Below are positions 1 through 64,000 of a DNA stretch of 64,000 nt, piece by piece (position 1 is the stretch's first letter; the number at the start of each line of letters is the position of its first letter). The translations under genes and the position numbers were made by a program. The stretch comes from a virus. The notes under the pieces were generated by a model that was not told the origin of the DNA, ran no database searches, and worked only from the letters and a program-made list of their open reading frames with translations. Where the stretch lies: the IMG/VR virus record IMGVR_UViG_3300046791_000499, positions 32,001 to 96,000 of that record; one strand, written 5' to 3'.

Positions 1-51
1 ATTCAGCGGGATGACGGATGATGCTGACGGCCATGCGCCCGAGGTCCTACA

Positions 52-456
52 TTGATGGCCGCCCGGGTTTCCATGGCAGGCTCCGAAGAACTGACGCTGT
101 TCGATCGGCTGCTCTACGAAGTGCTGCCGGCGCTCTTGCATGAGCACGTGTGCCGGAAACAGGCGCTCTCGCTGCAGACCCTCCTCATCGACAAGCGAGC
201 AGAGGCCGAGGAGATCATCGACGAACTCGACAACTGCGCAGAGGCGGCGTGCGACTTCATCCTCACCAGCGACGGTGAGATCGACGAAGCCGCGGCCGAG
301 CAAGCCGAGCGGGTGGGAACGATGGCACGCCATCTCGCGCAGCATCTCGCTCGCCTCGAGTTGGCGCCGAAGTCCGCCTATCGGCACCTTGCCCGAGCTG
401 CTCAGATCGCAGCCGGCTTCGCCCGATACGCGGATGACAGCGGGGTCCTGCATTGA
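52..456 (+). CDS. hypothetical helical protein (start uncertain)
   Basis: ORF with GC-rich codon bias; its stop overlaps the start of the next ORF (TTGA). Confidence 0.55.
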   Translation: MMAARVSMAGSEELTLFDRLLYEVLPALLHEHVCRKQALSLQTLLIDKRAEAEEIIDELDNCAEAACDFILTSDGEIDEAAAEQAERVGTMARHLAQHLARLELAPKSAYRHLARAAQIAAGFARYADDSGVLH

Positions 457-818
457 CCGCCGGGGATACCGTCCCGTCCCGACTGGACGTGTTCGCCGAT
501 GGTCTCCACTTCGTCGTGGCGTGGGATGACGAAGGGTACCCTGGGCTCCGTCTGGGCGAACGCTGGAAGCGCGGCGTTGACCACACGGCAGCCTCCGAAG
601 CTGCTCGCGAGCTGAATATCCACGTCTTCCATGCACGCGGCACCCTGCGCTTCGGCACCATCTCTGACGCGCGCAAGGCCCTGCGAGCTGCCCGTGCGGC
701 CATCCGAGCATTGAAGCCGGCCAAGCCTCCGCGGCGGAAGAAGACGCCTGCCTGGCCATCGTGGGCGATCCAGGCGAAGTCCGCGGGATGGAAGCCGCCG
801 AAGGGATGGAGGCCATGA
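453..818 (+). CDS. hypothetical phage protein
   Basis: Coupled to neighbours by 4-nt overlaps; basic C-terminus ending WAIQAKSAGWKPPKGWRP. Confidence 0.6.
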   Translation: MTAGDTVPSRLDVFADGLHFVVAWDDEGYPGLRLGERWKRGVDHTAASEAARELNIHVFHARGTLRFGTISDARKALRAARAAIRALKPAKPPRRKKTPAWPSWAIQAKSAGWKPPKGWRP

Positions 819-1351
819 GTCTCGACTTGTTCGCCGGCCTCCATCGCGGGGCGGCGGCCGACACGGATGGCCGTGCCGTCTTCTCTCCGTGCGGCCTCTA
901 CCGCTACGAGATCGAGCGCCACTACCCGACTGGCACCCGCACCGCCATGGGCATGATGCTCAATCCCAGCTACGCCGACGCCAAGAAGAACGACCCAACC
1001 ATGGGCAAGGTCGCGGGCTTCTCGTCGCGCCTCGACATCTGCCGCTGGATCCAGACCAACCTCTCCGCCTTCATCTCGACCGACGCGAATGGCCTGCGCG
1101 CTGCGGCCGACCCGATCGGGCCCAAGAACGACCAGCACATTGTCGGGGCTGCGCTCGAGGCCGACATCATCGTGGTCGGATGGGGCGGCAGCGTCACCAA
1201 CCTGCCCGACTACAAGGCCAGGATCGAACGCGTGCTCGTGCTGCTGCGATCGACCGGCAAGCCGATCCTGTGCTGGGGCAGGACCGCCGCCGGGCACCCT
1301 CGCCACCCCTTGATGCTGCGATACTCGACCCCGTTGGAGGCGTTCACGTGA
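815..1351 (+). CDS. DUF1643 family protein
   Basis: Motifs SPCGLYRY, MLNPSYAD..NDPT, NL, VVGWG, PRHPL; ATGA overlap with the upstream gene. Confidence 0.85.
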   Translation: MSLDLFAGLHRGAAADTDGRAVFSPCGLYRYEIERHYPTGTRTAMGMMLNPSYADAKKNDPTMGKVAGFSSRLDICRWIQTNLSAFISTDANGLRAAADPIGPKNDQHIVGAALEADIIVVGWGGSVTNLPDYKARIERVLVLLRSTGKPILCWGRTAAGHPRHPLMLRYSTPLEAFT

Positions 1352-2385
1352 GCAGCCTGATCAACACGGCCGTCATGATGAGCGGTGCATGCGGCACCAG
1401 CATCGGCGCTGCCCAAGGTGGCGCGCGGATCGTTTGGGCAGCCAATCACATGCCCCGGTGCATGGAGATGCACGAGGACAACTTCCCGTTCCCCGACTGC
1501 GAGAACGTCTGCCAGGATCTTCACCTGTTCAACCACGCGAAGATGCCCTTGCATGACCTGCTCCTGGCCTCGCCGGTGTGCCGAGTGAACTCGCCAGCAT
1601 CCCGGCCTGCTCGAGCGAAGGCGGCCGAGTCGGCGAAGGCCAAGGATCCAGCCAAGCGCCGGCAAGGTGCACCGCTGGCCTCCTCGCACAACTCCATGGG
1701 AGCGCTCCCGTGGGCGGTCATGGACGCGCTCGAGGTCAACCGGCCGAGGTACTTCGTGATCGAGAACGTGTGGGAGTGGGCCTCGGAGTGGCCGCTCTAT
1801 GATCTGTTCCTCCGCATGCTCCGACGGCTGGGCTACAAGATCACGCAGCAAGTGCTCGACGCCGCTGACTTTGGCCTCGGCGATGGGCGATCGGTTCCGC
1901 AACACCGCGAGCGCCTGTTCGTGATCGGCACGCTCGCTCGCAAGCCGATCCGGGTTCGAGCCCCGAAGCGCCCGGCAGCGTGGAAGCCCACGCCGATCCT
2001 GAACTTCATCGACTGGGACGACGGCGAGTGGATGCCGTTCTCGCAGGCCGGCGGCGACAAGTTCCGTGAGCAGCTCAGGCGTGCGCATCGCGAGTTCAAG
2101 GGCGGTCCAGCGTTCGTCAACACCGTCGAGCACCGCCCGATCTACGACGCCACGACCGAGCCGCTGCGCACGATGACGACGCAGGACCAGTACCGCTGGG
2201 TCCGCCGAGGGCGATTCAAGTACCCGACGGCCCGCGAGGGCTTCAACCTCATGGGGTTCCCGCGCAGCTTCAAGATCCCCCCGAACATCGAGCGCCACCG
2301 CACGATCGCGTGGGCGATGGCGGGTGACGCCGTGAGCCCGCCGGTGATGCGTGTGATCGTCGAGACCATCCGAGATTCCGAGTAG
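1348..2385 (+). CDS. DNA (cytosine-5) methyltransferase
   Basis: Motif I-like MMSGACG, catalytic ASPVC, motif VI IENV, motif VIII PQHRERLF, motif X AGDAVSPP; GTG start overlapping the upstream stop. Confidence 0.85.
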   Translation: MSSLINTAVMMSGACGTSIGAAQGGARIVWAANHMPRCMEMHEDNFPFPDCENVCQDLHLFNHAKMPLHDLLLASPVCRVNSPASRPARAKAAESAKAKDPAKRRQGAPLASSHNSMGALPWAVMDALEVNRPRYFVIENVWEWASEWPLYDLFLRMLRRLGYKITQQVLDAADFGLGDGRSVPQHRERLFVIGTLARKPIRVRAPKRPAAWKPTPILNFIDWDDGEWMPFSQAGGDKFREQLRRAHREFKGGPAFVNTVEHRPIYDATTEPLRTMTTQDQYRWVRRGRFKYPTAREGFNLMGFPRSFKIPPNIERHRTIAWAMAGDAVSPPVMRVIVETIRDSE

Positions 2386-2394
2386 GAGAGCAGC

Positions 2395-3711
2395 ATGAGC
2401 ACAACCATCGAATGGACAGACCGCTGCGACAACCCGATGACGGGGTGCTCGAAGAAATCAGAGGGCTGCGAGCATTGCTACGCGATCAGTGTCGCCGGCC
2501 GGCAGATGTCACCGCAACATGTCGGTCTCGTCAAAAAGCTACAGGTCATCGACAAGAACGGCGAGCCCGTCCTCGACGGGCGTGGCCGCCCGAAAATGCG
2601 CAAGCAGAACTGGACCGGTGAGATCCGCCAGGTGCCGCGAGTACTTGCGAAGCGGATACCGCGACGGAAGGATCGGCGCACTCGGGTATTCGTGAACTCG
2701 ATGTCGGACTGGTTCCACGAGAACCTGATCCGCACCGAGACCGGCCGGCGATACGTCGCGCTCTGCTTCGCCTGGATGCTCGACCAGCCGCACGTCGACT
2801 TCCAACTGCTGACCAAGCGACCCGAGGGCTTGAAGGATTGGATCGTGTGGCTGTTCGCCCAAGCGCGCGACCTGGCGACCGTCTATCGGAGGCACAGCAG
2901 CGGGCCAACCCTGGGTCCCATCGGCGATGTACTCGTTGACGTCATGTGGTGGTCAGACGTGCCCGAGCTGCGCGAGGTAGCCCGTCGCTGGCTCGAGGGC
3001 GAAGCACCCGTAGCGATCATCGACTCGAAGAGGCAGGTCACATGGCCGCCCAAGCACGTGTTCTTCGGAGCAACCTGCGAGAACCAGCAGCGCGCCGACG
3101 AGCGGATGCCGATCATGGAGGCCCTGCGCGTCGTTGGTGGTGTTGGCCGCGTGTTCGTGAGCCAGGAGCCCGCGCTCGGACCCGTCGACTACTCCCGATG
3201 GCTCGATCGCATCGACCATTGCCGATCCTGTGGAGCCGAGCACGAAGCGCAAGAGGAAGACGTATGTCCTGAGTGCAAGCAACCAGGCACGCTGGTCAGC
3301 ACATGGGGTGAGACCCAGGCCGAGCGCCTGCGCAACGGCCAGCGATACGAGAACGGTGGTCCTCACCCTGGCGAGGATGGTCCGCCGATCGACTGGCTGA
3401 TCTATGGAGGCGAGTCGGGCTCCGGCGCAAGGCCATCTCATCCGGGATGGGCACGGCTCGCTCGAGATCAAGCCGTCGCAGCGGGTGTGCCATTCCTGTT
3501 CAAGCAGTGGGGCGAGTGGGCCGAAGTCGCGAGTGATGACGCATCGTGGACGCGCATGGTCAGCCTCTCTGGAAAGGTCTACGCGCGCGGTGACGAGATG
3601 CCGATCGGTGATGTCGCTTCGATGGGCTTCATGCGGAAGTTCGGCAAGGGCAAGACCGGCCGCGAACTCGACGGTCGAACCTGGGACGAATTCCCCGAGG
3701 TAAAAGCATGA
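2395..3711 (+). CDS. DUF5131 / phage Gp37Gp68 family (radical-SAM-like) protein with an inserted Zn ribbon
   Basis: TIEWTD..NPMTGCSKKSEGCEHCYA, FVNSMSDWFH, LLTKRP, GGESG..ARP, FLFKQWGEW, GRELDGRTWDEFP; RBS GGAG upstream. Confidence 0.9.
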   Translation: MSTTIEWTDRCDNPMTGCSKKSEGCEHCYAISVAGRQMSPQHVGLVKKLQVIDKNGEPVLDGRGRPKMRKQNWTGEIRQVPRVLAKRIPRRKDRRTRVFVNSMSDWFHENLIRTETGRRYVALCFAWMLDQPHVDFQLLTKRPEGLKDWIVWLFAQARDLATVYRRHSSGPTLGPIGDVLVDVMWWSDVPELREVARRWLEGEAPVAIIDSKRQVTWPPKHVFFGATCENQQRADERMPIMEALRVVGGVGRVFVSQEPALGPVDYSRWLDRIDHCRSCGAEHEAQEEDVCPECKQPGTLVSTWGETQAERLRNGQRYENGGPHPGEDGPPIDWLIYGGESGSGARPSHPGWARLARDQAVAAGVPFLFKQWGEWAEVASDDASWTRMVSLSGKVYARGDEMPIGDVASMGFMRKFGKGKTGRELDGRTWDEFPEVKA

Positions 3712-3938
3712 GCGAACGACAAGACGACCCCATCCATCCCGCCCACTACGGCGGCCACGACAACCTCTACGAAGCGATCAAAGTGATCGAAGCGTGGGAC
3801 CTCGGCTTCTCGCTCGGCAACGCGGTGAAGTACATCTCGCGCGCCGGCAAGAAGCCCGGCGAAGATGAAGCCAGGGATCTTCGCAAGGCTGTCTGGTATC
3901 TCGAACGACGCATCCTCCAAATCGAAGGCCCGAAATGA
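3708..3938 (+). CDS. DUF3310 family protein
   Basis: HPAHYGG..EAIKVIE..GNAVKYISRAGKK..DLRKAVWYL. Confidence 0.9.
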   Translation: MSERQDDPIHPAHYGGHDNLYEAIKVIEAWDLGFSLGNAVKYISRAGKKPGEDEARDLRKAVWYLERRILQIEGPK

Positions 3939-4843
3939 ATCGCCAACTAGCCAAGATCATCCTCGACTCGATCAGCCCCGCGCTCGTACGTCTGACCACG
4001 TTGGAGGTTCAGATCCCACGGATCGTGCTCGCCGAGTGGAATACTCACCGCGTGCTCAGCCGCAACAGCGCGAGCAGCCGCGCCATCCCGATCGAGAAGA
4101 TGATCGCCCGCGTGCGCGAGGACCCCTACATCCCCGAGGAGTGGGGGCGAAACGGCCGAGGCATGCAGGCCCACGGGGTGCTCGACGCCAACGCGGCCGG
4201 TGCGAGCTTGGGGGAGTGGCTGCTCGCCCGCGATCAGATGGTCGAGCGAGCCGAGGCGATGTTGAAGCACGGCGGCCACAAGCAGATCATCAACCGGCTG
4301 CTCGAGCCGTTCGCGTGGCACACGATCATCGTGACCGCCACCGAGTGGGACAACTTCGATCACCTTCGCCGCAACGCGGCCGCTCATCCTGCGATCCAAG
4401 CTGTGGCCGCGGCGATGTACGCCGAGATGCAGGCGAGCACACCGGGGCTTTTGCGCGAATGGGAATGGCACACGCCGTACATCGACCCCGAGCGCGATGC
4501 GGGCATGTCCGACGTGGAGCGCATCCGGGTCTCGTGTGCTCGGTGCGCTCGGGTCAGCTACCTGACGCACGACGGGCTCCGCGACGTTGGTGCCGACCTC
4601 GACCTCTATTGGAAGTTGCTCGACCCCGGACACATGAGCCCGTTCGAGCATGCCGCCCGCCCGCTGACGCAGCAGGATGTGGCCAATCGCCTGCTCTCGT
4701 ACTCGGGCGTGAAGGACATCGACGCGTCCGAGATCGACGTGACCCAGCACTTCGCGGGCAACTTCCGCGGCTGGCACCAGCACCGTAAGGACATCCCGGG
4801 CGAGGCCGACATCATCGGGTATCGGCAGGCGGCGGGCTCTTGA
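3935..4843 (+). CDS. thyX: FAD-dependent thymidylate synthase (phage ThyX-like)
   Basis: ThyX-like motif THRVLSRNSASSRAIP, HKQIINRLLEPF, ARCARVSY, HMSPFEH. Confidence 0.85.
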   Translation: MNRQLAKIILDSISPALVRLTTLEVQIPRIVLAEWNTHRVLSRNSASSRAIPIEKMIARVREDPYIPEEWGRNGRGMQAHGVLDANAAGASLGEWLLARDQMVERAEAMLKHGGHKQIINRLLEPFAWHTIIVTATEWDNFDHLRRNAAAHPAIQAVAAAMYAEMQASTPGLLREWEWHTPYIDPERDAGMSDVERIRVSCARCARVSYLTHDGLRDVGADLDLYWKLLDPGHMSPFEHAARPLTQQDVANRLLSYSGVKDIDASEIDVTQHFAGNFRGWHQHRKDIPGEADIIGYRQAAGS

Positions 4844-5646
4844 TCGTCGGCACCGTCCAGCGGTGGAAGGATCAGCGCGGCAGCTACCGCCCAGCCGGCG
4901 AGCCGATCAACACCCGGGCGTTCGAGGTCTGTGCGATCGACACGGACAACGAGGCCAAGGCGTTCGTCCAGCGGCACCACTACAGCGGGAGCTATCCGGC
5001 TGCACGCGAACGGTTCGGGCTCTACGGCCGCGGTGGACTGGTCGGCGTGGCTGTGTTCTCGGTGCCGGCCAACCCGCGTGCCCTCGACCCAGCACCAGGG
5101 GACAACGACAGCCGCGTCGAACTCGGGCGCTTCGTCCTGCTCGACGACGTCGCGGCGAACGGCGAGTCCTGGTTCCTGGCCCGATGCATGGAGCAGCTCC
5201 GGCTTGCGGGCTACACCGGGCTCGTCAGCTTCTCGGACCCCGTGCCGCGTGTTGCTGCGAACGGCGAGGTCGTGTTCTGCGGTCACCTGGGGACCATCTA
5301 CCAGGCCACCAACGGCATCTACCTGGGTCGGAGCAAGGCCGGCAAGCCTCGGGTGTTGCCGGATGGCTCGGTGTTCCACGCCCGCGCGATCGCCAAGATC
5401 CGCAAGCGAGACCAGGGCTGGCGGTACGCGGCTCGCCTGCTCGAGCAGCACGGTGCCGAACTGCTCACGGACGATGAGGATCCCGTGGCGTGGCTCGAGC
5501 GGTGGCTGCCCGCGCTCACCCGCCGGATGACCCACGGCGGGAATCTCAAGTACGCGTGGGACCTGCAGCGACGCGGGACCAAGCGCCGGCTGCCCGCATC
5601 CCTACCGTACCCGAAGATCACCCAGGGCGGTTTGTTGGCCGCGTAG
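4840..5646 (+). CDS. Mom-family (GNAT-fold) adenine-modification enzyme
   Basis: FVQRHHYSGS, ELGRFVLLD, NGESWFLA, VSFSDP, GHLGTIYQATN are characteristic of Mu Mom homologues. Confidence 0.8.
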   Translation: MIVGTVQRWKDQRGSYRPAGEPINTRAFEVCAIDTDNEAKAFVQRHHYSGSYPAARERFGLYGRGGLVGVAVFSVPANPRALDPAPGDNDSRVELGRFVLLDDVAANGESWFLARCMEQLRLAGYTGLVSFSDPVPRVAANGEVVFCGHLGTIYQATNGIYLGRSKAGKPRVLPDGSVFHARAIAKIRKRDQGWRYAARLLEQHGAELLTDDEDPVAWLERWLPALTRRMTHGGNLKYAWDLQRRGTKRRLPASLPYPKITQGGLLAA

Positions 5647-5690
5647 CGAGGCCGGAGGAATGACCCGAGCGACACATAGGTAGCCAGGCC

Positions 5691-6656
5691 GTGGACGAGC
5701 CGACAACGATCAAGCCGCTCAAGGTCAAGCCCGATCTCTCCGATCCCGAGATCCGAGAGTTCTGGAAAGCCGTGTTCCTCTCGTCGTGGGAGATGCCGAA
5801 CAGCGGGTACGGCACCTCGGTGAGCGTGGCCGATGACGCCGTCCGCGACCTGGTCGCGCGCGTGCAGCCACCGTCGAACGGGTTCCGCGAGATCGTCGAG
5901 CGGCCATCGACCACACGGCCACAGGGCTCGCCGGGCTGGGACGCACGGGCGCCGGAGGATGACGACTTCGAGCAGGCCGCCGCGCGCTTCGCTGCCGACC
6001 TCGCAACGTATCGAGGCGCGCTGGGTCGCGATGCGGTTCGCTCGCTCGCCCTGCCCGGGTGGGAGCACTTCGGCCTGCAGCTCGACTGGCTCGACACGAT
6101 GTTCGGGAAGCCTGAGCAGATGGCCGATCTCAGGGCGATGGCGCGCGAACTCGCCACCGCATCCGTGCTTGCCGATCTCGAATCCCTGCCCACGCTCATC
6201 GCCGAAATGTTCAGGTTACAAGGCAAGAGGCTGCTGGCCGCACATCGAATGGCCAGCCCCGAGCAGACGTCCTCACCCGAGCAAGCGCCCGAGATCAACG
6301 CCGAACCAACGCCAATCGAACCACTGCTCGTCACCTTCAACGTCGACCCGGATCGCTCCAAGCCTGGTCCGATCGATCCGGCCAAGCACCCAGACCACCA
6401 ACGGGTCTCGCTCGCCACCGCGCCAGCAAACGGCATGGTGAAGATCGGGAGGCTCCGCACGAGCCACATCCTGTTCGCCAATGAGTTCGTCGCTCGCATG
6501 CACGCCATGATCGAGCTGAGTTCCGAAGGCTGGCACCTGATCGATCTTGGGACAGAACGCACCACCGTCAACGGCATTGAGGTCACCCGCAACGCGCTTG
6601 TGAAGGTCGGCGACGTTCTCGGCTTCGGACCGTGCACGCTGACGCTCGACCCCTGA
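5691..6656 (+). CDS. chimeric protein: tape-measure C-terminal motif plus degenerate C-terminal FHA domain
   Basis: FHA-like VKIGR..H..VARMHAMIE..LIDLG..TVNG..VGDVLGFG; internal 26-aa segment 20/26 identical to the TMP C-terminus. Confidence 0.7.
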   Translation: MDEPTTIKPLKVKPDLSDPEIREFWKAVFLSSWEMPNSGYGTSVSVADDAVRDLVARVQPPSNGFREIVERPSTTRPQGSPGWDARAPEDDDFEQAAARFAADLATYRGALGRDAVRSLALPGWEHFGLQLDWLDTMFGKPEQMADLRAMARELATASVLADLESLPTLIAEMFRLQGKRLLAAHRMASPEQTSSPEQAPEINAEPTPIEPLLVTFNVDPDRSKPGPIDPAKHPDHQRVSLATAPANGMVKIGRLRTSHILFANEFVARMHAMIELSSEGWHLIDLGTERTTVNGIEVTRNALVKVGDVLGFGPCTLTLDP

Positions 6657-6660
6657 AACC

Positions 6661-6939
6661 ATGCCGACCGGGACACCATTCACGATGAAGTGCCCAGCCT
6701 GCCGGCGCGGCGCGTTCGGGCATGCATCGCCGGACCTCGGCGTGCGCAAGACCGGCCGTGTCGAGAAGCAGGTCACGCGATCGAAGCACCGCGGCACGGG
6801 TGGCGGTGGATGCTCGTTCCGAGGACACCGCGGCGAGGTCGAATGCCTGGACTGCGGGCACCGCTGGTACTCGACGCACCCCGACAGCGGGCGAGTGTCT
6901 GCCTCCAAAATCAACCTGGATGGCACGCCGTGCTCGTGA
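6661..6939 (+). CDS. small Zn-ribbon protein
   Basis: CPAC ... CLDCGHRWYS. Confidence 0.55.
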   Translation: MPTGTPFTMKCPACRRGAFGHASPDLGVRKTGRVEKQVTRSKHRGTGGGGCSFRGHRGEVECLDCGHRWYSTHPDSGRVSASKINLDGTPCS

Positions 6940-7238
6940 AGATCGGCAGGCGCAACGTCGACGTGCTCGACTCCGGCTGCGCGAAGCGTGAGTGTTTTGC
7001 GCTCGGGTTCGACAAGGGGTCCTTCTCAGTCGGCCGCGGCTACACCAGCTATCACACCGACGCGAAGGGCCGCCGGGTCGAGAAGCCCGTGTGCGGCACG
7101 AGGCACTACCGCGGGTGCCCGAGCAACAGCGTGTGCTCGGTGTGCCGCGCTGCGAGCGTCGAGCAACCAGGCGGCGACTGCCGTTACAAGAGCTGCGCGG
7201 GCAAACTCGTCGAACGCACGATCGTAGGGACACCATGA
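6936..7238 (+). CDS. Cys-rich hypothetical protein
   Basis: GTG start overlapping the upstream stop; multiple Cys pairs; ATGA overlap with the next gene. Confidence 0.5.
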   Translation: MKIGRRNVDVLDSGCAKRECFALGFDKGSFSVGRGYTSYHTDAKGRRVEKPVCGTRHYRGCPSNSVCSVCRAASVEQPGGDCRYKSCAGKLVERTIVGTP

Positions 7239-8002
7239 TCACTCGCCTCCGCATTACCGACCCCAAGCGCACGCCATGCGAATGGTGGCCAACCGTCGCA
7301 ACGCTGACCCCGCTCGAGCAGATCGAGTTCTCGCCGGGGTTGACCGTCATTTGGGGGCCGAATGGCTGCGGCAAGTCGACGATCTTGCGCGCGCTCGCTC
7401 GGCTGACGCACTGCGAACAGGCTGGCGTTCCCACCGTGACGGGGGACTCTCTCCGTGCGTTGAAGGGGTGCACCGGCGTCGAGATCGAGACCGACGGCAA
7501 GCCGGTGCACTTCTTCGATCCGGGGATGCGTGCTGGGCTCGTAGGCGGAATGGCCGGTTTCGATTACGACTTCTTCGATCTGTCTCTGCAGAGCATGGCC
7601 AGGGACAGGGTGTCGTCGGGGCAGAGTTCAACGGCCGAGTTCAATCGGATCCTGGCGTCGGCGGCCAAGACCTCGACGGTCGCCAGCAAGATCGGAAGCC
7701 AAGTACCACCGCCCGAATTCGTGCGAGGGCTGCAGCCAACGCCGGGGATCGACGCGGGCCTGCCTACGCTGCTGTTCGACGAGCCCGATCGGTCGCTGTC
7801 GATCACGAAAGCGGCCGACCTGTGGCACCTGCTGGCGCAGCAAAAGAAGTTCCAGATCATTGCGGCGTCCCACTCGATCAGCGCGCTCGGGCTTGGCCCT
7901 GCCGTGATGTACATCGACCTGGTGACAGGGTACCTCGCCGAGTGCATCGAAGAGGTTCGGCTTGTCGGCGGGCGGCTGAGCGCGGAGTCGAACACCCGAT
8001 GA
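7235..8002 (+). CDS. ABC-type/AAA_21-like ATPase
   Basis: Walker A GPNGCGKST, signature SSGQ, Walker B LLFDEPD, H-loop IAASHS. Confidence 0.8.
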   Translation: MITRLRITDPKRTPCEWWPTVATLTPLEQIEFSPGLTVIWGPNGCGKSTILRALARLTHCEQAGVPTVTGDSLRALKGCTGVEIETDGKPVHFFDPGMRAGLVGGMAGFDYDFFDLSLQSMARDRVSSGQSSTAEFNRILASAAKTSTVASKIGSQVPPPEFVRGLQPTPGIDAGLPTLLFDEPDRSLSITKAADLWHLLAQQKKFQIIAASHSISALGLGPAVMYIDLVTGYLAECIEEVRLVGGRLSAESNTR

Positions 8003-8601
8003 TCCTCACCGAACCATCGAAGCACCAGATCGTCTACATCGATTGCCCGTGGCCGCGCACGCCGTGCGGCACCGCCAAGACCCCGTACAACACGATGACG
8101 TGGGCCGAGTTACGCGCGTTCGATCTCGGCGCGTGGCTGGCCGACGATGCCCTCGTGTTCGCCTGGGTGACCGGACCGACGCACTTGAAGGAGTGCGCCG
8201 TGCTCTCGCATTGGTGCGAGCAGTTCGGCTTGTACGAGGCAGGCGTGCCATACATCTGGGTCAAGACACGCAAGGACGGCGTCACCCCGATCGGCGCGAG
8301 CGGCCCCCGGCCGAAGCTGGTCAAGCAACTCGGCGAGTTCGTGATCGCGTTGACCACCCGCAAGCGTGGTCGCGTGTTCCCGCTGTTGACCGAGGCGCAG
8401 GTCCAGTGGGTGGAAGACGGCACGATGCCCACCGAGGAGGTCTATGCACCGAAGCCGCCGCGTGGGTCGCATTCGCGCAAGCCGGCGATCGTACGCGACA
8501 AGATCGTCGAACTGGTCGGAGACCGATCGCGTGTCGAGATCTTCGCGCGCGATGAGCATCCCGGATGGAACGCCATGGGGGATGAGCTGATCGCAGCGTG
8601 A
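7999..8601 (+). CDS. MT-A70 family adenine methyltransferase
   Basis: IVYIDCPW (variant of DPPW), YNTMT, VFAWVT, IWVK, HSRKP, EIFAR..GWNAMGDE. Confidence 0.8.
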   Translation: MILTEPSKHQIVYIDCPWPRTPCGTAKTPYNTMTWAELRAFDLGAWLADDALVFAWVTGPTHLKECAVLSHWCEQFGLYEAGVPYIWVKTRKDGVTPIGASGPRPKLVKQLGEFVIALTTRKRGRVFPLLTEAQVQWVEDGTMPTEEVYAPKPPRGSHSRKPAIVRDKIVELVGDRSRVEIFARDEHPGWNAMGDELIAA

Positions 8602-8836
8602 CGCCGCAACGGCGAACGCGTAGACTTCTCGCATGGGGCTCGGCTGCTCGTTCTCAGTTCTGGTGTCGCACGACCACGGAGGTTGGCCACACCGGCATTG
8701 GGAGCGCAGCGACGGCACGCTGTCTCGAGCATTCGGTGTGAGCCGCCAGCCCCCTGTTGATCTGCGACCAGGCCAACGCGTTCTCCGAATCGTCCCGGCC
8801 AGCCCGCCGAATCACAGCAGCCGGCCGGTGGCCTGA

Positions 8837-10573
8837 ATGGTTGGCGGAACCCAAGCTGGCTGCGTCTACGATCCGAGGCCGTGTTCGTACGCGGACTGCC
8901 GCAAGCGCGTGCGCATGCCGACTGGGATCTGCGAGGGCTGCGGTGCTCGATTTCTCCGGCCCCAGCCTGGGCCCCAAGAACAGTTCCTCGAGTGCGAGGC
9001 CGACATCGTCCTCTTCGGCGGTGGGATTGGAAGTGGCAAGTCGATGGCGCTCCTGCTCGACGCGGGCTGCTACCAAGATCGACCTGGCTGGGTCGGAGCA
9101 ATCTTCCGCCACAACCACAAGGACTTGAAGGGCTCGCCGGGCGTCTTCGCCAAGGCGCGGAAGATGTATGGCGACTCGACCGAGCGCAGGTCTGGTCGAT
9201 CTCGGAAGCAACTCAACAAGAACGAGCAGGTCCGGTTCCGCGAATCGTCTCCGCTCGATCTCCGTTGGCCGGGCGGCGCGACGCTCGAGTTCCGCCATCT
9301 CGACGAAGAGAACTACCTCGACTACCAGGGCCTCGAGTACGCGTGGATCGGGCTCGAGGAGGCGACGCACTACGAGTGGCATTGGGTCCGGTACCTGATC
9401 ACGCGGCTCCGCACGGACTCAGGTGTTCGGACCCTCGTGCGCATGACATGCAACCCGGACCGGAACCACTGGCTGCGCGCGTGGGTGGACTGGTACCTGC
9501 TCCCGAACGGCTACCCGGACCGATCGAAGTCCGGCGTGATCCGGTACCTGGCGATCAAGGCGGGCACCGACGAGATCATTTGGGCGGGCACGCGTGAGGA
9601 GTGTGCGACGTTGGCCGGTCGCGAGCCCGAGGAGGTCATGTCCTTCTCGTACATCGCTGCCCTGTTCGACGACAACGTGATCCTGAAAGCGCTGGATCCC
9701 GGGTACGTCGCCAAGCAGGCGATGGCCGGAGCGGTCGATGAGGAACGCCTCCGTCACGGCAACTGGAATGCCAGCCACGACATCGGCGGGATGCTTCGCC
9801 GGGATCGTTGGGGTGGGGCCGAAGGGCAGCTCCGAAAGCCGCTCGCGCAGATCGTCAAATGGATCCGCCCGTGGGACAAGGCCGCCAGCAAACCGAGCGA
9901 TGCCTATCCAAACCCGGACTTCACCGCGGGCCCGCTCATGGGCTGGGACGTGCACGGCCGCTTCTACATCGCCGGGCTCGCTGCCTGCCGCGACGACGCA
10001 CCCGAGGTCACGACGCTGCAGCAGCGGACGGCAACGCTCGACGGCAAGCAGGTCACGCAGTGCGCCAAGCTCGGACCGAGCGACACCGGGAAAGCTGACC
10101 TCCTGACGAGCAAGAAGTCGCTCGCCATGGGAGGCGGTCCCGTCGTCGTCGCCAAGGATCGAGCGAGCAAGCCCGTCCGTGTCCAGCCCATGGCCGACGC
10201 TCTCGCGTGGGGGATGCGAGGCGACGTGGCAGCCGCGTCGGCCGACGACCCCGGGCAGTGGCTACCTCGTGGCTGGATCCTCAACCCGGATCCAGAGACC
10301 GCGGCCGAACTCGGGATCCCGCACTGCGCCGACTGGTTCAATCAGCCCTACAAGGACAGCGTGAACGAGACAGGCAAAGGCAAGGGGTCGCCGCCCGCAA
10401 CACTGGGAGATCTGTTCTGGTCGCAGACCGAGCCGTTCTTCGATCCCAAAGAGAAGAAGAAAGACGACATCCCAGACGCGATGGGCGATGGCTACTCCAA
10501 GTTGGCCGCGCCCCCACCGAAGCAACAGGAGAGCCCGCTCGAGCGGTGGCAGCGGTTCACCAAGGGCGACTAG
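8837..10573 (+). CDS. terL: terminase large subunit
   Basis: PQPGPQ..FL, Walker A GGGIGSGKS, Walker B IGLEEAT, motif C TCNP, nuclease WDKAAS..PDFTAG and KDDIPDA. Confidence 0.88.
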   Translation: MVGGTQAGCVYDPRPCSYADCRKRVRMPTGICEGCGARFLRPQPGPQEQFLECEADIVLFGGGIGSGKSMALLLDAGCYQDRPGWVGAIFRHNHKDLKGSPGVFAKARKMYGDSTERRSGRSRKQLNKNEQVRFRESSPLDLRWPGGATLEFRHLDEENYLDYQGLEYAWIGLEEATHYEWHWVRYLITRLRTDSGVRTLVRMTCNPDRNHWLRAWVDWYLLPNGYPDRSKSGVIRYLAIKAGTDEIIWAGTREECATLAGREPEEVMSFSYIAALFDDNVILKALDPGYVAKQAMAGAVDEERLRHGNWNASHDIGGMLRRDRWGGAEGQLRKPLAQIVKWIRPWDKAASKPSDAYPNPDFTAGPLMGWDVHGRFYIAGLAACRDDAPEVTTLQQRTATLDGKQVTQCAKLGPSDTGKADLLTSKKSLAMGGGPVVVAKDRASKPVRVQPMADALAWGMRGDVAAASADDPGQWLPRGWILNPDPETAAELGIPHCADWFNQPYKDSVNETGKGKGSPPATLGDLFWSQTEPFFDPKEKKKDDIPDAMGDGYSKLAAPPPKQQESPLERWQRFTKGD

Positions 10574-10791
10574 TCCTTGATGTCCAGCAGCTTGCGTGTG
10601 AAGGCGTGAAGTTCGGTCACCACGAGACGACGGCATCGCATCTCAGCGACGTGGACATCGGGGTCGCTGACGTTCGGCGTCACGCTGATCACACCGCGAA
10701 AGTGTCGGCACGCGTTGACGAGCGATTCCACGTCGTCATCTCGCATGTCGTGGTCGAGCACCAGGGTGAGGCTGTGGATCCTGTCGGTCAT
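10570..10791 (-). CDS. hypothetical phage protein
   Basis: Compact ORF with ATGA overlap and GGAGG RBS. Confidence 0.6.
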   Translation of the reverse strand: MTDRIHSLTLVLDHDMRDDDVESLVNACRHFRGVISVTPNVSDPDVHVAEMRCRRLVVTELHAFTRKLLDIKD

Positions 10792-11249
10792 GCGGCCTCC
10801 TCATCTGCGAGTTTGCTCAGCCGTTCGATGATGGTCCTGAACACCCGGCCGATCTCGAACTGCGCGAGCGGCCGGCTCGAATGCCACTCCAGCAAGACAC
10901 GCCCATCCTGGCCGGAGCCGACATCTGTCAACGACGCCGTCCACTGACCACGGCGCCCGAGGGTCTTACCGGTCACGTGCAGGACATCTGCGGTGGCCGA
11001 TGTCAGCCCGATCGGATCCTTGGCGTCGGGGCATTTTACCAGTAGTTGGATGGCGACGCGGCCCCACTCGGAGGCCGTCAACGCCACGGACTCGGGCTCA
11101 TCGTCTTCGCCGGGTTGGTCGTCATCCTCGGGCTCAGCCGGGAGCACCCGGAACGTGTAGCCTTCCTTCTCGGCGACGAGCACAACCCGCTGACCATCCT
11201 CGGTGGTGAGCAGGTCGATCGGTGGTGGGGTCGGCTTCGAGCGGGCCAT
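10788..11249 (-). CDS. hypothetical protein
   Basis: ORF coupled to the downstream gene; typical codon bias. Confidence 0.55.
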   Translation of the reverse strand: MARSKPTPPPIDLLTTEDGQRVVLVAEKEGYTFRVLPAEPEDDDQPGEDDEPESVALTASEWGRVAIQLLVKCPDAKDPIGLTSATADVLHVTGKTLGRRGQWTASLTDVGSGQDGRVLLEWHSSRPLAQFEIGRVFRTIIERLSKLADEEAA

Positions 11250-11469
11250 GCGAGCACGACCAGGCTGCCGGCCGTCTCATTCCTGGATCATCCTCGGTAG
11301 TCTTCTCGGGCACGAACGACCGGCCAATAATCGGGCCGAAACAATGGCACGCGATCCCAATGCTGGACCGGACATGCACAACTCGCAGCGAGCAGTTCCC
11401 ACCTGCCGCCACGTAGCCTGCGCCACGTCTTGAGATCGGAGAGTAAACAATCGAGTAGGAACACCTGGT

Positions 11470-13254
11470 TCACCTTCGGACCGCGAGGAGAATCACGACA
11501 ACGATCGAGGAACCGGCAAAGGCGTGCTCGATCGGCTCGCTCCACGTGAGATCGAACCCGGGTAGCATCAACCTGCTCGGAGCCCCCGAGGGCAGGATGG
11601 CGACGAGCCGCGAGCCCAACCCACGATCATCGCGCATCCAAACGGGGTCAAGAGGTAACGACGCCAGCATCTCCGCGGCGTACTGGACGTGCGCCTCCCA
11701 CTGAGCGCGATCGAAGGGCGGGTTCATGACCACGACCGTCGGCTCGACCTTGATGCGCGACACCTTCAAGAAGTCGTCTTCGATGACCGCGAAGCCCTTG
11801 GAGCGCAGCACGGTGCAATGCAGCGCGCTGACTTCGATGCAGGTCGTCTGCCCGCGCGGCAGCAGCTCGGCGATCGCACCTTGGCCAGCGCTGGGCTCGA
11901 GCACGATGTCATCGGGGCCGATGCCGGCAAGCTCAACCATGCGCGCCGCGAGGCTTGGCGGGGTTGGGTAATACTGGTGCGCCTTCGTATCTGGCACGCA
12001 CCCAGACGCCACGATTTCACGCAGCGCATCCCCAGGGTTGTAGTCGAACTTGAAGGCCCCAAGGTGCGGCCCACGGGCGTGGACCGGGATGCCTCCGATC
12101 GACGCGATGACCTGGTCGACCTCGGCGCGGACGTGCTTGTCCAAGTCGGACCAGCCGTAGCCGAACGTCCAATTCCCACGCTGCCCGCTCCGCTCGATCC
12201 CATCGAGCACTTGGAGCACGGCGAAGGGCAGGGGTCGCGTCACGAGTTGGACCGTGTGCTTGACCTTGGCGTGGCCTCGCTTCGGCCGCGTGCACTGCGA
12301 CTCCGGGATCGCACCGGGATGCAGGTAGGCCAGCACGGCATTCAACCGCCACGCGATCTCGTCGTGGATGCGTACGTGCATCGTGCCGCACTTGTGGCCC
12401 TTGACCTCGATCGCTCCGCCGTCGACCGTGACCCACTCGCCGCGCCTGTACTGCCGGGCGTAGTCGATCAGACGGCTGGTCAACTGGCGCACGGTGTGGC
12501 CGCCTTCGCCGACGTCATCTCGACCCATGAACCTGGCGACCACGACCCGCAGATCGGTGAGGGTTCCGATGCGCGACTGCGAACTGAACCCGAAGCTATC
12601 AAAGACGTAGTTGAGGATCAGCTTGCTGCGGAAACCGCTCGGCAGGTTCGTCTTGTGCGCGGGCGAGAGCGCTTCAAAGATGCCGTCAACGCGCTCGGCG
12701 AAGAACGTGTGGCGCGACCCGAGTAGGTCGGCGAACGTGCCCTGGATCGTCTCCTCGGTGAAGTCCGGGATGCGAACCCACACGGTCTTGGGCTCGAGGT
12801 CGTCTTCGTCATCTTCGTCGCGAGAAGTCGGGATCACCGGCTCCTTCGTGCCGCGCTCGCTGATCATGTTGTGCCACGCTGTCCGCCGCTTCTGCGGCAT
12901 CGTGTCCAAGATGTCGCTGGATTGCATGAGGCGCGACCAGTAGTCGGCGTTCAAGGCATCGATCGCGCCATCCAACTTGAACAGGATCCCGGCTACATGC
13001 TCCCCGGAGTAGCGCTCGTTCGCTTCGTTACCATCGATGAAGTACGGCAGGCATGAGCGGGTCTTGGCGTCAGCGAAGATTCCAGCGACGCGTTCGAGCA
13101 AGGCACGCGCAGCGCGGTATTCGATCAGTAGCGAGACGGCCGGCGCTGGGTCGACGGGCGCGAACAGGTCCTCGAACGAATCGGCGAGACCGGTGCGCGT
13201 GACCGCCAGGGCTGTGCTCGGGCCATGCCCTTGGGCTGGATCCAGCGCGTTCAT
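11470..13254 (-). CDS. DUF4942-associated N6-adenine methyltransferase
   Basis: FFAERVDGIF..LS..HKTN..GF, HKCGTMHV, AWRLNAVLAYLHP..IP, QYYPTP, VLEPSAGQG, VVMNPPF. Confidence 0.85.
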   Translation of the reverse strand: MNALDPAQGHGPSTALAVTRTGLADSFEDLFAPVDPAPAVSLLIEYRAARALLERVAGIFADAKTRSCLPYFIDGNEANERYSGEHVAGILFKLDGAIDALNADYWSRLMQSSDILDTMPQKRRTAWHNMISERGTKEPVIPTSRDEDDEDDLEPKTVWVRIPDFTEETIQGTFADLLGSRHTFFAERVDGIFEALSPAHKTNLPSGFRSKLILNYVFDSFGFSSQSRIGTLTDLRVVVARFMGRDDVGEGGHTVRQLTSRLIDYARQYRRGEWVTVDGGAIEVKGHKCGTMHVRIHDEIAWRLNAVLAYLHPGAIPESQCTRPKRGHAKVKHTVQLVTRPLPFAVLQVLDGIERSGQRGNWTFGYGWSDLDKHVRAEVDQVIASIGGIPVHARGPHLGAFKFDYNPGDALREIVASGCVPDTKAHQYYPTPPSLAARMVELAGIGPDDIVLEPSAGQGAIAELLPRGQTTCIEVSALHCTVLRSKGFAVIEDDFLKVSRIKVEPTVVVMNPPFDRAQWEAHVQYAAEMLASLPLDPVWMRDDRGLGSRLVAILPSGAPSRLMLPGFDLTWSEPIEHAFAGSSIVVVILLAVRR

Positions 13255-13329
13255 GAGACACCAACCACGCCGGCCTGCAGGATCTTCCCGGTTCGGGAAT
13301 GCCGACGCCCTCGGCCTGGTCGGTGCGGC

Positions 13330-13719
13330 ATGCCCACGCCGTACCTCATCGACTCCATCCACGGGTTCATCCGTGCGTTCGGGGAAGCATCAGACAACCA
13401 ACTGGCCGCGGCGCTCTCCAAGAAGTGTGCGGAGTTTCCACCGGATGCCAGCCTGGACGACTCGCTCGTGTTCCTGCGTGACCTACGAGACGAGTGCGTG
13501 TTCATCGGAGGCGCCAGCCACTTCATGATGACGGCGATCGCCATCCTCGTGGAAGGCTACCCCGAGACCGAGGAGGCCATGAACGCACGGCGCACCGCGC
13601 TCGACGAGCGGCACGGCGGGGCGATGGGGTGGAACGCGGGGCACTGCTTCCACGCACCCGGCCTCGCCTCGTTCATCGCTTCCGTGGACCCAATCGAAGA
13701 GGATCCAGACCCATGCTGA
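13330..13719 (+). CDS. hypothetical protein
   Basis: First of a 3-gene plus-strand block with overlapping ends. Confidence 0.5.
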   Translation: MPTPYLIDSIHGFIRAFGEASDNQLAAALSKKCAEFPPDASLDDSLVFLRDLRDECVFIGGASHFMMTAIAILVEGYPETEEAMNARRTALDERHGGAMGWNAGHCFHAPGLASFIASVDPIEEDPDPC

Positions 13720-13988
13720 CGCTCGACCAACGCCGGACCCTGACCGCGATCGTCGATGCTGACGTGGTCGAGTCGATCCACGAACTGCCGATCCTGATCC
13801 TTGCGCAATGGACCTCGGCGCAGTCGAAGGTGTTCGACGTCGTTGGCGGGAACACCCAGCACGGCCACGAAGGCCGGCTCGTGATCATCCACGGCGACGG
13901 CACGGGGCACGTGTTCGACTACCTCTACGACGAGCACGAAGACGTGAGGCGCTACACCCGGGTCGAGCGATTGGAGCCGGCGCCATGA
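13713..13988 (+). CDS. hypothetical protein
   Basis: GAGG RBS; ATGA overlap with the next gene. Confidence 0.55.
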   Translation: MLTLDQRRTLTAIVDADVVESIHELPILILAQWTSAQSKVFDVVGGNTQHGHEGRLVIIHGDGTGHVFDYLYDEHEDVRRYTRVERLEPAP

Positions 13989-14467
13989 TCGATGATGCAG
14001 CGTGGGCGGCCGAGATCGCGGATCGGATCGCGGGGAAGCTGACGGAGGTTCGGCCGTGCACGTTGTGCCTCAAGTGCCGGCGGCGCGATTGCCCTCGCTG
14101 CCGTGGGACCGAGCATCTGCCCGTGCCAGCGCTCGACTACACGACCACGCAGCAGTTCGTGCACGCCGTCCGCCAGCGCACGGTCGCAGCCGACAAGCCC
14201 GCGGCCGCGTTCATCTTGGTGGCCGATCACGTCTTCGCCGAGCTGCTCGAGGATCGGGTCGCCGACCGAATGCTCGGGGTGGCCGGCGTCAAGAAGGTCG
14301 ACTCGGAGACCGCTCATCTTCGTCACGCCGAGGGCAAGTTCGCGGAGGCGCTCCGGTTCATCAACCGCACCAGGGTCACCGTCCAGCGCCCGCTCGTGCC
14401 CTCGGTGGCGGGCTGGTCGATCGACGACGTGTTCCTCGAAGCCTACCGGCTTGGGTGGAAGCCATGA
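13985..14467 (+). CDS. Zn-finger hypothetical protein
   Basis: CTLCLKC..CPRCRG motif. Confidence 0.55.
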   Translation: MIDDAAWAAEIADRIAGKLTEVRPCTLCLKCRRRDCPRCRGTEHLPVPALDYTTTQQFVHAVRQRTVAADKPAAAFILVADHVFAELLEDRVADRMLGVAGVKKVDSETAHLRHAEGKFAEALRFINRTRVTVQRPLVPSVAGWSIDDVFLEAYRLGWKP

Positions 14468-15196
14468 TCAGAACCCATTCAGCCAGCGCCACGCCTTGAC
14501 GATGATCTCGGCATGGCATGGCAGCGGCCAGCACGTGCACCCGAGAAAGCTGTCTAGCTTGATCGCGTGGATGGCCGCGAGCACGCGCGGATCCTTGGCC
14601 TCGATCCGATCCCACAGCCAGCGGCGATACTGCCCGAGCACGGCTGCTGCCTGGCCTTCGCGCGGCTTCTCGGGGTCGAGCCTGAACTGGTTGCCGAGCG
14701 GTGATGGTCCGCCCAAGTCGCGTGACCGCCCGACGTAGATCAGGCCGGGTGGGCGTTCCTGATCGGCGCGCCATGGATGATGCATGTTCCAGATCACGGG
14801 CTCGCGGACGGGCTTGATGTCGACGATCTCGAGGTCCAGGTCGTAGGCTTGGCTGCGGCAGTTCGCCGTACCTGGTCCACCCTGGAACGGGAACAGCACA
14901 TGCCCGCGATGGCCGAGCGTCCGGCCCTTCGCCCCCGGCGTCGTGCCCTCGATCATCGTGCCGTTGCGGACGAACCCGGCACGCTTGCCGAGGCCCTTCC
15001 AATTCGCCGGGTGCTTCTCGACCTCGGCGACACCGCGAGATCGGATGTAGCCTTGGGCGATCCGGTCGACGCCCGTACGGCAGTCGCCGTCGCGCAGATC
15101 GGTGACGTTGAAGCGCCAGCAGTCGTATGCCAGTTGCTCGAGTTCGGCGAGGGTCGGCCAGTGCTCGCGTCCACCGGTGACGATGCCGATGATCAC
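14468..15196 (-). CDS. SLOG (YspA/DUF2493-like) plus DUF4326 fusion protein
   Basis: N-terminal IVTGGR..GDCRTGVD..HPANWK..AGFVRN..M..GGPGT; C-terminal IYVGR..SPLGNQF..YRRWL..LGCTCWPLPCHAEII. Confidence 0.8.
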   Translation of the reverse strand: MIIGIVTGGREHWPTLAELEQLAYDCWRFNVTDLRDGDCRTGVDRIAQGYIRSRGVAEVEKHPANWKGLGKRAGFVRNGTMIEGTTPGAKGRTLGHRGHVLFPFQGGPGTANCRSQAYDLDLEIVDIKPVREPVIWNMHHPWRADQERPPGLIYVGRSRDLGGPSPLGNQFRLDPEKPREGQAAAVLGQYRRWLWDRIEAKDPRVLAAIHAIKLDSFLGCTCWPLPCHAEIIVKAWRWLNGF

Positions 15197-15543
15197 TCGT
15201 CGTCGTCCGTCGGCTGGCCGAAAGCAGCGACCACCGGCTCGACCGCCGCGCGGATCTTGTCCTGCAGATCTGTCAGCTTGTCCTCAACGAACTGGCGCAG
15301 GGCGGTTTGCTTCGCGCGCTCGAACGCATCGGTCAGGCGGTCGTCGAGAAAACCGAACGCGAACGGTTCGCCTTCGATCACGATGCGCAGATCCATGAGC
15401 CCACCGCGAGCCTTCGCTTGGGCGAGGATGCGATCCCTGGTCTCGCGGTCCATCTGCCCCACGACGTGCATCACCAGGTGCCCGAGCAGCGATTGGCTCC
15501 TGGCGATCGTGTCGGTGCGCACCAAGAACATCTCGTCGCTCAT
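15193..15543 (-). CDS. hypothetical protein
   Basis: Coupled ORF in a minus-strand operon. Confidence 0.55.
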   Translation of the reverse strand: MSDEMFLVRTDTIARSQSLLGHLVMHVVGQMDRETRDRILAQAKARGGLMDLRIVIEGEPFAFGFLDDRLTDAFERAKQTALRQFVEDKLTDLQDKIRAAVEPVVAAFGQPTDDDE

Positions 15544-16001
15544 GGCCGCGCACCCCTGCTGCGCACGATGTCCTGCACGATGAGCAGGCCGCCACCGTCC
15601 CACCGCTCGGCTGTTGCCGTGTGATGCTCGGCCGGAACAGTGCCCGCGATCTCAGCAATGATCTCCAACCCCGGACGTTCGTCGAACTTCACGATGCAGC
15701 CATGCTGCGGGAGCAGCTCGCTGTCCCTTCGTAGGACCCGGACGATCTCTGCGGCCGCGTACTCGACCAGGCCGCTGAGCCAGACGTGCTCGCCGTCGCG
15801 CAGCCAGTGCACGTTGCCGGCCGCCTCTCCCCGCGGTTGCCAGCCGTTGGCGGCCATCCACGCGAAGAACTTGGCCTTGGCACCCTCGCAGCGGAAGGTG
15901 AGCCCGAGCAGTTCGGCGTCGCGCTCGGTGACCACGTGATCATCCCAGTCCTCGGGGTCCATGGCGGCGCGGATCTGGTCGATGGTGAGCGGGATGATCA
16001 T
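15540..16001 (-). CDS. hypothetical protein
   Basis: Coupled ORF (ATGA overlap). Confidence 0.55.
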   Translation of the reverse strand: MIIPLTIDQIRAAMDPEDWDDHVVTERDAELLGLTFRCEGAKAKFFAWMAANGWQPRGEAAGNVHWLRDGEHVWLSGLVEYAAAEIVRVLRRDSELLPQHGCIVKFDERPGLEIIAEIAGTVPAEHHTATAERWDGGGLLIVQDIVRSRGARP

Positions 16002-16040
16002 GGCAGCGGCGACCACCCGCGGCGACCGGGCATTCCCGGG

Positions 16041-16685
16041 CTACGCGAACAGCGGCCGTTGCCGGGTCTCAGCCGCGATGCGTCGGTCGATCACCGGCCA
16101 CCATTGCTTGTCGCATTCGACCACGGTCACGTCGCGACCGCACCCGTCAGCGGCCACCGCCGTTGAGCCCGAGCCGCCGAACATGTCGAGCACAGGACCA
16201 GGCGGGGCAGCGTCGAGGATCTGCTGCAGGAGCGGGACCGGTTTCTGGTGCGGGTGGTGCTTCGCTCCGTCCGAGTAGTAGGGAGGCGCGATGTCGAGGA
16301 TCGGGCTCATCCTCCCGGCCCCGTCGCGGTTCCATGATCCGTACAGGTGGATGACCTCGAGCCCCTGCCACCATGGGAAGTCGACGTCTCCACCGCCGGA
16401 TTGCCCGCCCTTGTCCCACACCAGCATGCCAGCAGGCTTGCCCCACACGGGGATCCGCCACGAGCCGAACACCGCCGCGGGTCGGTCACCCCACCACTCG
16501 AGCGCGGCGTCGCGGGCTGCGGTGTTCTGGTCGCCGACGATCTCGACGCCCTTGAACTTCACCCTCGGGATCGAGCCGCTCTTGTGCGCCTGGCCGTATG
16601 GCGGATCGATGAGCAGCAAGCCCCATCGGCGTGGGTCCTGCGTCAGCATCCACGTGAGGGCGTCGGCGCGGACGACCTCGATCAT
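16041..16685 (-). CDS. beta-class N6/N4 DNA methyltransferase
   Basis: LLLIDPPYG, LVWDK, HPHQKPVPLL, VLDMFGGSGST. Confidence 0.85.
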   Translation of the reverse strand: MIEVVRADALTWMLTQDPRRWGLLLIDPPYGQAHKSGSIPRVKFKGVEIVGDQNTAARDAALEWWGDRPAAVFGSWRIPVWGKPAGMLVWDKGGQSGGGDVDFPWWQGLEVIHLYGSWNRDGAGRMSPILDIAPPYYSDGAKHHPHQKPVPLLQQILDAAPPGPVLDMFGGSGSTAVAADGCGRDVTVVECDKQWWPVIDRRIAAETRQRPLFA

Positions 16686-17239
16686 CGGTCCCACGCGCTT
16701 GGTTCTGGCGGTGGCGTGCGGCTGACCTCGGCCGCCCACGTGATGATGAGCTTGCCGTCCCAGCGCTTCGGCGCCAGTTCGGGTATCTCGCGAGCGCGCC
16801 ACGCCGGCCACGGAGACCAGATCGCGGGGATGTTGATATCGCCGACCCACAGCATCGTCACGGGGTCTTGGCCGGTCGGGTGGATCGTCGCGCGGTCGAC
16901 CGCAACGCAGTGCCGGTACTTGGCGGCGGCGCGTGGGATCTCGTTCCACGGCCCGCTGAATTGCAGCATGAGCACGAGCCTCGGACCGGGCGTCTTCCAC
17001 GACTCGAACACGTCTTTGTTCGGACGGGTCCACGTGCGGTGTGTCTTCGTGCCCGACCGACGGATCGCATCGCGCAGTTTGGTGATCGTGCAATAGCCGG
17101 GGAACGGGGCGAAGGCATCGCGCAGATCGTTGACGCGCTCGAGGTCGAGCGCCGCGGCCAAGGCAGTCGGCGCACACGTGGCCTTCCACTCGTCATAGGC
17201 TTGGTCGAGGTCGACGATGTTGCGGAGTTGTCCTGGCAT
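16682..17239 (-). CDS. putative papain-fold (C39-like) cysteine peptidase
   Basis: TCAPTALAAAL (Cys), RHCVAVD (His), VGDIN (Asp) in the expected order. Confidence 0.45.
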   Translation of the reverse strand: MPGQLRNIVDLDQAYDEWKATCAPTALAAALDLERVNDLRDAFAPFPGYCTITKLRDAIRRSGTKTHRTWTRPNKDVFESWKTPGPRLVLMLQFSGPWNEIPRAAAKYRHCVAVDRATIHPTGQDPVTMLWVGDINIPAIWSPWPAWRAREIPELAPKRWDGKLIITWAAEVSRTPPPEPSAWDR

Positions 17240-17276
17240 GGCTATCCACCCTTGTTGGCGGCGTTCTCGGCGATCA

Positions 17277-17582
17277 TCAGGCCCGACGCCTTCGCTTCGG
17301 CTCCGGTTCTTCCGGCAGCTTCAACAGTTGGATCTCGGCCTCGGTCGGGCGCCAGTCCGAGGGCGGTTGTTGCCCCCACAGGCGGAGGCCAGGCATGCGC
17401 TTCATCGCCTCGTTCCATCCGTGCGTCTCGATCGCGTGCGCGATTGTGGCGGTCGTGGCTTCGGCCAAGGACATCGCTGGCATCACCATCTCGGGATCGT
17501 AGCCGCAGCCGTGGTGCCGCAGCGATCCACAGCCAGGGCATTGACGGTCGAGCTCGATCGGCAGTTGCTCGCCGTCCGTCAC
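17277..17582 (-). CDS. hypothetical protein with CPGCG motif
   Basis: GTGA overlap with the upstream MTase. Confidence 0.5.
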
Positions 17583-18325
17583 CCTCGATTGCTCCTCGCC
17601 CGCTTGGCCTTGCCGGTGGGCAGCTCGAACACCAAGAAGTAGGAGTGGTTCTTGCGGGCGTGGACCTGCTTGCTGAGCAGCCGGCTCACGCCCGGCGCGT
17701 TGCTGCGCACGAGCACGAACAGGTCCTTGCAGTAGAAGCCCATGGCCTCGTAGGCGGTGACGATCTCGACGTGGGTCAACCGCTGGGTGTTCGAGCTGAC
17801 TTCGTCCTGGCACTTCACGATCAACTTGCCGCCAGGCCGCAGTACCCGACGAGCCTCTGCCCCGGCGCGCAGGTACAGGTCGACGACGGCCTCGTGATAC
17901 TTGGGTCCGGCTGCGGTCGCGGTGCCGTTCGAGTAGGCGTCCTGGAACGCAGCGTGCGAGCCAGAGCCCGCAAGCTGCTTGGTCTTGGCCCGGAAGAACC
18001 CCTCCATGTATGGCGGGTCGAGCACGACGCAGTCCATGACCGAGTCGAGGTACGGCAGGTCTCGGCAGTCGACGGGGTGCTCGTAGTAGATCACGCGCTC
18101 GTCGCGAGCCTTGACGTCGAGCGCGAGGTCAGAGGCTCGCAGGTTGTAGGTGCCCGATGGGATGCCCTTCCAGAACACCCCACGGCCGTGCGTGACGTCG
18201 GCAACATCGCTGCCGGCAGGAACGTGGAGCGCCATGATCTCGGCGAACAGTTCGGCGTTCTGCCCGACGCGAGCCGAGAGCACGAGGTCTGTCGACGGCT
18301 GGCCGCCTTGCTTGCGCTTCACCAT
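17579..18325 (-). CDS. amino (N6/N4) DNA methyltransferase
   Basis: [56 protein letters not shown]. Confidence 0.8.
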
Positions 18326-18895
18326 CTACTTGCCCCGCGGGATCTCGGCCAGGGTCGTGCTCGCCATGGCATGCCACTCGCCGAACAGTGAGATCTCGTC
18401 GGGGCCTTCGCCGCGCGAGGTCGCGGTAGCGAACCCGTCCCACAGCCACTGACCTGGCCGGTGACCTGGCCGGAGGTAGAGCGGGCGCGGATCTTCGGGG
18501 ACACCGAACTGGCCCGACTCTTTGAGCAGTTCGATCGGCGTCTGGCGCATCGCGCCAAGCAGGCCATCGTCCTCGATGTCGAGGCATGTCGCTCGGCTGG
18601 GCGTGTGCATCCAGACAAGGATACGCACACGGGTCCGGGTCACGACCGGCTCTACCGCGATCTCGGGCGCGTCGGCCAACGCCGCGAAGGCGCGCAACTC
18701 GTCTGTCCCCACCGGAGACTCGCACCCGCTGAGATCGACGGCGCCGCGATGCACGAACACAATCGAGCCGGAGTCGTCGACCCACGTCGTGACCGGTTTC
18801 GGGACGTACGTGTTTGGCTTGAATGACTTGGACCAGCCATACCCAGTGAGGATGCTCGTCGGGTCGGGTTGCTCGTCGGGCGATTGCATGGCCAC
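18326..18895 (-). CDS. hypothetical protein
   Basis: ORF filling the operon gap; typical codon bias. Confidence 0.5.
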   Translation of the reverse strand: MAMQSPDEQPDPTSILTGYGWSKSFKPNTYVPKPVTTWVDDSGSIVFVHRGAVDLSGCESPVGTDELRAFAALADAPEIAVEPVVTRTRVRILVWMHTPSRATCLDIEDDGLLGAMRQTPIELLKESGQFGVPEDPRPLYLRPGHRPGQWLWDGFATATSRGEGPDEISLFGEWHAMASTTLAEIPRGK

Positions 18896-18919
18896 CGAAC
18901 TACTGCGGTTCTTGCGGGC

Positions 18920-19648
18920 CTATTCCCCAGCCTGGGCCTGCTCGATCTGCGAGCACCAGTGGATGTACAGACCGCCCGCCCAGATGGCGAGTTGCTCGGC
19001 GTCCCCAGGCTCGAGCCTGAACCGCTCGACAAGCGCTGGCGTCATGTCGGCGATCACCGTGTTCGTCTGCTGAGCCACAGCCCACTCGCTCACGAACCGC
19101 ATGACGTCGCCGTAGAAATCCCCCGGGATCTGGCCGATCTCGAACGCGCGGCGATGCAGGATCTCGGTCGCCATCTTCGCAGGCACCCGGGCGAACTCCC
19201 ACATGGGGAACGGCTTCTCGGCCGAGCGATCCCACCATCGCTTCCGCCAACCCTGGAAGCCCTTCACGTCCTGCGGGATCGTCATGGCGACGGCGCCCCC
19301 GCGACGACCGATCGCCCAGCGTCCTGGGATCCGGGTGCCGTTCTTGAGCTTCGGCTGGCTCGGGTAGTCGTTCTCGTCTCGGAAGATGTGGCAGCGCTCG
19401 CACCCCGGCTCATCCTCGATATGGAGCGAGCACGGCTCGGGGAAGAACGCCAAGCGGGTGACAGGCGCGTAGCCACGCACGAGCCCGTGAGCGACGATGT
19501 AGAGGCGCTCGCCCGGCACGATCGCAGGCTTGCCGCTGCCGAGAAAGAAGCCCCACTCGGTGTTCGACGTGGGCTCACCGACGGCGTCGCCTTCGTCGAT
19601 CCAGTCCGCCCAAAAGTGCTTGGGCACGGTGACCACGAGATCAGCCAC
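18920..19648 (-). CDS. ASCH/PUA-like domain protein with C-terminal extension
   Basis: DLVVTVPK..W..EGD, PGERLYIVAHGLVRGYAPV, VKGFQGWR. Confidence 0.5.
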   Translation of the reverse strand: MADLVVTVPKHFWADWIDEGDAVGEPTSNTEWGFFLGSGKPAIVPGERLYIVAHGLVRGYAPVTRLAFFPEPCSLHIEDEPGCERCHIFRDENDYPSQPKLKNGTRIPGRWAIGRRGGAVAMTIPQDVKGFQGWRKRWWDRSAEKPFPMWEFARVPAKMATEILHRRAFEIGQIPGDFYGDVMRFVSEWAVAQQTNTVIADMTPALVERFRLEPGDAEQLAIWAGGLYIHWCSQIEQAQAGE

Positions 19649-20075
19649 GGTCGGTCTCCATGACGGCCATCTCATCGAGGATGAGCATGCTCGGTCGGTC
19701 GAGATGGTCGGCAATGAATCGGACCGTGAGATCCGTCGATGTGCTCCCGTCGGTCCGCCACAGGTCGACCACCGCGCTATCTGGCGCGGTGGCGGAGACC
19801 CACCCGAATCGATCCCAGCCAAGACCGTGCCAGCCATTCGCGCGCAGCCATTCCTCGACGCGCGAGCGCGTCACCCCGGCCCGCTCGACATGCTTGGCCT
19901 GGCAGGCTGCTTCGTATTCGTCACGCTCGCGCTCGAGCTGCTCGGCCCGCTGCGCGTGGTAATCACGGTCGGCGAGAAGCTCAGCAAACCAGATCTGCGG
20001 GCGGCGTCCGCAAGCGACGCGAGTACGCATGTCGGCCAGCCGTTCGGGGTTCATCGGCTTCGGTTCATTGGCCAT
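19641..20075 (-). CDS. hypothetical protein
   Basis: GGAGG RBS; coupled ORF. Confidence 0.55.
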   Translation of the reverse strand: MANEPKPMNPERLADMRTRVACGRRPQIWFAELLADRDYHAQRAEQLERERDEYEAACQAKHVERAGVTRSRVEEWLRANGWHGLGWDRFGWVSATAPDSAVVDLWRTDGSTSTDLTVRFIADHLDRPSMLILDEMAVMETDRG

Positions 20076-20676
20076 CGTTGGTTTCCTCCGTGGCGACGGT
20101 GGTCCCCAGCGCGTTGACGTCGGCGACGTACTCTCGAGCCCAGCCGCCGTTCGTGACGCCGTCTTCCCAACGGGAGCCAGCCGCAGATCGATCGATCTCG
20201 CAGTCGTTGGCGTCGGTGATCACCCACTCGCCATTGTCGTACTCCCCGTTGTCCTGCTCGTCGTGCGGGTCGTCCAGGCTCGCCTCCCAAGGGCGAGGGG
20301 CAACGTGGTTCCTCGGCTTGGACGGCGCGCGTGAACAGGGCGTTCCAGCGCTCCATGGCGAGGACTGGCTGATGAGCCGGAGCTGCGAGAGCGAGTCGTC
20401 GAGCGACCTGAGCCTTTGCGGCTCCCGTCCGTGCCCATCATCTCGGAAAAGGAACAGCGACCACTTGTGCGGCGAGCCGCTGAACTGGGTGCGCTGCGTG
20501 AGGCGCTTGGCACTCAATCGGATCGCTGGCCACCACCCGTTCGTGCGGGCATCGCCGAGCAAGCGGCCCTGCTGGTGCTCGTCGAGCGATTCCCAGGTCA
20601 GGCGGATGAACTCGGCCAGCCAACGACGCCCGAGGGACGTCTGTTTGATCCGTGCGAGGTTCACTTCGGCGCCCAC
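20065..20676 (-). CDS. hypothetical protein (possibly a fusion; start uncertain)
   Basis: Open frame between coupled neighbours. Confidence 0.4.
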   Translation of the reverse strand: MGAEVNLARIKQTSLGRRWLAEFIRLTWESLDEHQQGRLLGDARTNGWWPAIRLSAKRLTQRTQFSGSPHKWSLFLFRDDGHGREPQRLRSLDDSLSQLRLISQSSPWSAGTPCSRAPSKPRNHVAPRPWEASLDDPHDEQDNGEYDNGEWVITDANDCEIDRSAAGSRWEDGVTNGGWAREYVADVNALGTTVATEETNDGQ

Positions 20677-20984
20677 TTTCCGCGACCGAACATCGCCTCC
20701 ATGGCATCGATGCTTTCCGACGTACCGAAGTGCCGCTCGAGCGCGATGCAGGTCTCAGGCGTTAGCGCTCCACGCGGAGCCGGCCGGCCGGTCGGAGCAC
20801 CGGGCCACTTGCTCCTCCGGTTTGTGCCGCAGCCAATCTCGCGCGTGTCGGTCCGTCGCCACTTCCGGCCGTTGTCCGCGATGTAGTAGGTCGAGGTCGC
20901 CTTGACGATGGTGGCCTGGCCGATGACGGCGTTGCCCTGCCATTGGTCGACGAGGTCGACGACGAGCGACTCGGTCGCGCTCAC
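20661..20984 (-). CDS. hypothetical protein
   Basis: GTGA overlap with the upstream small ORF. Confidence 0.5.
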   Translation of the reverse strand: MSATESLVVDLVDQWQGNAVIGQATIVKATSTYYIADNGRKWRRTDTREIGCGTNRRSKWPGAPTGRPAPRGALTPETCIALERHFGTSESIDAMEAMFGRGKWAPK

Positions 20985-21079
20985 GCGTCACCGTCTTTGC
21001 GCTTCGAGCGTTCGGCGAGCGCCCACCCCAAGGTGAAGAGACCGGCGAAGATCAACGCGTCAACGATCTGTTCGAGCAT
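20981..21079 (-). CDS. 32-aa single-pass membrane peptide
   Basis: MLEQIVDALIFAGLFTLGWALAERSKRKDGDA; TAGCCT -10-like element 4 nt upstream; below the ORF-track cutoff. Confidence 0.5.
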   Translation of the reverse strand: MLEQIVDALIFAGLFTLGWALAERSKRKDGDA

Positions 21080-21115
21080 GGCGAGGCTACCGGGCTGTGC
21101 GCCCGCGCATTCCAG

Positions 21116-21343
21116 TCACGCCGGCCGGGCGATCGTGACCGGGTACCGAGCCCCGTCGAAGTCCGAGCCCTTGCGCAGCAGCACGCCGTCAGCGTCGAAG
21201 CACACGTCACCTGGGTGCATCCATGTCCCGGCCTTGTTGATCCAGTCCTGCTTGGACGCGAAGGTGCGCCAGACGTGCTGGTCGCTGAGCATGTCGAACC
21301 CCGTCGGCGCGTAGCCGACCAGCGCTTGCTCGAGCCCGGTCAT
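21116..21343 (-). CDS. hypothetical phage protein
   Basis: ATGA overlap; FASKQDWINKA..CFDADG..DF..ARYPV. Confidence 0.55.
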   Translation of the reverse strand: MTGLEQALVGYAPTGFDMLSDQHVWRTFASKQDWINKAGTWMHPGDVCFDADGVLLRKGSDFDGARYPVTIARPA

Positions 21344-22287
21344 GCGTCGACCCTTCGCATGTTTTGGTACACGCCGCGATGCACTCCTCGAGCGATCGTG
21401 AGATTCCCGAGCGAGCCGAACTCGCGGGCGAAGGCACGTACGCTGATCGCATGGTCGGGCGCCTTGCCGACCGAGATCAGTTTCTCGAACACCTTGGGAT
21501 CCAGCGGTCCGCGAGCGCGAAATCGCTTGGCCCCGAGCACGGCCTCGGCATCGGCCAGCCACCCGTCCTTGCCGTCTTCTTTGCCCATCGACGCAACGGC
21601 GACGCGTACCAGTTCGCGGAGGGCCTCGAGTTCGGCGCGCGGATCGTGCTCGTGCGAAATGGGATCCGCCCAAAATGCCACGAGCGATGGGAACGGTGCC
21701 GGCTGCGGCTTCCCGTTCTTCCCAAGTTCGGGACCGACGGCGAGCCCGGGACCAACCGAGACGAACGGCGGCGGCAGATCATCGTCGGTCGCGAGCGGGA
21801 ACCACCGGCGAAGGTAGTACCGCTCGCTCTCGCCGTCCTTGGGCGGACCAGCATCGCTGCGGTCGAGCGGTATCGGCAGCCAGAATGTGAGCCTCCCGCC
21901 AACGTGGACCCACGCGTCGGCGGTGCCGAAGATGTGGCGCTGGCACCATTCGGTGTCGTCTCGTGCGGGCAGCAAGGCGATCCCAGGCACGCCTACCGAG
22001 CGGCCCCAGTACGCCTGCTTGGCTGTCCACTTCTTGATGTTGGTCCCGTACTCGGGGTTGTTGTAGAAGCAGTTGGCCTCGGACCATCGGAACGAGAGGC
22101 CGTCTCGCCCGTCCTCGCCGTCGAGCACCAGATGCGCGCCAACCTGCGAGGCATCGTTGCTTCCGGGGTCGAGCAGCCGACGACCGCAGCCGCGAGGCAC
22201 CAGAACTCGCCGCATCGGTTCGAGTATGTCCGGCGGCGAACAATAATGGATGTTGTTGCTCGTCATGAGCGCGGTCAAATTGGCCAT
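21340..22287 (-). CDS. phage Dam-like N6-adenine methyltransferase
   Basis: YCSPPDI, LDPGS, DGLSFRW, FYNNPEYG (variant of NPPY), LLPARDDTEW, GRLTF, APFPS. Confidence 0.75.
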   Translation of the reverse strand: MANLTALMTSNNIHYCSPPDILEPMRRVLVPRGCGRRLLDPGSNDASQVGAHLVLDGEDGRDGLSFRWSEANCFYNNPEYGTNIKKWTAKQAYWGRSVGVPGIALLPARDDTEWCQRHIFGTADAWVHVGGRLTFWLPIPLDRSDAGPPKDGESERYYLRRWFPLATDDDLPPPFVSVGPGLAVGPELGKNGKPQPAPFPSLVAFWADPISHEHDPRAELEALRELVRVAVASMGKEDGKDGWLADAEAVLGAKRFRARGPLDPKVFEKLISVGKAPDHAISVRAFAREFGSLGNLTIARGVHRGVYQNMRRVDA

Positions 22288-22718
22288 TAGGAGACTCCTT
22301 CGAGCAGGTTTTCGAGGCCCGGCATGGGCAGGTAAAGGAACGATTGCGGTGGTCGGAACGAAAGCCCGCGCTCCGCAGCTCGGGCACGAGGGTCAATCGG
22401 GATCGTGTAGCGCTTGGGGTCGAACACCTCGAACGCGCTGGCGACCTCGAGTCCGGCGAAGTACGCGTCGAACTGCGAGCGCGTGATCCCGGCGTAGTCA
22501 CGGGTCTCCGCCCACAGGGCGTCAGGCTCGTCTTGCAGGACCCGCGCGACCTCGAACTCGCCGACGATCCTGCCGACGCTGCGCGAGGCGTACATCGTCA
22601 CGTGCCTCGGGATCTTGGCTGGCATGACGCGTCGGAACTCGAAGAGCTTGCGGCACTCCAAGATCCCCTCGGCGTGTACGGGCAGGATCGAGATGAGGAT
22701 GCGGATGGCGTCAGGCAT
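22287..22718 (-). CDS. ASCH domain protein
   Basis: ILISILPVHAEGILE.RK.FEFRR, MYAS..V..IVGEFEV, GITRSQFDAYF, PPQSFLY. Confidence 0.8.
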   Translation of the reverse strand: MPDAIRILISILPVHAEGILECRKLFEFRRVMPAKIPRHVTMYASRSVGRIVGEFEVARVLQDEPDALWAETRDYAGITRSQFDAYFAGLEVASAFEVFDPKRYTIPIDPRARAAERGLSFRPPQSFLYLPMPGLENLLEGVS

Positions 22719-22980
22719 CGCTCGCTCCCGTCTCTGGCACCACGCACCACGAGGCTCCCGAGCACCGCTTGATCTTCCCGGCATTGCGCTGGTCCTGGAT
22801 CACCCGGTCAGCGATCCGATCGCACAGACGGTGCCGGTCGTAGACCGACAGGCCCGGGGTCTCGTGGAGCGCTCGGTCGACTGCCTTCAAGACGTCCCGC
22901 GCCGCGAAGGGGCCGGCCAGCATCCGGGCGATCGCGGCGTCGATGATCGCCTGCCGGATCTCGATCCCGTTGACCCTCAT
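22711..22980 (-). CDS. small winged-helix-like protein
   Basis: Coupled ORF; RIADRVIQDQRNAGKI..W. Confidence 0.5.
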   Translation of the reverse strand: MRVNGIEIRQAIIDAAIARMLAGPFAARDVLKAVDRALHETPGLSVYDRHRLCDRIADRVIQDQRNAGKIKRCSGASWCVVPETGASDA

Positions 22981-23798
22981 GGCGGGTCCTCAATTGGGCA
23001 GCCGTCGTCGTCGAACGGGTATGGCTCGTTGGTCGAGTCGCCGCAGTGATCGAAGTCTTCCCATCGCCCGGACGAACACAGCACCGGGGCGGTGGGTGCC
23101 GTCGTCATTCGCGGCGATGTGAGCAGGCGGCTCAGCGACCGCTCGCAGTGATCCACGAAGTCAGCGAACGAGCCCTTGTGCGCAACGTCGACCAGCCAAC
23201 TACTCCCACCGCGAGCGTCCTCGGCGTAGCCATACGGCAGCACTAGCGTGAAGCGATCGGCCTCAACCACAAGCCGGGGCTTGAACACGGTCCTGGCATT
23301 CGGGTGATGGCGGTTGTGCGACTTGGCCAGTGTGCGACCGGCGACAGCGAACAGGGCATCGACGCGTCGGTGCATTGCGTTGTCGCTGTGGTCTGGACCG
23401 CCGCCCACGTAGTGCGGGAAGACGACCATGCGCTTCTCGGAGAGGCCGATCCGGTTCTCCTCACGCCAGCGATACACGCCAGCGTGGCAGAACGGCTCGA
23501 GGATGGCGGAGGCGAACCGCTCGCGCAGTTGCCCAACCCAGCCGGCCGTGAAGCCGTCAACCCCGACGAAGCCGACGCAGGTTGGCTTGCCAGACAAGCA
23601 CGCAAGCACGCCCTGGTACTCACTCCCTGTTCGCACCATCCATTGAAAGATGCCGAACGCCTCTTGGATGCTGACGTTCAGGAACGCGTTTCCGTGTGCT
23701 GGTCGTAGGAAATCAACCCACGCGACCCGGCGACTCCGTTTCGGAGAGCGCGGCGCGAAGTCGAGGCCGGCCTTGTGCCAGAATACGTGGAGGCTCAT
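22977..23798 (-). CDS. hypothetical protein
   Basis: ATGA overlaps at both ends. Confidence 0.55.
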   Translation of the reverse strand: MSLHVFWHKAGLDFAPRSPKRSRRVAWVDFLRPAHGNAFLNVSIQEAFGIFQWMVRTGSEYQGVLACLSGKPTCVGFVGVDGFTAGWVGQLRERFASAILEPFCHAGVYRWREENRIGLSEKRMVVFPHYVGGGPDHSDNAMHRRVDALFAVAGRTLAKSHNRHHPNARTVFKPRLVVEADRFTLVLPYGYAEDARGGSSWLVDVAHKGSFADFVDHCERSLSRLLTSPRMTTAPTAPVLCSSGRWEDFDHCGDSTNEPYPFDDDGCPIEDPP

Positions 23799-24277
23799 GT
23801 TCGCTTGCTCCGAATCACCGGCAGCGGAGGGTCGCCCGCCAGCAGGGTCAGCTCATGGAATTCGTCGGGCTCGTAGAGGCGCCACCCGGATTCATGGAAC
23901 AGCCAGATCCCTCGGATGCGCGAGTCGGCGAGGATGATTCGGGAGCACTGCCAACACGAAGGTCCTCCACCCGGAACGAGCAAGCCGTTGATGGTTTTGA
24001 CATGGACCAGATAGGCCGCGTCGCCGAACATCGGCCCGTCGAACCTTTGCGCGAGCGCGGCCTGCTCGGCGTGGATGCACAACTTCGCGCACGCTGCCTT
24101 GCACTCGTCGCTGCCGTCGCACGCGAACCCGGGCGGCTGCGCGTTGTGACCGGACGCGACGATGTGCGGATGCGGGTAGGCTCGGTAGGCCGCGACCCCG
24201 CGCTTGGACTTCGCGCACGGAGACTTGTTGGCCTCCGTGATCGCGCGAAGGATGGCGATCTCTGGCGGGGCGTTCAT
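23795..24277 (-). CDS. dCMP deaminase-like Zn-dependent deaminase
   Basis: SPCAKSKRGV, SGHN, HAEQAAL, SCWQCSRII. Confidence 0.8.
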   Translation of the reverse strand: MNAPPEIAILRAITEANKSPCAKSKRGVAAYRAYPHPHIVASGHNAQPPGFACDGSDECKAACAKLCIHAEQAALAQRFDGPMFGDAAYLVHVKTINGLLVPGGGPSCWQCSRIILADSRIRGIWLFHESGWRLYEPDEFHELTLLAGDPPLPVIRSKRT

Positions 24278-24693
24278 GGGGCTTGGCCTCCCGCGGGTGG
24301 CTCGAGCCCAGGTCGCATGCTGGTACTCGCGCCGGTCTCGTGACCGTGCCAGTTCAGACAGGCAGCCGCGACCGTGACAATGTGGTGAAGCATCTTCGCG
24401 CGGTCGTCAGCCTTCCATGCAGCGAGGGCCTTGCCGGCGAGATAGCCGAGTAGCCAGAACCAGTCTGGTGCGGTCTTGCCTGCATCGTGGGCTGTGCCCC
24501 AACGTCCGCGCTGGTGCTCGGCCTCGAACATGACGGCCTCGACAAATTTGGCGGTGTGCGGGGTGTTGATCTCGGCGCGGAGCCGCGCGAGTTCGGCCTC
24601 GGCAGCATCGGCGCGGGCGGTCTCGCGGTCAGCCCATTCGACCCAAGGATGGGCGGCCAGGTGCTCGGGGATATCGGGACGCTGCATGCTCAT
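24274..24693 (-). CDS. conserved hypothetical phage protein
   Basis: EAEHQR.RWG..HDAGK..DWFWLLGYLAGKAL..HHIVTVAA. Confidence 0.65.
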   Translation of the reverse strand: MSMQRPDIPEHLAAHPWVEWADRETARADAAEAELARLRAEINTPHTAKFVEAVMFEAEHQRGRWGTAHDAGKTAPDWFWLLGYLAGKALAAWKADDRAKMLHHIVTVAAACLNWHGHETGASTSMRPGLEPPAGGQAP

Positions 24694-25034
24694 GATGCGA
24701 CTCCTGCTTCTTCGCAGAGGGCACCGCCGTCAGTTCGCCGAAGCGGACCGAAGTGGATATCGATCGAGATCAGCAGGTCGACCGGCAGCGGCAAGAGGAT
24801 GAGCATCTCCAGCGCGCGGAGGCGCCACGCGTCGACGCGATCCCGGACCCAGTCGAGCAGGGCTTCCCGGTCGACGTCGGTCATGGCCTCGGGGTCGGAG
24901 AGCCACGCCTCGGCGAGCGCTCGTGTTTCGATAGGGACGGCTGGCAGTACCACGTGGCGCTCTACAGCACGTCGCGGTGGGACATTCCTGGCCGCTCGGA
25001 ATGCCGCACCCAGGAGCCGGGTCAGCTCGCACAT
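24690..25034 (-). CDS. hypothetical protein (start uncertain)
   Basis: ATGA overlap with the downstream gene. Confidence 0.4.
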   Translation of the reverse strand: MCELTRLLGAAFRAARNVPPRRAVERHVVLPAVPIETRALAEAWLSDPEAMTDVDREALLDWVRDRVDAWRLRALEMLILLPLPVDLLISIDIHFGPLRRTDGGALCEEAGVAS

Positions 25035-25452
25035 GTCCGTCTGGTACGCCGTCGTCGAGCATCTCGGGACCATCAACGAACTCGCTGGCCAAGAGGTCAA
25101 GATCTCGGCCGTGCGCATGTGGCACGACGGCCGCGCACAAGGCAGCTACGCCCACGATGCCGTGGCCAAACTCGCCGAGGGCCGAGCCTGGTGCCGCGTG
25201 TTCCCGACCGGATCCCAGGTCCCGACTCGGGGCGGCATCATGCGGGTGCGAACCGGCTTCGGGGTCGGAGCCACCTACGCGGACATGCTCAGCGCCGACG
25301 AGATGCTCGAGCGCGTCAAGACCGAGTTGGAGACCGAGCGCGAGGCCAGGCGGACAGCCGAGAGCGAGCGCGATGCCCTGCTCGCGGAAGTCCAGCGCTG
25401 GCGGGAACGGGCATCCGAGCGCGCGGCCGACCTCGCCGAAGCTCACGCCTGA
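25033..25452 (+). CDS. hypothetical protein with C-terminal coiled coil
   Basis: Plus-strand ORF with good codon bias inside a minus-strand block. Confidence 0.45.
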   Translation: MSVWYAVVEHLGTINELAGQEVKISAVRMWHDGRAQGSYAHDAVAKLAEGRAWCRVFPTGSQVPTRGGIMRVRTGFGVGATYADMLSADEMLERVKTELETEREARRTAESERDALLAEVQRWRERASERAADLAEAHA

Positions 25453-26294
25453 TCGGGCAGACCCGCGATCGGACCGGCCACGACCCTGTTCTTGGCGGCC
25501 TCGGCCATCTGGTAGGCCGTGACCTCGTGGTGCAGTTTAGTCAGCCTCGGCAGCAACGCTTGGTTGGTGCTGTTGAGCGTGCTCAGCAGCGCGTGCGTGA
25601 ACCCGCGCCCCTCCGCGACGGATGCGTAGAGGTCATCGAATACGCGCGCGAACTCGGGCGCGATGCTGTCCGACTCGTAGTTGCCGGCCTGGGTGCGGCT
25701 CTCCGGCTTGACCGCAGCAATCGCAGCCTCGACATCACCCTGGCCAATCCACCCGAGCACCGAGGCGATGACCTGGCCTGGCCGCTCGACCACCGCATCG
25801 TAGGTCTGCAGGTGGAACGGCAGCTTGCGCAGGCTGATATCCCGCACCAACGCGAAGTTCTCCATCCACCATTCGAGTACGGGTGGGAAGCGGATCACGG
25901 TGGCTGGGTCAATGTCTGGCCGGCTCGCATCCTCGAGCGCGTAGAGCCTCACCATCGACGCCTCGTAGTCTCGCCACGAGCGGACGTTGGCGATCAGGTG
26001 GGAGATGAACGCCCGCTCCGATCGAATGAGTCCGGGGACGAACACCTTGACCGCATAGCCGTCGACCTCCTCGGGCGTGAAGTAGCGGCCCGTGGCGGGG
26101 TGTGGGTTGGTCGCGAAGTAGACGCCTTGGCGAAGCAGTGGGCTCTCGTAGAACCCGTAGCGGTTGGCCTCTCGCAGCGGGACCGCTCCCCAGTTGCGGG
26201 GGAACGGCTCGCCGAGAACGGGGATGCCAGCAGCTCGGAGTGCCTGCATCCACATGGACGTGCCGCTGCGCTTGGTGCCGGAGACGAAGATCAT
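25443..26294 (-). CDS. sulfotransferase-family (P-loop, PAPS-dependent) protein
   Basis: 5'-PSB motif FVSGTKRSGTSMWMQAL, N..GFYE, AVKV, 3'-PB-like VRSWRDYEAS, YDAVVERP. Confidence 0.75.
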   Translation of the reverse strand: MIFVSGTKRSGTSMWMQALRAAGIPVLGEPFPRNWGAVPLREANRYGFYESPLLRQGVYFATNPHPATGRYFTPEEVDGYAVKVFVPGLIRSERAFISHLIANVRSWRDYEASMVRLYALEDASRPDIDPATVIRFPPVLEWWMENFALVRDISLRKLPFHLQTYDAVVERPGQVIASVLGWIGQGDVEAAIAAVKPESRTQAGNYESDSIAPEFARVFDDLYASVAEGRGFTHALLSTLNSTNQALLPRLTKLHHEVTAYQMAEAAKNRVVAGPIAGLPDQA

Positions 26295-26629
26295 GGTCTC
26301 CGGCTTGAAGTCCCGATGCGCGCGAACGCCCCGAGCACGATGGCCAGGGCGCGCAGGAACTCGGCGACGGCTCCGATGGTGGACGCGGCACCCGAGCCAG
26401 GCAGGAGTTGCTCACCGACGAACGTGTAGATGCCCGCGGGGTGATAGCCCTGGACTCGAACGCCGGAGGCCGCGTGGGTGACCATGACGTGCAGACGCTC
26501 GCCCGCACCTTCGATCCGCCAGATGACCTTGGAGTAGACCCGGAAGACACCGGGGAGCGAATTGCCGTAGCCGGCGAGGTCGTCGGACTGCGCGGTGGCG
26601 GTGAGGCCCCCCAATGTGATCGGTTCCAT
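26291..26629 (-). CDS. hypothetical protein coupled to the sulfotransferase
   Basis: ATGA overlap; hydrophobic C-terminus. Confidence 0.5.
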   Translation of the reverse strand: MEPITLGGLTATAQSDDLAGYGNSLPGVFRVYSKVIWRIEGAGERLHVMVTHAASGVRVQGYHPAGIYTFVGEQLLPGSGAASTIGAVAEFLRALAIVLGAFARIGTSSRRP

Positions 26630-26655
26630 GGAGAGCTAACCGAGGCGGTCGCGGG

Positions 26656-27111
26656 TTATTTCGTCTTGGTGAAGTCTGCGTCTGCGGCTTCGGCAACCCA
26701 GTTGAGCGCCTCGCGGGGAATGCTGCAGACCTGCTCGGCACCCTTGAAGACCGCCAGTGATGTGGCAGTAGCGGACAGGCACATGCGATCGTAGGGCCTC
26801 TCCAATTGCACCACACCGCCGGAGCGGCGTGCGATCTCCCAACCCTCGGGAACCGCCGGCTCGTCAGACAGCAACGGACCCACGTCGTCGGGGATGAGCG
26901 AGGCCACGAGGTCACACGCCGTCCCCTCGCACCCCAACGACTGGCGCAGTTCATCGCGCAGTTTGGCGGCGTAGTCGATCGTGGCCTTCGCGGCGAAGCC
27001 CTCCTCGCGCGTCTCGGATTCGGCGCGAAAGCGGTCCATTAGGTGCTCGAGGATGTTGGCCGCCAGGTGGCGTTGGGTGGAGCTGAGTTCGGTCATCGTC
27101 TGGCCAACCAC
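26656..27111 (-). CDS. hypothetical protein
   Basis: ORF with typical codon bias. Confidence 0.55.
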   Translation of the reverse strand: MVGQTMTELSSTQRHLAANILEHLMDRFRAESETREEGFAAKATIDYAAKLRDELRQSLGCEGTACDLVASLIPDDVGPLLSDEPAVPEGWEIARRSGGVVQLERPYDRMCLSATATSLAVFKGAEQVCSIPREALNWVAEAADADFTKTK

Positions 27112-27135
27112 TCAAACCGGTGTTGTCTTCCCGTC

Positions 27136-27573
27136 CTACTCGGCGGCCTCGCTGGCCTCGACAGGTACCGGGGCGCAGCGCGACACCAGCCGGGCGCGGA
27201 TCGTAGCGACGGCCAAGCTGAGCGCGTCGTCGCTGACCATGAGTTCTTCGATGCGCTTGCAGGCGTTGACCACCGTCGAGTGATCCTTGCCTCCGAAGCG
27301 CAGCCCGACCTCGGCATAGCTCGCCGTGGTCAACTGCCGGCACAAGTACATCCCGACCATGCGCGGGCGCACGATCGCTTGATGCTTCCGCTTGCTCCGA
27401 AGATCCGCCATGTGGAGGTTGAAGTAGGCGACGACGGCTTTCTGGACCGTCTCGATCTCGATCTCCGCGGGGCCTCGCCGTTCGGTCCGAGCCCAATGCT
27501 CAGCCCACGCGACCAGGGCCTCGCGGCTGGTGAAGATGATCGAGCCGTCGGGCATCACGAGATGGCTGATCAC
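27136..27573 (-). CDS. stand-alone DnaA C-terminal (domain IV) DNA-binding protein
   Basis: IETVQKAVVAYFNL..DLRSKRK..IVRPRMVGMYLCRQLT.ASY.EVG.RFGGKDHSTVVNAC; no AAA+ domain. Confidence 0.88.
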   Translation of the reverse strand: MISHLVMPDGSIIFTSREALVAWAEHWARTERRGPAEIEIETVQKAVVAYFNLHMADLRSKRKHQAIVRPRMVGMYLCRQLTTASYAEVGLRFGGKDHSTVVNACKRIEELMVSDDALSLAVATIRARLVSRCAPVPVEASEAAE

Positions 27574-27893
27574 GGAGCGACCTCGAGACCGGCAATCTCG
27601 CCCGCCGCGCTGACCGGCTCGGGCCGCACGCGGACCCATGGCGCCCGCCGATTGGCCCGAGTCCATCGACCACTTCGACGCAGCGTCCGGGCGATCCACA
27701 TGCGGCGCGCGAGATTCATGTCCACGTTCTCGTACTGCCAGACCAGGTGTTCCTCACTCTGGTGTAGCTTCTCGAAGCGCACGTGGTCGAACAAGCCGCG
27801 TTGTTTCGCCCATGCGCGGAACGAGTCGTCGGTGCCGAAGCAGGACGACCAGTCGAACTCTGGCACGGACGGGGTGATCTCAGCGGTGGCCAT
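27570..27893 (-). CDS. hypothetical protein
   Basis: GGAG RBS; GTGA overlap. Confidence 0.5.
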   Translation of the reverse strand: MATAEITPSVPEFDWSSCFGTDDSFRAWAKQRGLFDHVRFEKLHQSEEHLVWQYENVDMNLARRMWIARTLRRSGRWTRANRRAPWVRVRPEPVSAAGEIAGLEVAP

Positions 27894-27958
27894 GGCTCCG
27901 GGTGAACAGCAGCCCCGCGGGGATCTTCCCGGGGCGCGGATCTGCGCGCGTTCGGAAT

Positions 27959-28390
27959 GTGCCGGCCTCGGCCGCGGTCGAGCACGTCGTGACCGTGAGC
28001 AACGCAACGATCCGAGAATTGGAGGAGGCTGCGAGCGCAGCCGTCCAGGCGATGAACGACAAGGCCGACATGCTCGAGCGCGAGGGCCACGGCGCCGCCG
28101 CCCAAAGCCTGCGCCTGGCTGCCGTCACCTTGGACCTGGCCGGGACCGAATGCTCACGCGAGCGTCTCGGCTCCGAGTCCGAGCTGCGCGAGGAGGTTGA
28201 AGCCGAGCGCTTGGGCTCCAATGAGATCGCCACCGCGCTGCAAACTGCCCGCGAGCTGAATCACAACATCCGGGTGGGGCAGTTGATGGTGGTCGCCTCG
28301 GGCAACGAGCAAGAGACCCGACGCCTGTTCTACATGAGCGACGTCGACCTGGCTGCTGCCTTGCGCTCGACGGGGAAGATCGGCCGATGA
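27959..28390 (+). CDS. hypothetical helical protein
   Basis: First gene of a divergent plus-strand block. Confidence 0.5.
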   Translation: MPASAAVEHVVTVSNATIRELEEAASAAVQAMNDKADMLEREGHGAAAQSLRLAAVTLDLAGTECSRERLGSESELREEVEAERLGSNEIATALQTARELNHNIRVGQLMVVASGNEQETRRLFYMSDVDLAAALRSTGKIGR

Positions 28391-28668
28391 CCCGAGAACT
28401 ATCCGAGGGCGTGTGCGCGGCGACCGGGCGCATCCTCGCGTTCCTCCAAGCCCGGCCGGCATCGACCGAGGAACTTGCGGAGAAATCATCGAAGCCAACG
28501 GTTCACCGAGCACTCCGAGCCATGCGTGCCGCGGGGGCAGAGCTGACCTTCAACCGCATGACCGGGACGTGGGCGCTCGTGAAGCCATGGTCGCGACCGC
28601 CATCGCTGCTCACCCGCGCCGAACTCGTGGCAATTGCTGAGCGACGATCGGAGGATGGACGGCGATGA
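28387..28668 (+). CDS. winged-helix DNA-binding protein
   Basis: RILAFLQARPASTEELAE..SKPTVHRALRAMRAAGAEL..W.L. Confidence 0.6.
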   Translation: MTRELSEGVCAATGRILAFLQARPASTEELAEKSSKPTVHRALRAMRAAGAELTFNRMTGTWALVKPWSRPPSLLTRAELVAIAERRSEDGRR

Positions 28669-28859
28669 AGGTGACCTCGATCCATGTGGCTTTCCTCCGC
28701 CGGCTCGACGATGGCGAGCGCATCTCAGCCGAGTGGGTGGCTCCCGAGTTGGCCGATCTCGCGATATGGGGGCTTGCGTCTTGGGCTGACGACATCGCCA
28801 TCACGCCGGCAGGCCGGGCCGCGCTCGCGCTCTACGAGATGGCGAGGCAGCAGACATGA
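28665..28859 (+). CDS. small hypothetical protein
   Basis: GGAGG RBS; ITPAGRAAL wing motif. Confidence 0.55.
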   Translation: MKVTSIHVAFLRRLDDGERISAEWVAPELADLAIWGLASWADDIAITPAGRAALALYEMARQQT

Positions 28860-30019
28860 AGGCCAGCCACGGCGAGGCGCTGGTACGGTGGCGCGAGCAG
28901 GCGGCTCAGATGATCGTGCGCTCCGGCGCTTGCTGGAACGTCATGACCGGACCCATCCACGGCATACACGATCGGACCGTGACCGCGGTGCTCGACGGCT
29001 CGATCCGGTTCGACGTCGAACGCGTCCGAACCAAGTGCGAGAAGCTCATCGCGGAGAGCAAGGCCGCCGAGGAGACGTGGGTCGTGTACACCGACTGGCT
29101 GCGAGCGTGCGGCTGGCACGAGGGCCTGGTCGCCGAAACGTACCAGCGCATGTTCCAGCACTTGCCCACGCGGTCCAAGGCCGAACGCCTCGCGCGAACG
29201 GCCATCCTGCGCGCTGGCGTCGGCCTTCTCGGGCGTTGCTTCGGTCCCGAGCACGAGGCCCTGCGCGACCTGTGGGCGGCCGGACCCGGCCAAGGCAAGC
29301 GGCCGGTGATGCCTGCCGACGCGATCGCCACCGCTCGAACCGCTCGACGCTTGCTCGCCACGCTCGAAGGTCGATGCCCGTGGGCTCGCCTCGCGAGCGC
29401 GCAGTCGAGCAGGTGCAAGACCTGCCATGGCGAGGGCGAGTTCTTCTCGACCGCGGCGCCTCGAGACGAGCATGGGATCATGGGCATGGCGAAGTGCCCA
29501 GAGTGCCGCACGACCGGCCACAACCTAGCCGGGTTCCTCCCGCCGCTCGAGCACACGCCGGCTCTCCTCCGCCACGCGCGGGACATTCAAGACCGGGCTC
29601 GACCCGGCCGCGGCTTGCCACGGTGGATGCTCGCCCTCGGGGTCACCACGGCGGACGCCACACGGTGGAAGGGCGAGACCCGTGTCGGGATGCGGCGCGG
29701 CGCGAGCGAAGAGTTGCCCGATGACCAACGCGTGGCCGAGCGGGAGCGCCACCGCGATCTTCTCGCGCATCGGTCAATGGAAGGGCACACCACCCGCCAG
29801 ATCGAAGGCGAGATCCGGCATCTGCGGATCCAGGTCGAGCGAGCCCACCATCGCATCCAACGAGGCGCCGAAGACGAATGGTGGCAGCGGATCCGCGCGA
29901 CGGTCGATCCGATCCTGGCCGGCACCGAGAGGCCGCGCCGGGAGAGCGATCCGGCCACGGTCATCCTGCCCGGCCAGATCCGCCCGATCTCGGTCTCCGC
30001 CACGTTCGAGATCGAGTAG
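28856..30019 (+). CDS. hypothetical protein with DnaJ-type Zn finger
   Basis: CKTCHGEG ... CPECRTTG. Confidence 0.6.
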   Translation: MKASHGEALVRWREQAAQMIVRSGACWNVMTGPIHGIHDRTVTAVLDGSIRFDVERVRTKCEKLIAESKAAEETWVVYTDWLRACGWHEGLVAETYQRMFQHLPTRSKAERLARTAILRAGVGLLGRCFGPEHEALRDLWAAGPGQGKRPVMPADAIATARTARRLLATLEGRCPWARLASAQSSRCKTCHGEGEFFSTAAPRDEHGIMGMAKCPECRTTGHNLAGFLPPLEHTPALLRHARDIQDRARPGRGLPRWMLALGVTTADATRWKGETRVGMRRGASEELPDDQRVAERERHRDLLAHRSMEGHTTRQIEGEIRHLRIQVERAHHRIQRGAEDEWWQRIRATVDPILAGTERPRRESDPATVILPGQIRPISVSATFEIE

Positions 30020-30057
30020 GCCCGGAATGCGCCCGCGTTCACGCCGGTCTGGCGAGC

Positions 30058-30360
30058 ATGGGCAAGCCTCCGACCCTCGCCGCGAACGAGCACCGCCGCG
30101 TCAGCACCAACCTCGCAAGCCGACCTCGGTGGATCCGCATCGGCGAGAGGCTTGGCTATCTCCAACTGCTCGGCGTCGACAGCATGGAGGGCTTCGACTG
30201 CGCGCTCGCGCGCGGCCTCGACTACATCGGGCACCCATGGTTCTGGTGGTTCGACACGATGGAGCACACGCATGGCCACCCCTGGCACGTCTCGTTCGTG
30301 TGGGTTGGGGTTCGCCGGCCGAAGAAAGCCAGGCTGGCGGAGAAGAGCCGGAAGCGATGA
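30058..30360 (+). CDS. hypothetical protein
   Basis: ATGA overlap with the XRE gene. Confidence 0.5.
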   Translation: MGKPPTLAANEHRRVSTNLASRPRWIRIGERLGYLQLLGVDSMEGFDCALARGLDYIGHPWFWWFDTMEHTHGHPWHVSFVWVGVRRPKKARLAEKSRKR

Positions 30361-30875
30361 AGGGCTTGGTGCCGCGTCCGTGCGAGACGATCTTCGGGCA
30401 TCGCCTCGACGATGTCCGCCGGGCTCGAGCCTGGACGATCGAGTACTTCGCCCTTCACTGCCGGGTCAGCCTCCGCACCATGGAAGAGTGGCTCCACTGC
30501 CGGGCCGAGCCGCTGATCGGCTACGCCTTCAAGACCGCGCTCGCGCTCGGGTACGACGTCGAGGATCTCGCAGACCCGAGCCTCGCCACGTTGCCGAAGC
30601 AGCGGCGCGAGGATGCGCCAGGCGAGTGGACCTTCGAGCCCAAGGGCAGCGTCAACAAGACGCAGTTCGGCGCGACCGTGCGCGAGGCCATCTTCGCCAG
30701 CGGCCGGACGATCAAGGACTTCGCCGAAGTCGTCGACGTGCATCGCAACGCGGTTGGAAAGTGGTGCACGAGCGCTGCCGAGCCACGGATCACGACAGCG
30801 ATGCGAGCCGCTCACGTGCTCGGGCTGAGCCTCCATGGGCTGTGCGAAGGCCGGGCGATTCCGCGCTCGCGCTGA
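30357..30875 (+). CDS. tandem (double) XRE-family HTH regulator
   Basis: Two repeats of FG..L..R..WT..FA..V...T...W....EP....A..LG. Confidence 0.75.
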   Translation: MKGLVPRPCETIFGHRLDDVRRARAWTIEYFALHCRVSLRTMEEWLHCRAEPLIGYAFKTALALGYDVEDLADPSLATLPKQRREDAPGEWTFEPKGSVNKTQFGATVREAIFASGRTIKDFAEVVDVHRNAVGKWCTSAAEPRITTAMRAAHVLGLSLHGLCEGRAIPRSR

Positions 30876-30913
30876 CCCTGGAATCACGCACGGCCGGCGC
30901 GGTTGGGGTCGGC

Positions 30914-31426
30914 ATGAGCAGCACGACCCTCTACGTGATCGAGAAAGACGGCACCCTCTCCGAGTGGACCGAGTACCGGAACGCACACGGCGTAGCACCG
31001 GCGATCTGGCATTCGCTCGCGGCGAAGTATGTGCCCGGTGTCCGACCGCTCGGGAGCAAGGATTACAGCGGGCGTGACTACCTGGACCGCGAAGTCAGTC
31101 GCGAACTCTACCGGCTGGCCAAGACGCCAGGGACCATGGCTGACTTCGAGCGCCGCGTGTACTGGACCACGCACGATCGCACGGCCGTCTCGATCGAGAA
31201 CCTGCCCTGCTACGCCGATGCCTTCGCCGAATTCGCCCGCGTCTACGGACCCGATCACGAGCGAGTCGGCTACGTCTTCCATCTCGGGCAGATGGCCGAG
31301 GACATGCGCAAGATCTACGACGAGCGAGGGGAGAAGGGCTGGCGCGGCGTCGCGTGGAACCAGACCAGCATCGAATCCACGTGGCATCAGCAAAAGCCAA
31401 CGCCGGAGATGAAACGCCGGAGATGA
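30914..31426 (+). CDS. conserved phage protein truncated or frameshifted at its 3' end
   Basis: MSSTTLYVI..EYRNAHG.APAIW..L..KY; the stop is created by a 14-bp tandem duplication. Confidence 0.6.
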   Translation: MSSTTLYVIEKDGTLSEWTEYRNAHGVAPAIWHSLAAKYVPGVRPLGSKDYSGRDYLDREVSRELYRLAKTPGTMADFERRVYWTTHDRTAVSIENLPCYADAFAEFARVYGPDHERVGYVFHLGQMAEDMRKIYDERGEKGWRGVAWNQTSIESTWHQQKPTPEMKRRR

Positions 31427-31656
31427 AACGCGCTGCCGTGAAGGCCAGGTTGCTCACCGCCGTGCCCTCGCTCGACAGTCGCGACAAGTGCTTGGCACGG
31501 ACCGACGCGCCGTGCTTGCGCTTCACCGCGCAGCGCAACGAACTGCTCTGTCGCGTGCTCTGCCACAACCTGTGTGTGCTCGTGACCTCGATGTACGAGC
31601 TCGGCATCGCGGCCGAACTGGGCGGGAAGAAGGACGGGGGCGGCCATGTCCATTGA
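31367..31656 (+). pseudogene. C-terminal relic of a DDE transposase
   Basis: SIEST...VKAR...FTAQRNELLCRVLCHNLCVLVTSMYELGI resembles the SNVESTF..K.KFG...NE.LCK.LCHN.C..I.S..ELGI transposase tail. Confidence 0.6.
31399..31431 (+). repeat. 14-bp tandem duplication (AACGCCGGAGATGA x2.4)
   Basis: Read directly at 31399-31412 and 31413-31426, plus a partial AACGC. Confidence 0.9.
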
Positions 31657-31680
31657 TCGCGGCCACCTTAAAGGTAAGCT
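31653..31680 (+). promoter_or_regulatory. sigma70-like promoter with a palindromic operator in the spacer
   Basis: TTGATC-16nt-TAAGCT; palindrome ACCTTAAAGGT at 31665-31675; GGGAGG RBS before the ATG at 31698. Confidence 0.5.
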
Positions 31681-31697
31681 CACGGGAGGCGACACCC

Positions 31698-31865
31698 ATG
31701 GGAGCGAAGAAGGAGAAGGTAACGATCACGGTCTACACGTGCGAGCGCTGCGGGGCGCGATGGTGTCCGAGGGATCCGTTCGGCCCGATCCCGGTCAAGC
31801 TCCCGGGGACGTGCGTGCGCTGCAAATCGAGGCTGTGGCAGGAGAAGCCCACCCCGGACGAGTAG
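31698..31865 (+). CDS. small Zn-ribbon protein
   Basis: CERCGARWCPR...PGTCVRCKSRLW; strong RBS. Confidence 0.7.
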   Translation: MGAKKEKVTITVYTCERCGARWCPRDPFGPIPVKLPGTCVRCKSRLWQEKPTPDE

Positions 31866-32072
31866 CGCGGCGCGACGATCACAAGCGGGTCACGTGCTCG
31901 CACTGCGGTGCGCGGGTGCTGACCCGAGGCAGCGGCGCCATGTGGGGGCACCCGGACGACGCGACCGGCGAAGCATGCCCAGGGTCCAAGACCTGGGACC
32001 GCCAACCGTGCCACTAGAGCGTATTTCGGCGGCTCCCGCGACAACCGTTCCGGGAACTGTTAGGCTGGCCGT

Positions 32073-32510
32073 GTGACCCGCGAAGATCTGGTTCTAGCCG
32101 CACTGGCACCCGCGCGAGGGCACCAGTTCACGCCCGTGCAGGTGCAGAAGTTGTTTTTCCTCATCGACAAACGCGCGGCGGCGGATGTTGGGGGGCCGCA
32201 CTTCGAGTTCAGGCCGTACGACTACGGGCCGTTCGACTCGAATGTCTACGTGGCCATCGAAGCCTTGGCAGCCCGAGGGCTCGCTGCCGTTCACCGTCCC
32301 CCAGAATTTCGGATGAAAAAGTTCCGTCTCACGCAGGATGGTCAAGCACGCGGCGACGAGGTGTTCCAGAGTCTGCCACCGGGCGTGCAGGACTTCATGA
32401 CGCGAGCCTGCGACTTCGTTCGGAACACGCCTTTCGCCGAACTCGTATCTGCTATCTACAAAGCATATCCTGAAATGCGCGAGCGGAGCGTGTTCCGCGA
32501 AATCGGATGA
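32073..32510 (+). CDS. SocA/Panacea (DUF4065)- or YwgA-like winged-helix protein
   Basis: TPVQVQKLFFL, FEFRPYDYGPF, LTQDG, LVSAIYKAYPEM; more AT-rich codons than its flanks. Confidence 0.65.
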   Translation: MTREDLVLAALAPARGHQFTPVQVQKLFFLIDKRAAADVGGPHFEFRPYDYGPFDSNVYVAIEALAARGLAAVHRPPEFRMKKFRLTQDGQARGDEVFQSLPPGVQDFMTRACDFVRNTPFAELVSAIYKAYPEMRERSVFREIG

Positions 32511-33174
32511 CCCTTCTCGTAGGCATTCGATGCCACGACGGCAGGTTGACGTCATCGGCGGTGCAATCATCATTGCCGGGACGGGTACAGTTGGACTCGG
32601 GCAGCGGTTCACCGCTGCCGCTCAGGATCTCTACGAGAGCAACGGATTCAAGGGCAAAAATCATCTTGAATGGGCAAAGACACTTTGCAGCGCAGGGATC
32701 AAGGACTTCGCAGAGACCCAGGCGCCGAAGGGGAGTTACGGAGCACTTGTCGCCTTTCGAACGAAGAAAGGCGAGCATCTTTGCGAATTCCCCGCGGAGG
32801 ATTTCCAGCCAGAACTCAAGGAAGACAAGTGCTGGTACGTGTCGATGGGGTCCGGTCAGTCGCTCGCCGACCCTTACCTTGCTTTGATGCGGCTCACGTT
32901 TTGGAAGAATGGGGCGCCGTCCCTCGTTGACGGCGTCTTCGCGGCGGCATGGGTCATGAAGCATGCCATCGAAGTCGCGCATGGGCTGATCGGGCCTCCA
33001 ATTCGCATAGCCACACTTACGAAAGACAGCGCTCGGTTGCTGTCTGATGACGAGTTGGAAGAGCATCTAAATCTCGTGGACGAGTCTCTGCGTCACTTCG
33101 CCAGCTTCGCAGAACGGCTGACTAAGTCAGCCGGGACACCTGAGCTTCCTGCGGGCCCACGATCCGGTACGTGA
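32507..33174 (+). pseudogene. proteasome-beta/Ntn-hydrolase-like protease, frameshifted by an apparent deletion near codon 12
   Basis: Frame 1 MTLLVGIRCHDG (Thr1), then -1 frame VDVIG..IIIAGTG, YVSMGSG, LIGPPIRIA; the usual VVxxAD...K segment is missing. Confidence 0.65.
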
Positions 33175-33255
33175 CCAACTCACGCCGGCCACGTGCCGCG
33201 TTCCCTGTGCATGCGGACCCACGCCTTGCTGGTCTGCTTGGCAACATTACGCCGG

Positions 33256-33498
33256 CTAGTCGGTCAGCTTGCGTCGCTTCTCGACCTCGTTCGGGCCGGT
33301 CACTCGAAATAACCACGCTCCGCGGGAGCAGGTCGCCTTCAAGAACCGCGCGCCTTCGTGGCGTCGCCCGGCGTCGCCCGGAGCCCCCTCGGTCACGGTC
33401 AGTCCTACGTCGTATCCCTCGATCGTCCAGGTCACGCCGTCGTACGGAAACGTGCTGCCCACGGGGTGGGCGGCCATGAATTTCTTTTCGTCTGACAT
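33256..33498 (-). CDS. hypothetical protein
   Basis: TATGCT -10-like element 7 nt upstream of the ATG. Confidence 0.55.
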   Translation of the reverse strand: MSDEKKFMAAHPVGSTFPYDGVTWTIEGYDVGLTVTEGAPGDAGRRHEGARFLKATCSRGAWLFRVTGPNEVEKRRKLTD

Positions 33499-33832
33499 CC
33501 GCCGAAGCATAGCCACGCGTCAGGACACGGCTCAAGTCACGCCGGCCACGTGCCCCGCTGCCGATGGTTGAGCGCCCAAGCACCGAGCGGGGAGCGGGGA
33601 ACGTCGAGCAGATCGGGCCCGCCTGCATCGCTCGCATGTGCCCGTGGGCCAGTACGGCGCGAGCTGAACCGCTGTTTCTATGCCCTTGGTGGCGTCGAGC
33701 CGCGCCAGCTAGGCGCTCCCAATGAGCCGGTCGATTCCAATTCCAGCCTCTGGCAAGAGTACGCGACCGCAGCGGATGCGCACTTTGCCGCCAACGAGCA
33801 GTGGCGAAACTGGTGGTCGCGCGCCTGAGCGA

Positions 33833-34306
33833 TCAGACCGGCCATGTTCCGCGCTCGCGGTGCTCGACCACCCACCGACCGAGCGTGCTGCGAGGGATCT
33901 CCAGGAGCCGAGCGGCCCTGCGGATCGAGCCGGCCGCACGGACGATCTGCGCGAGCAGGTCAGCCTCCATGTGGGCCCAGTCGCCGATCGCGATCACGAA
34001 CTCGTCCGGGATGCCGGGCGGATCGACACCCATCGCTCGCATGCCCGCGCCATAGGGCCCGTGAGCAAGCACGGCGCACGCCCCATCGAAGGCCATCCAC
34101 GCGGCTCGGCATGCGTCCTCGTGAGTTTTGAACCCCGCGCGAATGCACGAGCGCCGACCGACGCGGCCGATGTACAGCCAGTGATCCGGGCGCCCGTGCT
34201 CATCATCGAGATCGGCGCCCGTCATGACCTCGAATCCGTGCGGCGGTTCGATGCCGCGGCGATCCGGGAACGGCTTGGTCGCGGGCTTGGGCTTGGGCTT
34301 AGCCAC
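33833..34306 (-). CDS. protein with C-terminal Fis-like HTH
   Basis: AGSIRRAARLLEIPRSTLGRW. Confidence 0.6.
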   Translation of the reverse strand: MAKPKPKPATKPFPDRRGIEPPHGFEVMTGADLDDEHGRPDHWLYIGRVGRRSCIRAGFKTHEDACRAAWMAFDGACAVLAHGPYGAGMRAMGVDPPGIPDEFVIAIGDWAHMEADLLAQIVRAAGSIRRAARLLEIPRSTLGRWVVEHRERGTWPV

Positions 34307-34646
34307 GGCCAGACTCCACGGCCAGCTGCACGCGCAGGACCCCGACCACCGCGATGAGGATCAACTGCTCGCGCTCGGGCAGACCTCGCACGACCGTGGC
34401 CAGATCATCGGCGACACCATAGTCGTCGCAGAACAGCGCGGGCACAGGCACACCCAAGCCGCACGCGACCTTGACCATCGTGTCGAAGGACGGCGAGAAG
34501 GCCCCCTTCTCCAGCCTGCGCACCGTGTCGTGTGCCACACCGGCGAGGTCGGCTAGGGCTTCCTGCGTCAGCTTCCGATGCTTGCGCATCATGAGCAGGC
34601 GCGCGCCGAGTTGTTCATCTGTGAGGATCCGTTGGCGGTCGATCAT
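34299..34646 (-). CDS. XRE-family transcriptional regulator (possible repressor)
   Basis: LGARL..MRK.RKLTQEALADLAGVAHDTVRRLEKG.FSPSFDT..KVACGLG. Confidence 0.85.
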   Translation of the reverse strand: MIDRQRILTDEQLGARLLMMRKHRKLTQEALADLAGVAHDTVRRLEKGAFSPSFDTMVKVACGLGVPVPALFCDDYGVADDLATVVRGLPEREQLILIAVVGVLRVQLAVESGRG

Positions 34647-34829
34647 GCCGACGTCTTGGGCGGCACATCTGCGGTTGGCCACGTCGGATCGGTGTCGTTG
34701 TCTGCCACAGACCATCTAGCCAAAAGTCCAAGCGCCGCGCCAATAGTCGCGCGAATTCATGACTTCTGTCCCAAAGCCACCTGGCATCGCCGAACTCATC
34801 GAGATCGATTCAGGCAAAGCGGCCGAGGC

Positions 34830-35231
34830 TCACTCGTAGCAGGTGATCGAGCCGTCGGTGTTGCTCTGGCCGTAGTTACAGATGACCACGTAATCGTCGG
34901 GGTCGCAGTCGCCAGCGAGGCCCACGTGCACGCAGATGCCGTCGCTGTTGCAACAATGGATGATCGACGATGCCTGGCTCGGAGGGCACGGCCCGGGAGG
35001 ACAAACCACGCAGCCCTGCGCCGTTCCTCGGAACACGTCGCACCAGTTGTATGGCTCGCGGCCGAGCTTCGCCAACTTCTTCTCGAAGTCGGTAAGCGGG
35101 GGGGCGGGCGCGACTGCTGGCACAGCCTCGACCGGCGGAGCCTCGACGGACTTGACCGCGACCTTCCGGGAGTCACACGCGGTAAAGGTGGCCAGGATCA
35201 GAAGCGCGGCGGTGATGATGCGGGTGTGCAT
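34830..35231 (-). CDS. Cys-rich lipoprotein
   Basis: Signal peptide with lipobox-like FTAC, Pro-rich linker, multi-Cys C-terminal domain. Confidence 0.65.
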   Translation of the reverse strand: MHTRIITAALLILATFTACDSRKVAVKSVEAPPVEAVPAVAPAPPLTDFEKKLAKLGREPYNWCDVFRGTAQGCVVCPPGPCPPSQASSIIHCCNSDGICVHVGLAGDCDPDDYVVICNYGQSNTDGSITCYE

Positions 35232-35267
35232 GGTGGGGCGCATCATCGCCCCACCTGGGCCCGCGGG

Positions 35268-35993
35268 CTACTGCTGATCGTACCGAGCTTCGGCGCGGAG
35301 ACCGTCTAGCTCTGGCGGGATCAGCACGGATGCGTCGCAGTTGATCTTGATCGGCTCGATCTCACCATCGCCAACCCGCTTGTCCCGGGAAAGCTCACGC
35401 TTGACCAGCCAGTTGAGTCCTTCCGCGATCGCTTCATTGTTCTTGCAGTGCCTGGTCTGCTCGTCGCCGAGCCACCGGATCGTCAGCCCGAGGTTGCGGC
35501 GCATCGCTCGCTCCTTGTCGGCCTCGGCCTTCTCGAGTTTCGCCTGTCGTTCCTCGAGTTCGCTAACGTCGACAGCGGTCTGGGCTGCCATGATCTTGGC
35601 CTCGGCGATGTCGTCCGCGGACGTCAGGCTGGGTCCACCGATCGTGATCCCCAGCGACGCAAGGACTGCAGCAACGACCGGGAGCCAACCATTGCGAGGT
35701 CCGCCACCTCCGCCACCGGAGGCTGCATCTAGAAGACGATCCCTGAGAACTCGGAAGACCAGGGCTCCATCGTTCATCCGTTTGAGCTGCTCCGATGTTG
35801 GGGTCTCGCCTCGATCAACGGCGCGCCCAATCTCGGCACTGGCCTTGAAGGCGTCCTCGATCAGCGCGGATGGCGATCGGATGGACTCGCCGGGATGCGG
35901 CGCATCTTCTTCGGGTGTGGTTACTGCGCGCTTGAACGAACGACGCCGGCCACTCGATAGATCGATTGGTGCGGTGTCGTCGTCACGTGGCAC
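35268..35993 (-). CDS. membrane protein with a single TM segment and coiled coil
   Basis: TM WLPVVAAVLASLGITIGG followed by a coiled coil; TACCCT -10-like element 6 nt upstream of the GTG. Confidence 0.6.
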   Translation of the reverse strand: MPRDDDTAPIDLSSGRRRSFKRAVTTPEEDAPHPGESIRSPSALIEDAFKASAEIGRAVDRGETPTSEQLKRMNDGALVFRVLRDRLLDAASGGGGGGPRNGWLPVVAAVLASLGITIGGPSLTSADDIAEAKIMAAQTAVDVSELEERQAKLEKAEADKERAMRRNLGLTIRWLGDEQTRHCKNNEAIAEGLNWLVKRELSRDKRVGDGEIEPIKINCDASVLIPPELDGLRAEARYDQQ

Positions 35994-36102
35994 GCGGCCA
36001 GGGTAGCCCACAGGTGGGGTCGCCGTCACGTGTGAGTCTCCCACTGCCTGTCAAGCGATGATTATCCCGGCGAACGCGAAGGGCCACGCAAGGGGAGCCG
36101 GC

Positions 36103-36435
36103 TCACGGAGGAGGCACCCACGGCTTGGCGCTGCCGTCGTTGAACGTCTCGGGAGGCACGCGACGCGGAAGCACTGACCGCTCGGCTCCGCACTTGTGGC
36201 AGTCGGGTGTCGGCGCGGCTTCGGCCCAGTCTGGGATTGCGGCAACGTGCATGGCTTGGTACCCGCACGCCGTGCATTGCCCCGGGTAGGATAGCCATTC
36301 GGTCCCCGGCCACGGTCGGCGCTCCGCCATGTTGATGATGTCGGCGCCGCCGTGCCGGTTGGGATCGGTCCATTCGACCAGCACCGCAACACACTCGGCC
36401 AGCGCCTCGGCGTCTTCGTCGTCTTCGTCGATCAC
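36103..36435 (-). CDS. Zn-ribbon hypothetical protein
   Basis: CTACG ... CHKCG. Confidence 0.55.
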   Translation of the reverse strand: MIDEDDEDAEALAECVAVLVEWTDPNRHGGADIINMAERRPWPGTEWLSYPGQCTACGYQAMHVAAIPDWAEAAPTPDCHKCGAERSVLPRRVPPETFNDGSAKPWVPPP

Positions 36436-36447
36436 GGATCCCCAAGA

Positions 36448-36642
36448 CTAGTCGCCGGTGGAAGCATCGACGGCAGCAACCCCGAGTTCGACGTCACCAA
36501 CCGCGCCGCTCGCCGCCTCGGCCGTGAAGTCGCCTTTGCGAGCCCGCTTGCGTGTCTTGGCCACGCTACGCTCACAGAACTGTTCCCAGTGGGCACAATT
36601 CTCACCCTCACACCACAAAGTAATCTCGCGCGTATAGCTCAC
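36448..36642 (-). CDS. small chimeric ORF: Zn-finger-like N-terminus fused in frame to a 27-aa baseplate-protein segment
   Basis: MSYTREITLWCEGENC...RKRARKG then DFTAEAASGAVGDVELGVAAVDASTGD*. Confidence 0.5.
   Translation of the reverse strand: MSYTREITLWCEGENCAHWEQFCERSVAKTRKRARKGDFTAEAASGAVGDVELGVAAVDASTGD
36449..36532. repeat. 84-bp direct repeat, copy 1 (copy 2 at 46056-46139)
   Basis: 82/84 identical by direct comparison; both mismatches are synonymous. Confidence 0.95.
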
Positions 36643-36715
36643 AGGTTCGTGTCCTTCAACATGAGTAGTTCGTGGGCTTGGACGCCGAGCACCGATCCAC
36701 GCATACATCGCGGGT

Positions 36716-37492
36716 TCATCGTCGGTTCCACGTACAGCCAGCCAGCGGGACCGGGAGCACAAGATCGGTGCGGAGGGTGGCGAGCTGAAAGCACGTGCGT
36801 GCTGTGTCCTCATAGGCGCGCAGCAAGTTCATGACCTTCGTCGAGGTCACCAGATTTTTCCGCTCGAGCAGGTACTCGAGCGTGCCGTACTCGGCGAGCA
36901 GCTTGGCCGCGGTCTTGGATCCGACCCCCGGGATCCCCGTGTAGTTGTCGGACGTGTCTCCGATCAGGGCGAGCAGGTCCGGGATCCGCTCAGGCGGCAC
37001 GCCGAACTTCTCGACCGATTCATCCGGTCCCCATGTGCGCTTGCGGATCTCGTCGATCATCCGAACCTGGACCGGCTCGTCTCGCACGAGCTGCACCAGA
37101 TCCTTGTCGCCGGAGACGATCGTGACGCGCATGCCCTCGGCTACGGCTGCCGCAACGTAGGTAGCGATCATGTCGTCGGCCTCGTGGTCAGAGGCCGGGA
37201 TGCTGAGCGCCATTTTCCAAAAGCTGCACTGCCTCCGGCAGCCGAGCAGGACTTCGTTGAGACCCTCGGGTCGCGGAGGTCGGTTGGCCTTGTACGTCGG
37301 CCAGATCGAGCGGCGCCAGTTCGAGGAGTTGTCGAAGGGGTCGAACACGGCGACCGCATGTGTGGGCTCGTACCGGATCCGGTAGCGCCCGAGCGCGGAG
37401 CTGAATGCCTCCTCTGGCGGACGGTCAGTCGCGACGTGGAAGTAGCGGCGAGCCGCGTTGTCGCCGTCGACGACGAGCAGGTGTCCGGTCAT
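36716..37492 (-). CDS. 5'-3' exonuclease / flap endonuclease (PolA N-terminal-like)
   Basis: LLVVDGD, VFDP, WRRSIWPTYKANR, EADDMIAT, IVSGDKDLVQL, LIGDTSDNYTGIPGVGSKTA. Confidence 0.92.
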   Translation of the reverse strand: MTGHLLVVDGDNAARRYFHVATDRPPEEAFSSALGRYRIRYEPTHAVAVFDPFDNSSNWRRSIWPTYKANRPPRPEGLNEVLLGCRRQCSFWKMALSIPASDHEADDMIATYVAAAVAEGMRVTIVSGDKDLVQLVRDEPVQVRMIDEIRKRTWGPDESVEKFGVPPERIPDLLALIGDTSDNYTGIPGVGSKTAAKLLAEYGTLEYLLERKNLVTSTKVMNLLRAYEDTARTCFQLATLRTDLVLPVPLAGCTWNRR

Positions 37493-37824
37493 GGCAGATC
37501 CTTGGCTTCGCGGATCTGCGTGGGTGAAACGATACCGGCCGTGATCATCGCGGCGTAGAAGTCGAACCCCTGGCTCACGAGCCCAACCGTGAACGCAACG
37601 TCGGCCGGCGCGACGACCCATTCGCCGAGCGACTCGGTCTCGAACCGGAGCAGCGTCCACAGGTTGCCCTTGACCACCTTGACCTCGTGCACCTTGAACA
37701 ACCCGGTGAAGTGCCGGATCCGCTGGACCGCGCACGGGCCCGTATCGTGGATCGCCCACGTCCAGCACGCGGGCAGCGGCACGCGTTCGAGTTCGTCGAG
37801 GGTCCATTGTCTGGTGCTGGTCAC
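37489..37824 (-). CDS. hypothetical protein
   Basis: ATGA overlap with the exonuclease; GTG start chosen so the ORF does not overlap the tRNA. Confidence 0.45.
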   Translation of the reverse strand: MTSTRQWTLDELERVPLPACWTWAIHDTGPCAVQRIRHFTGLFKVHEVKVVKGNLWTLLRFETESLGEWVVAPADVAFTVGLVSQGFDFYAAMITAGIVSPTQIREAKDLP

Positions 37825-37901
37825 GGGCGTGCTGACCGGACCCAAGCCAGCGGCATTCCCCGACGGCTTGCCCGATGTCCTGGTGCGTGATACGACTTGC
37901 C

Positions 37902-37976
37902 CGTGGGGTAGAGCAGCTAGGTAGCTCGCTGGGCTCATAATCCAGAGGTCGCTCGGTTCAAATCCGGTCCCCGCAA
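37902..37976 (+). tRNA. tRNA-Met(CAT), initiator (fMet)-type, atypical
   Basis: CGTGGGG/CCCCGCA acceptor with C1:A72 mismatch, AGCAGCTAGGTAGCT D-arm, CTGGG-CTCATAA-TCCAG anticodon arm, GGTTCAAATCC T-loop; no encoded CCA. Confidence 0.88.
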
Positions 37977-37992
37977 TCACCCAAAAATGAAA

Positions 37993-38036
37993 GACCCCGG
38001 TAGGCCCGCGAACGTGGCGGACAACCTACCGGGGTC
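37993..38036 (-). terminator. intrinsic terminator hairpin between the convergent tRNA and the 38060-38782 gene
   Basis: 12-bp inverted repeat GACCCCGGTAGG/CCTACCGGGGTC; TTTCATTTTT follows on the minus strand. Confidence 0.7.
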
Positions 38037-38059
38037 GATGTTTGTGGACGGTGTGGCGA

Positions 38060-38782
38060 TCACTTCGGCGGCTGGCAGAACGCCATCTCGGGCTTCGCCG
38101 GGAACGGGTTCGGCCCGCCATCGGCCGGGAGGATGCCGCGGGTGATCAGGTTCGCCACGGTGTCATAGTAGAGCACGTGGACCTCGGCGGGCGTCTCGGT
38201 GGCGCGGTCGAAATTGGTCGTGGTGACCTTGCTCTCGACCGTCTCGCCGAAGCCTGTCCCAGTCGAGCGGGTTGGGCTCGCGTCGAGGCTGGCGTGATCG
38301 ATGCCGCCTCCGCCAAAACTCTGGCCACGCACTCCACTGCCGCGAGGCATGCTTGCGCCCATTGGAAACGCCGCTGGAGTCGGGGTTGCCATCATCCTCA
38401 TGACGGGCTGCTTCTCCTCGAACACGGCGCATCCGACCACGCCGACGTTCGAGCCGTCGCCGGTCTTGGCCGCGTAGCTCTCGCCAACGTCGACAAGCCG
38501 AAAGGCCGCGACCTCGGACATGCTCGTGCGCCAGCCCTTGAAGGCGTAGTAGGAGTTGCCCTGGATGACCATCGCCTCGCCGTCGGGATCCCCAGGCTTC
38601 CCGTCGAGCACGTTCTTGCCGTCGATGGTCACCACGACCGCGATGCGCCGCCAACCGTTGTTGGTGACCACGAGGTTGTAGCGCTGGTCGAGTTTGCCAC
38701 CGAGGTAGGTTCGGCCGTGTTGGGTTCCGATACGAAGGGGCTCACCCTCCGCGGCTTCGAGTTTGATGCTGACGAGTGACAT
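38060..38782 (-). CDS. conserved hypothetical beta-sandwich protein
   Basis: RYNLVVTNN..RRIAVVVTIDGKNVLDG, GWR.S..EVAAF, SYAAKTG..NVGVVGCAVFEEK, GTGFGE. Confidence 0.75.
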   Translation of the reverse strand: MSLVSIKLEAAEGEPLRIGTQHGRTYLGGKLDQRYNLVVTNNGWRRIAVVVTIDGKNVLDGKPGDPDGEAMVIQGNSYYAFKGWRTSMSEVAAFRLVDVGESYAAKTGDGSNVGVVGCAVFEEKQPVMRMMATPTPAAFPMGASMPRGSGVRGQSFGGGGIDHASLDASPTRSTGTGFGETVESKVTTTNFDRATETPAEVHVLYYDTVANLITRGILPADGGPNPFPAKPEMAFCQPPK

Positions 38783-39035
38783 GGTGCCGGCGTGACCAGC
38801 GTGCGGGCTCGGACATTCCCACCGGAATACGGATCCGCGCGGGCCGGTCGGGCAGGTATGAGCACCCAAGACACAACCTGACGGGAATGCGCGGCGGCGC
38901 TGGCGGTTGACCGGTCTCCATCCCGGAGCACCAGCCCAAGGAGTCCGTCATGCGCAGCTAGTCACCAGCGGAGGTTCAACCCCAAAGCTCAGTACGCACC
39001 GACGGGCATGGTCGGCGAGCGCCTGAGCTTCGGGC

Positions 39036-39287
39036 GTGATGCGGATCCTCTACGAGCGACACCAGGACATCGGCCCCAACGAGGTGCGCGAATACAGCGT
39101 CGAGGAGATCGTGAACCTTGGCTGCAAGGACGGCCGCGACGTGGTGGCGACCGCCGAGATCCTCGCTCGCCTCGTCGACACGCTCACATCCCGCGGGCTG
39201 CTCACGGCTGACGACATCGACACCATCGCGTTCGGGTATTCGGGCTCGCCGGGGCGCGTCATCGGATTCGTGCCCGAGGATCGGTGA
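39036..39287 (+). CDS. hypothetical protein
   Basis: ILARLVDTL..RGLLT helical motif. Confidence 0.5.
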   Translation: MMRILYERHQDIGPNEVREYSVEEIVNLGCKDGRDVVATAEILARLVDTLTSRGLLTADDIDTIAFGYSGSPGRVIGFVPEDR

Positions 39288-39291
39288 CCGC

Positions 39292-40392
39292 ATGGCCGAG
39301 CCTCCGAGCAGCGTGTGGCGTTTTTCCGGCGGCTGGCTGCTGTGGCGCGTCGCCGACGAGATCGACAGACGACAAGCGACTATCGTCCCGGGCTCGCGGC
39401 CCTGCCGTGCGTGCGGAGGCCGTGGGACATTTGCGGAGTGGGGGCAACAGGAGGTTGGGTTCCTGTTGCCCGATGCCACGGGATTGCCCAGGAGCCTCGC
39501 CGACCGCGAGACGATCATCGGCCGAGAGATCCGGTGGGACCGGGTACTCGTGTGTGATTGCGTGTTTCCGTTTTCGTCGCCAGACATCCGCCCGGAATGC
39601 CCGACGCGTCCAGACACGGTCTCGCTCGCGTGGCTCGTGGGGTTCCTCGCCGAGCTGCCCAAGCCAGCATTCGATTGGCCGGCTCAGTGGCTCGTCGATC
39701 TCGACTGGCGCGAAGCCCAAGGCGATGACTCATGGCAGGCTGTTTGGTGGGCGGAGTTCATGGCCTGGACGCGCGGTGCGGCGATCGACGTCGACCGTCT
39801 CCAGCGTGCGCTCGATGATGCTTACCTCGCGGAGCGTTTGAAACTCGCTCACGCGAACCGGCAGCCGTCGATCGCCGCAGCCGTTCGAGCGGTCGTGGGC
39901 GTGACGAGTGTCTGCGTGCTCGAGAACCGGGTCAGCGGGGACCCGGCCGAACGCTCACTCGAAGTACTCGTTGAAGGCGGCGAGGACGAAGCCGTTGCCG
40001 CGGCGATCTACTCGTCGATGCATCGGGGCATTCCGCTCATCGGCACGGTCTCGGTGATCCTCGAAGGTTCCCCAGCGCTCGGGCTCTGGGATGACTCATG
40101 GGCGGAGGTCAGGTTTTCGCGGCCGTCGTTCTCGGTCGTGTCGCATGGTGGCCTGGACGTCACGTGGACCGCTCACAACGTGGCCGTGATCAAACCGATC
40201 GCGGCCCAGGGCTGGAACTACTGGGGCTACTCGCTGGCGATCGATGAAGAGGTTGTCACCGTCATGTCCACGCCTGGCATGGATGTGTGCGCGCTGCTGC
40301 GCGATGGCATCTACCAGAACCCGGTGCTGGCCAACCGGGTGACCGCGGTCGCGGACAGCAGGACCCTCACCCTGACCAGGGTCGACGGCTAG
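39292..40392 (+). CDS. chimeric protein: Zn finger, baseplate-J C-terminal-like domain and sheath-insertion-like domain
   Basis: CRACGGRG; AAAVRAVVGVTSVCVLEN..LEVLVEGGEDEAVAAAI...VRFSRP aligns with this phage's baseplate J. Confidence 0.65.
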   Translation: MAEPPSSVWRFSGGWLLWRVADEIDRRQATIVPGSRPCRACGGRGTFAEWGQQEVGFLLPDATGLPRSLADRETIIGREIRWDRVLVCDCVFPFSSPDIRPECPTRPDTVSLAWLVGFLAELPKPAFDWPAQWLVDLDWREAQGDDSWQAVWWAEFMAWTRGAAIDVDRLQRALDDAYLAERLKLAHANRQPSIAAAVRAVVGVTSVCVLENRVSGDPAERSLEVLVEGGEDEAVAAAIYSSMHRGIPLIGTVSVILEGSPALGLWDDSWAEVRFSRPSFSVVSHGGLDVTWTAHNVAVIKPIAAQGWNYWGYSLAIDEEVVTVMSTPGMDVCALLRDGIYQNPVLANRVTAVADSRTLTLTRVDG

Positions 40393-40593
40393 TCCCGGAG
40401 CAGGTCGAGCAACCCGTTGAGCACCGCGCTCGCGATGTAGCTCAGCACCACCGCGATCGCACAGCAGGCCGCAGCGTCTCGCACCCGGTGACGGATGACC
40501 ATCTGCGGGGACATGCGCTCGGCCGGCATCGATCGAGCATGGGCCAGCCGTACTGCTGAGTCCGACGAAAAGATGTCGGCACTCCAGATAGGT

Positions 40594-40623
40594 GACCCGG
40601 GGCGGACGAATCCACCCCGGGTC
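40594..40623 (-). terminator. stable hairpin with UUCG tetraloop downstream of 40657-41160
   Basis: Minus strand GACCCGGGGTGGA-TTCG-TCCGCCCCGGGTC (13-bp stem including one G-U); no U-tract. Confidence 0.5.
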
Positions 40624-40656
40624 TTCGGGTCGATCGGACGGTCACCCGCCCGCACC

Positions 40657-41160
40657 TTAGAACGGGAGCCGATTGCTCGGCTGCTCCAATGTCGCAGGGA
40701 CACTGCCCGGATCAAGCGTAGCTTGATCCCCGGCGAAGCCGGCCTTGTCTGTGTTTGGTGGTTTCCGCTCGCGACGCAACGTCGCAAGCTGCTCGGTGAA
40801 GATCGAAAGGGCAGGCCCGAGCGCGTCGCCGCGGTTCTCGAGCCAGTCGCAAAACACGGGGAACTCATCGGTCCGCAAGCGTCGCTGCAGCTCGTCGAGC
40901 AGGTCGACCACGTGCACTCGCGCCAGGACCTCGCCGATTGGGAGCCGGCACATGGAGATGGTCTCGGCGCTGGAGATGGTGACCTTCAAGGTGGGCGAGC
41001 CCTCGTGATCGACACGGGCCTTGGCGCTCGCGCGGCGGTTGGGCTTACGGCCGCTGGGTCCCGTCAGGCCGGGCACGGTCATGCAGGCGTCCGCTCGCGG
41101 CCGGCCGAAGCCTTGTTGCCGCTGAGTTGCCAGCCGAGCGCGCTTGGCTTTCCGGGTCAT
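40657..41160 (-). CDS. hypothetical protein
   Basis: Basic N-terminus; VFCDWLENRGD motif. Confidence 0.55.
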   Translation of the reverse strand: MTRKAKRARLATQRQQGFGRPRADACMTVPGLTGPSGRKPNRRASAKARVDHEGSPTLKVTISSAETISMCRLPIGEVLARVHVVDLLDELQRRLRTDEFPVFCDWLENRGDALGPALSIFTEQLATLRRERKPPNTDKAGFAGDQATLDPGSVPATLEQPSNRLPF

Positions 41161-41435
41161 CGTGGTGTCGACCGCGGGAGAGCGGCGGCTATTCCGGCCA
41201 ACTGGAGATGAGAGAAAGCTCGCACGCTGATCGGCTACGAAAAGTGAACCGTCCAGCCCCTGCCGTCACTGGTGCTGCATGGACCCCGTCGACCTCGCCC
41301 ATGACCATTGCTTTCAATCTATCCGATGCGCACTCGGCTTCGCATCATGGCACGAGCGGCTTGGCCTGTGGCTGGACGGCACGCTGACGCTGGCGGATCT
41401 GCGCAAGGCCCGGAGGTCTCGGCGCCAAACAGTGG

Positions 41436-41780
41436 TCAGGGGCGCCCGTTGACCTTCTCGCCACCGTGGGGGAGCCCCCTCTCAACCGTAGGGTGGAGGC
41501 TCGCTAGCAGGGCCTCGGTCTTCGCGTCGGCTTTCGCCCTGCGCGCTCGAGCCTTGACGATCGCGGCATCGTGCCGGGCTTTCAGTTCGACGCCCAGTGC
41601 TTCCATGGCCACGCGCCGATCCTCGAACGCCTTGCGCTTGGCCGCGCGTGCCTCCTCTTTCTCCGGGGAGTTTCGCTCCGCGCGAAGTCGCTCTCGGGCC
41701 GCGCGCTGTTCGTCCTTGCGCTTGGCGATGGTGGCGGCCTGCTGGACTTCGACGGGGGAGGACTCTTGGCTCTGTGGCAC
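41436..41780 (-). CDS. basic coiled-coil hypothetical protein
   Basis: K/R/A/E-rich; TACTGT -10-like element 6 nt upstream of the GTG. Confidence 0.5.
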   Translation of the reverse strand: MPQSQESSPVEVQQAATIAKRKDEQRAARERLRAERNSPEKEEARAAKRKAFEDRRVAMEALGVELKARHDAAIVKARARRAKADAKTEALLASLHPTVERGLPHGGEKVNGRP

Positions 41781-42108
41781 GAGCGCACAGTACCACGGCC
41801 GCAACACCATTGCGCCAAACGGGACGCAGCGCCACTGCGGTAGTACTGAATCGAACCTTGAACCCCTAACATGTGAGTTGTTAGGTGAACTATGCATATC
41901 ACCAACGCGGTGTCCGCAGTCACTTTCCGCGCACCGCGATTCGCACGGATTGCGCTCGGCGGTGATATGGGGCGATAGTCGCACGGCGAAACCGCTACCC
42001 GGTGCCTCCGCCGTGGCGATCCAGGTTGGGAGATGGCCAGGCCGCGAGGTTGGAATCGAACATCCTGCGATCCGGTAGCGAGCGCGAACCCCAAGAACGA
42101 ACCACACC

Positions 42109-43065
42109 ATGAACATTCATACCATTGCAACTATCGTCACCCTGCTCACGACCTTGGCCTGCGTGCCACCGGCATCCGAGTGCATGGGTGAGTGTGCTGA
42201 ATCGATCGACACCGAGGGCACCGAGTCTTCCGGCGATGGAGATGGCGACCAAACCGGGCCAGGCGATGGCGACGGCGAGCCGACCACCGATACCACCGGC
42301 GATGGAGATGACACCGGCGACGGAGATGGGGACGGCGATGGCGAGCCCGAGTGCGGCAACGCGGTGCTCGAGCCGGGCGAGCAGTGCGACGACGGCAACC
42401 TGCTCACCGGCGATGGATGCTCACCCGTGTGTGTGCTCGAGCCGGATGCGATCCCATGCGGCGACTCCATCTACGAGTGCGGCGACGGAGTCGACAACGA
42501 CAACGACGGCAAGACCGACATGGCCGACTCGAACTGCACGAGCCCATGCGACGACGACGAGAACTCACTGCTGACCTTGCCCGGCCAGGATGGCGACTGC
42601 GAGAAGGACTGCTTTTGGAACAATGGAGCCGACGCTTGCAGTTGGAACCTGACATGCGATCCCGACAGTCCAGGTGCCGACATCGGGTGCGAGTACGATC
42701 CAGCCGGCGGCCAATGCAATTTCGAGCAGACCCAGGAGTGCGTCGACTCCTGCTTGCCGCTGGTGCCCAACGCCTGCGACTGCTTCGGGTGTTGCCAGGT
42801 CGACGGGCTGTTCATCTACCTCGACTCGAACCCCGAGTGCTCGATGGACAACCTCGGCGCGTGCAACACGTGCACGTACTTCTACGGGTGCACCAACGAC
42901 TGCATCAAGGACGACTGCGAGTTGTGCTTCGGCGAGACGATCGATGAACTGCCGATGGGCTGTGCCGAGCCGAGCTGCGATGTCGGCACGCCGTGCGGAG
43001 AGCAGAGCGACTGCAACGATGGCGACTTCTGCCAGACCGGGTGCTGCGTTCCGATCCAGGGCTGA
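42109..43065 (+). CDS. myxobacterial Cys-rich exported/lipoprotein (Myxococcus Cys-rich repeat), moron
   Basis: Signal/lipobox TLAC, GDGDGD low-complexity tract, CGNAVLEPGEQCDDGN..GDGCS..C, CGDGVDNDNDGKTD. Confidence 0.8.
   Translation: MNIHTIATIVTLLTTLACVPPASECMGECAESIDTEGTESSGDGDGDQTGPGDGDGEPTTDTTGDGDDTGDGDGDGDGEPECGNAVLEPGEQCDDGNLLTGDGCSPVCVLEPDAIPCGDSIYECGDGVDNDNDGKTDMADSNCTSPCDDDENSLLTLPGQDGDCEKDCFWNNGADACSWNLTCDPDSPGADIGCEYDPAGGQCNFEQTQECVDSCLPLVPNACDCFGCCQVDGLFIYLDSNPECSMDNLGACNTCTYFYGCTNDCIKDDCELCFGETIDELPMGCAEPSCDVGTPCGEQSDCNDGDFCQTGCCVPIQG
42232..42342 (+). repeat. coding GGCGAT/GGAGAT (Gly-Asp) microsatellite-like tract
   Basis: Encodes the GDGDGD repeats. Confidence 0.8.
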
Positions 43066-43072
43066 ATCAAGC

Positions 43073-43108
43073 GAACGAGCCGGCCCATTGCAGCGGGCCG
43101 GCTCGTTC
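43073..43108. terminator. hairpin between the convergent moron and tail fibre genes
   Basis: Perfect 14-bp inverted repeat GAACGAGCCGGCCC/GGGCCGGCTCGTTC. Confidence 0.8.
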
Positions 43109-43138
43109 AAGGAGGTTGGCGGTCGGGCTCTACCCGGC

Positions 43139-45163
43139 TTAGTAGACACCTTTGACGGTCAGAACGATGTCGTACCAATCGACGGTTGCCGAGAAGTCGA
43201 GCCGCACTCGGAACGTGCGCTGGGCTGCGGTCGGCAACGTGTACTTCTTCCGAAACGTGAACGGCATCATTCGGCCCGTCGTCCCAGCGCCGTCAATGTC
43301 CAGCGAGTTGAGCGGCTGAGAAGTAGCCACGGTGACCGACCCCGTGACGTCCTTGAGCAGAATGGTCATCGTCGTGGTGTCGGTTCGTCCGTTCCACATT
43401 CCGGTGACCTCGACAAGCACAACGCCGGTTACCTCCGGTGTGATCACGGCGTCCGCGACATCGCCAGTTGTGCCGACGTTGGAGCCGTCGGTTGTGGTGC
43501 CGTCGCCGTGCACCCAGCCCTTCGTAGAGCTGTGGATGCTCTCGTACGCTGCGCCGTTGTGCGTCCGCCACTTCACGCGGCTCGAGTTCAAGAACAGCGA
43601 GCCGGCCTGCGTCGTCGTTGGATCCGAATCCACAGGCACAACGACAAGCGGGGAACGCTTTGGTGCCGTTGCGTCCGTCTCTAGCTTCGCCGCATTGCCG
43701 TCCACGCTCAAGGCGTAGAGTGCGTTTGCATCTCCGAGTCCCAACGCGGCAATCCCAACGCCGCTCGAGGTAGCAGCAGCGGATGAAGTGCCCACGACAC
43801 CCACTGCACCAGTATTGACCGCGACGCCCTTGACTCCGTAGCTGGTCGCGTTGTTGAAGCCCGTCCCGAGAACGCCGTTGACGCCGGCGCCGGTGCCTAC
43901 ACCCACGAGACCGCCATTGCCTGTGAACGGCTCGCTGCAGGACATCGTGCCGATTACCGCGATGATGTCGCCAGCCGCGTTGCCGAGCGTCGACGATCCA
44001 TTCAGCGCCGTTGCCCCGGTGACGGTGAGGGCGGCAATCGTTGCCGCAGCCAAGCAGTCGAAAGTATCAGCCGTGCTCGTCCCGATCGTGCACGTGAAAG
44101 CGCCAGACCCAATGCAGAGCGAGACATCGTGGCCGGCAGTCAAATATCCATCGGTGGAAATGCCGACGGTGGAAATGACGTTGCCTCCGACGATGACGTT
44201 GTATCCGAATGATCCGCTGTATGTGACGTTGAGATAGGCGTCCGTGGAGATGTTCCCGGCCGCATGCACCACGGTGCTCGAGTAGACACCGTTGTAGCCA
44301 AGCACGCTGTTGGCGACCATCGCCTGATCGATGTTGACGTTCTCACCGAAGTGGACGTCGCCTCCGATGGTCTCGAGCACGATCCCGGGTCCACCGAAAT
44401 CGTTGTGGAAGGTGGCCGTGGTGTCGGTCGCCGAGTTGTTGGCCACGGACAACGCCGGCCCGCCGTTGGCCCCGATGAGAACCGAGGCAAGTTCCCCCAC
44501 GAGCGGAGCACCCGTGACGATGAGTGCAGCATCGGCCGGCACCGTGATGGTCACCAAGTCGGTGAAATTCGTTTGGCCTGAGACCGTCAGTTCCTCGGCG
44601 CCGATCGACTTGTGCGTTGGGATCTCGGGCACGAGCACCGTCGCAGCGGTGACGTTCGCGCCGTCGGTCTCGATTTTCCAGATGGCCACATAGCCCGCGG
44701 CAGGGACCGGCGCACCCGCTCCGTTGTTGACTTCCTGGTACGCGACCAGCCCCGCCTCGTTGAGATTGACGTAGGTGTCCTTGCTCGCCGTGAAGGCGTG
44801 CGGGCTGCCAATCGCGACCGTGAACTGCACGACCACGCCGCCGTCATCGTTGGCGTCGACCATCACCCACGACGCGGTGATCGAACTGCTCAATCCCGCG
44901 CCGGTGGTCCACGCGCCCGAGGTCGGGAAGACGAACGTACCGAACAGGCCAGCCGACGACGGGACCATCCGCGAGATGCCCATCGCCCGGATCCACCGCG
45001 CGAGATGCTGCCACTCGTAGTTGACCGTGCCCGACGGCAGAATCACGGAGCCGAGACCGGCAGCCTCCTCGGCAGGCACGGCGAAGGGTCCGCCAGATTC
45101 TCCCCACGTGGGCTCGTCGTAGGTGTCGTCCGGGTTGACTGGGATATCGGTGACGGCGGTCAT
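43139..45163 (-). CDS. tail fibre / receptor-binding protein
   Basis: Follows the baseplate genes; G/T/A/V-rich beta-repeat body (GNISTD, GVxG repeats). Confidence 0.75.
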   Translation of the reverse strand: MTAVTDIPVNPDDTYDEPTWGESGGPFAVPAEEAAGLGSVILPSGTVNYEWQHLARWIRAMGISRMVPSSAGLFGTFVFPTSGAWTTGAGLSSSITASWVMVDANDDGGVVVQFTVAIGSPHAFTASKDTYVNLNEAGLVAYQEVNNGAGAPVPAAGYVAIWKIETDGANVTAATVLVPEIPTHKSIGAEELTVSGQTNFTDLVTITVPADAALIVTGAPLVGELASVLIGANGGPALSVANNSATDTTATFHNDFGGPGIVLETIGGDVHFGENVNIDQAMVANSVLGYNGVYSSTVVHAAGNISTDAYLNVTYSGSFGYNVIVGGNVISTVGISTDGYLTAGHDVSLCIGSGAFTCTIGTSTADTFDCLAAATIAALTVTGATALNGSSTLGNAAGDIIAVIGTMSCSEPFTGNGGLVGVGTGAGVNGVLGTGFNNATSYGVKGVAVNTGAVGVVGTSSAAATSSGVGIAALGLGDANALYALSVDGNAAKLETDATAPKRSPLVVVPVDSDPTTTQAGSLFLNSSRVKWRTHNGAAYESIHSSTKGWVHGDGTTTDGSNVGTTGDVADAVITPEVTGVVLVEVTGMWNGRTDTTTMTILLKDVTGSVTVATSQPLNSLDIDGAGTTGRMMPFTFRKKYTLPTAAQRTFRVRLDFSATVDWYDIVLTVKGVY

Positions 45164-45172
45164 GGTGATCGG

Positions 45173-46216
45173 CTATGGGTCGGTGGCGAGCGTGAACGCG
45201 AGGACATCGGGTCCGTCGAGTGCGCTTTCGTCGAGGGTGAAAACATCGGGTGCAGCTTCGGGCGAGAACACCAGCACCATGCGAACGCCGTGCGGGCGCC
45301 CGCGGTAGAGCACGTCGAAGTAGGTTAGCGCCTCGTTCTCGGTCAGCTCGAAGAAGTAGACGACGTAGGTCAGCGGGTCGGGGCGCTCGAGCAACCACGT
45401 CTGCGCTCCGTTCACCAACCCAGCGGCCAAGGCTTTGGTGACCGATGGCTGGCGGTTCGTGCCCACAGCCCCGTCGATCGGAACGAGCACGTTCTGATAC
45501 CTCTCGTCGCTCCAACCGTCCGGGCGGAGGAAACCGAGGTCGCGCCCGAGAGCGTCGAGATGCACTCCGATCGCAGTCAGGACCGAGCCCACCCGCCAGC
45601 GAACCTCCCACGATGATGCGAGCAGCTCGCCCACCGCTGCCGTGAGCACGGCCTGCCACACCTGGATCTCTGGGTCCTTGACCAGCGGCGGGCGCATGGT
45701 CTGGAACCACCGCGTATTCGGATCCACGGGGTTCTGTGCGTAGATCGGATCGCCGATGATCTCGATCGTCGTGGCCAGCGGAACGGTCGTAGTCGACCCC
45801 CACGGCGACCACAGGATCCGCATGTGGTACGCGGTGATGCCATCCTGTTCGTTCGTTTCCCAGTCCGTGGGCATCGACCAGCGGATCGAAACCACGCCCG
45901 TCTCGGTCAGCGCTGCGGTCGCGTCGACCAGGTTGGGCAGCTTCACCCATGCGCTGCCGTTCCAATACTGGTACGCCAACCCGCTGGTCCCGAGGAACGC
46001 GGTCGAGATGTCGATCTCGATCTCGACGAAGGGGTAGGTCCAGCCGACCACGAAATAGTCGCCGGTGGAAGCATCGACGGCAGCAACCCCGAGTTCGACG
46101 TCACCCACCGCACCGCTCGCCGCCTCGGCCGTGAAGTCGGTCCAGATGTCGCCGTCCTCCTGGAACAGCCGAGCGCTCACTGGGTAGTTGGTGAAGTTGT
46201 CGTAGGCGTCTGTCAT
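45173..46216 (-). CDS. baseplate wedge (DUF2612-like) with N-terminal beta-sandwich domain
   Basis: TAIGVHLDALG..GF.RP..SDERY; N-terminal YQYWNGSAW domain; position after J. Confidence 0.7.
   Translation of the reverse strand: MTDAYDNFTNYPVSARLFQEDGDIWTDFTAEAASGAVGDVELGVAAVDASTGDYFVVGWTYPFVEIEIDISTAFLGTSGLAYQYWNGSAWVKLPNLVDATAALTETGVVSIRWSMPTDWETNEQDGITAYHMRILWSPWGSTTTVPLATTIEIIGDPIYAQNPVDPNTRWFQTMRPPLVKDPEIQVWQAVLTAAVGELLASSWEVRWRVGSVLTAIGVHLDALGRDLGFLRPDGWSDERYQNVLVPIDGAVGTNRQPSVTKALAAGLVNGAQTWLLERPDPLTYVVYFFELTENEALTYFDVLYRGRPHGVRMVLVFSPEAAPDVFTLDESALDGPDVLAFTLATDP
46056..46139. repeat. 84-bp direct repeat, copy 2 (source, inside the baseplate gene)
   Basis: Matches 36449-36532 at 82/84. 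Confidence 0.95.
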
Positions 46217-46218
46217 TC

Positions 46219-47427
46219 CTACGCTCCGGTCACGGTGATATCGGTGAGTTCGTTGTCGATGGCGAACTGCTCACGAACCGCGGCCTCGAGTGTGCCCGTG
46301 TTCACCGGCGGGTCAACGATGTCGACCTCGACCACGATGTTGTCGATGCCGGGGATCCCCGCGTTGTTGTTCACGTAGGCGGCGATCTTGAAGCCGCTGG
46401 TGTTCTCGCCGGGAACGAGCGCCTCAACGTAGGTCACGACGGCTGCCCGGATCGCTGTCTCCCGAGCCGCAATGGCCTCGACGCTCATGTCGCCCGGATA
46501 GCCCTCGCCCTTGGTGATCGTGACCTCGATGTAGATCGCCACGAGTTCGGGGCGCGAGAACTTGATCGTGACCTGGCCGCCGACGTAGTCCGCGTCGATG
46601 ATCCCCACAATCGTGTTGCCGACCGTGTTGACGCCCTTCGCACGCGAGGCTTGGATCGCGGCGGCGACCGCATCGTCGTCGCCACCCACGACCAGGACTT
46701 CGACCCAATGCGTGAGGCCCCAGTAGGCGTCAGGGGTGTTGGTCGGGTTCTCGAGCAGCGAAGCCGAGGTCACCCCCGCGACCGCGCGCACGGCCGCGAT
46801 CATGTTGCTGAGCAGCGCGTCTCGCCACCGCTGCCGATACTCGGCGTCGGTCTCGTCGCTGCGGCCTGGGATCGCATCGGCGACGTTGGGCCCGACTGAA
46901 AGCCAGCCCGTGACCGGCGTCAGGATCGTCCAGTCGGACGCCGCGATCGCTGTCTTCGGTCCGGTCTCGAAGTACTCCCATGTCCCGTCGATCGTACCAC
47001 CGCCAGGGATCGTCACCGCGCCGACCAGCGCCCACGCGCCGGTCTCGTCAGCGAGCGCCACGGTCTGGCCAGCCGGCACGTTGACGTTGGGCCCCACCGC
47101 GGCGAACAGCGGCAGCACGACGGTGCTCCCCACGGCTGCCAGCTTCGGACCGATCCTCGGGGTCAGCAGCAGTTCGAGGCTTGAGCCCTCGGCGACGCCG
47201 TTGGTGCCGGGAGCCGCCGAAATGAACTTCGAGTTGTAGTTGCCCGCGCCATCATCCCACGCGTCCTTCATGACGTTAGCGAAGGTGCGCAGGAGGTCCG
47301 CTGCAGGGCCGTTCTCGACGTCGATGTTGGCGCTGGTCTCGGCCTTGTACTTGTTCTGCAGGTCGAGCAGGACCATGTCGTAGGTAGCCGGCAGCCAGCC
47401 GGTTGTCGTGTCATAGCCGAAGGACAT
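46219..47427 (-). CDS. baseplate J-like protein
   Basis: AEGSSLE, I.TPVTGW..V, GRSDETDAEYRQR, V.GGDDDAVAAAI, IKFSRP. Confidence 0.88.
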   Translation of the reverse strand: MSFGYDTTTGWLPATYDMVLLDLQNKYKAETSANIDVENGPAADLLRTFANVMKDAWDDGAGNYNSKFISAAPGTNGVAEGSSLELLLTPRIGPKLAAVGSTVVLPLFAAVGPNVNVPAGQTVALADETGAWALVGAVTIPGGGTIDGTWEYFETGPKTAIAASDWTILTPVTGWLSVGPNVADAIPGRSDETDAEYRQRWRDALLSNMIAAVRAVAGVTSASLLENPTNTPDAYWGLTHWVEVLVVGGDDDAVAAAIQASRAKGVNTVGNTIVGIIDADYVGGQVTIKFSRPELVAIYIEVTITKGEGYPGDMSVEAIAARETAIRAAVVTYVEALVPGENTSGFKIAAYVNNNAGIPGIDNIVVEVDIVDPPVNTGTLEAAVREQFAIDNELTDITVTGA

Positions 47428-47430
47428 GAT

Positions 47431-47802
47431 CTACGTTCCGATCTCGATTGATGTACCAGTGATCGTCCGAAAGGTCACTTTGATCGTGACCCTTGGACCG
47501 TTCGCCGCTTCGTTGTCCACCGTCACGATGGGCCCCGCAACGACCGACTCGACTCGCGGATGAGCCAGTACGACGTCACGCACGAGCGCACCGCGTTCCT
47601 CATCGCTCGTGTTGGGATCCAGGATCCGGTCGTAGTCCAAGCCCTCATCGGTGTTGAACACGTACTTGCCGAACGGCGTGGCCAGTTGCAGGTAGACCTC
47701 GACCCGCGTGGCGTTGTCGTCGTCCGTCGTGTAGGCCAGCGGGCGGACGAGTTCACCAGCGTTGGCGCCGGTCGTGTACATGTCGAGCGTCATGCCGGCC
47801 AT
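47431..47802 (-). CDS. baseplate wedge / sheath initiator (gp25/W-like)
   Basis: GKYVFNTDEGLDY..IL...VRDVVL.HPRV.SV; position before J. Confidence 0.7.
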   Translation of the reverse strand: MAGMTLDMYTTGANAGELVRPLAYTTDDDNATRVEVYLQLATPFGKYVFNTDEGLDYDRILDPNTSDEERGALVRDVVLAHPRVESVVAGPIVTVDNEAANGPRVTIKVTFRTITGTSIEIGT

Positions 47803-48038
47803 GGGTCATCTCCGATATCGGCCAAACACTGTGGTCGGCGATGGTGCGGGTGGCTGAAATACCGGTCCAACGCTGGCTTCGTGAGCGCAACAGGCGGGCC
47901 AAGATTTGGAAGCACCTCGCCGTCGATGCCCATCAAGAGTTCATGTGCGTGCCCCTCGTGCGTGACCCAAGCACACGAAAACCGGCCGGTGGTTCCGCGG
48001 CCAGCCAAATAGGCCATGAGTTGCGCTTCGTCCATCAA
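47790..48038 (-). CDS. orphan hypothetical protein inside the baseplate operon
   Basis: Overlaps both neighbours; no recognisable motif. Confidence 0.4.
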   Translation of the reverse strand: MMDEAQLMAYLAGRGTTGRFSCAWVTHEGHAHELLMGIDGEVLPNLGPPVALTKPALDRYFSHPHHRRPQCLADIGDDPWPA

Positions 48039-49078
48039 AACACTCCCGGAATCGTCTGTAGTTCGTCGAGTTCGAGACGAGTCTCGCCGCCGCTATTCGT
48101 GTCCACCGTGGTCGTAGCGACCTCGATCCGGTAGTTCGCCGTGCGGGTGGGCGTGATCATCGTGACTGCTCGACCGGGCGCGGCGCCGGGCTGAGCCCAT
48201 GTACGGACCGCCATCTTGAACGCATCGACGGCCTCGGGCTCGCCGAAGATGTTGCCCGCTGCTGACGAGAGTTCGATCGGCGGGAAGCCGGTGAGCACGC
48301 TCGTCGAGTCGAGGAACAGCAACTCGCCGTTCTGCACCGACCATCGAAGCTGCAGCGCGTCCATGATCTGCTGGACCTGTGGCCGCGCCGGACCCGAGGC
48401 GTTGTAGCCACCGAGCAGTTTGAGATCGGCGGGCGGCAGGTTCTTGGCGATCATCGCAGCTTGAAGCTGTTGGAGAAGCCGAGCCCGATCCGCGGTCAGC
48501 CCACACGCGGCGATCAGATCCATGATGACGTCGACGACGTTGGTGCCGGGCTTGTAGCTCTTGCCCACGAAGGGCACGACGCCCGCGCCGGCAGATTGGA
48601 TCGCCTCGCCGGCTCCGAGCAGGTGAGCCCCATCCTGTACCTCGATCGTCAGGACTTGGTCCCGGCCATCGGGGGCGTAGCGCATCTTGCTCGACTGCCC
48701 GATGAACCCCACCGACAAGGCCGCGAGCATGTTGGGCGCTTCGCTGTCCGTGAATCCCCACGACAGTTCGACCGAGCCGAGTCCGTAGATCTCGCTGATC
48801 ATTTCGATCGTCGCCCCCGACTTCCCAAGCTCGAACAGTTGCGCTCGCTCGGTCGCAGTCCAGTCGGTTCGCGAGCGCACCACCCCGATGATCAAAGCCG
48901 CGGTGAGAGGCGCGGGGTTGTAGAACTGGATCTGCGCGGTGTTGGGCTCAGATCGCAGCGACCTCGTGACGGTGAAGCGGATGCGCGGCTGGACGCCAAG
49001 CGGGTCGGGGTTCAACGAATCGAAGTACCCCGCGGCGTTCGTGATCCGCAACCGTGCAACGCAGATCGGCGAGCCCAT
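48035..49078 (-). CDS. baseplate hub protein
   Basis: IRFTVTRSL..EPNTAQIQFYN, VELSWGF, WSVQNGEL. Confidence 0.75.
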   Translation of the reverse strand: MGSPICVARLRITNAAGYFDSLNPDPLGVQPRIRFTVTRSLRSEPNTAQIQFYNPAPLTAALIIGVVRSRTDWTATERAQLFELGKSGATIEMISEIYGLGSVELSWGFTDSEAPNMLAALSVGFIGQSSKMRYAPDGRDQVLTIEVQDGAHLLGAGEAIQSAGAGVVPFVGKSYKPGTNVVDVIMDLIAACGLTADRARLLQQLQAAMIAKNLPPADLKLLGGYNASGPARPQVQQIMDALQLRWSVQNGELLFLDSTSVLTGFPPIELSSAAGNIFGEPEAVDAFKMAVRTWAQPGAAPGRAVTMITPTRTANYRIEVATTTVDTNSGGETRLELDELQTIPGVF

Positions 49079-49081
49079 GGG

Positions 49082-49432
49082 TCAAGTCCCCACGTCCGCT
49101 GCGGGGATGTAGACGAGCCGCACGCCAGATTCGCGCTTCAAGTCGTCGCGCCCGGGGTCAAGCTGGTTGCGGGTCGTGTCCCACACGCGGAGCTTTCCCG
49201 CGCCGTTGCCTGGGTACGCGCTGGTGTTGAGCGACTCCAGAACGTCCTCGCCGTGCCGAAGCACGAGACCAGCTCGGAGCAGGACCCGGTCGGCGTCGTA
49301 GATCGAGAGCGTCCAGAACTGCTCACCCTCGACCCAGAAAACCTCGAGCACGTAGAAGCGCCCGTCGAGTCGGGTCCGAACACGCGAACCGCCGCGGTCT
49401 CCGATGGCAAGATTGACGAACTGCTTGGCCAT
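49082..49432 (-). CDS. small baseplate protein
   Basis: RTRLDGRFYVLEVFW...WTLSIYD...GL.L...RLVY. Confidence 0.7.
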   Translation of the reverse strand: MAKQFVNLAIGDRGGSRVRTRLDGRFYVLEVFWVEGEQFWTLSIYDADRVLLRAGLVLRHGEDVLESLNTSAYPGNGAGKLRVWDTTRNQLDPGRDDLKRESGVRLVYIPAADVGT

Positions 49433-49435
49433 GGG

Positions 49436-50023
49436 TCACCCGGGGATCGTCGCGGCGAGGTCGGCGGGTACGGTTTCGGTGCTCTGCTGTCCGGCGTCAA
49501 CGATGCCATCAACGCTGTCCGTGATACCTGGGTCCGTTGCCGAGGGCACGGTCGTGAACGAGGTAGAGAAGCGCGAGACCTCCTTGAGCGTGATCACGCC
49601 GCGCCACGCCTGGACCGTGAAGCCGCCGTTCAATTCGACGGTCTTGCCATCTTCAATGTTGGAGATGACCCACACGCGAGCCCCCGTGGGTGCACGCCAG
49701 AGCTTCTTGCCGTCAAAGAAGGTGACCTCGGTGCCGAGTTCTTGCAGTAGATACAGTTGCTTGAGGATGACGTCGACGTGGCCTGGCGCGGGCTCCCACA
49801 GCCCGACGATCCCCGAGCCCGCGATCGGCTCCGCGTCGCTCAGCACGACCGTGACCTGGATCTGATACGGCACGCGCTGCCGATGGTTGGCGATCGGGGC
49901 TCCGCGCTCGAGCGCCGTGTTCGTCATGTCGAAGTCGCGAGGCGCTCGAATGTCCTCGATCACGTCGATGTGAACGACACCAATGCGTCCAGGGAGCCCG
50001 GTGCTGGCGTAAGCAAACGGCAT
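49436..50023 (-). CDS. Dit-like / tube-initiator baseplate protein
   Basis: DVIED....TNTALERGAPIANH...P, ITLKEV. Confidence 0.7.
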   Translation of the reverse strand: MPFAYASTGLPGRIGVVHIDVIEDIRAPRDFDMTNTALERGAPIANHRQRVPYQIQVTVVLSDAEPIAGSGIVGLWEPAPGHVDVILKQLYLLQELGTEVTFFDGKKLWRAPTGARVWVISNIEDGKTVELNGGFTVQAWRGVITLKEVSRFSTSFTTVPSATDPGITDSVDGIVDAGQQSTETVPADLAATIPG

Positions 50024-50026
50024 GGC

Positions 50027-50815
50027 CTACTCGCCCTTCGCTTTCAGAGTCTCAGGCGAATTCAGACCGATCGCGGTGTTCCATGCGGTCTGCGCTGTGG
50101 TGGCGCCCGTAAAGGCTGGTCCGGCGCCAGCGGCCACGAGAGCGTTGAGCATCGATGTCATCGCCGAACTCAACGCAGCCCAGTTGGTGAGCGACAGCGC
50201 AGCCGGACCGCCTATGGTCACCGATTGCCCCGTGGGAACATCGATCGCAACCGAGCCCGAGGCGCTCAGCGTTATGGTGGCCGAGACCACCCCAGCCTTG
50301 GTGAGCGTCAGGACCCCGTCCGGTCCCACTCGAAGCGCATCCCCGACCGGGCCTTGGAGCACCCAGTCTTCGTCTTCGTCGGTGACCGAGGCCGGTGGTT
50401 GCGGCGTCGGCGGGGTAATTCGGAAGGGCAGCACCACCGCGTCGGAGAGATCATGGTGCCGCTGGTCGAGCGAGTGCGCCTGGCCGACGAGTTTGGTCTG
50501 CCTCCATCGCTCGGAGTTGCGATCCGAGCAGACGGCGAGGCACTCGTCGCCGGCCGTCATCGGCCAACGCATGGAGAATCCTCCACCGCCTGGGAAGGCG
50601 ACTGGGGCGCTCGGAGCCTGTCCATCGCCTTTCTCTTCGCCGCCGCGCCGCGAGCCGATGCCAGCATCAAAGTCGACGTCCATCTCGCCGAGGGCCTGTC
50701 GCGCGATCGCTGCGATCTTGCCGAGCACGACGGTCCGCGCGTTGCGGATCTTCTCGTCGATGACGACGGCGATCGCCTCGATCAGCACGCCCGCGTCACC
50801 AGTCTTGGCCGTCAT
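50027..50815 (-). CDS. baseplate spike (Gp138 N-terminal-like)
   Basis: PVAFPGGGGF..WP..GDECL.V.SDR..E.W, HDLSDAV. Confidence 0.8.
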   Translation of the reverse strand: MTAKTGDAGVLIEAIAVVIDEKIRNARTVVLGKIAAIARQALGEMDVDFDAGIGSRRGGEEKGDGQAPSAPVAFPGGGGFSMRWPMTAGDECLAVCSDRNSERWRQTKLVGQAHSLDQRHHDLSDAVVLPFRITPPTPQPPASVTDEDEDWVLQGPVGDALRVGPDGVLTLTKAGVVSATITLSASGSVAIDVPTGQSVTIGGPAALSLTNWAALSSAMTSMLNALVAAGAGPAFTGATTAQTAWNTAIGLNSPETLKAKGE

Positions 50816-53616
50816 TGGACCCCCGGGATCGTCCGCCCACCGCCGTGCGCAGCGAGCAGCCTCTTGCCCTGCAGCTCGAACATCGCAGCCACGAGCGCGG
50901 GCAAGTCTTCCAACTTGGCGAGCATCGCGTCCCGAGCCTGATTCGCGGCATCCTGCATCGCATCGTTCTCCTCGACCGAACCCGCACCGTGGATGGTGAT
51001 CGTGAGGTTCTCGATCAGTTTGATGATCGGGGCGATTGTGATCAAGAGCGTTTGCGGTGGCGGCCTGCCTTCGAGCACCGAGCCTGGACCGCGAAGCCCG
51101 AGCATGTCGAGGATGTTCTTGGACGCCCCGTCGAAGATCCGGCCGGCCTGGCGAAAGCGCTCCTCGAGTTCCTTGGCCCGCGTGCGACCGGCCTCGCGTG
51201 CGAGCGCGACGGCTTGATCTGGATCGGTGCCGCCAGCGATCAGGCGTTCGAGTTCACGCTGAGCGAACTCCTCGGCCTGTTTCTCGGCCGCCTTTTTCAC
51301 GTCCTCCTCGAATTGGAAGAACGTGTCGCCCTTCCCCTTCTTTCCCTTCTTCCCCTTGGCTGCGCCCTTGACCTTGCCGATCTGGCCAACGGCTGCCTCG
51401 GCCGCGGCGTCGGCTGAACCAGTCGAGGCAAAGGTGGCGGTCGCGGTCTCGAACGCTTTCTGGCGCGTCGCTCGATTGCCCTCCAACACGGCCGCTCGCG
51501 CAGCTCGGCCAGCAGCGTCAGCATCCCCGCCGCGCTTTTTGGCCTCGGCTCGGGCTGTCTTCTCAGCTGAGTCCGCTCGGACCCGCTCCGCCTTCGCCAC
51601 AGCGTCGTATACCTGGCGGCCCTCGGCGGTGAACAACTTGGAGGCTCCCTGCTCGGCCTGCTCGGCTGTGCCCTTCGAGAGCTGATTGAGCCGGAAATTG
51701 GCCTCATTCACGTCAGTCTCGGCGAGAAGACCCGCGCCCAGCCCTCCAACCGCACCCTGCACACGAGCCTTTGTCGCCTTCTCGCGTTCCTGTTTCTGCT
51801 TGTCGTACGCCTGGTTGCGCTCAAACCTCGCTCGCTCCATCGCGTCGATGTTGGCGTTGGTCTGCCGGATCGATGCTTCGAGCGCCTTGATCTCCCGCTC
51901 GCTCTCCGAGATCGAATCGTTCAAACCCGTGATGTCGGCTACGGCACTTGCGGCCATGTTGCCGAGCGCGAGACCAACAGCACCAGCCGCCACGACCAGG
52001 CCAGCCGGCCCCATCATCGCCGTGGACATGCCGACGATCAGGAGCGTGGCGTTGATGAGAGCGTTCTCCATCCCGCCCGAGATCTCGATGAAGCTCTGGA
52101 TCGCATCGATGATCATGCCGACCGCCTCGGCCCCACCAACCACCGCATCGTAGAAGGCGTCTAGCGCCCCGCCGACATCCTCTGGCGAGACCGATCCGAT
52201 GAACTCGCGGACCGCTTCGATGGCCGTGACGAGTGCATCCGACAGCACTTGCGCAAAGCCGCCGCTCTCGGAGAACCGGCCATTCAGATCTGTGATCAGG
52301 CCCTTGAAGGCATCGAGCGCGCCGGCCTGTGAGACCTGGTCGAAGAACTGCGCGATGCCGTCCTTCAAGTTCGAGATCATGCCGGCAGCGGTCTCGGTTT
52401 GGTTCGCCATCGAGCCGGCGAACTCGGTCTCGCCAAGGCCCTTCAAATAGGCGCTGATCTCGTCAGAGCTTTTGCCGACCGTGGTGGTCAGGCCCTTGAA
52501 CGTGAAGGCGACCTTGTCTCCTTGGGTCGACGCCTTGATCCCGAATTCTTTGAGCCGCTCGAACTCGCCGGTACTGGCGTCGGCGACAGCCTCGACGAAC
52601 TCGATGATCGGCTTGCCCTGCGCCGCGGCGATGTTACCGAACGCGGTGAGCGATTCGGTCGACGCATCCAGGCCGATGTTTTTGAGCCGGATATAGGCGG
52701 TGGTGACCTCCTCAAGCTCGAATGGTGTGGTCTTGGCGAACTGCTGGATCAGACCGAACGCCGCGCTCGCACCCTCGGCCGAGCCCTCGACGGTCTTGAG
52801 TCGCGACCGGAGCGACTCGAAGTTGACTCCGGTCGAGAGCACGGCGGTGCCCAGGGCCGCGACCCCGATCGCACCAATGGAGGCGACGCGACCAACCGTT
52901 GCCGCGATCCCGCCGATGTCGCTCGCGGTGCTGCGCAGGATCTCTCGGCGACGATCCCGAGTCGATGCCTCATCGTTCAGATCGTCGAGCCGACGACGCT
53001 TGCGGTCCAGGAACAGCCGCGCGTCATCGTCGATCATCTTGTGATGCGACCGCTGACGATCCGAGGCGACCTGTTCGGAGTGCTTCCGGTTGTCCTCCGT
53101 TGCCCGCTCTCGGCTGACCCGTAGCTTGTCGAGCGCTCGCCCTTCCGAGGCCGCGATCCTCTGCGACGCTTTCTCCTCTGCCGCCGCCGCTCGCTCGGAT
53201 GCTCGGATGCGTGCGGCGATCTGCTTGTCCGACGCTGCGATAATCCGCTCGGACGCGCGCTCGTGGGCGGCGGCCTGCTTCGCGGCGAGAGAGTCCTCCT
53301 TGTCGGCGGCCTTCTCAGCGCTCGAGACCGCTTTCAAGAAGTCGGTCTCAGCCCGAACCGCAGCCTTCGCCCGGGTCGCCGCGGCTTTCTCGGCTGCCTT
53401 CGCAGCGCGCTCGGTCTCCTTGGCGAGCTGCCGTTCGGCGACCGCAGCCTTGGCCGCCGTGCGCTCTGACTCACCGAGTGAGCGGTCGAGATCGTCGGTT
53501 GCTCCGGCCGCTCGCTTCGATGTCCTGCTGAGCTTCTCCGCGTCGGCGTCGGCCTCCTTGAAGCCCTCGCCGTTGTACTTGGTGACGATGGAGATGATGA
53601 AGCGGCGCAGTTCCAT
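50812..53616 (-). CDS. tape measure protein
   Basis: 934 aa, Ala-rich helical; tape_meas_nterm-like FAKTTPFEL.EV..AY..L...G, EAVADA.TGEFERLKEFGIKA. Confidence 0.92.
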   Translation of the reverse strand: MELRRFIISIVTKYNGEGFKEADADAEKLSRTSKRAAGATDDLDRSLGESERTAAKAAVAERQLAKETERAAKAAEKAAATRAKAAVRAETDFLKAVSSAEKAADKEDSLAAKQAAAHERASERIIAASDKQIAARIRASERAAAAEEKASQRIAASEGRALDKLRVSRERATEDNRKHSEQVASDRQRSHHKMIDDDARLFLDRKRRRLDDLNDEASTRDRRREILRSTASDIGGIAATVGRVASIGAIGVAALGTAVLSTGVNFESLRSRLKTVEGSAEGASAAFGLIQQFAKTTPFELEEVTTAYIRLKNIGLDASTESLTAFGNIAAAQGKPIIEFVEAVADASTGEFERLKEFGIKASTQGDKVAFTFKGLTTTVGKSSDEISAYLKGLGETEFAGSMANQTETAAGMISNLKDGIAQFFDQVSQAGALDAFKGLITDLNGRFSESGGFAQVLSDALVTAIEAVREFIGSVSPEDVGGALDAFYDAVVGGAEAVGMIIDAIQSFIEISGGMENALINATLLIVGMSTAMMGPAGLVVAAGAVGLALGNMAASAVADITGLNDSISESEREIKALEASIRQTNANIDAMERARFERNQAYDKQKQEREKATKARVQGAVGGLGAGLLAETDVNEANFRLNQLSKGTAEQAEQGASKLFTAEGRQVYDAVAKAERVRADSAEKTARAEAKKRGGDADAAGRAARAAVLEGNRATRQKAFETATATFASTGSADAAAEAAVGQIGKVKGAAKGKKGKKGKGDTFFQFEEDVKKAAEKQAEEFAQRELERLIAGGTDPDQAVALAREAGRTRAKELEERFRQAGRIFDGASKNILDMLGLRGPGSVLEGRPPPQTLLITIAPIIKLIENLTITIHGAGSVEENDAMQDAANQARDAMLAKLEDLPALVAAMFELQGKRLLAAHGGGRTIPGVQ

Positions 53617-53628
53617 GGCTCGTCTCCA

Positions 53629-54351
53629 TCACTTCTTCGCCGTCGACGTTGCATCCATCGCCCGGCGCTCGACCTCGGCAGCGTGAGCCGCGATATCGAC
53701 CTGGTCCATGAGCGCGACCGGGGTCCAGTCGGTGAGCACTTCATGGCTGCTGGCGACGTAGCCCATCTTGGCGAGGTTGGCCGCCCACTGCACCGCGGTC
53801 GCTACCCCGGGAACCGGCACGCCGTAGTCTTTGGACTTGGGGCTGCGCAGCGAGTACGGCTTGCGGATCCACAGCGGTTGGAAGGTCTGCTCGATCTGAA
53901 ACGCCAAGACCTGCCAGCGGCCGAACGGGCCAAGCCCTGCCTGCGCCCACGTCGTCCAATCCTCGACCAGCACGTCGTCGACCTTGAGCCGGTCAAACAC
54001 CATGCGCTCGAACACCTGCGCAAGCCAACGGCCTTCCAGGTTCGCACTCACGGCGCAGGCGGTCAGCATTTCGACCGTGCGGCGGACACCATCGGCTGCG
54101 ATGTCGAGCCCTTGCTCGCGGTCGCGAACGGCGTCACCGATCGTGCCCGTGAACCCGTGGTCGGCCAGCACACCGCTCCACAGCGAGCCGACGACGTTGC
54201 CTCGGGCAGCGAGCAGCATGACGAGCGGCTCACCGAACCGATCGATCAACTCGGGCTCGAGTTCAAACGCGGTGATCGGGTCGAGAACCTGTAGCCGGCA
54301 GCGTCGGCCGGTCACAGTGAGACGGCCCCACGGCTGCCGGTAGTAGGTCAC
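53629..54351 (-). CDS. tail assembly chaperone GT-like (G-paralogous domain plus T-like tail)
   Basis: GTG start overlapping the stop of the upstream chaperone; T-like C-terminus ASSHEVLTDWTPVALMD... Confidence 0.6.
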   Translation of the reverse strand: MTYYRQPWGRLTVTGRRCRLQVLDPITAFELEPELIDRFGEPLVMLLAARGNVVGSLWSGVLADHGFTGTIGDAVRDREQGLDIAADGVRRTVEMLTACAVSANLEGRWLAQVFERMVFDRLKVDDVLVEDWTTWAQAGLGPFGRWQVLAFQIEQTFQPLWIRKPYSLRSPKSKDYGVPVPGVATAVQWAANLAKMGYVASSHEVLTDWTPVALMDQVDIAAHAAEVERRAMDATSTAKK

Positions 54352-54965
54352 CCGGATGCAGCCTCGCTTGGGGGCACGGCAGTCGGGGGATCGACAGGCT
54401 TGGAGGTCGCGGCGACTGGGCGCGCGAAGCTGATCTCGTCGGCGTAGTTGAACCGCAACGACTCCGCGAGCAGGCGCCACTTGGTGGCCGGCGACGAGCC
54501 CACGAGCACCGCGCCGAGCACCTTGTAGTCGGTGATCCTGATCTCGCCCCTACCGGTCTGGACCAGGGTCTTGTTGAACACGGCCAACTGCATGAGGCGA
54601 TGCAGGTCCTTGGGCTCGAGCCGGGCGAGCAGGACCGGGAACGCCTCGCCGAGAAGGCTGCCGGCCACGTCGGGGAGAACCTCGAGCAGCCGAGCCCACG
54701 CCCTGGCGATGCGACCGTCGGACGTGTCGAGGTCCCCGAGGTTGGCCAGGTCGAAGTCAGCCCCGGAGCCCGTGGTCTCGGCCAGGAACAGCGCGACCTC
54801 TTTGGCGAGCGCGTCGACGACGATGCCGACGCCTACGGCTGCCGCGGGACCGAGCACCCGAAGCAAGATGCACTCGATCTCGAACTGCTCTTCGGGACCC
54901 GTACGCGTGATGATCCACGTACGGTCGTCGAAGCTGAGCGTCTTCTTGGGGTCGATGCGATCCAT
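54348..54965 (-). CDS. tail assembly chaperone G-like
   Basis: Position between tube and TMP; ends LRFNY...F. Confidence 0.65.
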   Translation of the reverse strand: MDRIDPKKTLSFDDRTWIITRTGPEEQFEIECILLRVLGPAAAVGVGIVVDALAKEVALFLAETTGSGADFDLANLGDLDTSDGRIARAWARLLEVLPDVAGSLLGEAFPVLLARLEPKDLHRLMQLAVFNKTLVQTGRGEIRITDYKVLGAVLVGSSPATKWRLLAESLRFNYADEISFARPVAATSKPVDPPTAVPPSEAASG

Positions 54966-54977
54966 GGATTACCTCGA

Positions 54978-55451
54978 TCACGGCATCAACGAGATGATCT
55001 CTTCTTGGGTCAACTGCGGCGGGTTCACCCACTTGCCGACCTGAGCGATCTGGAACACCCCGATCAGCGGCCAACTGACGACCTCGACGGTATCGGCGTT
55101 GAAGTTTCGCGTCGGCTGGGCCTCGATCGAGACCGAGCCGGAGACGAACTTCGTGGTCTCGTAGGTCAGCGAGACCCCGAGGATCTTTCCGAACTGCCGG
55201 ATCGCCTTGACCGCCGCGAAGATGAACGAGTCGTCCTCGCTCATCGGCATGACGTTGACCGTGAACCGATAGGCGTTGGACCCGTTGATGATGTGCGCCG
55301 CCGTATTGTGAAGGCCGCCAATGAGCGCCGACTCTGGAGACATCTTCTCCAGGATGGCGATCGTCCCGACATCGGGCAGCGCCGTGATGCGCTTGCCGCT
55401 GATGTTCAGGAACAGATTCGATTGTTGGATGATGACGGTCTCGTTGGACAT
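54978..55451 (-). CDS. tail tube protein
   Basis: 157 aa immediately after the sheath; beta-rich. Confidence 0.7.
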   Translation of the reverse strand: MSNETVIIQQSNLFLNISGKRITALPDVGTIAILEKMSPESALIGGLHNTAAHIINGSNAYRFTVNVMPMSEDDSFIFAAVKAIRQFGKILGVSLTYETTKFVSGSVSIEAQPTRNFNADTVEVVSWPLIGVFQIAQVGKWVNPPQLTQEEIISLMP

Positions 55452-55463
55452 GGCTCAGACCTC

Positions 55464-56840
55464 TCAGACGAGCGCGAACTCGGCTTCCACTCGCAGCGCC
55501 GCGAGCTTCGGGGTGATGGTGGCGGAGGCGAGGATGCGCCCGGTCGTCTTGAAGTCGCCGATCGAAAGTTCGGACGGCGGAAGCGTGGACAGATCGAGCG
55601 GCTCGTAGGTCACGGTGAAGTCGTCGCGGATGACACCAGCGGTGACCAGCGGGATCATGTCCTGGCTGATCTTGTCGCAGACGCTCTGCAGCCCGGCCTT
55701 GTCGAGATTGACGCCAGCGTTCGACTGCAAGATCAAGTCGACGGTCTGGCGGATCGTGTACCACCACCAATCCTCGGCGTGGACTTGGTAAATGAAATTG
55801 CCGCTGGAGACGTAGCCGCCGAGCGTGCGCAGGTCATCGGCCGGGCTGTAGAACCGCTCGGTGTATGACGTGAAGCGCTGGCGCATCGTCTGCGTCTGGC
55901 TGAGCGACCGAGCAGCGGTGATCGTCGTTTCGTCGCTGCCCTCCGTGACCAGGAAGTGCCAGGTCCGCGAGCCCGGGAACGCCCCGCCGACACGGCCAAC
56001 CCACGCGGCCGCCATGTAGTCGGTCGCCGTCGGGTGGCTCAGCAGGGCGGCACGCTTGTACTCGCCGTTGAACCAGTCCACCGCGATGTTGGTGGTGTCG
56101 CTGCCGTCGTAGACCCCGACGGTCGCGGTCTCGCCGATCATGACGTTGCGGCGGTTCACGACGTCGGCTCCCGCCCATCGGCGGCCTTCGTCGAGTTCGA
56201 CGTCGAGCGCACCTGGCATGAGAACGCCCCAGAAATTCGAGAGCGGGTAGGCGGCGTCGAGATCCTCGAACGCCCCGACGTTGGCCACCGTCTCCGTCAC
56301 GGTCGGAGCCGTACCGCCTGGTGCTGCCGACGTCGGCGTGAAGCCAACCCCTGGCACGTCGGCCGTGAGACTCAGCGTGTCGGTGTCTACGGAAGCAGCG
56401 GTGATCAGCGCGCCGTAGATGCCACCGTTGAAGGCGGCGACCAACCCGTCCTTGATCTGCGTCGTGGTCGAGCCGCTTGCGGCGAACGTCGCGGCGAGCG
56501 TCCCGTTGATGCTGACGGTGTGGTTGCCGTCGGTCGTGGAGATGATGTCCACGGTCCAGACGTTGGCGACCGGGTTCTCGCGCTTGATCAGGACGATCCG
56601 AGAAACGGCGGTGGCGGTCGGCTCCTGGCTGAATAGTTGGACCGCAGCGTTGAAGGCCGCGTCACCGGTGTCCCAGCCATCCTCCTCCATGAGCGCGGTC
56701 GACGAGTAGTCCGTCGTCTTCGCGGTGATGCCGGCAGGAACGGCGGGTGCCACAATCGCGAAGATCCGTGGGGTGTCCGGCGGTTCGGGTGGAACCTGAT
56801 TGAGCTGCGAATTGATTGCGATCCAGTCGATTGCGGGCAT
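55464..56840 (-). CDS. tail sheath protein (DUF3383-like)
   Basis: AAVQLFSQEP, AAWVGRV...PGSRTWHF, GNFIY.VH..DW, LDKAGLQ. Confidence 0.85.
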   Translation of the reverse strand: MPAIDWIAINSQLNQVPPEPPDTPRIFAIVAPAVPAGITAKTTDYSSTALMEEDGWDTGDAAFNAAVQLFSQEPTATAVSRIVLIKRENPVANVWTVDIISTTDGNHTVSINGTLAATFAASGSTTTQIKDGLVAAFNGGIYGALITAASVDTDTLSLTADVPGVGFTPTSAAPGGTAPTVTETVANVGAFEDLDAAYPLSNFWGVLMPGALDVELDEGRRWAGADVVNRRNVMIGETATVGVYDGSDTTNIAVDWFNGEYKRAALLSHPTATDYMAAAWVGRVGGAFPGSRTWHFLVTEGSDETTITAARSLSQTQTMRQRFTSYTERFYSPADDLRTLGGYVSSGNFIYQVHAEDWWWYTIRQTVDLILQSNAGVNLDKAGLQSVCDKISQDMIPLVTAGVIRDDFTVTYEPLDLSTLPPSELSIGDFKTTGRILASATITPKLAALRVEAEFALV

Positions 56841-56852
56841 GTCGGTCTCCTA

Positions 56853-57692
56853 CTAGGCGACGTTGAGGGCGTGCCCGATCCGGCGGGCGGCGGGGACTTG
56901 GTATGCAGCGGTGGCGTAGCCCAAGAGCGCGAAGTCGAGGGTGCCTTGCGTCTCGCTGCGATCGGCGAGTGTGGTGTTCTGAGCGAGAAGAATTCCGGCC
57001 AGGTTCCAACCGGCGGCCTGCAGCTTCGGCTTGAGCACGCGGTGCATGGCTTTGCGGGCGCGGGTCATGAGGTCGAACCCGGTGGCGAAACCTCGGACCT
57101 CGACGCCTCGGAAGGTCACTCGGCAGACCATGCGCGACCACTCGACCTCGAGTTCGGGGAAGCGCTCGACCAGCGGCGTGATCTCGACGAGATCGGCGTC
57201 GCTCGGAGCGAGAGCGAACAGGGGTTCGTCGGTCGAGCCGGTGACGATGATGCTGGTCGGATCATCGCCATCGATCGCGGCTGTGATCCCAGCGGGCAAC
57301 CCGGCGTCGATGATGGCGAACAGGGCAGCCGCGCTGATGTCGGGTGTCTCCTGTGGGTCCAGGCCCTGGTCGGGCGAGTCGTACGAGAACGTGAGCGGGG
57401 AATCGAAGTCGAACCCGACGTACAAGAGCACGGCGAAGGTCCCGGGCCCGTCCACGAGGATCGTGATCTGCTGCTTCACGATCGATGGGATCGTGCGGAC
57501 CTCTGGCTGACTCAGCGGCACGAGCGAGGTTGCGACCTGGATCAGCGCGGCCGGGAGCGCCACGTCGGGGGCTCCGTCGTCGCGCTTCTCGGGGAAGCAC
57601 ACGCGCTCACCGGGGATGCCGGTAGCCGCAACGACCCAGTCATGGATCGCGTTCTCGACCAGCTCGATGGCGATCGGGGCAGTCGCGGTCAT
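56853..57692 (-). CDS. tail terminator / neck protein
   Basis: VENAIHDWV.AATG...V; position before the sheath. Confidence 0.65.
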   Translation of the reverse strand: MTATAPIAIELVENAIHDWVVAATGIPGERVCFPEKRDDGAPDVALPAALIQVATSLVPLSQPEVRTIPSIVKQQITILVDGPGTFAVLLYVGFDFDSPLTFSYDSPDQGLDPQETPDISAAALFAIIDAGLPAGITAAIDGDDPTSIIVTGSTDEPLFALAPSDADLVEITPLVERFPELEVEWSRMVCRVTFRGVEVRGFATGFDLMTRARKAMHRVLKPKLQAAGWNLAGILLAQNTTLADRSETQGTLDFALLGYATAAYQVPAARRIGHALNVA

Positions 57693-58129
57693 GCCGGCCC
57701 CCGTTCCGCCGCGCTGTAGAAGCGGTAGCGTGAATCAGCCACGAGCCCGGCATCGTCCCAAATCTCTTCGCCGGTGATCTCGTAGAGCCGGCCCTGCCAT
57801 TCGACCTGATCCCCCGGAGGACCGTCGGTGTTCTGCGTCGGCGCGATCTGGAGTCCGGTCCAGTTGAGCGCAATCTGGTCGATGTCGTCTTCCACGTAGG
57901 CTGCGGAGAGGAACGTCTTGGATGCCCAGATCTGCGTGCCGCCCGTGGTCGAATCGCCGGGAAGTTGGCGGTTCAATTGGGTGCTCGTCGGCTGGACGTA
58001 CAGCTTCACGAGCGCAACGACGTCATCGGCAGGCGTGAGGCGACCATCGGCCCCACGCGTGCCTGCTACTCGACGACGCACGCGCGTCAGCCGAGAGCCT
58101 TTTTTGACGGCGTTCTCGATCCCACCCAC
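57689..58129 (-). CDS. head closure (stopper) protein
   Basis: VQP....L..LPG, GDQVEWQGRLYEI...W. Confidence 0.7.
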   Translation of the reverse strand: MGGIENAVKKGSRLTRVRRRVAGTRGADGRLTPADDVVALVKLYVQPTSTQLNRQLPGDSTTGGTQIWASKTFLSAAYVEDDIDQIALNWTGLQIAPTQNTDGPPGDQVEWQGRLYEITGEEIWDDAGLVADSRYRFYSAAERGPA

Positions 58130-58132
58130 GGC

Positions 58133-58681
58133 TCAGCCTGCTTTCTTGACGTCCTTGATCCGCGGGACCTTGGCGATCTTGCGGCTCAGCGCCTCGACCA
58201 GTTCCGGGTTGCGACGGTTCTTCGGGCCTGCGATGACCGGCTTCTTGTGCTCGATCTCCATCAACTGCTCGAGTGCGGCACGTCCAGAAGTCCGAGAGAT
58301 CAGCGCGGTGAATTCGTCCGGGGTGAGCCCGGCGAGGTTGACCTCGACCACCTGCTTGGCCTCGATCAGCTTGGCGATCTCTTTGTGAGCCGAAGCCGCG
58401 GACCACGTCTTGGCGTCCACGAGATTCAGACCAGGCGTGAACATGCCGATGCTGCCATCGGGAAGGCCGAACGCGACCGGGCTGGGCTCGGCGTAGCGAG
58501 TCGGCGCGGGCGGACGCTTCGGTGCGTTCTTCGGTCGCACAGCGGCCGGGAGTTTCACGAGTTCTGGCTTGTAGTCCACGGCGACCAGCCCGGGGCTTGT
58601 CGGTTGTGGTGCACTCGGCACGGGGCCAGACGCACTGCGGCCGCGGGGGCTTGGCTTCTCGGTCTTGTCTTCTTCGCTCAT
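58133..58681 (-). CDS. head-module protein, paralogue of 59629-60249
   Basis: PGLNLVDAKTW..H.EI..LIEAKQV...RNPELVEAL. Confidence 0.6.
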   Translation of the reverse strand: MSEEDKTEKPSPRGRSASGPVPSAPQPTSPGLVAVDYKPELVKLPAAVRPKNAPKRPPAPTRYAEPSPVAFGLPDGSIGMFTPGLNLVDAKTWSAASAHKEIAKLIEAKQVVEVNLAGLTPDEFTALISRTSGRAALEQLMEIEHKKPVIAGPKNRRNPELVEALSRKIAKVPRIKDVKKAG

Positions 58682-59157
58682 ACGTCGTCTCCGTCTGTTC
58701 CGATCTCGAAATCGATGGCCTTGAGCATGTCGCCGCTGTCGACCAGCTTTTGATCGTGGCCCTTGCGATCGATGGTGCTCTGCGCGAGCGGGTCTCCGCC
58801 CACCTGTCGGGTCTCAATCACCGCCTTGGCCGACTTTTTCATGAGCCGGCCGAGCATGGTGAGAGCCTGGATGGGGGTGGCAACGCAGTCAGCGACCGCA
58901 CCGACATCGTCCTTGGCCTCCTCACCGAGTAGCGGTGCACTCTGGTCGGCCGCGATCGAGAGCCAGGGACGTGGCTTGACGTACGGCTCCCCGTTGTCTC
59001 GCTGGGCCTTGGAGCCTAGTTCGTTGATCGCACCCTTGAATGCTTGCTCAGGCTCGAGCAAGCCGGCCGACACGCGCATGCGATCCAGCCCAGCGAGGTT
59101 TCGCTGAGTCTTCCGCCAACCGAGGTCGACGTCTTGGATCTTGATCGTGGTGCCCAT
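58678..59157 (-). CDS. neck / virion morphogenesis protein
   Basis: D.DLGW, INELG, PRPWL, PLAQSTIDRKG....LVDSG.M..AI. Confidence 0.8.
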   Translation of the reverse strand: MGTTIKIQDVDLGWRKTQRNLAGLDRMRVSAGLLEPEQAFKGAINELGSKAQRDNGEPYVKPRPWLSIAADQSAPLLGEEAKDDVGAVADCVATPIQALTMLGRLMKKSAKAVIETRQVGGDPLAQSTIDRKGHDQKLVDSGDMLKAIDFEIGTDGDDV

Positions 59158-59186
59158 CGGTCAGCCGTAGAGAATGGTTCTAGGAG

Positions 59187-59609
59187 TCATGAGTTTGTCG
59201 CTCGCGTGGACCCGATCGAACGGGGGAGAGTTCTGCGACGGGCTTGGCACTTCTCGAACTTGGCCAGCTCGAACGCGAAGAGAGTCCCGAAGGGCGAGCC
59301 AGCGAACAGGCCCGACGCCGAGGTCGCGGTCCCGTAGGTCACCGACACGCGCCCGACCGTCTCGCTCTCGACGGTCGAACCTGACTCAGCACCGGCACCC
59401 GGGGTCACCGTGAGTAGGTGCTGAGCCAGCAAAGTGATCATGTTGCAGGGGTCGACCCCGCAACCGATGTAGGCGAGTTCCTTGGTGGCCTGTCCGGCTG
59501 CGGGCCCGAGCACAATCAAGACCGCCTGTGCGATGAACAGCTCCGCCAGATCGGCGTCGACGTCAGCGAACAGGGGGCCAAGACTGTCCTGGGTGATCGT
59601 GCAGGTCAT
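59187..59609 (-). CDS. head-tail adaptor (DUF4054-like)
   Basis: LLAQHLL, V.SETVG.VSVTY, SPFG..F. Confidence 0.75.
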   Translation of the reverse strand: MTCTITQDSLGPLFADVDADLAELFIAQAVLIVLGPAAGQATKELAYIGCGVDPCNMITLLAQHLLTVTPGAGAESGSTVESETVGRVSVTYGTATSASGLFAGSPFGTLFAFELAKFEKCQARRRTLPRSIGSTRATNS

Positions 59610-59628
59610 GAAGGAATCCGCCTCGAGA

Positions 59629-60249
59629 TCAGCCCATCGCCAACGACGGCTGCGGTGCGTTGGTATCCTTGACCAAGGGCACCGCGCGCTGGAACGCGAT
59701 CGTCTTGAGCTTGACCGGCCGCGCCTTCGCCTGCCGGTCGGCAACCGCGTCGAGGATCTCGGGGCGGCCATCGCCGTGCCGCTCCTGATCCGCGATCCAC
59801 TGCAGGCCGGTTGGGTCGATCGACCGAGCGATCAGATCGAGTACGGCGCCGCTGTCATCGGGCAGAGCCGTCAACTCGCGGATCTGCTTGGCCTTGACCA
59901 ACTCCATCACCTGGGGATGACCTGGCTCGCCGGCCGCCGACTTGGCGGTCCTCGTGTAGAAGCGCCAGAGGTCGGCTGAGATGACGTTGACCCCGGGTTG
60001 CAGTTGCAGATCCGCCTGCCCGTTCTCCGGCCAGAAAGCCATCAACGGGGAGAGCCGGTGTGCAACTGCTCGGTCGTTCCGAACAGCGCCCTTGTCTACG
60101 GTGCCTCGGCCCACCATGCCGCGGTAGTCGAGGATGACGTGGGTCTTCTTGGGCGGCTTGGCGGCCGCCTCGTTGGGAACGGTAGTGGTTTCGCTGGACA
60201 TTGGGGTCTCGCTCTCGGGGTTCACGTCGTCTGCTTTGCGTCGGGCCAT
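59629..60249 (-). CDS. head-module protein, paralogue of 58133-58681
   Basis: LQPGVNVISADLW..HPQV.ELVKAKQI...GRPEILDAV. Confidence 0.6.
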   Translation of the reverse strand: MARRKADDVNPESETPMSSETTTVPNEAAAKPPKKTHVILDYRGMVGRGTVDKGAVRNDRAVAHRLSPLMAFWPENGQADLQLQPGVNVISADLWRFYTRTAKSAAGEPGHPQVMELVKAKQIRELTALPDDSGAVLDLIARSIDPTGLQWIADQERHGDGRPEILDAVADRQAKARPVKLKTIAFQRAVPLVKDTNAPQPSLAMG

Positions 60250-60254
60250 GACGA

Positions 60255-61457
60255 TCACGCGGTGAAGTCGGCGTACAGGACTTGCTCGGGCAGCTTGGCG
60301 ATGACGCCACCGTGGCGCCGGAGCAGCACGTACGTCTGGTTGAGGTAGTCCTCGAAGGGTCCGAAGACCATGGACTCCATGTGCTCCACGTACAGGTTCT
60401 TGCGATCGTCGGTGTAGACGATCCAGCGCGTGGCGGTGCCGGCTTGGTTGCCGAGCATGAGGTTGTCGGAGAACATCGCCGCGGCGATCCACGGGTACTG
60501 CTCGACCGCGCGCTTCCACACGGAGTCGCCTTCGCCGTTGGCACCGAAGTAGGTGTTCTGCATCGCCAGCCGGTCGGCGTGCGGAATCACCGAGTGGGTC
60601 GGACGTCGGCCCTGGTTGCCCAACATGTAGCGGGCTTCGATGGCCGCGAGACGCTGCATCATCTGCACCGCGGTCGGGACCATCGACGAGAACTGCTGAC
60701 CGACCAGGAGCACCATGGCGCCGCTGATCGTGGCGAAGCCTTCGATGTTCTTGTCGGTCGAGCCCCACCAAGAGACGCGCTCGCGGAAGTCGTCGGCAGC
60801 CTCGACCGCCGCGTACTGTCGCTCGCCCTGGAGATCATCGCCGACGATCGCTGCTTCCCAGTCGTCGGGGAGACCCCAGGTGTACTTGCTGGCGTAGTAG
60901 GCCGCGCCGCGGATCTCCTTCTCGTCGGAGTAGTCCGAGTTCGGGACCTCGCGCAGCGCGTTGGGGTCGGCCCAAACGGCCTGCCCGGTGTGCTCGCGGA
61001 TCTTGAACGAGTTCGTCCGGTAGCCGGGCTTGAGCACGTTGCGGGACTGCAACGCCATGACCCGACCAGGACCCGGAACGAACAGCGTCGGCGCTTGCGG
61101 GCGCGTGATGTTCTCGCCGGGGCCACCGACCAACTCGAGCGAACTCGAGGTGAAGTCGGTCACGCCGTCGAACCGAGGATCGATCAACGGCGCAATGTGG
61201 CGCTTGATGATCGCCTTGGCCGCGTCCTGGACCTTCTCCAGCGGGGCGTCCGGCCATTTGCGTCGGAGTGCGGGGACGATCCGCTTCAAGGCCGCATCGC
61301 TGCTGTGCCCGATCTCGAGCCCGAAGCCCGAGTTTGAGAACCCTTGGAACTTGCCCGCCGAGTCGAGTCGGACGTCGTCGAACATGGAATCGTCGAAGAC
61401 GACCGCACGTCCGCCTGCCGCATCGAGCCGAGTGATGAATGGTAGATTGGCGCTCAT
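60255..61457 (-). CDS. major capsid protein (DUF2184 / HK97 fold)
   Basis: 400 aa; GQA.W....VP.SD, W..AA..G..L..ER..AA.EA......WWG...IEGF, RHGGV....P. Confidence 0.8.
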   Translation of the reverse strand: MSANLPFITRLDAAGGRAVVFDDSMFDDVRLDSAGKFQGFSNSGFGLEIGHSSDAALKRIVPALRRKWPDAPLEKVQDAAKAIIKRHIAPLIDPRFDGVTDFTSSSLELVGGPGENITRPQAPTLFVPGPGRVMALQSRNVLKPGYRTNSFKIREHTGQAVWADPNALREVPNSDYSDEKEIRGAAYYASKYTWGLPDDWEAAIVGDDLQGERQYAAVEAADDFRERVSWWGSTDKNIEGFATISGAMVLLVGQQFSSMVPTAVQMMQRLAAIEARYMLGNQGRRPTHSVIPHADRLAMQNTYFGANGEGDSVWKRAVEQYPWIAAAMFSDNLMLGNQAGTATRWIVYTDDRKNLYVEHMESMVFGPFEDYLNQTYVLLRRHGGVIAKLPEQVLYADFTA

Positions 61458-61474
61458 GAGGTGCTCCTGTGGGA

Positions 61475-62779
61475 TCAGACGTTGGGCGTGACCGGGACCG
61501 CGATACGAGCGCGACCGATGTGGGTGGAGGGGGCGATGAACATTTCACCGCGGGTGGTTCGGGTGTGGGTGCTGACCTCGGGGTTCGTCTCGACGAACGC
61601 GATGGTGCCGGGGCCCAGGTTGGTCACGGTCACGGCGCGGCCATCGGCGGGGCCGGTGAGCGTGATGGTCGAGGTGCCACCACCAGCAACGAGCCCCGTG
61701 AGCGTGGGCTTGAGTGCGAGGGCAGCTTTCAGGCCCGTGACGATCAGCGTGGCGGTCGTGCCGGCGCCGCTGGTGAAGCCAACGTGCTCGGTGACGGTGA
61801 CCCCCAGGTTGTTCACGACCGAGACCTGGAAGGCGTAGTCGGTTGCGTCGACCGCCGTTGGCGTTCCCGTCCACAGGTTCGCCGTGGCACCGACGGCGGC
61901 ACCAGCCGCATCCGTCACCATGCCGGCGAGGTAATCGCCCGCGTCGGTGTGTCGGACGTAGACGGCCTCGGGCCCGTTGCTCAGCGTGATCGCCTTCTCG
62001 CCGTAGGCCGAGATGTGCCCGTACTTGGCGTAGGGGATGTTCTGGCCGGACTTGTACTCGCGGTAGGCGAAGCCGGGCTCGACGGGCTGCGTGTCGGAGC
62101 CCCGGAAGATCGGACCGCGGAAGGTCGCGGCCGACATCGAAGACGTGATCTTGGTGAAGTAGGGGCGGCCCTCCTTGTCGTAGCCGGCGGTCCCCTTGCT
62201 CGTGTCGATCCCGTAGAAGAGACCAACCTTGATCGTGTCGGTGACCGGCGACGCGATGGAGGTCGCCGTGTAGCCATCGCCACCGACGGTGCTGGTGATC
62301 ACGGCCGAGAACGTCGCGCCTGGGACCCGAGCGGTGAGCCGCAACTTGGCCGCGCTCGCGCCGACCGAGGCGACCACGTAGGAGGCGATGTTGCCACCCG
62401 TGTAGGCCCCCGCGATGGTCGTGATCGCAGCGTTGATCGCCTCGATCAATCCGAGCACGGTGTCCGCGGCGGTGTCCGCCGTCGCTACGAACGAGGTGCT
62501 CGCGGGCGCCATCGCATGCGCCGCGGCCGAGGTCCCCGATTGAGTCGTCAGCATCGTGACCGTGACGGTCCACGTTGCCGAAGACGCGAAGGTCCCCGTC
62601 AGTTCGTAGTCGGTGACCTGAACGACCTGTGGGTAGTGGGCAGTCCCGACATCGTTGATCGAGGTGTCGAAGAAACACCCCGGCTCGATGATGGTCTCAT
62701 CCGGGTTGGTGACGCCGTCCGTCTTGAGGAACGGGATGTCGAGATTGTTGGTGAACGGGAACAGGGGTGGAAGTGACAT
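61475..62779 (-). CDS. head decoration / capsid-associated structural protein with inserted domains
   Basis: Between the maturation protein and MCP; Thr/Ala-rich; GHISAY.E...VYVR. Confidence 0.6.
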   Translation of the reverse strand: MSLPPLFPFTNNLDIPFLKTDGVTNPDETIIEPGCFFDTSINDVGTAHYPQVVQVTDYELTGTFASSATWTVTVTMLTTQSGTSAAAHAMAPASTSFVATADTAADTVLGLIEAINAAITTIAGAYTGGNIASYVVASVGASAAKLRLTARVPGATFSAVITSTVGGDGYTATSIASPVTDTIKVGLFYGIDTSKGTAGYDKEGRPYFTKITSSMSAATFRGPIFRGSDTQPVEPGFAYREYKSGQNIPYAKYGHISAYGEKAITLSNGPEAVYVRHTDAGDYLAGMVTDAAGAAVGATANLWTGTPTAVDATDYAFQVSVVNNLGVTVTEHVGFTSGAGTTATLIVTGLKAALALKPTLTGLVAGGGTSTITLTGPADGRAVTVTNLGPGTIAFVETNPEVSTHTRTTRGEMFIAPSTHIGRARIAVPVTPNV

Positions 62780-62782
62780 GGA

Positions 62783-64000
62783 TCAGGCCGCTCCGTGGGG
62801 CTGGGTTGGGGGCGCGCCGACGGGCAACGCCGTGTACTGGTTGCGAACTTGCTGGGCCTTGGCCAGCGGGTCGTCGTCCTGCCGGGTGGCATCGGTCACG
62901 GCATTCGCGGCGCGCAGGCGCTCGACGGATGCAAGGGCTTCGGTGCCCTTGTGGTCACGCCGGTCGAGCATCTCGCGTGCATCGGCCAGTCGCTCTCGCA
63001 CGGCGTAGGAACGGGCCTCGGGGGTCGGAGCCGCATCGATCCGCTTGATGATCGCCTCGGCCTTGTCGCCGTAGGCTTCTCGGATCGCCGCCATCTCCCA
63101 ATCCACGATCGAGAGCGGGAGAGGTTCGCCGGAGGCTGCATCCTTGCGGGGCTCGGGCGTGTACTCGTTGCCTCGGCAGCGAGCCACGAGAGCCATCGAC
63201 TCGGCGATGTGGAGAGCTTGGGCGTTGACCATCCCGAGCGCGTCGGCATGCGAGACCATCTTGGACATCGCGTCGGAGCGCTCGGTCAGCGTGGTCTTGG
63301 CGGCGGCCAATGCCTGCTCGGTCTTGGCGAGGTCGTGCTCGGCCTTATCGGCGCGCTTGCCTGCGCGGTCGGTCCGACCCTCGAGCATGGCTACGTACTC
63401 GGCGACGGCGAGCGGGACCTGGTACTCGGCCTCGCCGACCACCAACGTGGCGAGGTCGCCAGCAACAACGGGGACCTGGACCTCCTCGTTCGCAGCGACA
63501 ACGGCTGGTGCGCCTGCATCCGTCGTCGGCATTGCCGGAGGCACAGGGGGAGCAGCCGCGGCCGGAGCCTTGGGCGCGTCGGGGAACGCCATGCCGAGCG
63601 CGTTGATCTGGTCGGGCGTGAGATCCTCCTCCGACTCCATGAACTTCGCCATGTCTTCGGGCTTGATGCCGATCGCGGTGGCGATGACGTCTTCGGTCAG
63701 GCCGAGCGCCATCGCGGCGGGGATGAGTTTCTTCTTGAGCATGACGACAGAGTCCTGTTGTTGGGTGGGAGGGGCAGGCCGCTTGGCGCTGGCAGAGTCG
63801 AACCGGGTCCAAGAAGGAGGGTCGAAGAACACCGGTTGCACTGGCGGTCTCGCCGAGAGCGCGAGAGCAATGAGTTCGTCGGCGCTGTGCACCCGGATGC
63901 CGGCCGCGTCGGCGCGACCGGTCAGCACCTTGGCCGTGATGGCTGCGCCGTGCGGTTCGCTGGCGAGGCTGTTCCAGGTGATGTTGTCGATCCATTGATC
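62783..64000 (-). CDS. DUF2213-like head maturation protease/scaffold (5'-truncated by the window)
   Basis: Frame open to the window edge: QWIDNITWNSLA...GRAD..IR, then a coiled-coil scaffold-like C-terminus. Confidence 0.65.
   Translation of the reverse strand, partial: DQWIDNITWNSLASEPHGAAITAKVLTGRADAAGIRVHSADELIALALSARPPVQPVFFDPPSWTRFDSASAKRPAPPTQQQDSVVMLKKKLIPAAMALGLTEDVIATAIGIKPEDMAKFMESEEDLTPDQINALGMAFPDAPKAPAAAAPPVPPAMPTTDAGAPAVVAANEEVQVPVVAGDLATLVVGEAEYQVPLAVAEYVAMLEGRTDRAGKRADKAEHDLAKTEQALAAAKTTLTERSDAMSKMVSHADALGMVNAQALHIAESMALVARCRGNEYTPEPRKDAASGEPLPLSIVDWEMAAIREAYGDKAEAIIKRIDAAPTPEARSYAVRERLADAREMLDRRDHKGTEALASVERLRAANAVTDATRQDDDPLAKAQQVRNQYTALPVGAPPTQPHGAA

Follow-up and report, generated by a model that had tools for sequence, protein, structure and literature searches.

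Old and recent tail-protein-like modules in accessory proteins of an uncultured soil phage

Results

Modules that resemble parts of tail proteins recur in accessory proteins of an uncultured phage from soil, whose genome is complete at 143 kb. Three such segments had been noted in an initial annotation of the window (the whole 64,000-nt stretch of DNA that was analyzed), and all three were present at the positions in Table 1, with similarities far above chance in self-comparisons. A further tail-type module was found in a second zinc-ribbon protein, and possibly another in g038. The initial annotation had treated the segments as one system built from this phage's own tail pieces. Judged by sequence, they are not one system, since the carriers are unrelated proteins and the ages of the copies are very different. 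Likewise, only two of the three, the 84-nt copy of g057 and the tape-measure (TMP) tip in g008, derive from this genome; the baseplate J-like domain of g052 does not. The whole looks like a mix of one recent, accident-like copy and two old, conserved modules, and we estimate at roughly 45% the probability that the old modules bring about docking of their carriers to the tail of this same phage.

Table 1. Features discussed in the text, with positions in the window unless marked as genome positions
Feature	Position	Strand	Remarks
g008, 321-aa orphan accessory protein	5691-6656	+	GC3 0.81
TMP-tip-like module of g008, residues 142-185 (core 158-185)	6114-6245	+	Core 20/28 aa, 72% nt
FHA domain of g008	6429-6650	+	Pfam PF00498, residues 250-313, E 7.8e-11
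g038, Zn-finger protein	28856-30019	+	CxxCxG-type motifs
17-aa motif of g038	29867-29917	+	Resembles sheath residues 355-371; core 12/17 aa, 69% nt
255-nt stretch (small ORF and 84-nt copy)	36431-36685		Skipped in one contig of a relative
64-aa ORF, Cys/His-rich N part	36448-36642	-	Takes up the 84-nt copy; doubtful gene
84-nt copy of g057 codons 27-53	36449-36532	-	82/84 nt to 46056-46139, E 2e-34
g052 (P0003), 366 aa	39292-40392	+	Start matches homologues
N-domain of g052, residues 8-196	39313-39879	+	CxxCxGxG plus CxC zinc ribbon within Trp-rich helical domain (alignment A2)
J-like alpha/beta subdomain of g052, residues 183-281	39838-40134	+	J profile E 1.6e-23
g057, 347 aa, baseplate/fiber-proximal	45173-46216	-	Between J and a 674-aa fiber-like protein; donor of the 84-nt copy
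Baseplate J-like wedge protein, 402 aa	46219-47427	-	phrog_6 E 6e-24; tblastn matches to annotated baseplate J proteins
J counterpart subdomain, residues 208-298	46534-46806	-	Matches g052
Hub	48035-49078		Annotation upheld by PHROGs
Tape measure protein, 934 aa	50812-53616	-	PF20155 TMP_3 above cutoff; between tail chaperone region and hub/spike genes
TMP C-terminal tip, residues 885-924	50845-50964	-	Source or counterpart of the g008 module
Tail sheath, 458 aa	55464-56840	-	tblastn matches to annotated sheaths
Sheath insertion domain, residues 105-183	56292-56528	-	Homologue in G142
Terminase-like ORF, 205 aa	genome 28463-29080		ATPase-domain copy without Walker A

In the accessory protein g008, a TMP-tip-like helix follows an uncharacterized N-terminal region, and a Pro/Glu/Ser-rich linker leads on to the FHA domain at the C terminus; a search of 5.8 billion proteins retrieved only g008 itself. 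The FHA domain scored 42.7 bits against a PF00498 cutoff of 20.7 and was nearest to the FHA domain of myxobacterial GltG (NCBIfam GltG FHA region, E 2.4e-11). The presence of the TMP C-terminal tip was confirmed: residues 158 to 185 of g008 and 897 to 924 of TMP were identical at 20 of 28 positions (pairwise E 3e-9), and Smith-Waterman alignment widened the match to g008 residues 142 to 185 versus TMP residues 885 to 924 (z 11.6). The best match of the helix was the phage's own TMP, and it is specific to this tape-measure lineage; the closest foreign TMP (L035/L036) was 51% identical over the last 141 aa, yet different in the tip helix. Comparison of the two coding segments gave a pS of 0.64 versus a pN of 0.20, that is, a dN/dS of ~0.16 (Fisher p 1e-4), with synonymous sites near saturation. 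Thus, the TMP-tip copy is old and selected, in agreement with the earlier view that the older copies had kept their frame. Neutral illegitimate recombination, previously offered as the simpler alternative, fits the youngest copy (see below); the TMP-tip copy is under purifying selection. In Mu, the ordered C terminus of TMP sits in and binds the hub and spike and is required for stable baseplate assembly (PMC11915804).

In g052, a Zn-ribbon family N-domain is followed by a J-like subdomain and a small C-terminal beta-domain; the protein gave no match in Pfam, PHROG, NCBIfam or PADLOC. The helical core of the N-domain was modeled by AF2 with a pLDDT of >90, and a fold search with the N-domain returned no clear match. 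The J-like subdomain was 39% identical to residues 208 to 298 of J over 95 aa (z 14.5), kept 14 of 14 J-invariant residues, and matched in fold TssG/TssF, diffocin, Streptomyces CIS and Mu baseplate chains (Z 4.5 to 6.7). The initial annotation was therefore right about J homology in this ORF, and its assignment of the J gene itself was upheld by PHROGs, but the part of J represented is the middle alpha/beta subdomain and not, as had been stated, the C-terminal domain. The "sheath-like" part also proposed for g052 showed weak fold matches alone (Z 5 to 6.6); against the phage's own sheath the sequence z was 0.2 and the profile hhalign probability 0.1, and we do not retain it. Compared with wedge proteins of the baseplate J/gp6/TssF type (PF04865, phrog_6), g052 has only ~100 J residues, its Zn-ribbon domain replaces the N-terminal part of J, its gene is on the opposite strand and not within the tail operon, and close homologues are without the domain.

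The J-like domain was about equally similar to the phage's own J and to foreign J proteins (35 to 41% identity), the foreign ones scoring as high as or higher than the own J. Moreover, the J profile search matched three members of the family, g052, P0004 and P0028, the latter two from other phages and with the same J-like fusion. These comparisons indicate that the domain is an ancient J-family module and was not captured from this genome.

The Zn-ribbon family of g052 comprises about 30 clusters in 1.84 billion representatives and is an undescribed phage family. P0004 has the J-like insert between its N and C parts, whereas P0005 has both parts without the insert; the tail proteins of the phages carrying them are 92 to 99% identical, and the g052-family locus is hypervariable among near-identical phages. 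G142, a second member of the family in this genome, lies outside the window (N-domain profile E 1.9e-5). Its insert matched residues 105 to 183 of the phage's own sheath (z 8.6 to 9.9); the homologues P0042 and P0044 are without the insert, and P0046 carries a similar one, probably a sheath insertion domain. Thus, two subfamilies of a single scaffold family share the position at which tail-type inserts occur. The Zn-finger protein g038 is a possible further case, with a borderline 36-aa alignment to the sheath (44%, z 6.5, E ~2e-3).

The near-identical 84-nt copy was also borne out. Copy and donor are on the same strand, both nucleotide differences are synonymous, and the 27 encoded amino acids are identical to g057 residues 27 to 53 and in frame within the 64-aa ORF; the TAG stop that ends the copy arises at the copy junction. 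Both junctions recur in contigs that Logan assembled independently from the source run. The ORF starts with GTG at 36642, with GAAGGA upstream, and was also predicted by the Logan gene caller. Its coding signal is weak (GC3 of 0.64 in its own 36 codons versus ~0.8 in typical genes here), and a search for a paralogue or homologue gave none. A contig of a relative, from run X4, joins 36430 to 36686 and so skips the whole 255-nt stretch; we consider this a lead only, because it is a single low-depth contig (depth 3.6, shorter side 61 nt). The donor had been described as DUF2612-like, and the 27 residues do come from g057, but this protein matched neither DUF2612 nor any other Pfam or PHROG family. 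Residues ~17 to 156 of g057 form a beta-domain that occurs in 18 viral contigs, often in tandem, as well as in the sheath of another phage and in many phage proteins. Since the alignments span g057 residues 20 to 53, the copied segment is native to g057; the copy holds the first 27 residues, about a fifth, of the ~135-aa domain. The comparison marks it as a very recent intragenomic duplication through illegitimate recombination, which is probably neutral.

Copies of capsid or enzyme genes had been reported as absent. This is true of the window, but the genome as a whole contains a terminase-like copy without Walker A, suggesting general paralogue accretion and nothing tail-specific. A hand count over all intragenomic matches gave ~4 to 5 tail pairs among ~12 versus ~2.5 expected, so that the supposed excess of tail pieces is statistically not compelling. 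Further short dispersed repeats of the genome include a 76-nt inverted pair and an extra, third copy of the terminal repeat, and a spike-like segment is common to a tail protein and a head polyprotein. Searches of the complete genome revealed neither a tyrosine nor a serine integrase, and the phage is probably virulent. It encodes a sigma-70/ECF-type factor, and a promoter-like motif, GGAAT-N17-18-GTY, is enriched (16 sites versus 5.4 expected).

Discussion

The helix of g008 copies the TMP element that hub and spike clamp in solved myophage tails and is joined to a host-like, phosphothreonine-binding FHA domain by a linker that is probably flexible. Members of the Zn-ribbon family repeatedly contain inserts of contractile-tail domains, either the J-type wedge subdomain or the sheath insertion domain. 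If the old modules do dock, a module that keeps its tail-protein interface would recruit its carrier, while the tail is being assembled, to the hub or wedge of the same phage, and the docked carrier might then ride in the virion or time assembly; the secondary idea of the initial annotation, that cargo is tethered to the virion, is viable. Proteins are loaded into virions and contractile injection systems by address tags such as the T4 capsid targeting sequence and the eCIS/PVC cargo leaders, and g008 resembles these in joining a short module through a flexible linker to an unrelated cargo domain. However, address tags are not known to copy a structural protein's own interface, and g008 is at most a candidate for packaging. 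Several points count against docking. Neither g052 nor g008 is part of the tail operon, and retention of the invariant J residues may reflect fold stability and not a kept interface. Moreover, both the g057 N-domain and the insertion domain of the sheath belong to the peripheral decoration domains, a type that is promiscuous in phages, so that shared ones need not signal docking.

We regard as unlikely that duplication, illegitimate recombination and domain shuffling in a large phage genome account for every segment as a by-product, the shared pieces being reusable folds without a tail role in their carriers. The neutral appearance of the 84-nt copy, the other repeats and partial paralogues (inverted pair, terminal repeat, terminase-like ORF, spike-like segment) and the nonsignificant excess of tail pairs are consistent with it. 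Small peripheral beta-domains, decoration or Ig-like, move among sheath, wedge, fiber and other phage proteins; the g057 N-domain, which another phage has in its sheath and which also forms tandem arrays, and the sheath insertion domain in G142 behave in this way. However, the recipients here are nonstructural Zn-finger proteins and not virion proteins, and the TMP tip and J subdomain are interface or core elements. The TMP tip is a short helix and not a fold unit, yet it kept 20 of 28 residues despite synonymous saturation, the J-like domain retains every family-invariant residue, and the recurrence of inserts at one position in two subfamilies also argues against a purely neutral origin.

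Two readings draw on Tab and Tai, through which the blocking of tail assembly is established as a defense; Tab specificity maps to the C-terminal part of TMP (PMC10884400) and Tai escape mutations to tail-tip proteins (PMC11364771). As Tab and Tai do, the modules might, being interface-type parts of tail proteins, act on tail assembly from a mobile element, as dominant-negative mimics that poison baseplate/TMP assembly of coinfecting related myophages. We disfavor this primary proposal of the initial annotation as very improbable. In the published text consulted, Tab and Tai are not described as tail-protein copies, whereas this phage's modules show homology to tail proteins; Tab and Tai come from prophages, PICIs or P4-like satellites, are made in uninfected cells and need a paired counterdefense gene. 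This phage, in contrast, has no integrase, and thus no lysogen to protect, and no PADLOC match. Its TMP-tip copy is most like its own TMP, so that the phage itself would be poisoned first, its J-like domain is about as far from one J protein as from another and has no evident target specificity, and g008 is an orphan. Improbable, in our view, are counterdefense decoys that mimic the tail surfaces bound by host or prophage defenses such as Tab-like blockers, soaking up the inhibitor or sensor and shielding the real tail proteins. The tail regions to which Tab sensitivity and Tai escape map, the preference of the g008 helix for its own TMP, the arms-race-like hypervariability of the g052-family locus and the probably virulent lifestyle are in line with such decoys; PADLOC, however, matched no defense or antidefense family, the putative Myxococcota hosts have no known cognate inhibitor, and a simple decoy would have no evident use for FHA or Zn-ribbon parts.

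The phage's sigma factor and its enriched promoter-like motif would suit Zn-ribbon carriers that bind, for example, this factor and are sequestered by tail intermediates via their tail-like domain, in an FlgM-like coupling of expression to assembly. Such a role is speculative throughout and extremely improbable, since the carriers do not adjoin the sigma gene and no anti-sigma family match was found. As for the zinc ribbon, the Trp-rich helical domain around its knuckle is without a known relative, whereas the knuckle itself, in g052 and in the second pair of G142, resembles the DnaJ-type CxxCxGxG zinc fingers of the DnaJ central domain and anti-TRAP RtpA; weak DnaJ_CXXCXGXG or RtpA matches, all below curated cutoffs, were seen in g038, G123 and P0045.

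A conserved copy of the tape measure tip in g008

Tail-protein segments had been reported in three accessory genes and interpreted as a candidate tail-assembly decoy system that may poison related myophages. Comparing the window, and also the entire genome, with itself by blastn, blastp and tblastn recovered all three segments, and Smith-Waterman scores with shuffles agreed with this result. Overall, the observation was confirmed in part and its interpretation was supported in part, as detailed below for each segment. Positions are collected in the table.

Residues 158 to 185 of g008 are identical at 20 of 28 positions to residues 897 to 924 of the tape measure protein (TMP), and the match extends to residues 142 to 185 against 885 to 924 (z 11.6, Smith-Waterman with shuffles). 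The nearest foreign TMP, from L035/L036 (records that are 9 to 14% complete), shows 51% identity across its last 141 residues; it keeps the preceding block (RIFD...GPGSVLEGRPPPQTLLITIAP), but its terminal helix is dissimilar and did not match g008, this being the one foreign lineage compared. Thus, the g008 helix tracks this TMP lineage and not a generic TMP motif, and the proposed origin from the phage's own TMP holds, since the own tip is closer than the nearest foreign one. Across the 28 aligned codons (21 synonymous and 63 non-synonymous sites), we counted 13.5 synonymous and 12.5 non-synonymous differences, giving pS 0.64, pN 0.20 and a dN/dS of about 0.16 (Fisher p 1e-4). Hence, this is an old copy, and the two versions have been held to nearly one peptide, so that selection on this captured segment, one of the points raised in the initial annotation, was borne out.

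The g008 gene is well coding (GC3 0.81) and its neighbours are DNA-modification genes. It is an orphan, with no homologue among 5.8 billion proteins; a single-protein scan of viral contigs found no relative, and the ESM Atlas returned nothing usable. Residues 250 to 313 form an FHA domain (PF00498, 42.7 bits against a gathering score of 20.7), separated from the helix by a Pro-, Glu- and Ser-rich stretch of about 60 residues. In phage Mu, the C-terminal tip is the sole ordered part of the TMP and forms a trimer gripped tightly by hub and spike; the authors' conclusion is that the baseplate cannot assemble stably without this tip (PMC11915804). We find it simplest to suppose that the g008 helix, predicted to bind hub and spike or to join the TMP bundle, tethers the FHA domain. 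Domain shuffling and structural mimicry are known themes; a selected TMP-tip copy fused to an FHA domain is new.

Positions of the features discussed (window coordinates unless marked "genome")
Feature	Position	Strand	Remark
g008	5691-6656	+	TMP-tip copy and FHA domain
g038	28856-30019	+	CxxCxG protein
Short frames with recurring C-terminal motif	33186-33248; 33540-33611		motif at their ends
157-aa ORF	33833-34306	-	
Small ORF, 64 aa	36448-36642	-	recipient of 84-nt copy
84-nt copies	36449-36532; 46056-46139		82/84 nt identical
g052	39292-40392	+	Zn-ribbon and J-like domains
g055	42109-43065	+	TIGR02232 repeat
Palindrome, 36 nt	43073-43108		
g057	45173-46216	-	donor of 84-nt copy
J-like wedge protein (J)	46219-47427	-	tail module; PHROGs
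gp25-like wedge protein (47431-47802)		-	tail module; PHROGs
Hub	48035-49078	-	tail module; PHROGs
Spike-type protein	50027-50815	-	tail module; spike-type N-domain within
TMP	50812-53616	-	tail module; PF20155 (Pfam)
Sheath	55464-56840	-	tail module; confirmed
Head polyprotein, 1165 aa	62783-64000 onward	-	
GGAAT-N17-18-GTY examples	11258-11283; 41170-41195	-	
GGAAT-N17-18-GTY example	30024-30049	+	
Terminal repeat, ends	genome 1-127; 142975-143093		
Terminal repeat, internal copy	genome 22862-22988		127 bp, 100% identical
Terminase-like ORF, 205 aa	genome 28463-29080	+	L010:773-1390
G142	genome 113825-115015	-	L030:17825-19015
Partial repeat copy, 37 nt	genome 122419-122455		
Sigma-70/ECF-type factor	genome 133344-134192		L042
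Inverted pair, 76 nt	genome 138135-138210; 140183-140258		88% identical
Cys/His-rich ORFs	L030:17530-17823; L003:9717-10004	+	95-97 aa

A J-like domain within a Zn-ribbon protein family

Residues 208 to 298 of J aligned with g052 at 39% identity over 95 aa (z 14.5), and the start of g052 agrees with that of its homologues. A profile built from six true J proteins matched residues 183 to 281 of g052 (E 1.6e-23), as well as the homologues P0004 (E 2.7e-15) and P0028 (E 2.5e-5) of other phages. Moreover, phmmer from g052 recovered J proteins, two of which (P0030 and P0035) bear PF04865, and the residues invariant among the six true J proteins are kept at 14 of 14 positions in g052 and 12 of 14 in P0004. 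Only profile positions 217 to 312 of 411 are covered and a Zn-ribbon domain makes up the N-terminal half, so g052 does not have the full-length J architecture; Pfam and PHROG models gave no match to it at E ≤0.01. The gene lies on the strand opposite J, about 6 kb away and outside the wedge gene cluster.

The segment had been described as a piece of this phage's own J. We rejected this origin, because foreign J proteins score equally or higher: the own J reached 51.6 bits, P0030 60.5 and P0037 58.2. The domain is 35 to 41% identical to all J proteins, key nodes of a maximum-likelihood tree of J-like domains had bootstrap values below 50, and the J-like domain of P0004 did not match the J of its own phage at E 1e-3. 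The sheath-like part suggested for g052 did not stand up either (Smith-Waterman z 0.2 and hhalign probability 0.1 against this phage's sheath). A sheath insertion domain at the C-terminus was thus discarded, there being no sequence or profile similarity; the region's fold weakly resembles that of sheath chains from other phages (Z 5.1 to 6.6 over 55 to 58 residues).

An exhaustive phmmer search with g052 gave 35 matches, about 30 of them through the N-terminal 190 residues, while five were true J proteins aligned to residues ~165 to 350. The family N-domain carries a CxxCxGxG plus CxC zinc ribbon within a Trp-rich helical domain, whose core in g052 was modeled by AF2 at pLDDT >90. No annotation for the family was found in Pfam, PHROG, NCBIfam or PADLOC. 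Foldseek against the PDB gave no match to the g052 model at E ≤0.001, with only generic helical matches for the N-domain, and the ESM Atlas gave nothing usable for that domain. A single-protein scan of viral contigs found no g052 relative, and the N-domain alignment matched neither viral contigs nor genome contigs.

P0004 and P0005 occupy an equivalent site, flanked by a Dit-like and a Pam3_gp18-like gene, in two phages with 92 to 99% identical tail proteins; they have their N and C parts in common, but the J-like insert is present in P0004 only. P0028 and P0018 lie in non-tail gene contexts. Together, these differences indicate a variable accessory locus at which the J-like domain comes and goes. 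Such a Zn-ribbon scaffold family, repeatedly hosting contractile-tail domains, is new. No conserved small partner gene was found beside the family genes, except a G141-like ORF in two phages. A Cys/His-rich ORF adjoins a family gene in L030 and in L003, the two ORFs being 59% identical. Another accessory ORF, G153, is 53% identical to L007:3933-4445, and the two lineages share only ~25 to 30% identity in their tail proteins; to judge from these sequences, accessory genes appear to have been exchanged between the two lineages.

A recent 84-nt copy of g057

The third segment links a small ORF to g057. The two copies differ at two nucleotides, both synonymous; with so few changes and one copy in a constrained structural gene, this pattern says little. 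When the source run is assembled independently (Logan), three contigs meet within the two copies and both junctions of copy 1 are present, which shows that the repeat is not an artefact of one assembler. Residues ~17 to 156 of g057 make up a beta-domain containing a YWNGSAW-like motif; this domain was found in 18 viral contigs, often in tandem and in alignments starting as early as residues 20 to 25, and also within the sheath of phage L003. The copy comprises only the first 27 residues, about one-fifth of the domain, and the TAG stop of the small ORF is created exactly at the copy junction. The ORF's own 36 codons have a GC of 0.56 and a GC3 of 0.64, compared to ~0.8 in genes here, and no paralogue or homologue of the ORF was found. 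A contig from run X4, of another study, joins 36430 to 36686 and omits 255 nt, that is, the entire small ORF with its copy. This fits a lineage-specific insert, but is only a lead, as it comes from a single contig of depth 3.6 with a shorter side of 61 nt. We take the 84-nt copy for a recent and probably neutral outcome of illegitimate recombination.

Further copies in the genome

A second Zn-ribbon family member, G142, lies past the window end; in a six-frame genome search it matched the N-domain profile at positions 8 to 156 (E 1.9e-5), and it carries the family motifs LxWALxxE(I/L)D and CxxC. Between its conserved N and C parts, G142 has an insert homologous to sheath residues 105 to 183 (z 8.6 to 9.9); the insert is absent from its homologues P0042 and P0044, and P0046 has a similar one. 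In g038, a 17-aa motif resembles sheath residues 355 to 371 (12/17, z 6.5), which is borderline. The TIGR02996 repeat-companion domain was not matched in G142, g052, g038 or G123 (NCBIfam, E ≤0.1), and Pfam, PHROG, NCBIfam and PADLOC searches gave no match for G142, g057 or the small ORF.

The initial annotation saw no captured segments from enzymes. In the whole genome, we found a 205-aa ORF similar to residues 50 to 275 of the terminase large subunit (26% identity, pairwise E 1e-16) that has not kept the Walker A segment; by its sequence, it appears to be a duplicate of the packaging ATPase domain without catalytic activity. Copying is thus not confined to tail proteins. In a hand count, about 4 to 5 of ~12 intragenomic pairs involved a tail protein. 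The fraction of the genome taken up by the tail module predicts ~2.5, and the excess is suggestive and not significant. Separately, residues 163 to 235 of the spike-type protein resemble residues 538 to 603 of the head polyprotein (73 aa, 33%, E 2e-3).

Phage lifestyle and host

The source record is a complete 143,093-bp virus genome with direct terminal repeats, from a soil metagenome; the window covers its bases 32001-96000 and has a GC of ~65%. Megablast of the tail region gave no match and no close cultured relative. In the phage collection searched, the tail region had no nucleotide match and g052 no protein match, and terminase, J and sheath are at most 25 to 35% identical to annotated phage proteins. 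No tyrosine or serine recombinase (PF00589, PF00239) was found in the complete genome, with positive controls, so that this phage is probably virulent. The g055 product contains TIGR02232, a cysteine-rich acidic repeat of myxobacteria (E 6.6e-13, above the cut-off), and the nearest relative of the g008 FHA domain is that of GltG; these two sequence features make Myxococcota reasonable candidate hosts. Unrelated soil contigs, hundreds of them, align onto g055, above all at 42340-42430.

Possible roles of the tail-like modules

We favor a putative docking of the old modules onto the phage's own tail, at somewhat under even odds (about 0.45). This is preferred because there is no sign of lysogeny and a poison made of the TMP tip would act on the phage itself. 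The same two points weigh against the dominant-negative, Tab/Tai-like poisoning of related phages' tails proposed initially, which we now consider very unlikely: the complete genome has no PF00589 or PF00239 recombinase, and the g008 segment fits the own TMP best. Tab and Tai, both genuine defence systems (PMC10884400, PMC11364771), are produced by prophages, PICIs or P4-like satellites, whereas here a complete genome without a detected recombinase encodes the modules. Tab specificity does map to the TMP C-terminus (PMC10884400), and Tab prophages and some Tai-positive phages have a counter-defence sparing own tails. Modules serving as protective decoys against tail-targeting defences are improbable in our judgment, and a regulator coupled to assembly seems the least probable of all. 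Neutral shuffling and nothing else is the next candidate after docking, and a distinctly weaker one.

A reading that goes beyond docking, and that we hold to be a long shot, is that, in this phage and in relatives with the Zn-ribbon family, the tail-interface modules (TMP tip, J wedge subdomain and sheath insertion domain) would be address tags loading FHA and Zn-ribbon cargo onto or into the contractile tail, with delivery into the host, probably Myxococcota, alongside the tape measure. In this view, phages would have an equivalent of the way eCIS and T6SS load cargo. If the modules do dock on hub and wedge, copying a structural interface would be a simple and evolvable way of addressing accessory proteins, a Zn-ribbon scaffold family accepting such modules would be newly defined, and the result would bear on protein delivery alongside phage DNA and on the countering of Tab/Tai-type defences. 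If they do not, the segments still illustrate cleanly how copying within one genome looks at three different ages, the youngest copy being 98% identical in nucleotides and the oldest similar only as protein, in a lineage of phages without cultured relatives.

Other repeats and motifs

The internal third copy of the terminal repeat may stem from a genuine rearrangement or from misassembly. Of the two arms of the 76-nt inverted pair, possibly a regulatory repeat, one falls within ORF G167 and one between genes, and its sequence occurs elsewhere in a third, partial copy. Two short frames nearby end in versions of the last 21 to 24 residues of the 157-aa ORF (62% and 52%), forming a small motif-sharing family. 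The motif GGAAT-N17-18-GTY occurs at 16 sites in the window versus 5.4 expected (0 of 100 shuffles reached 16), and some sites end 8 to 9 nt upstream of a start codon; the placement of those near g052 and the small ORF is uninformative on timing. The genome also encodes a sigma-70/ECF-type factor. Finally, g055 and a 674-aa fibre-like gene converge on the 36-nt palindrome, which is 89% self-complementary and probably serves as a bidirectional terminator.
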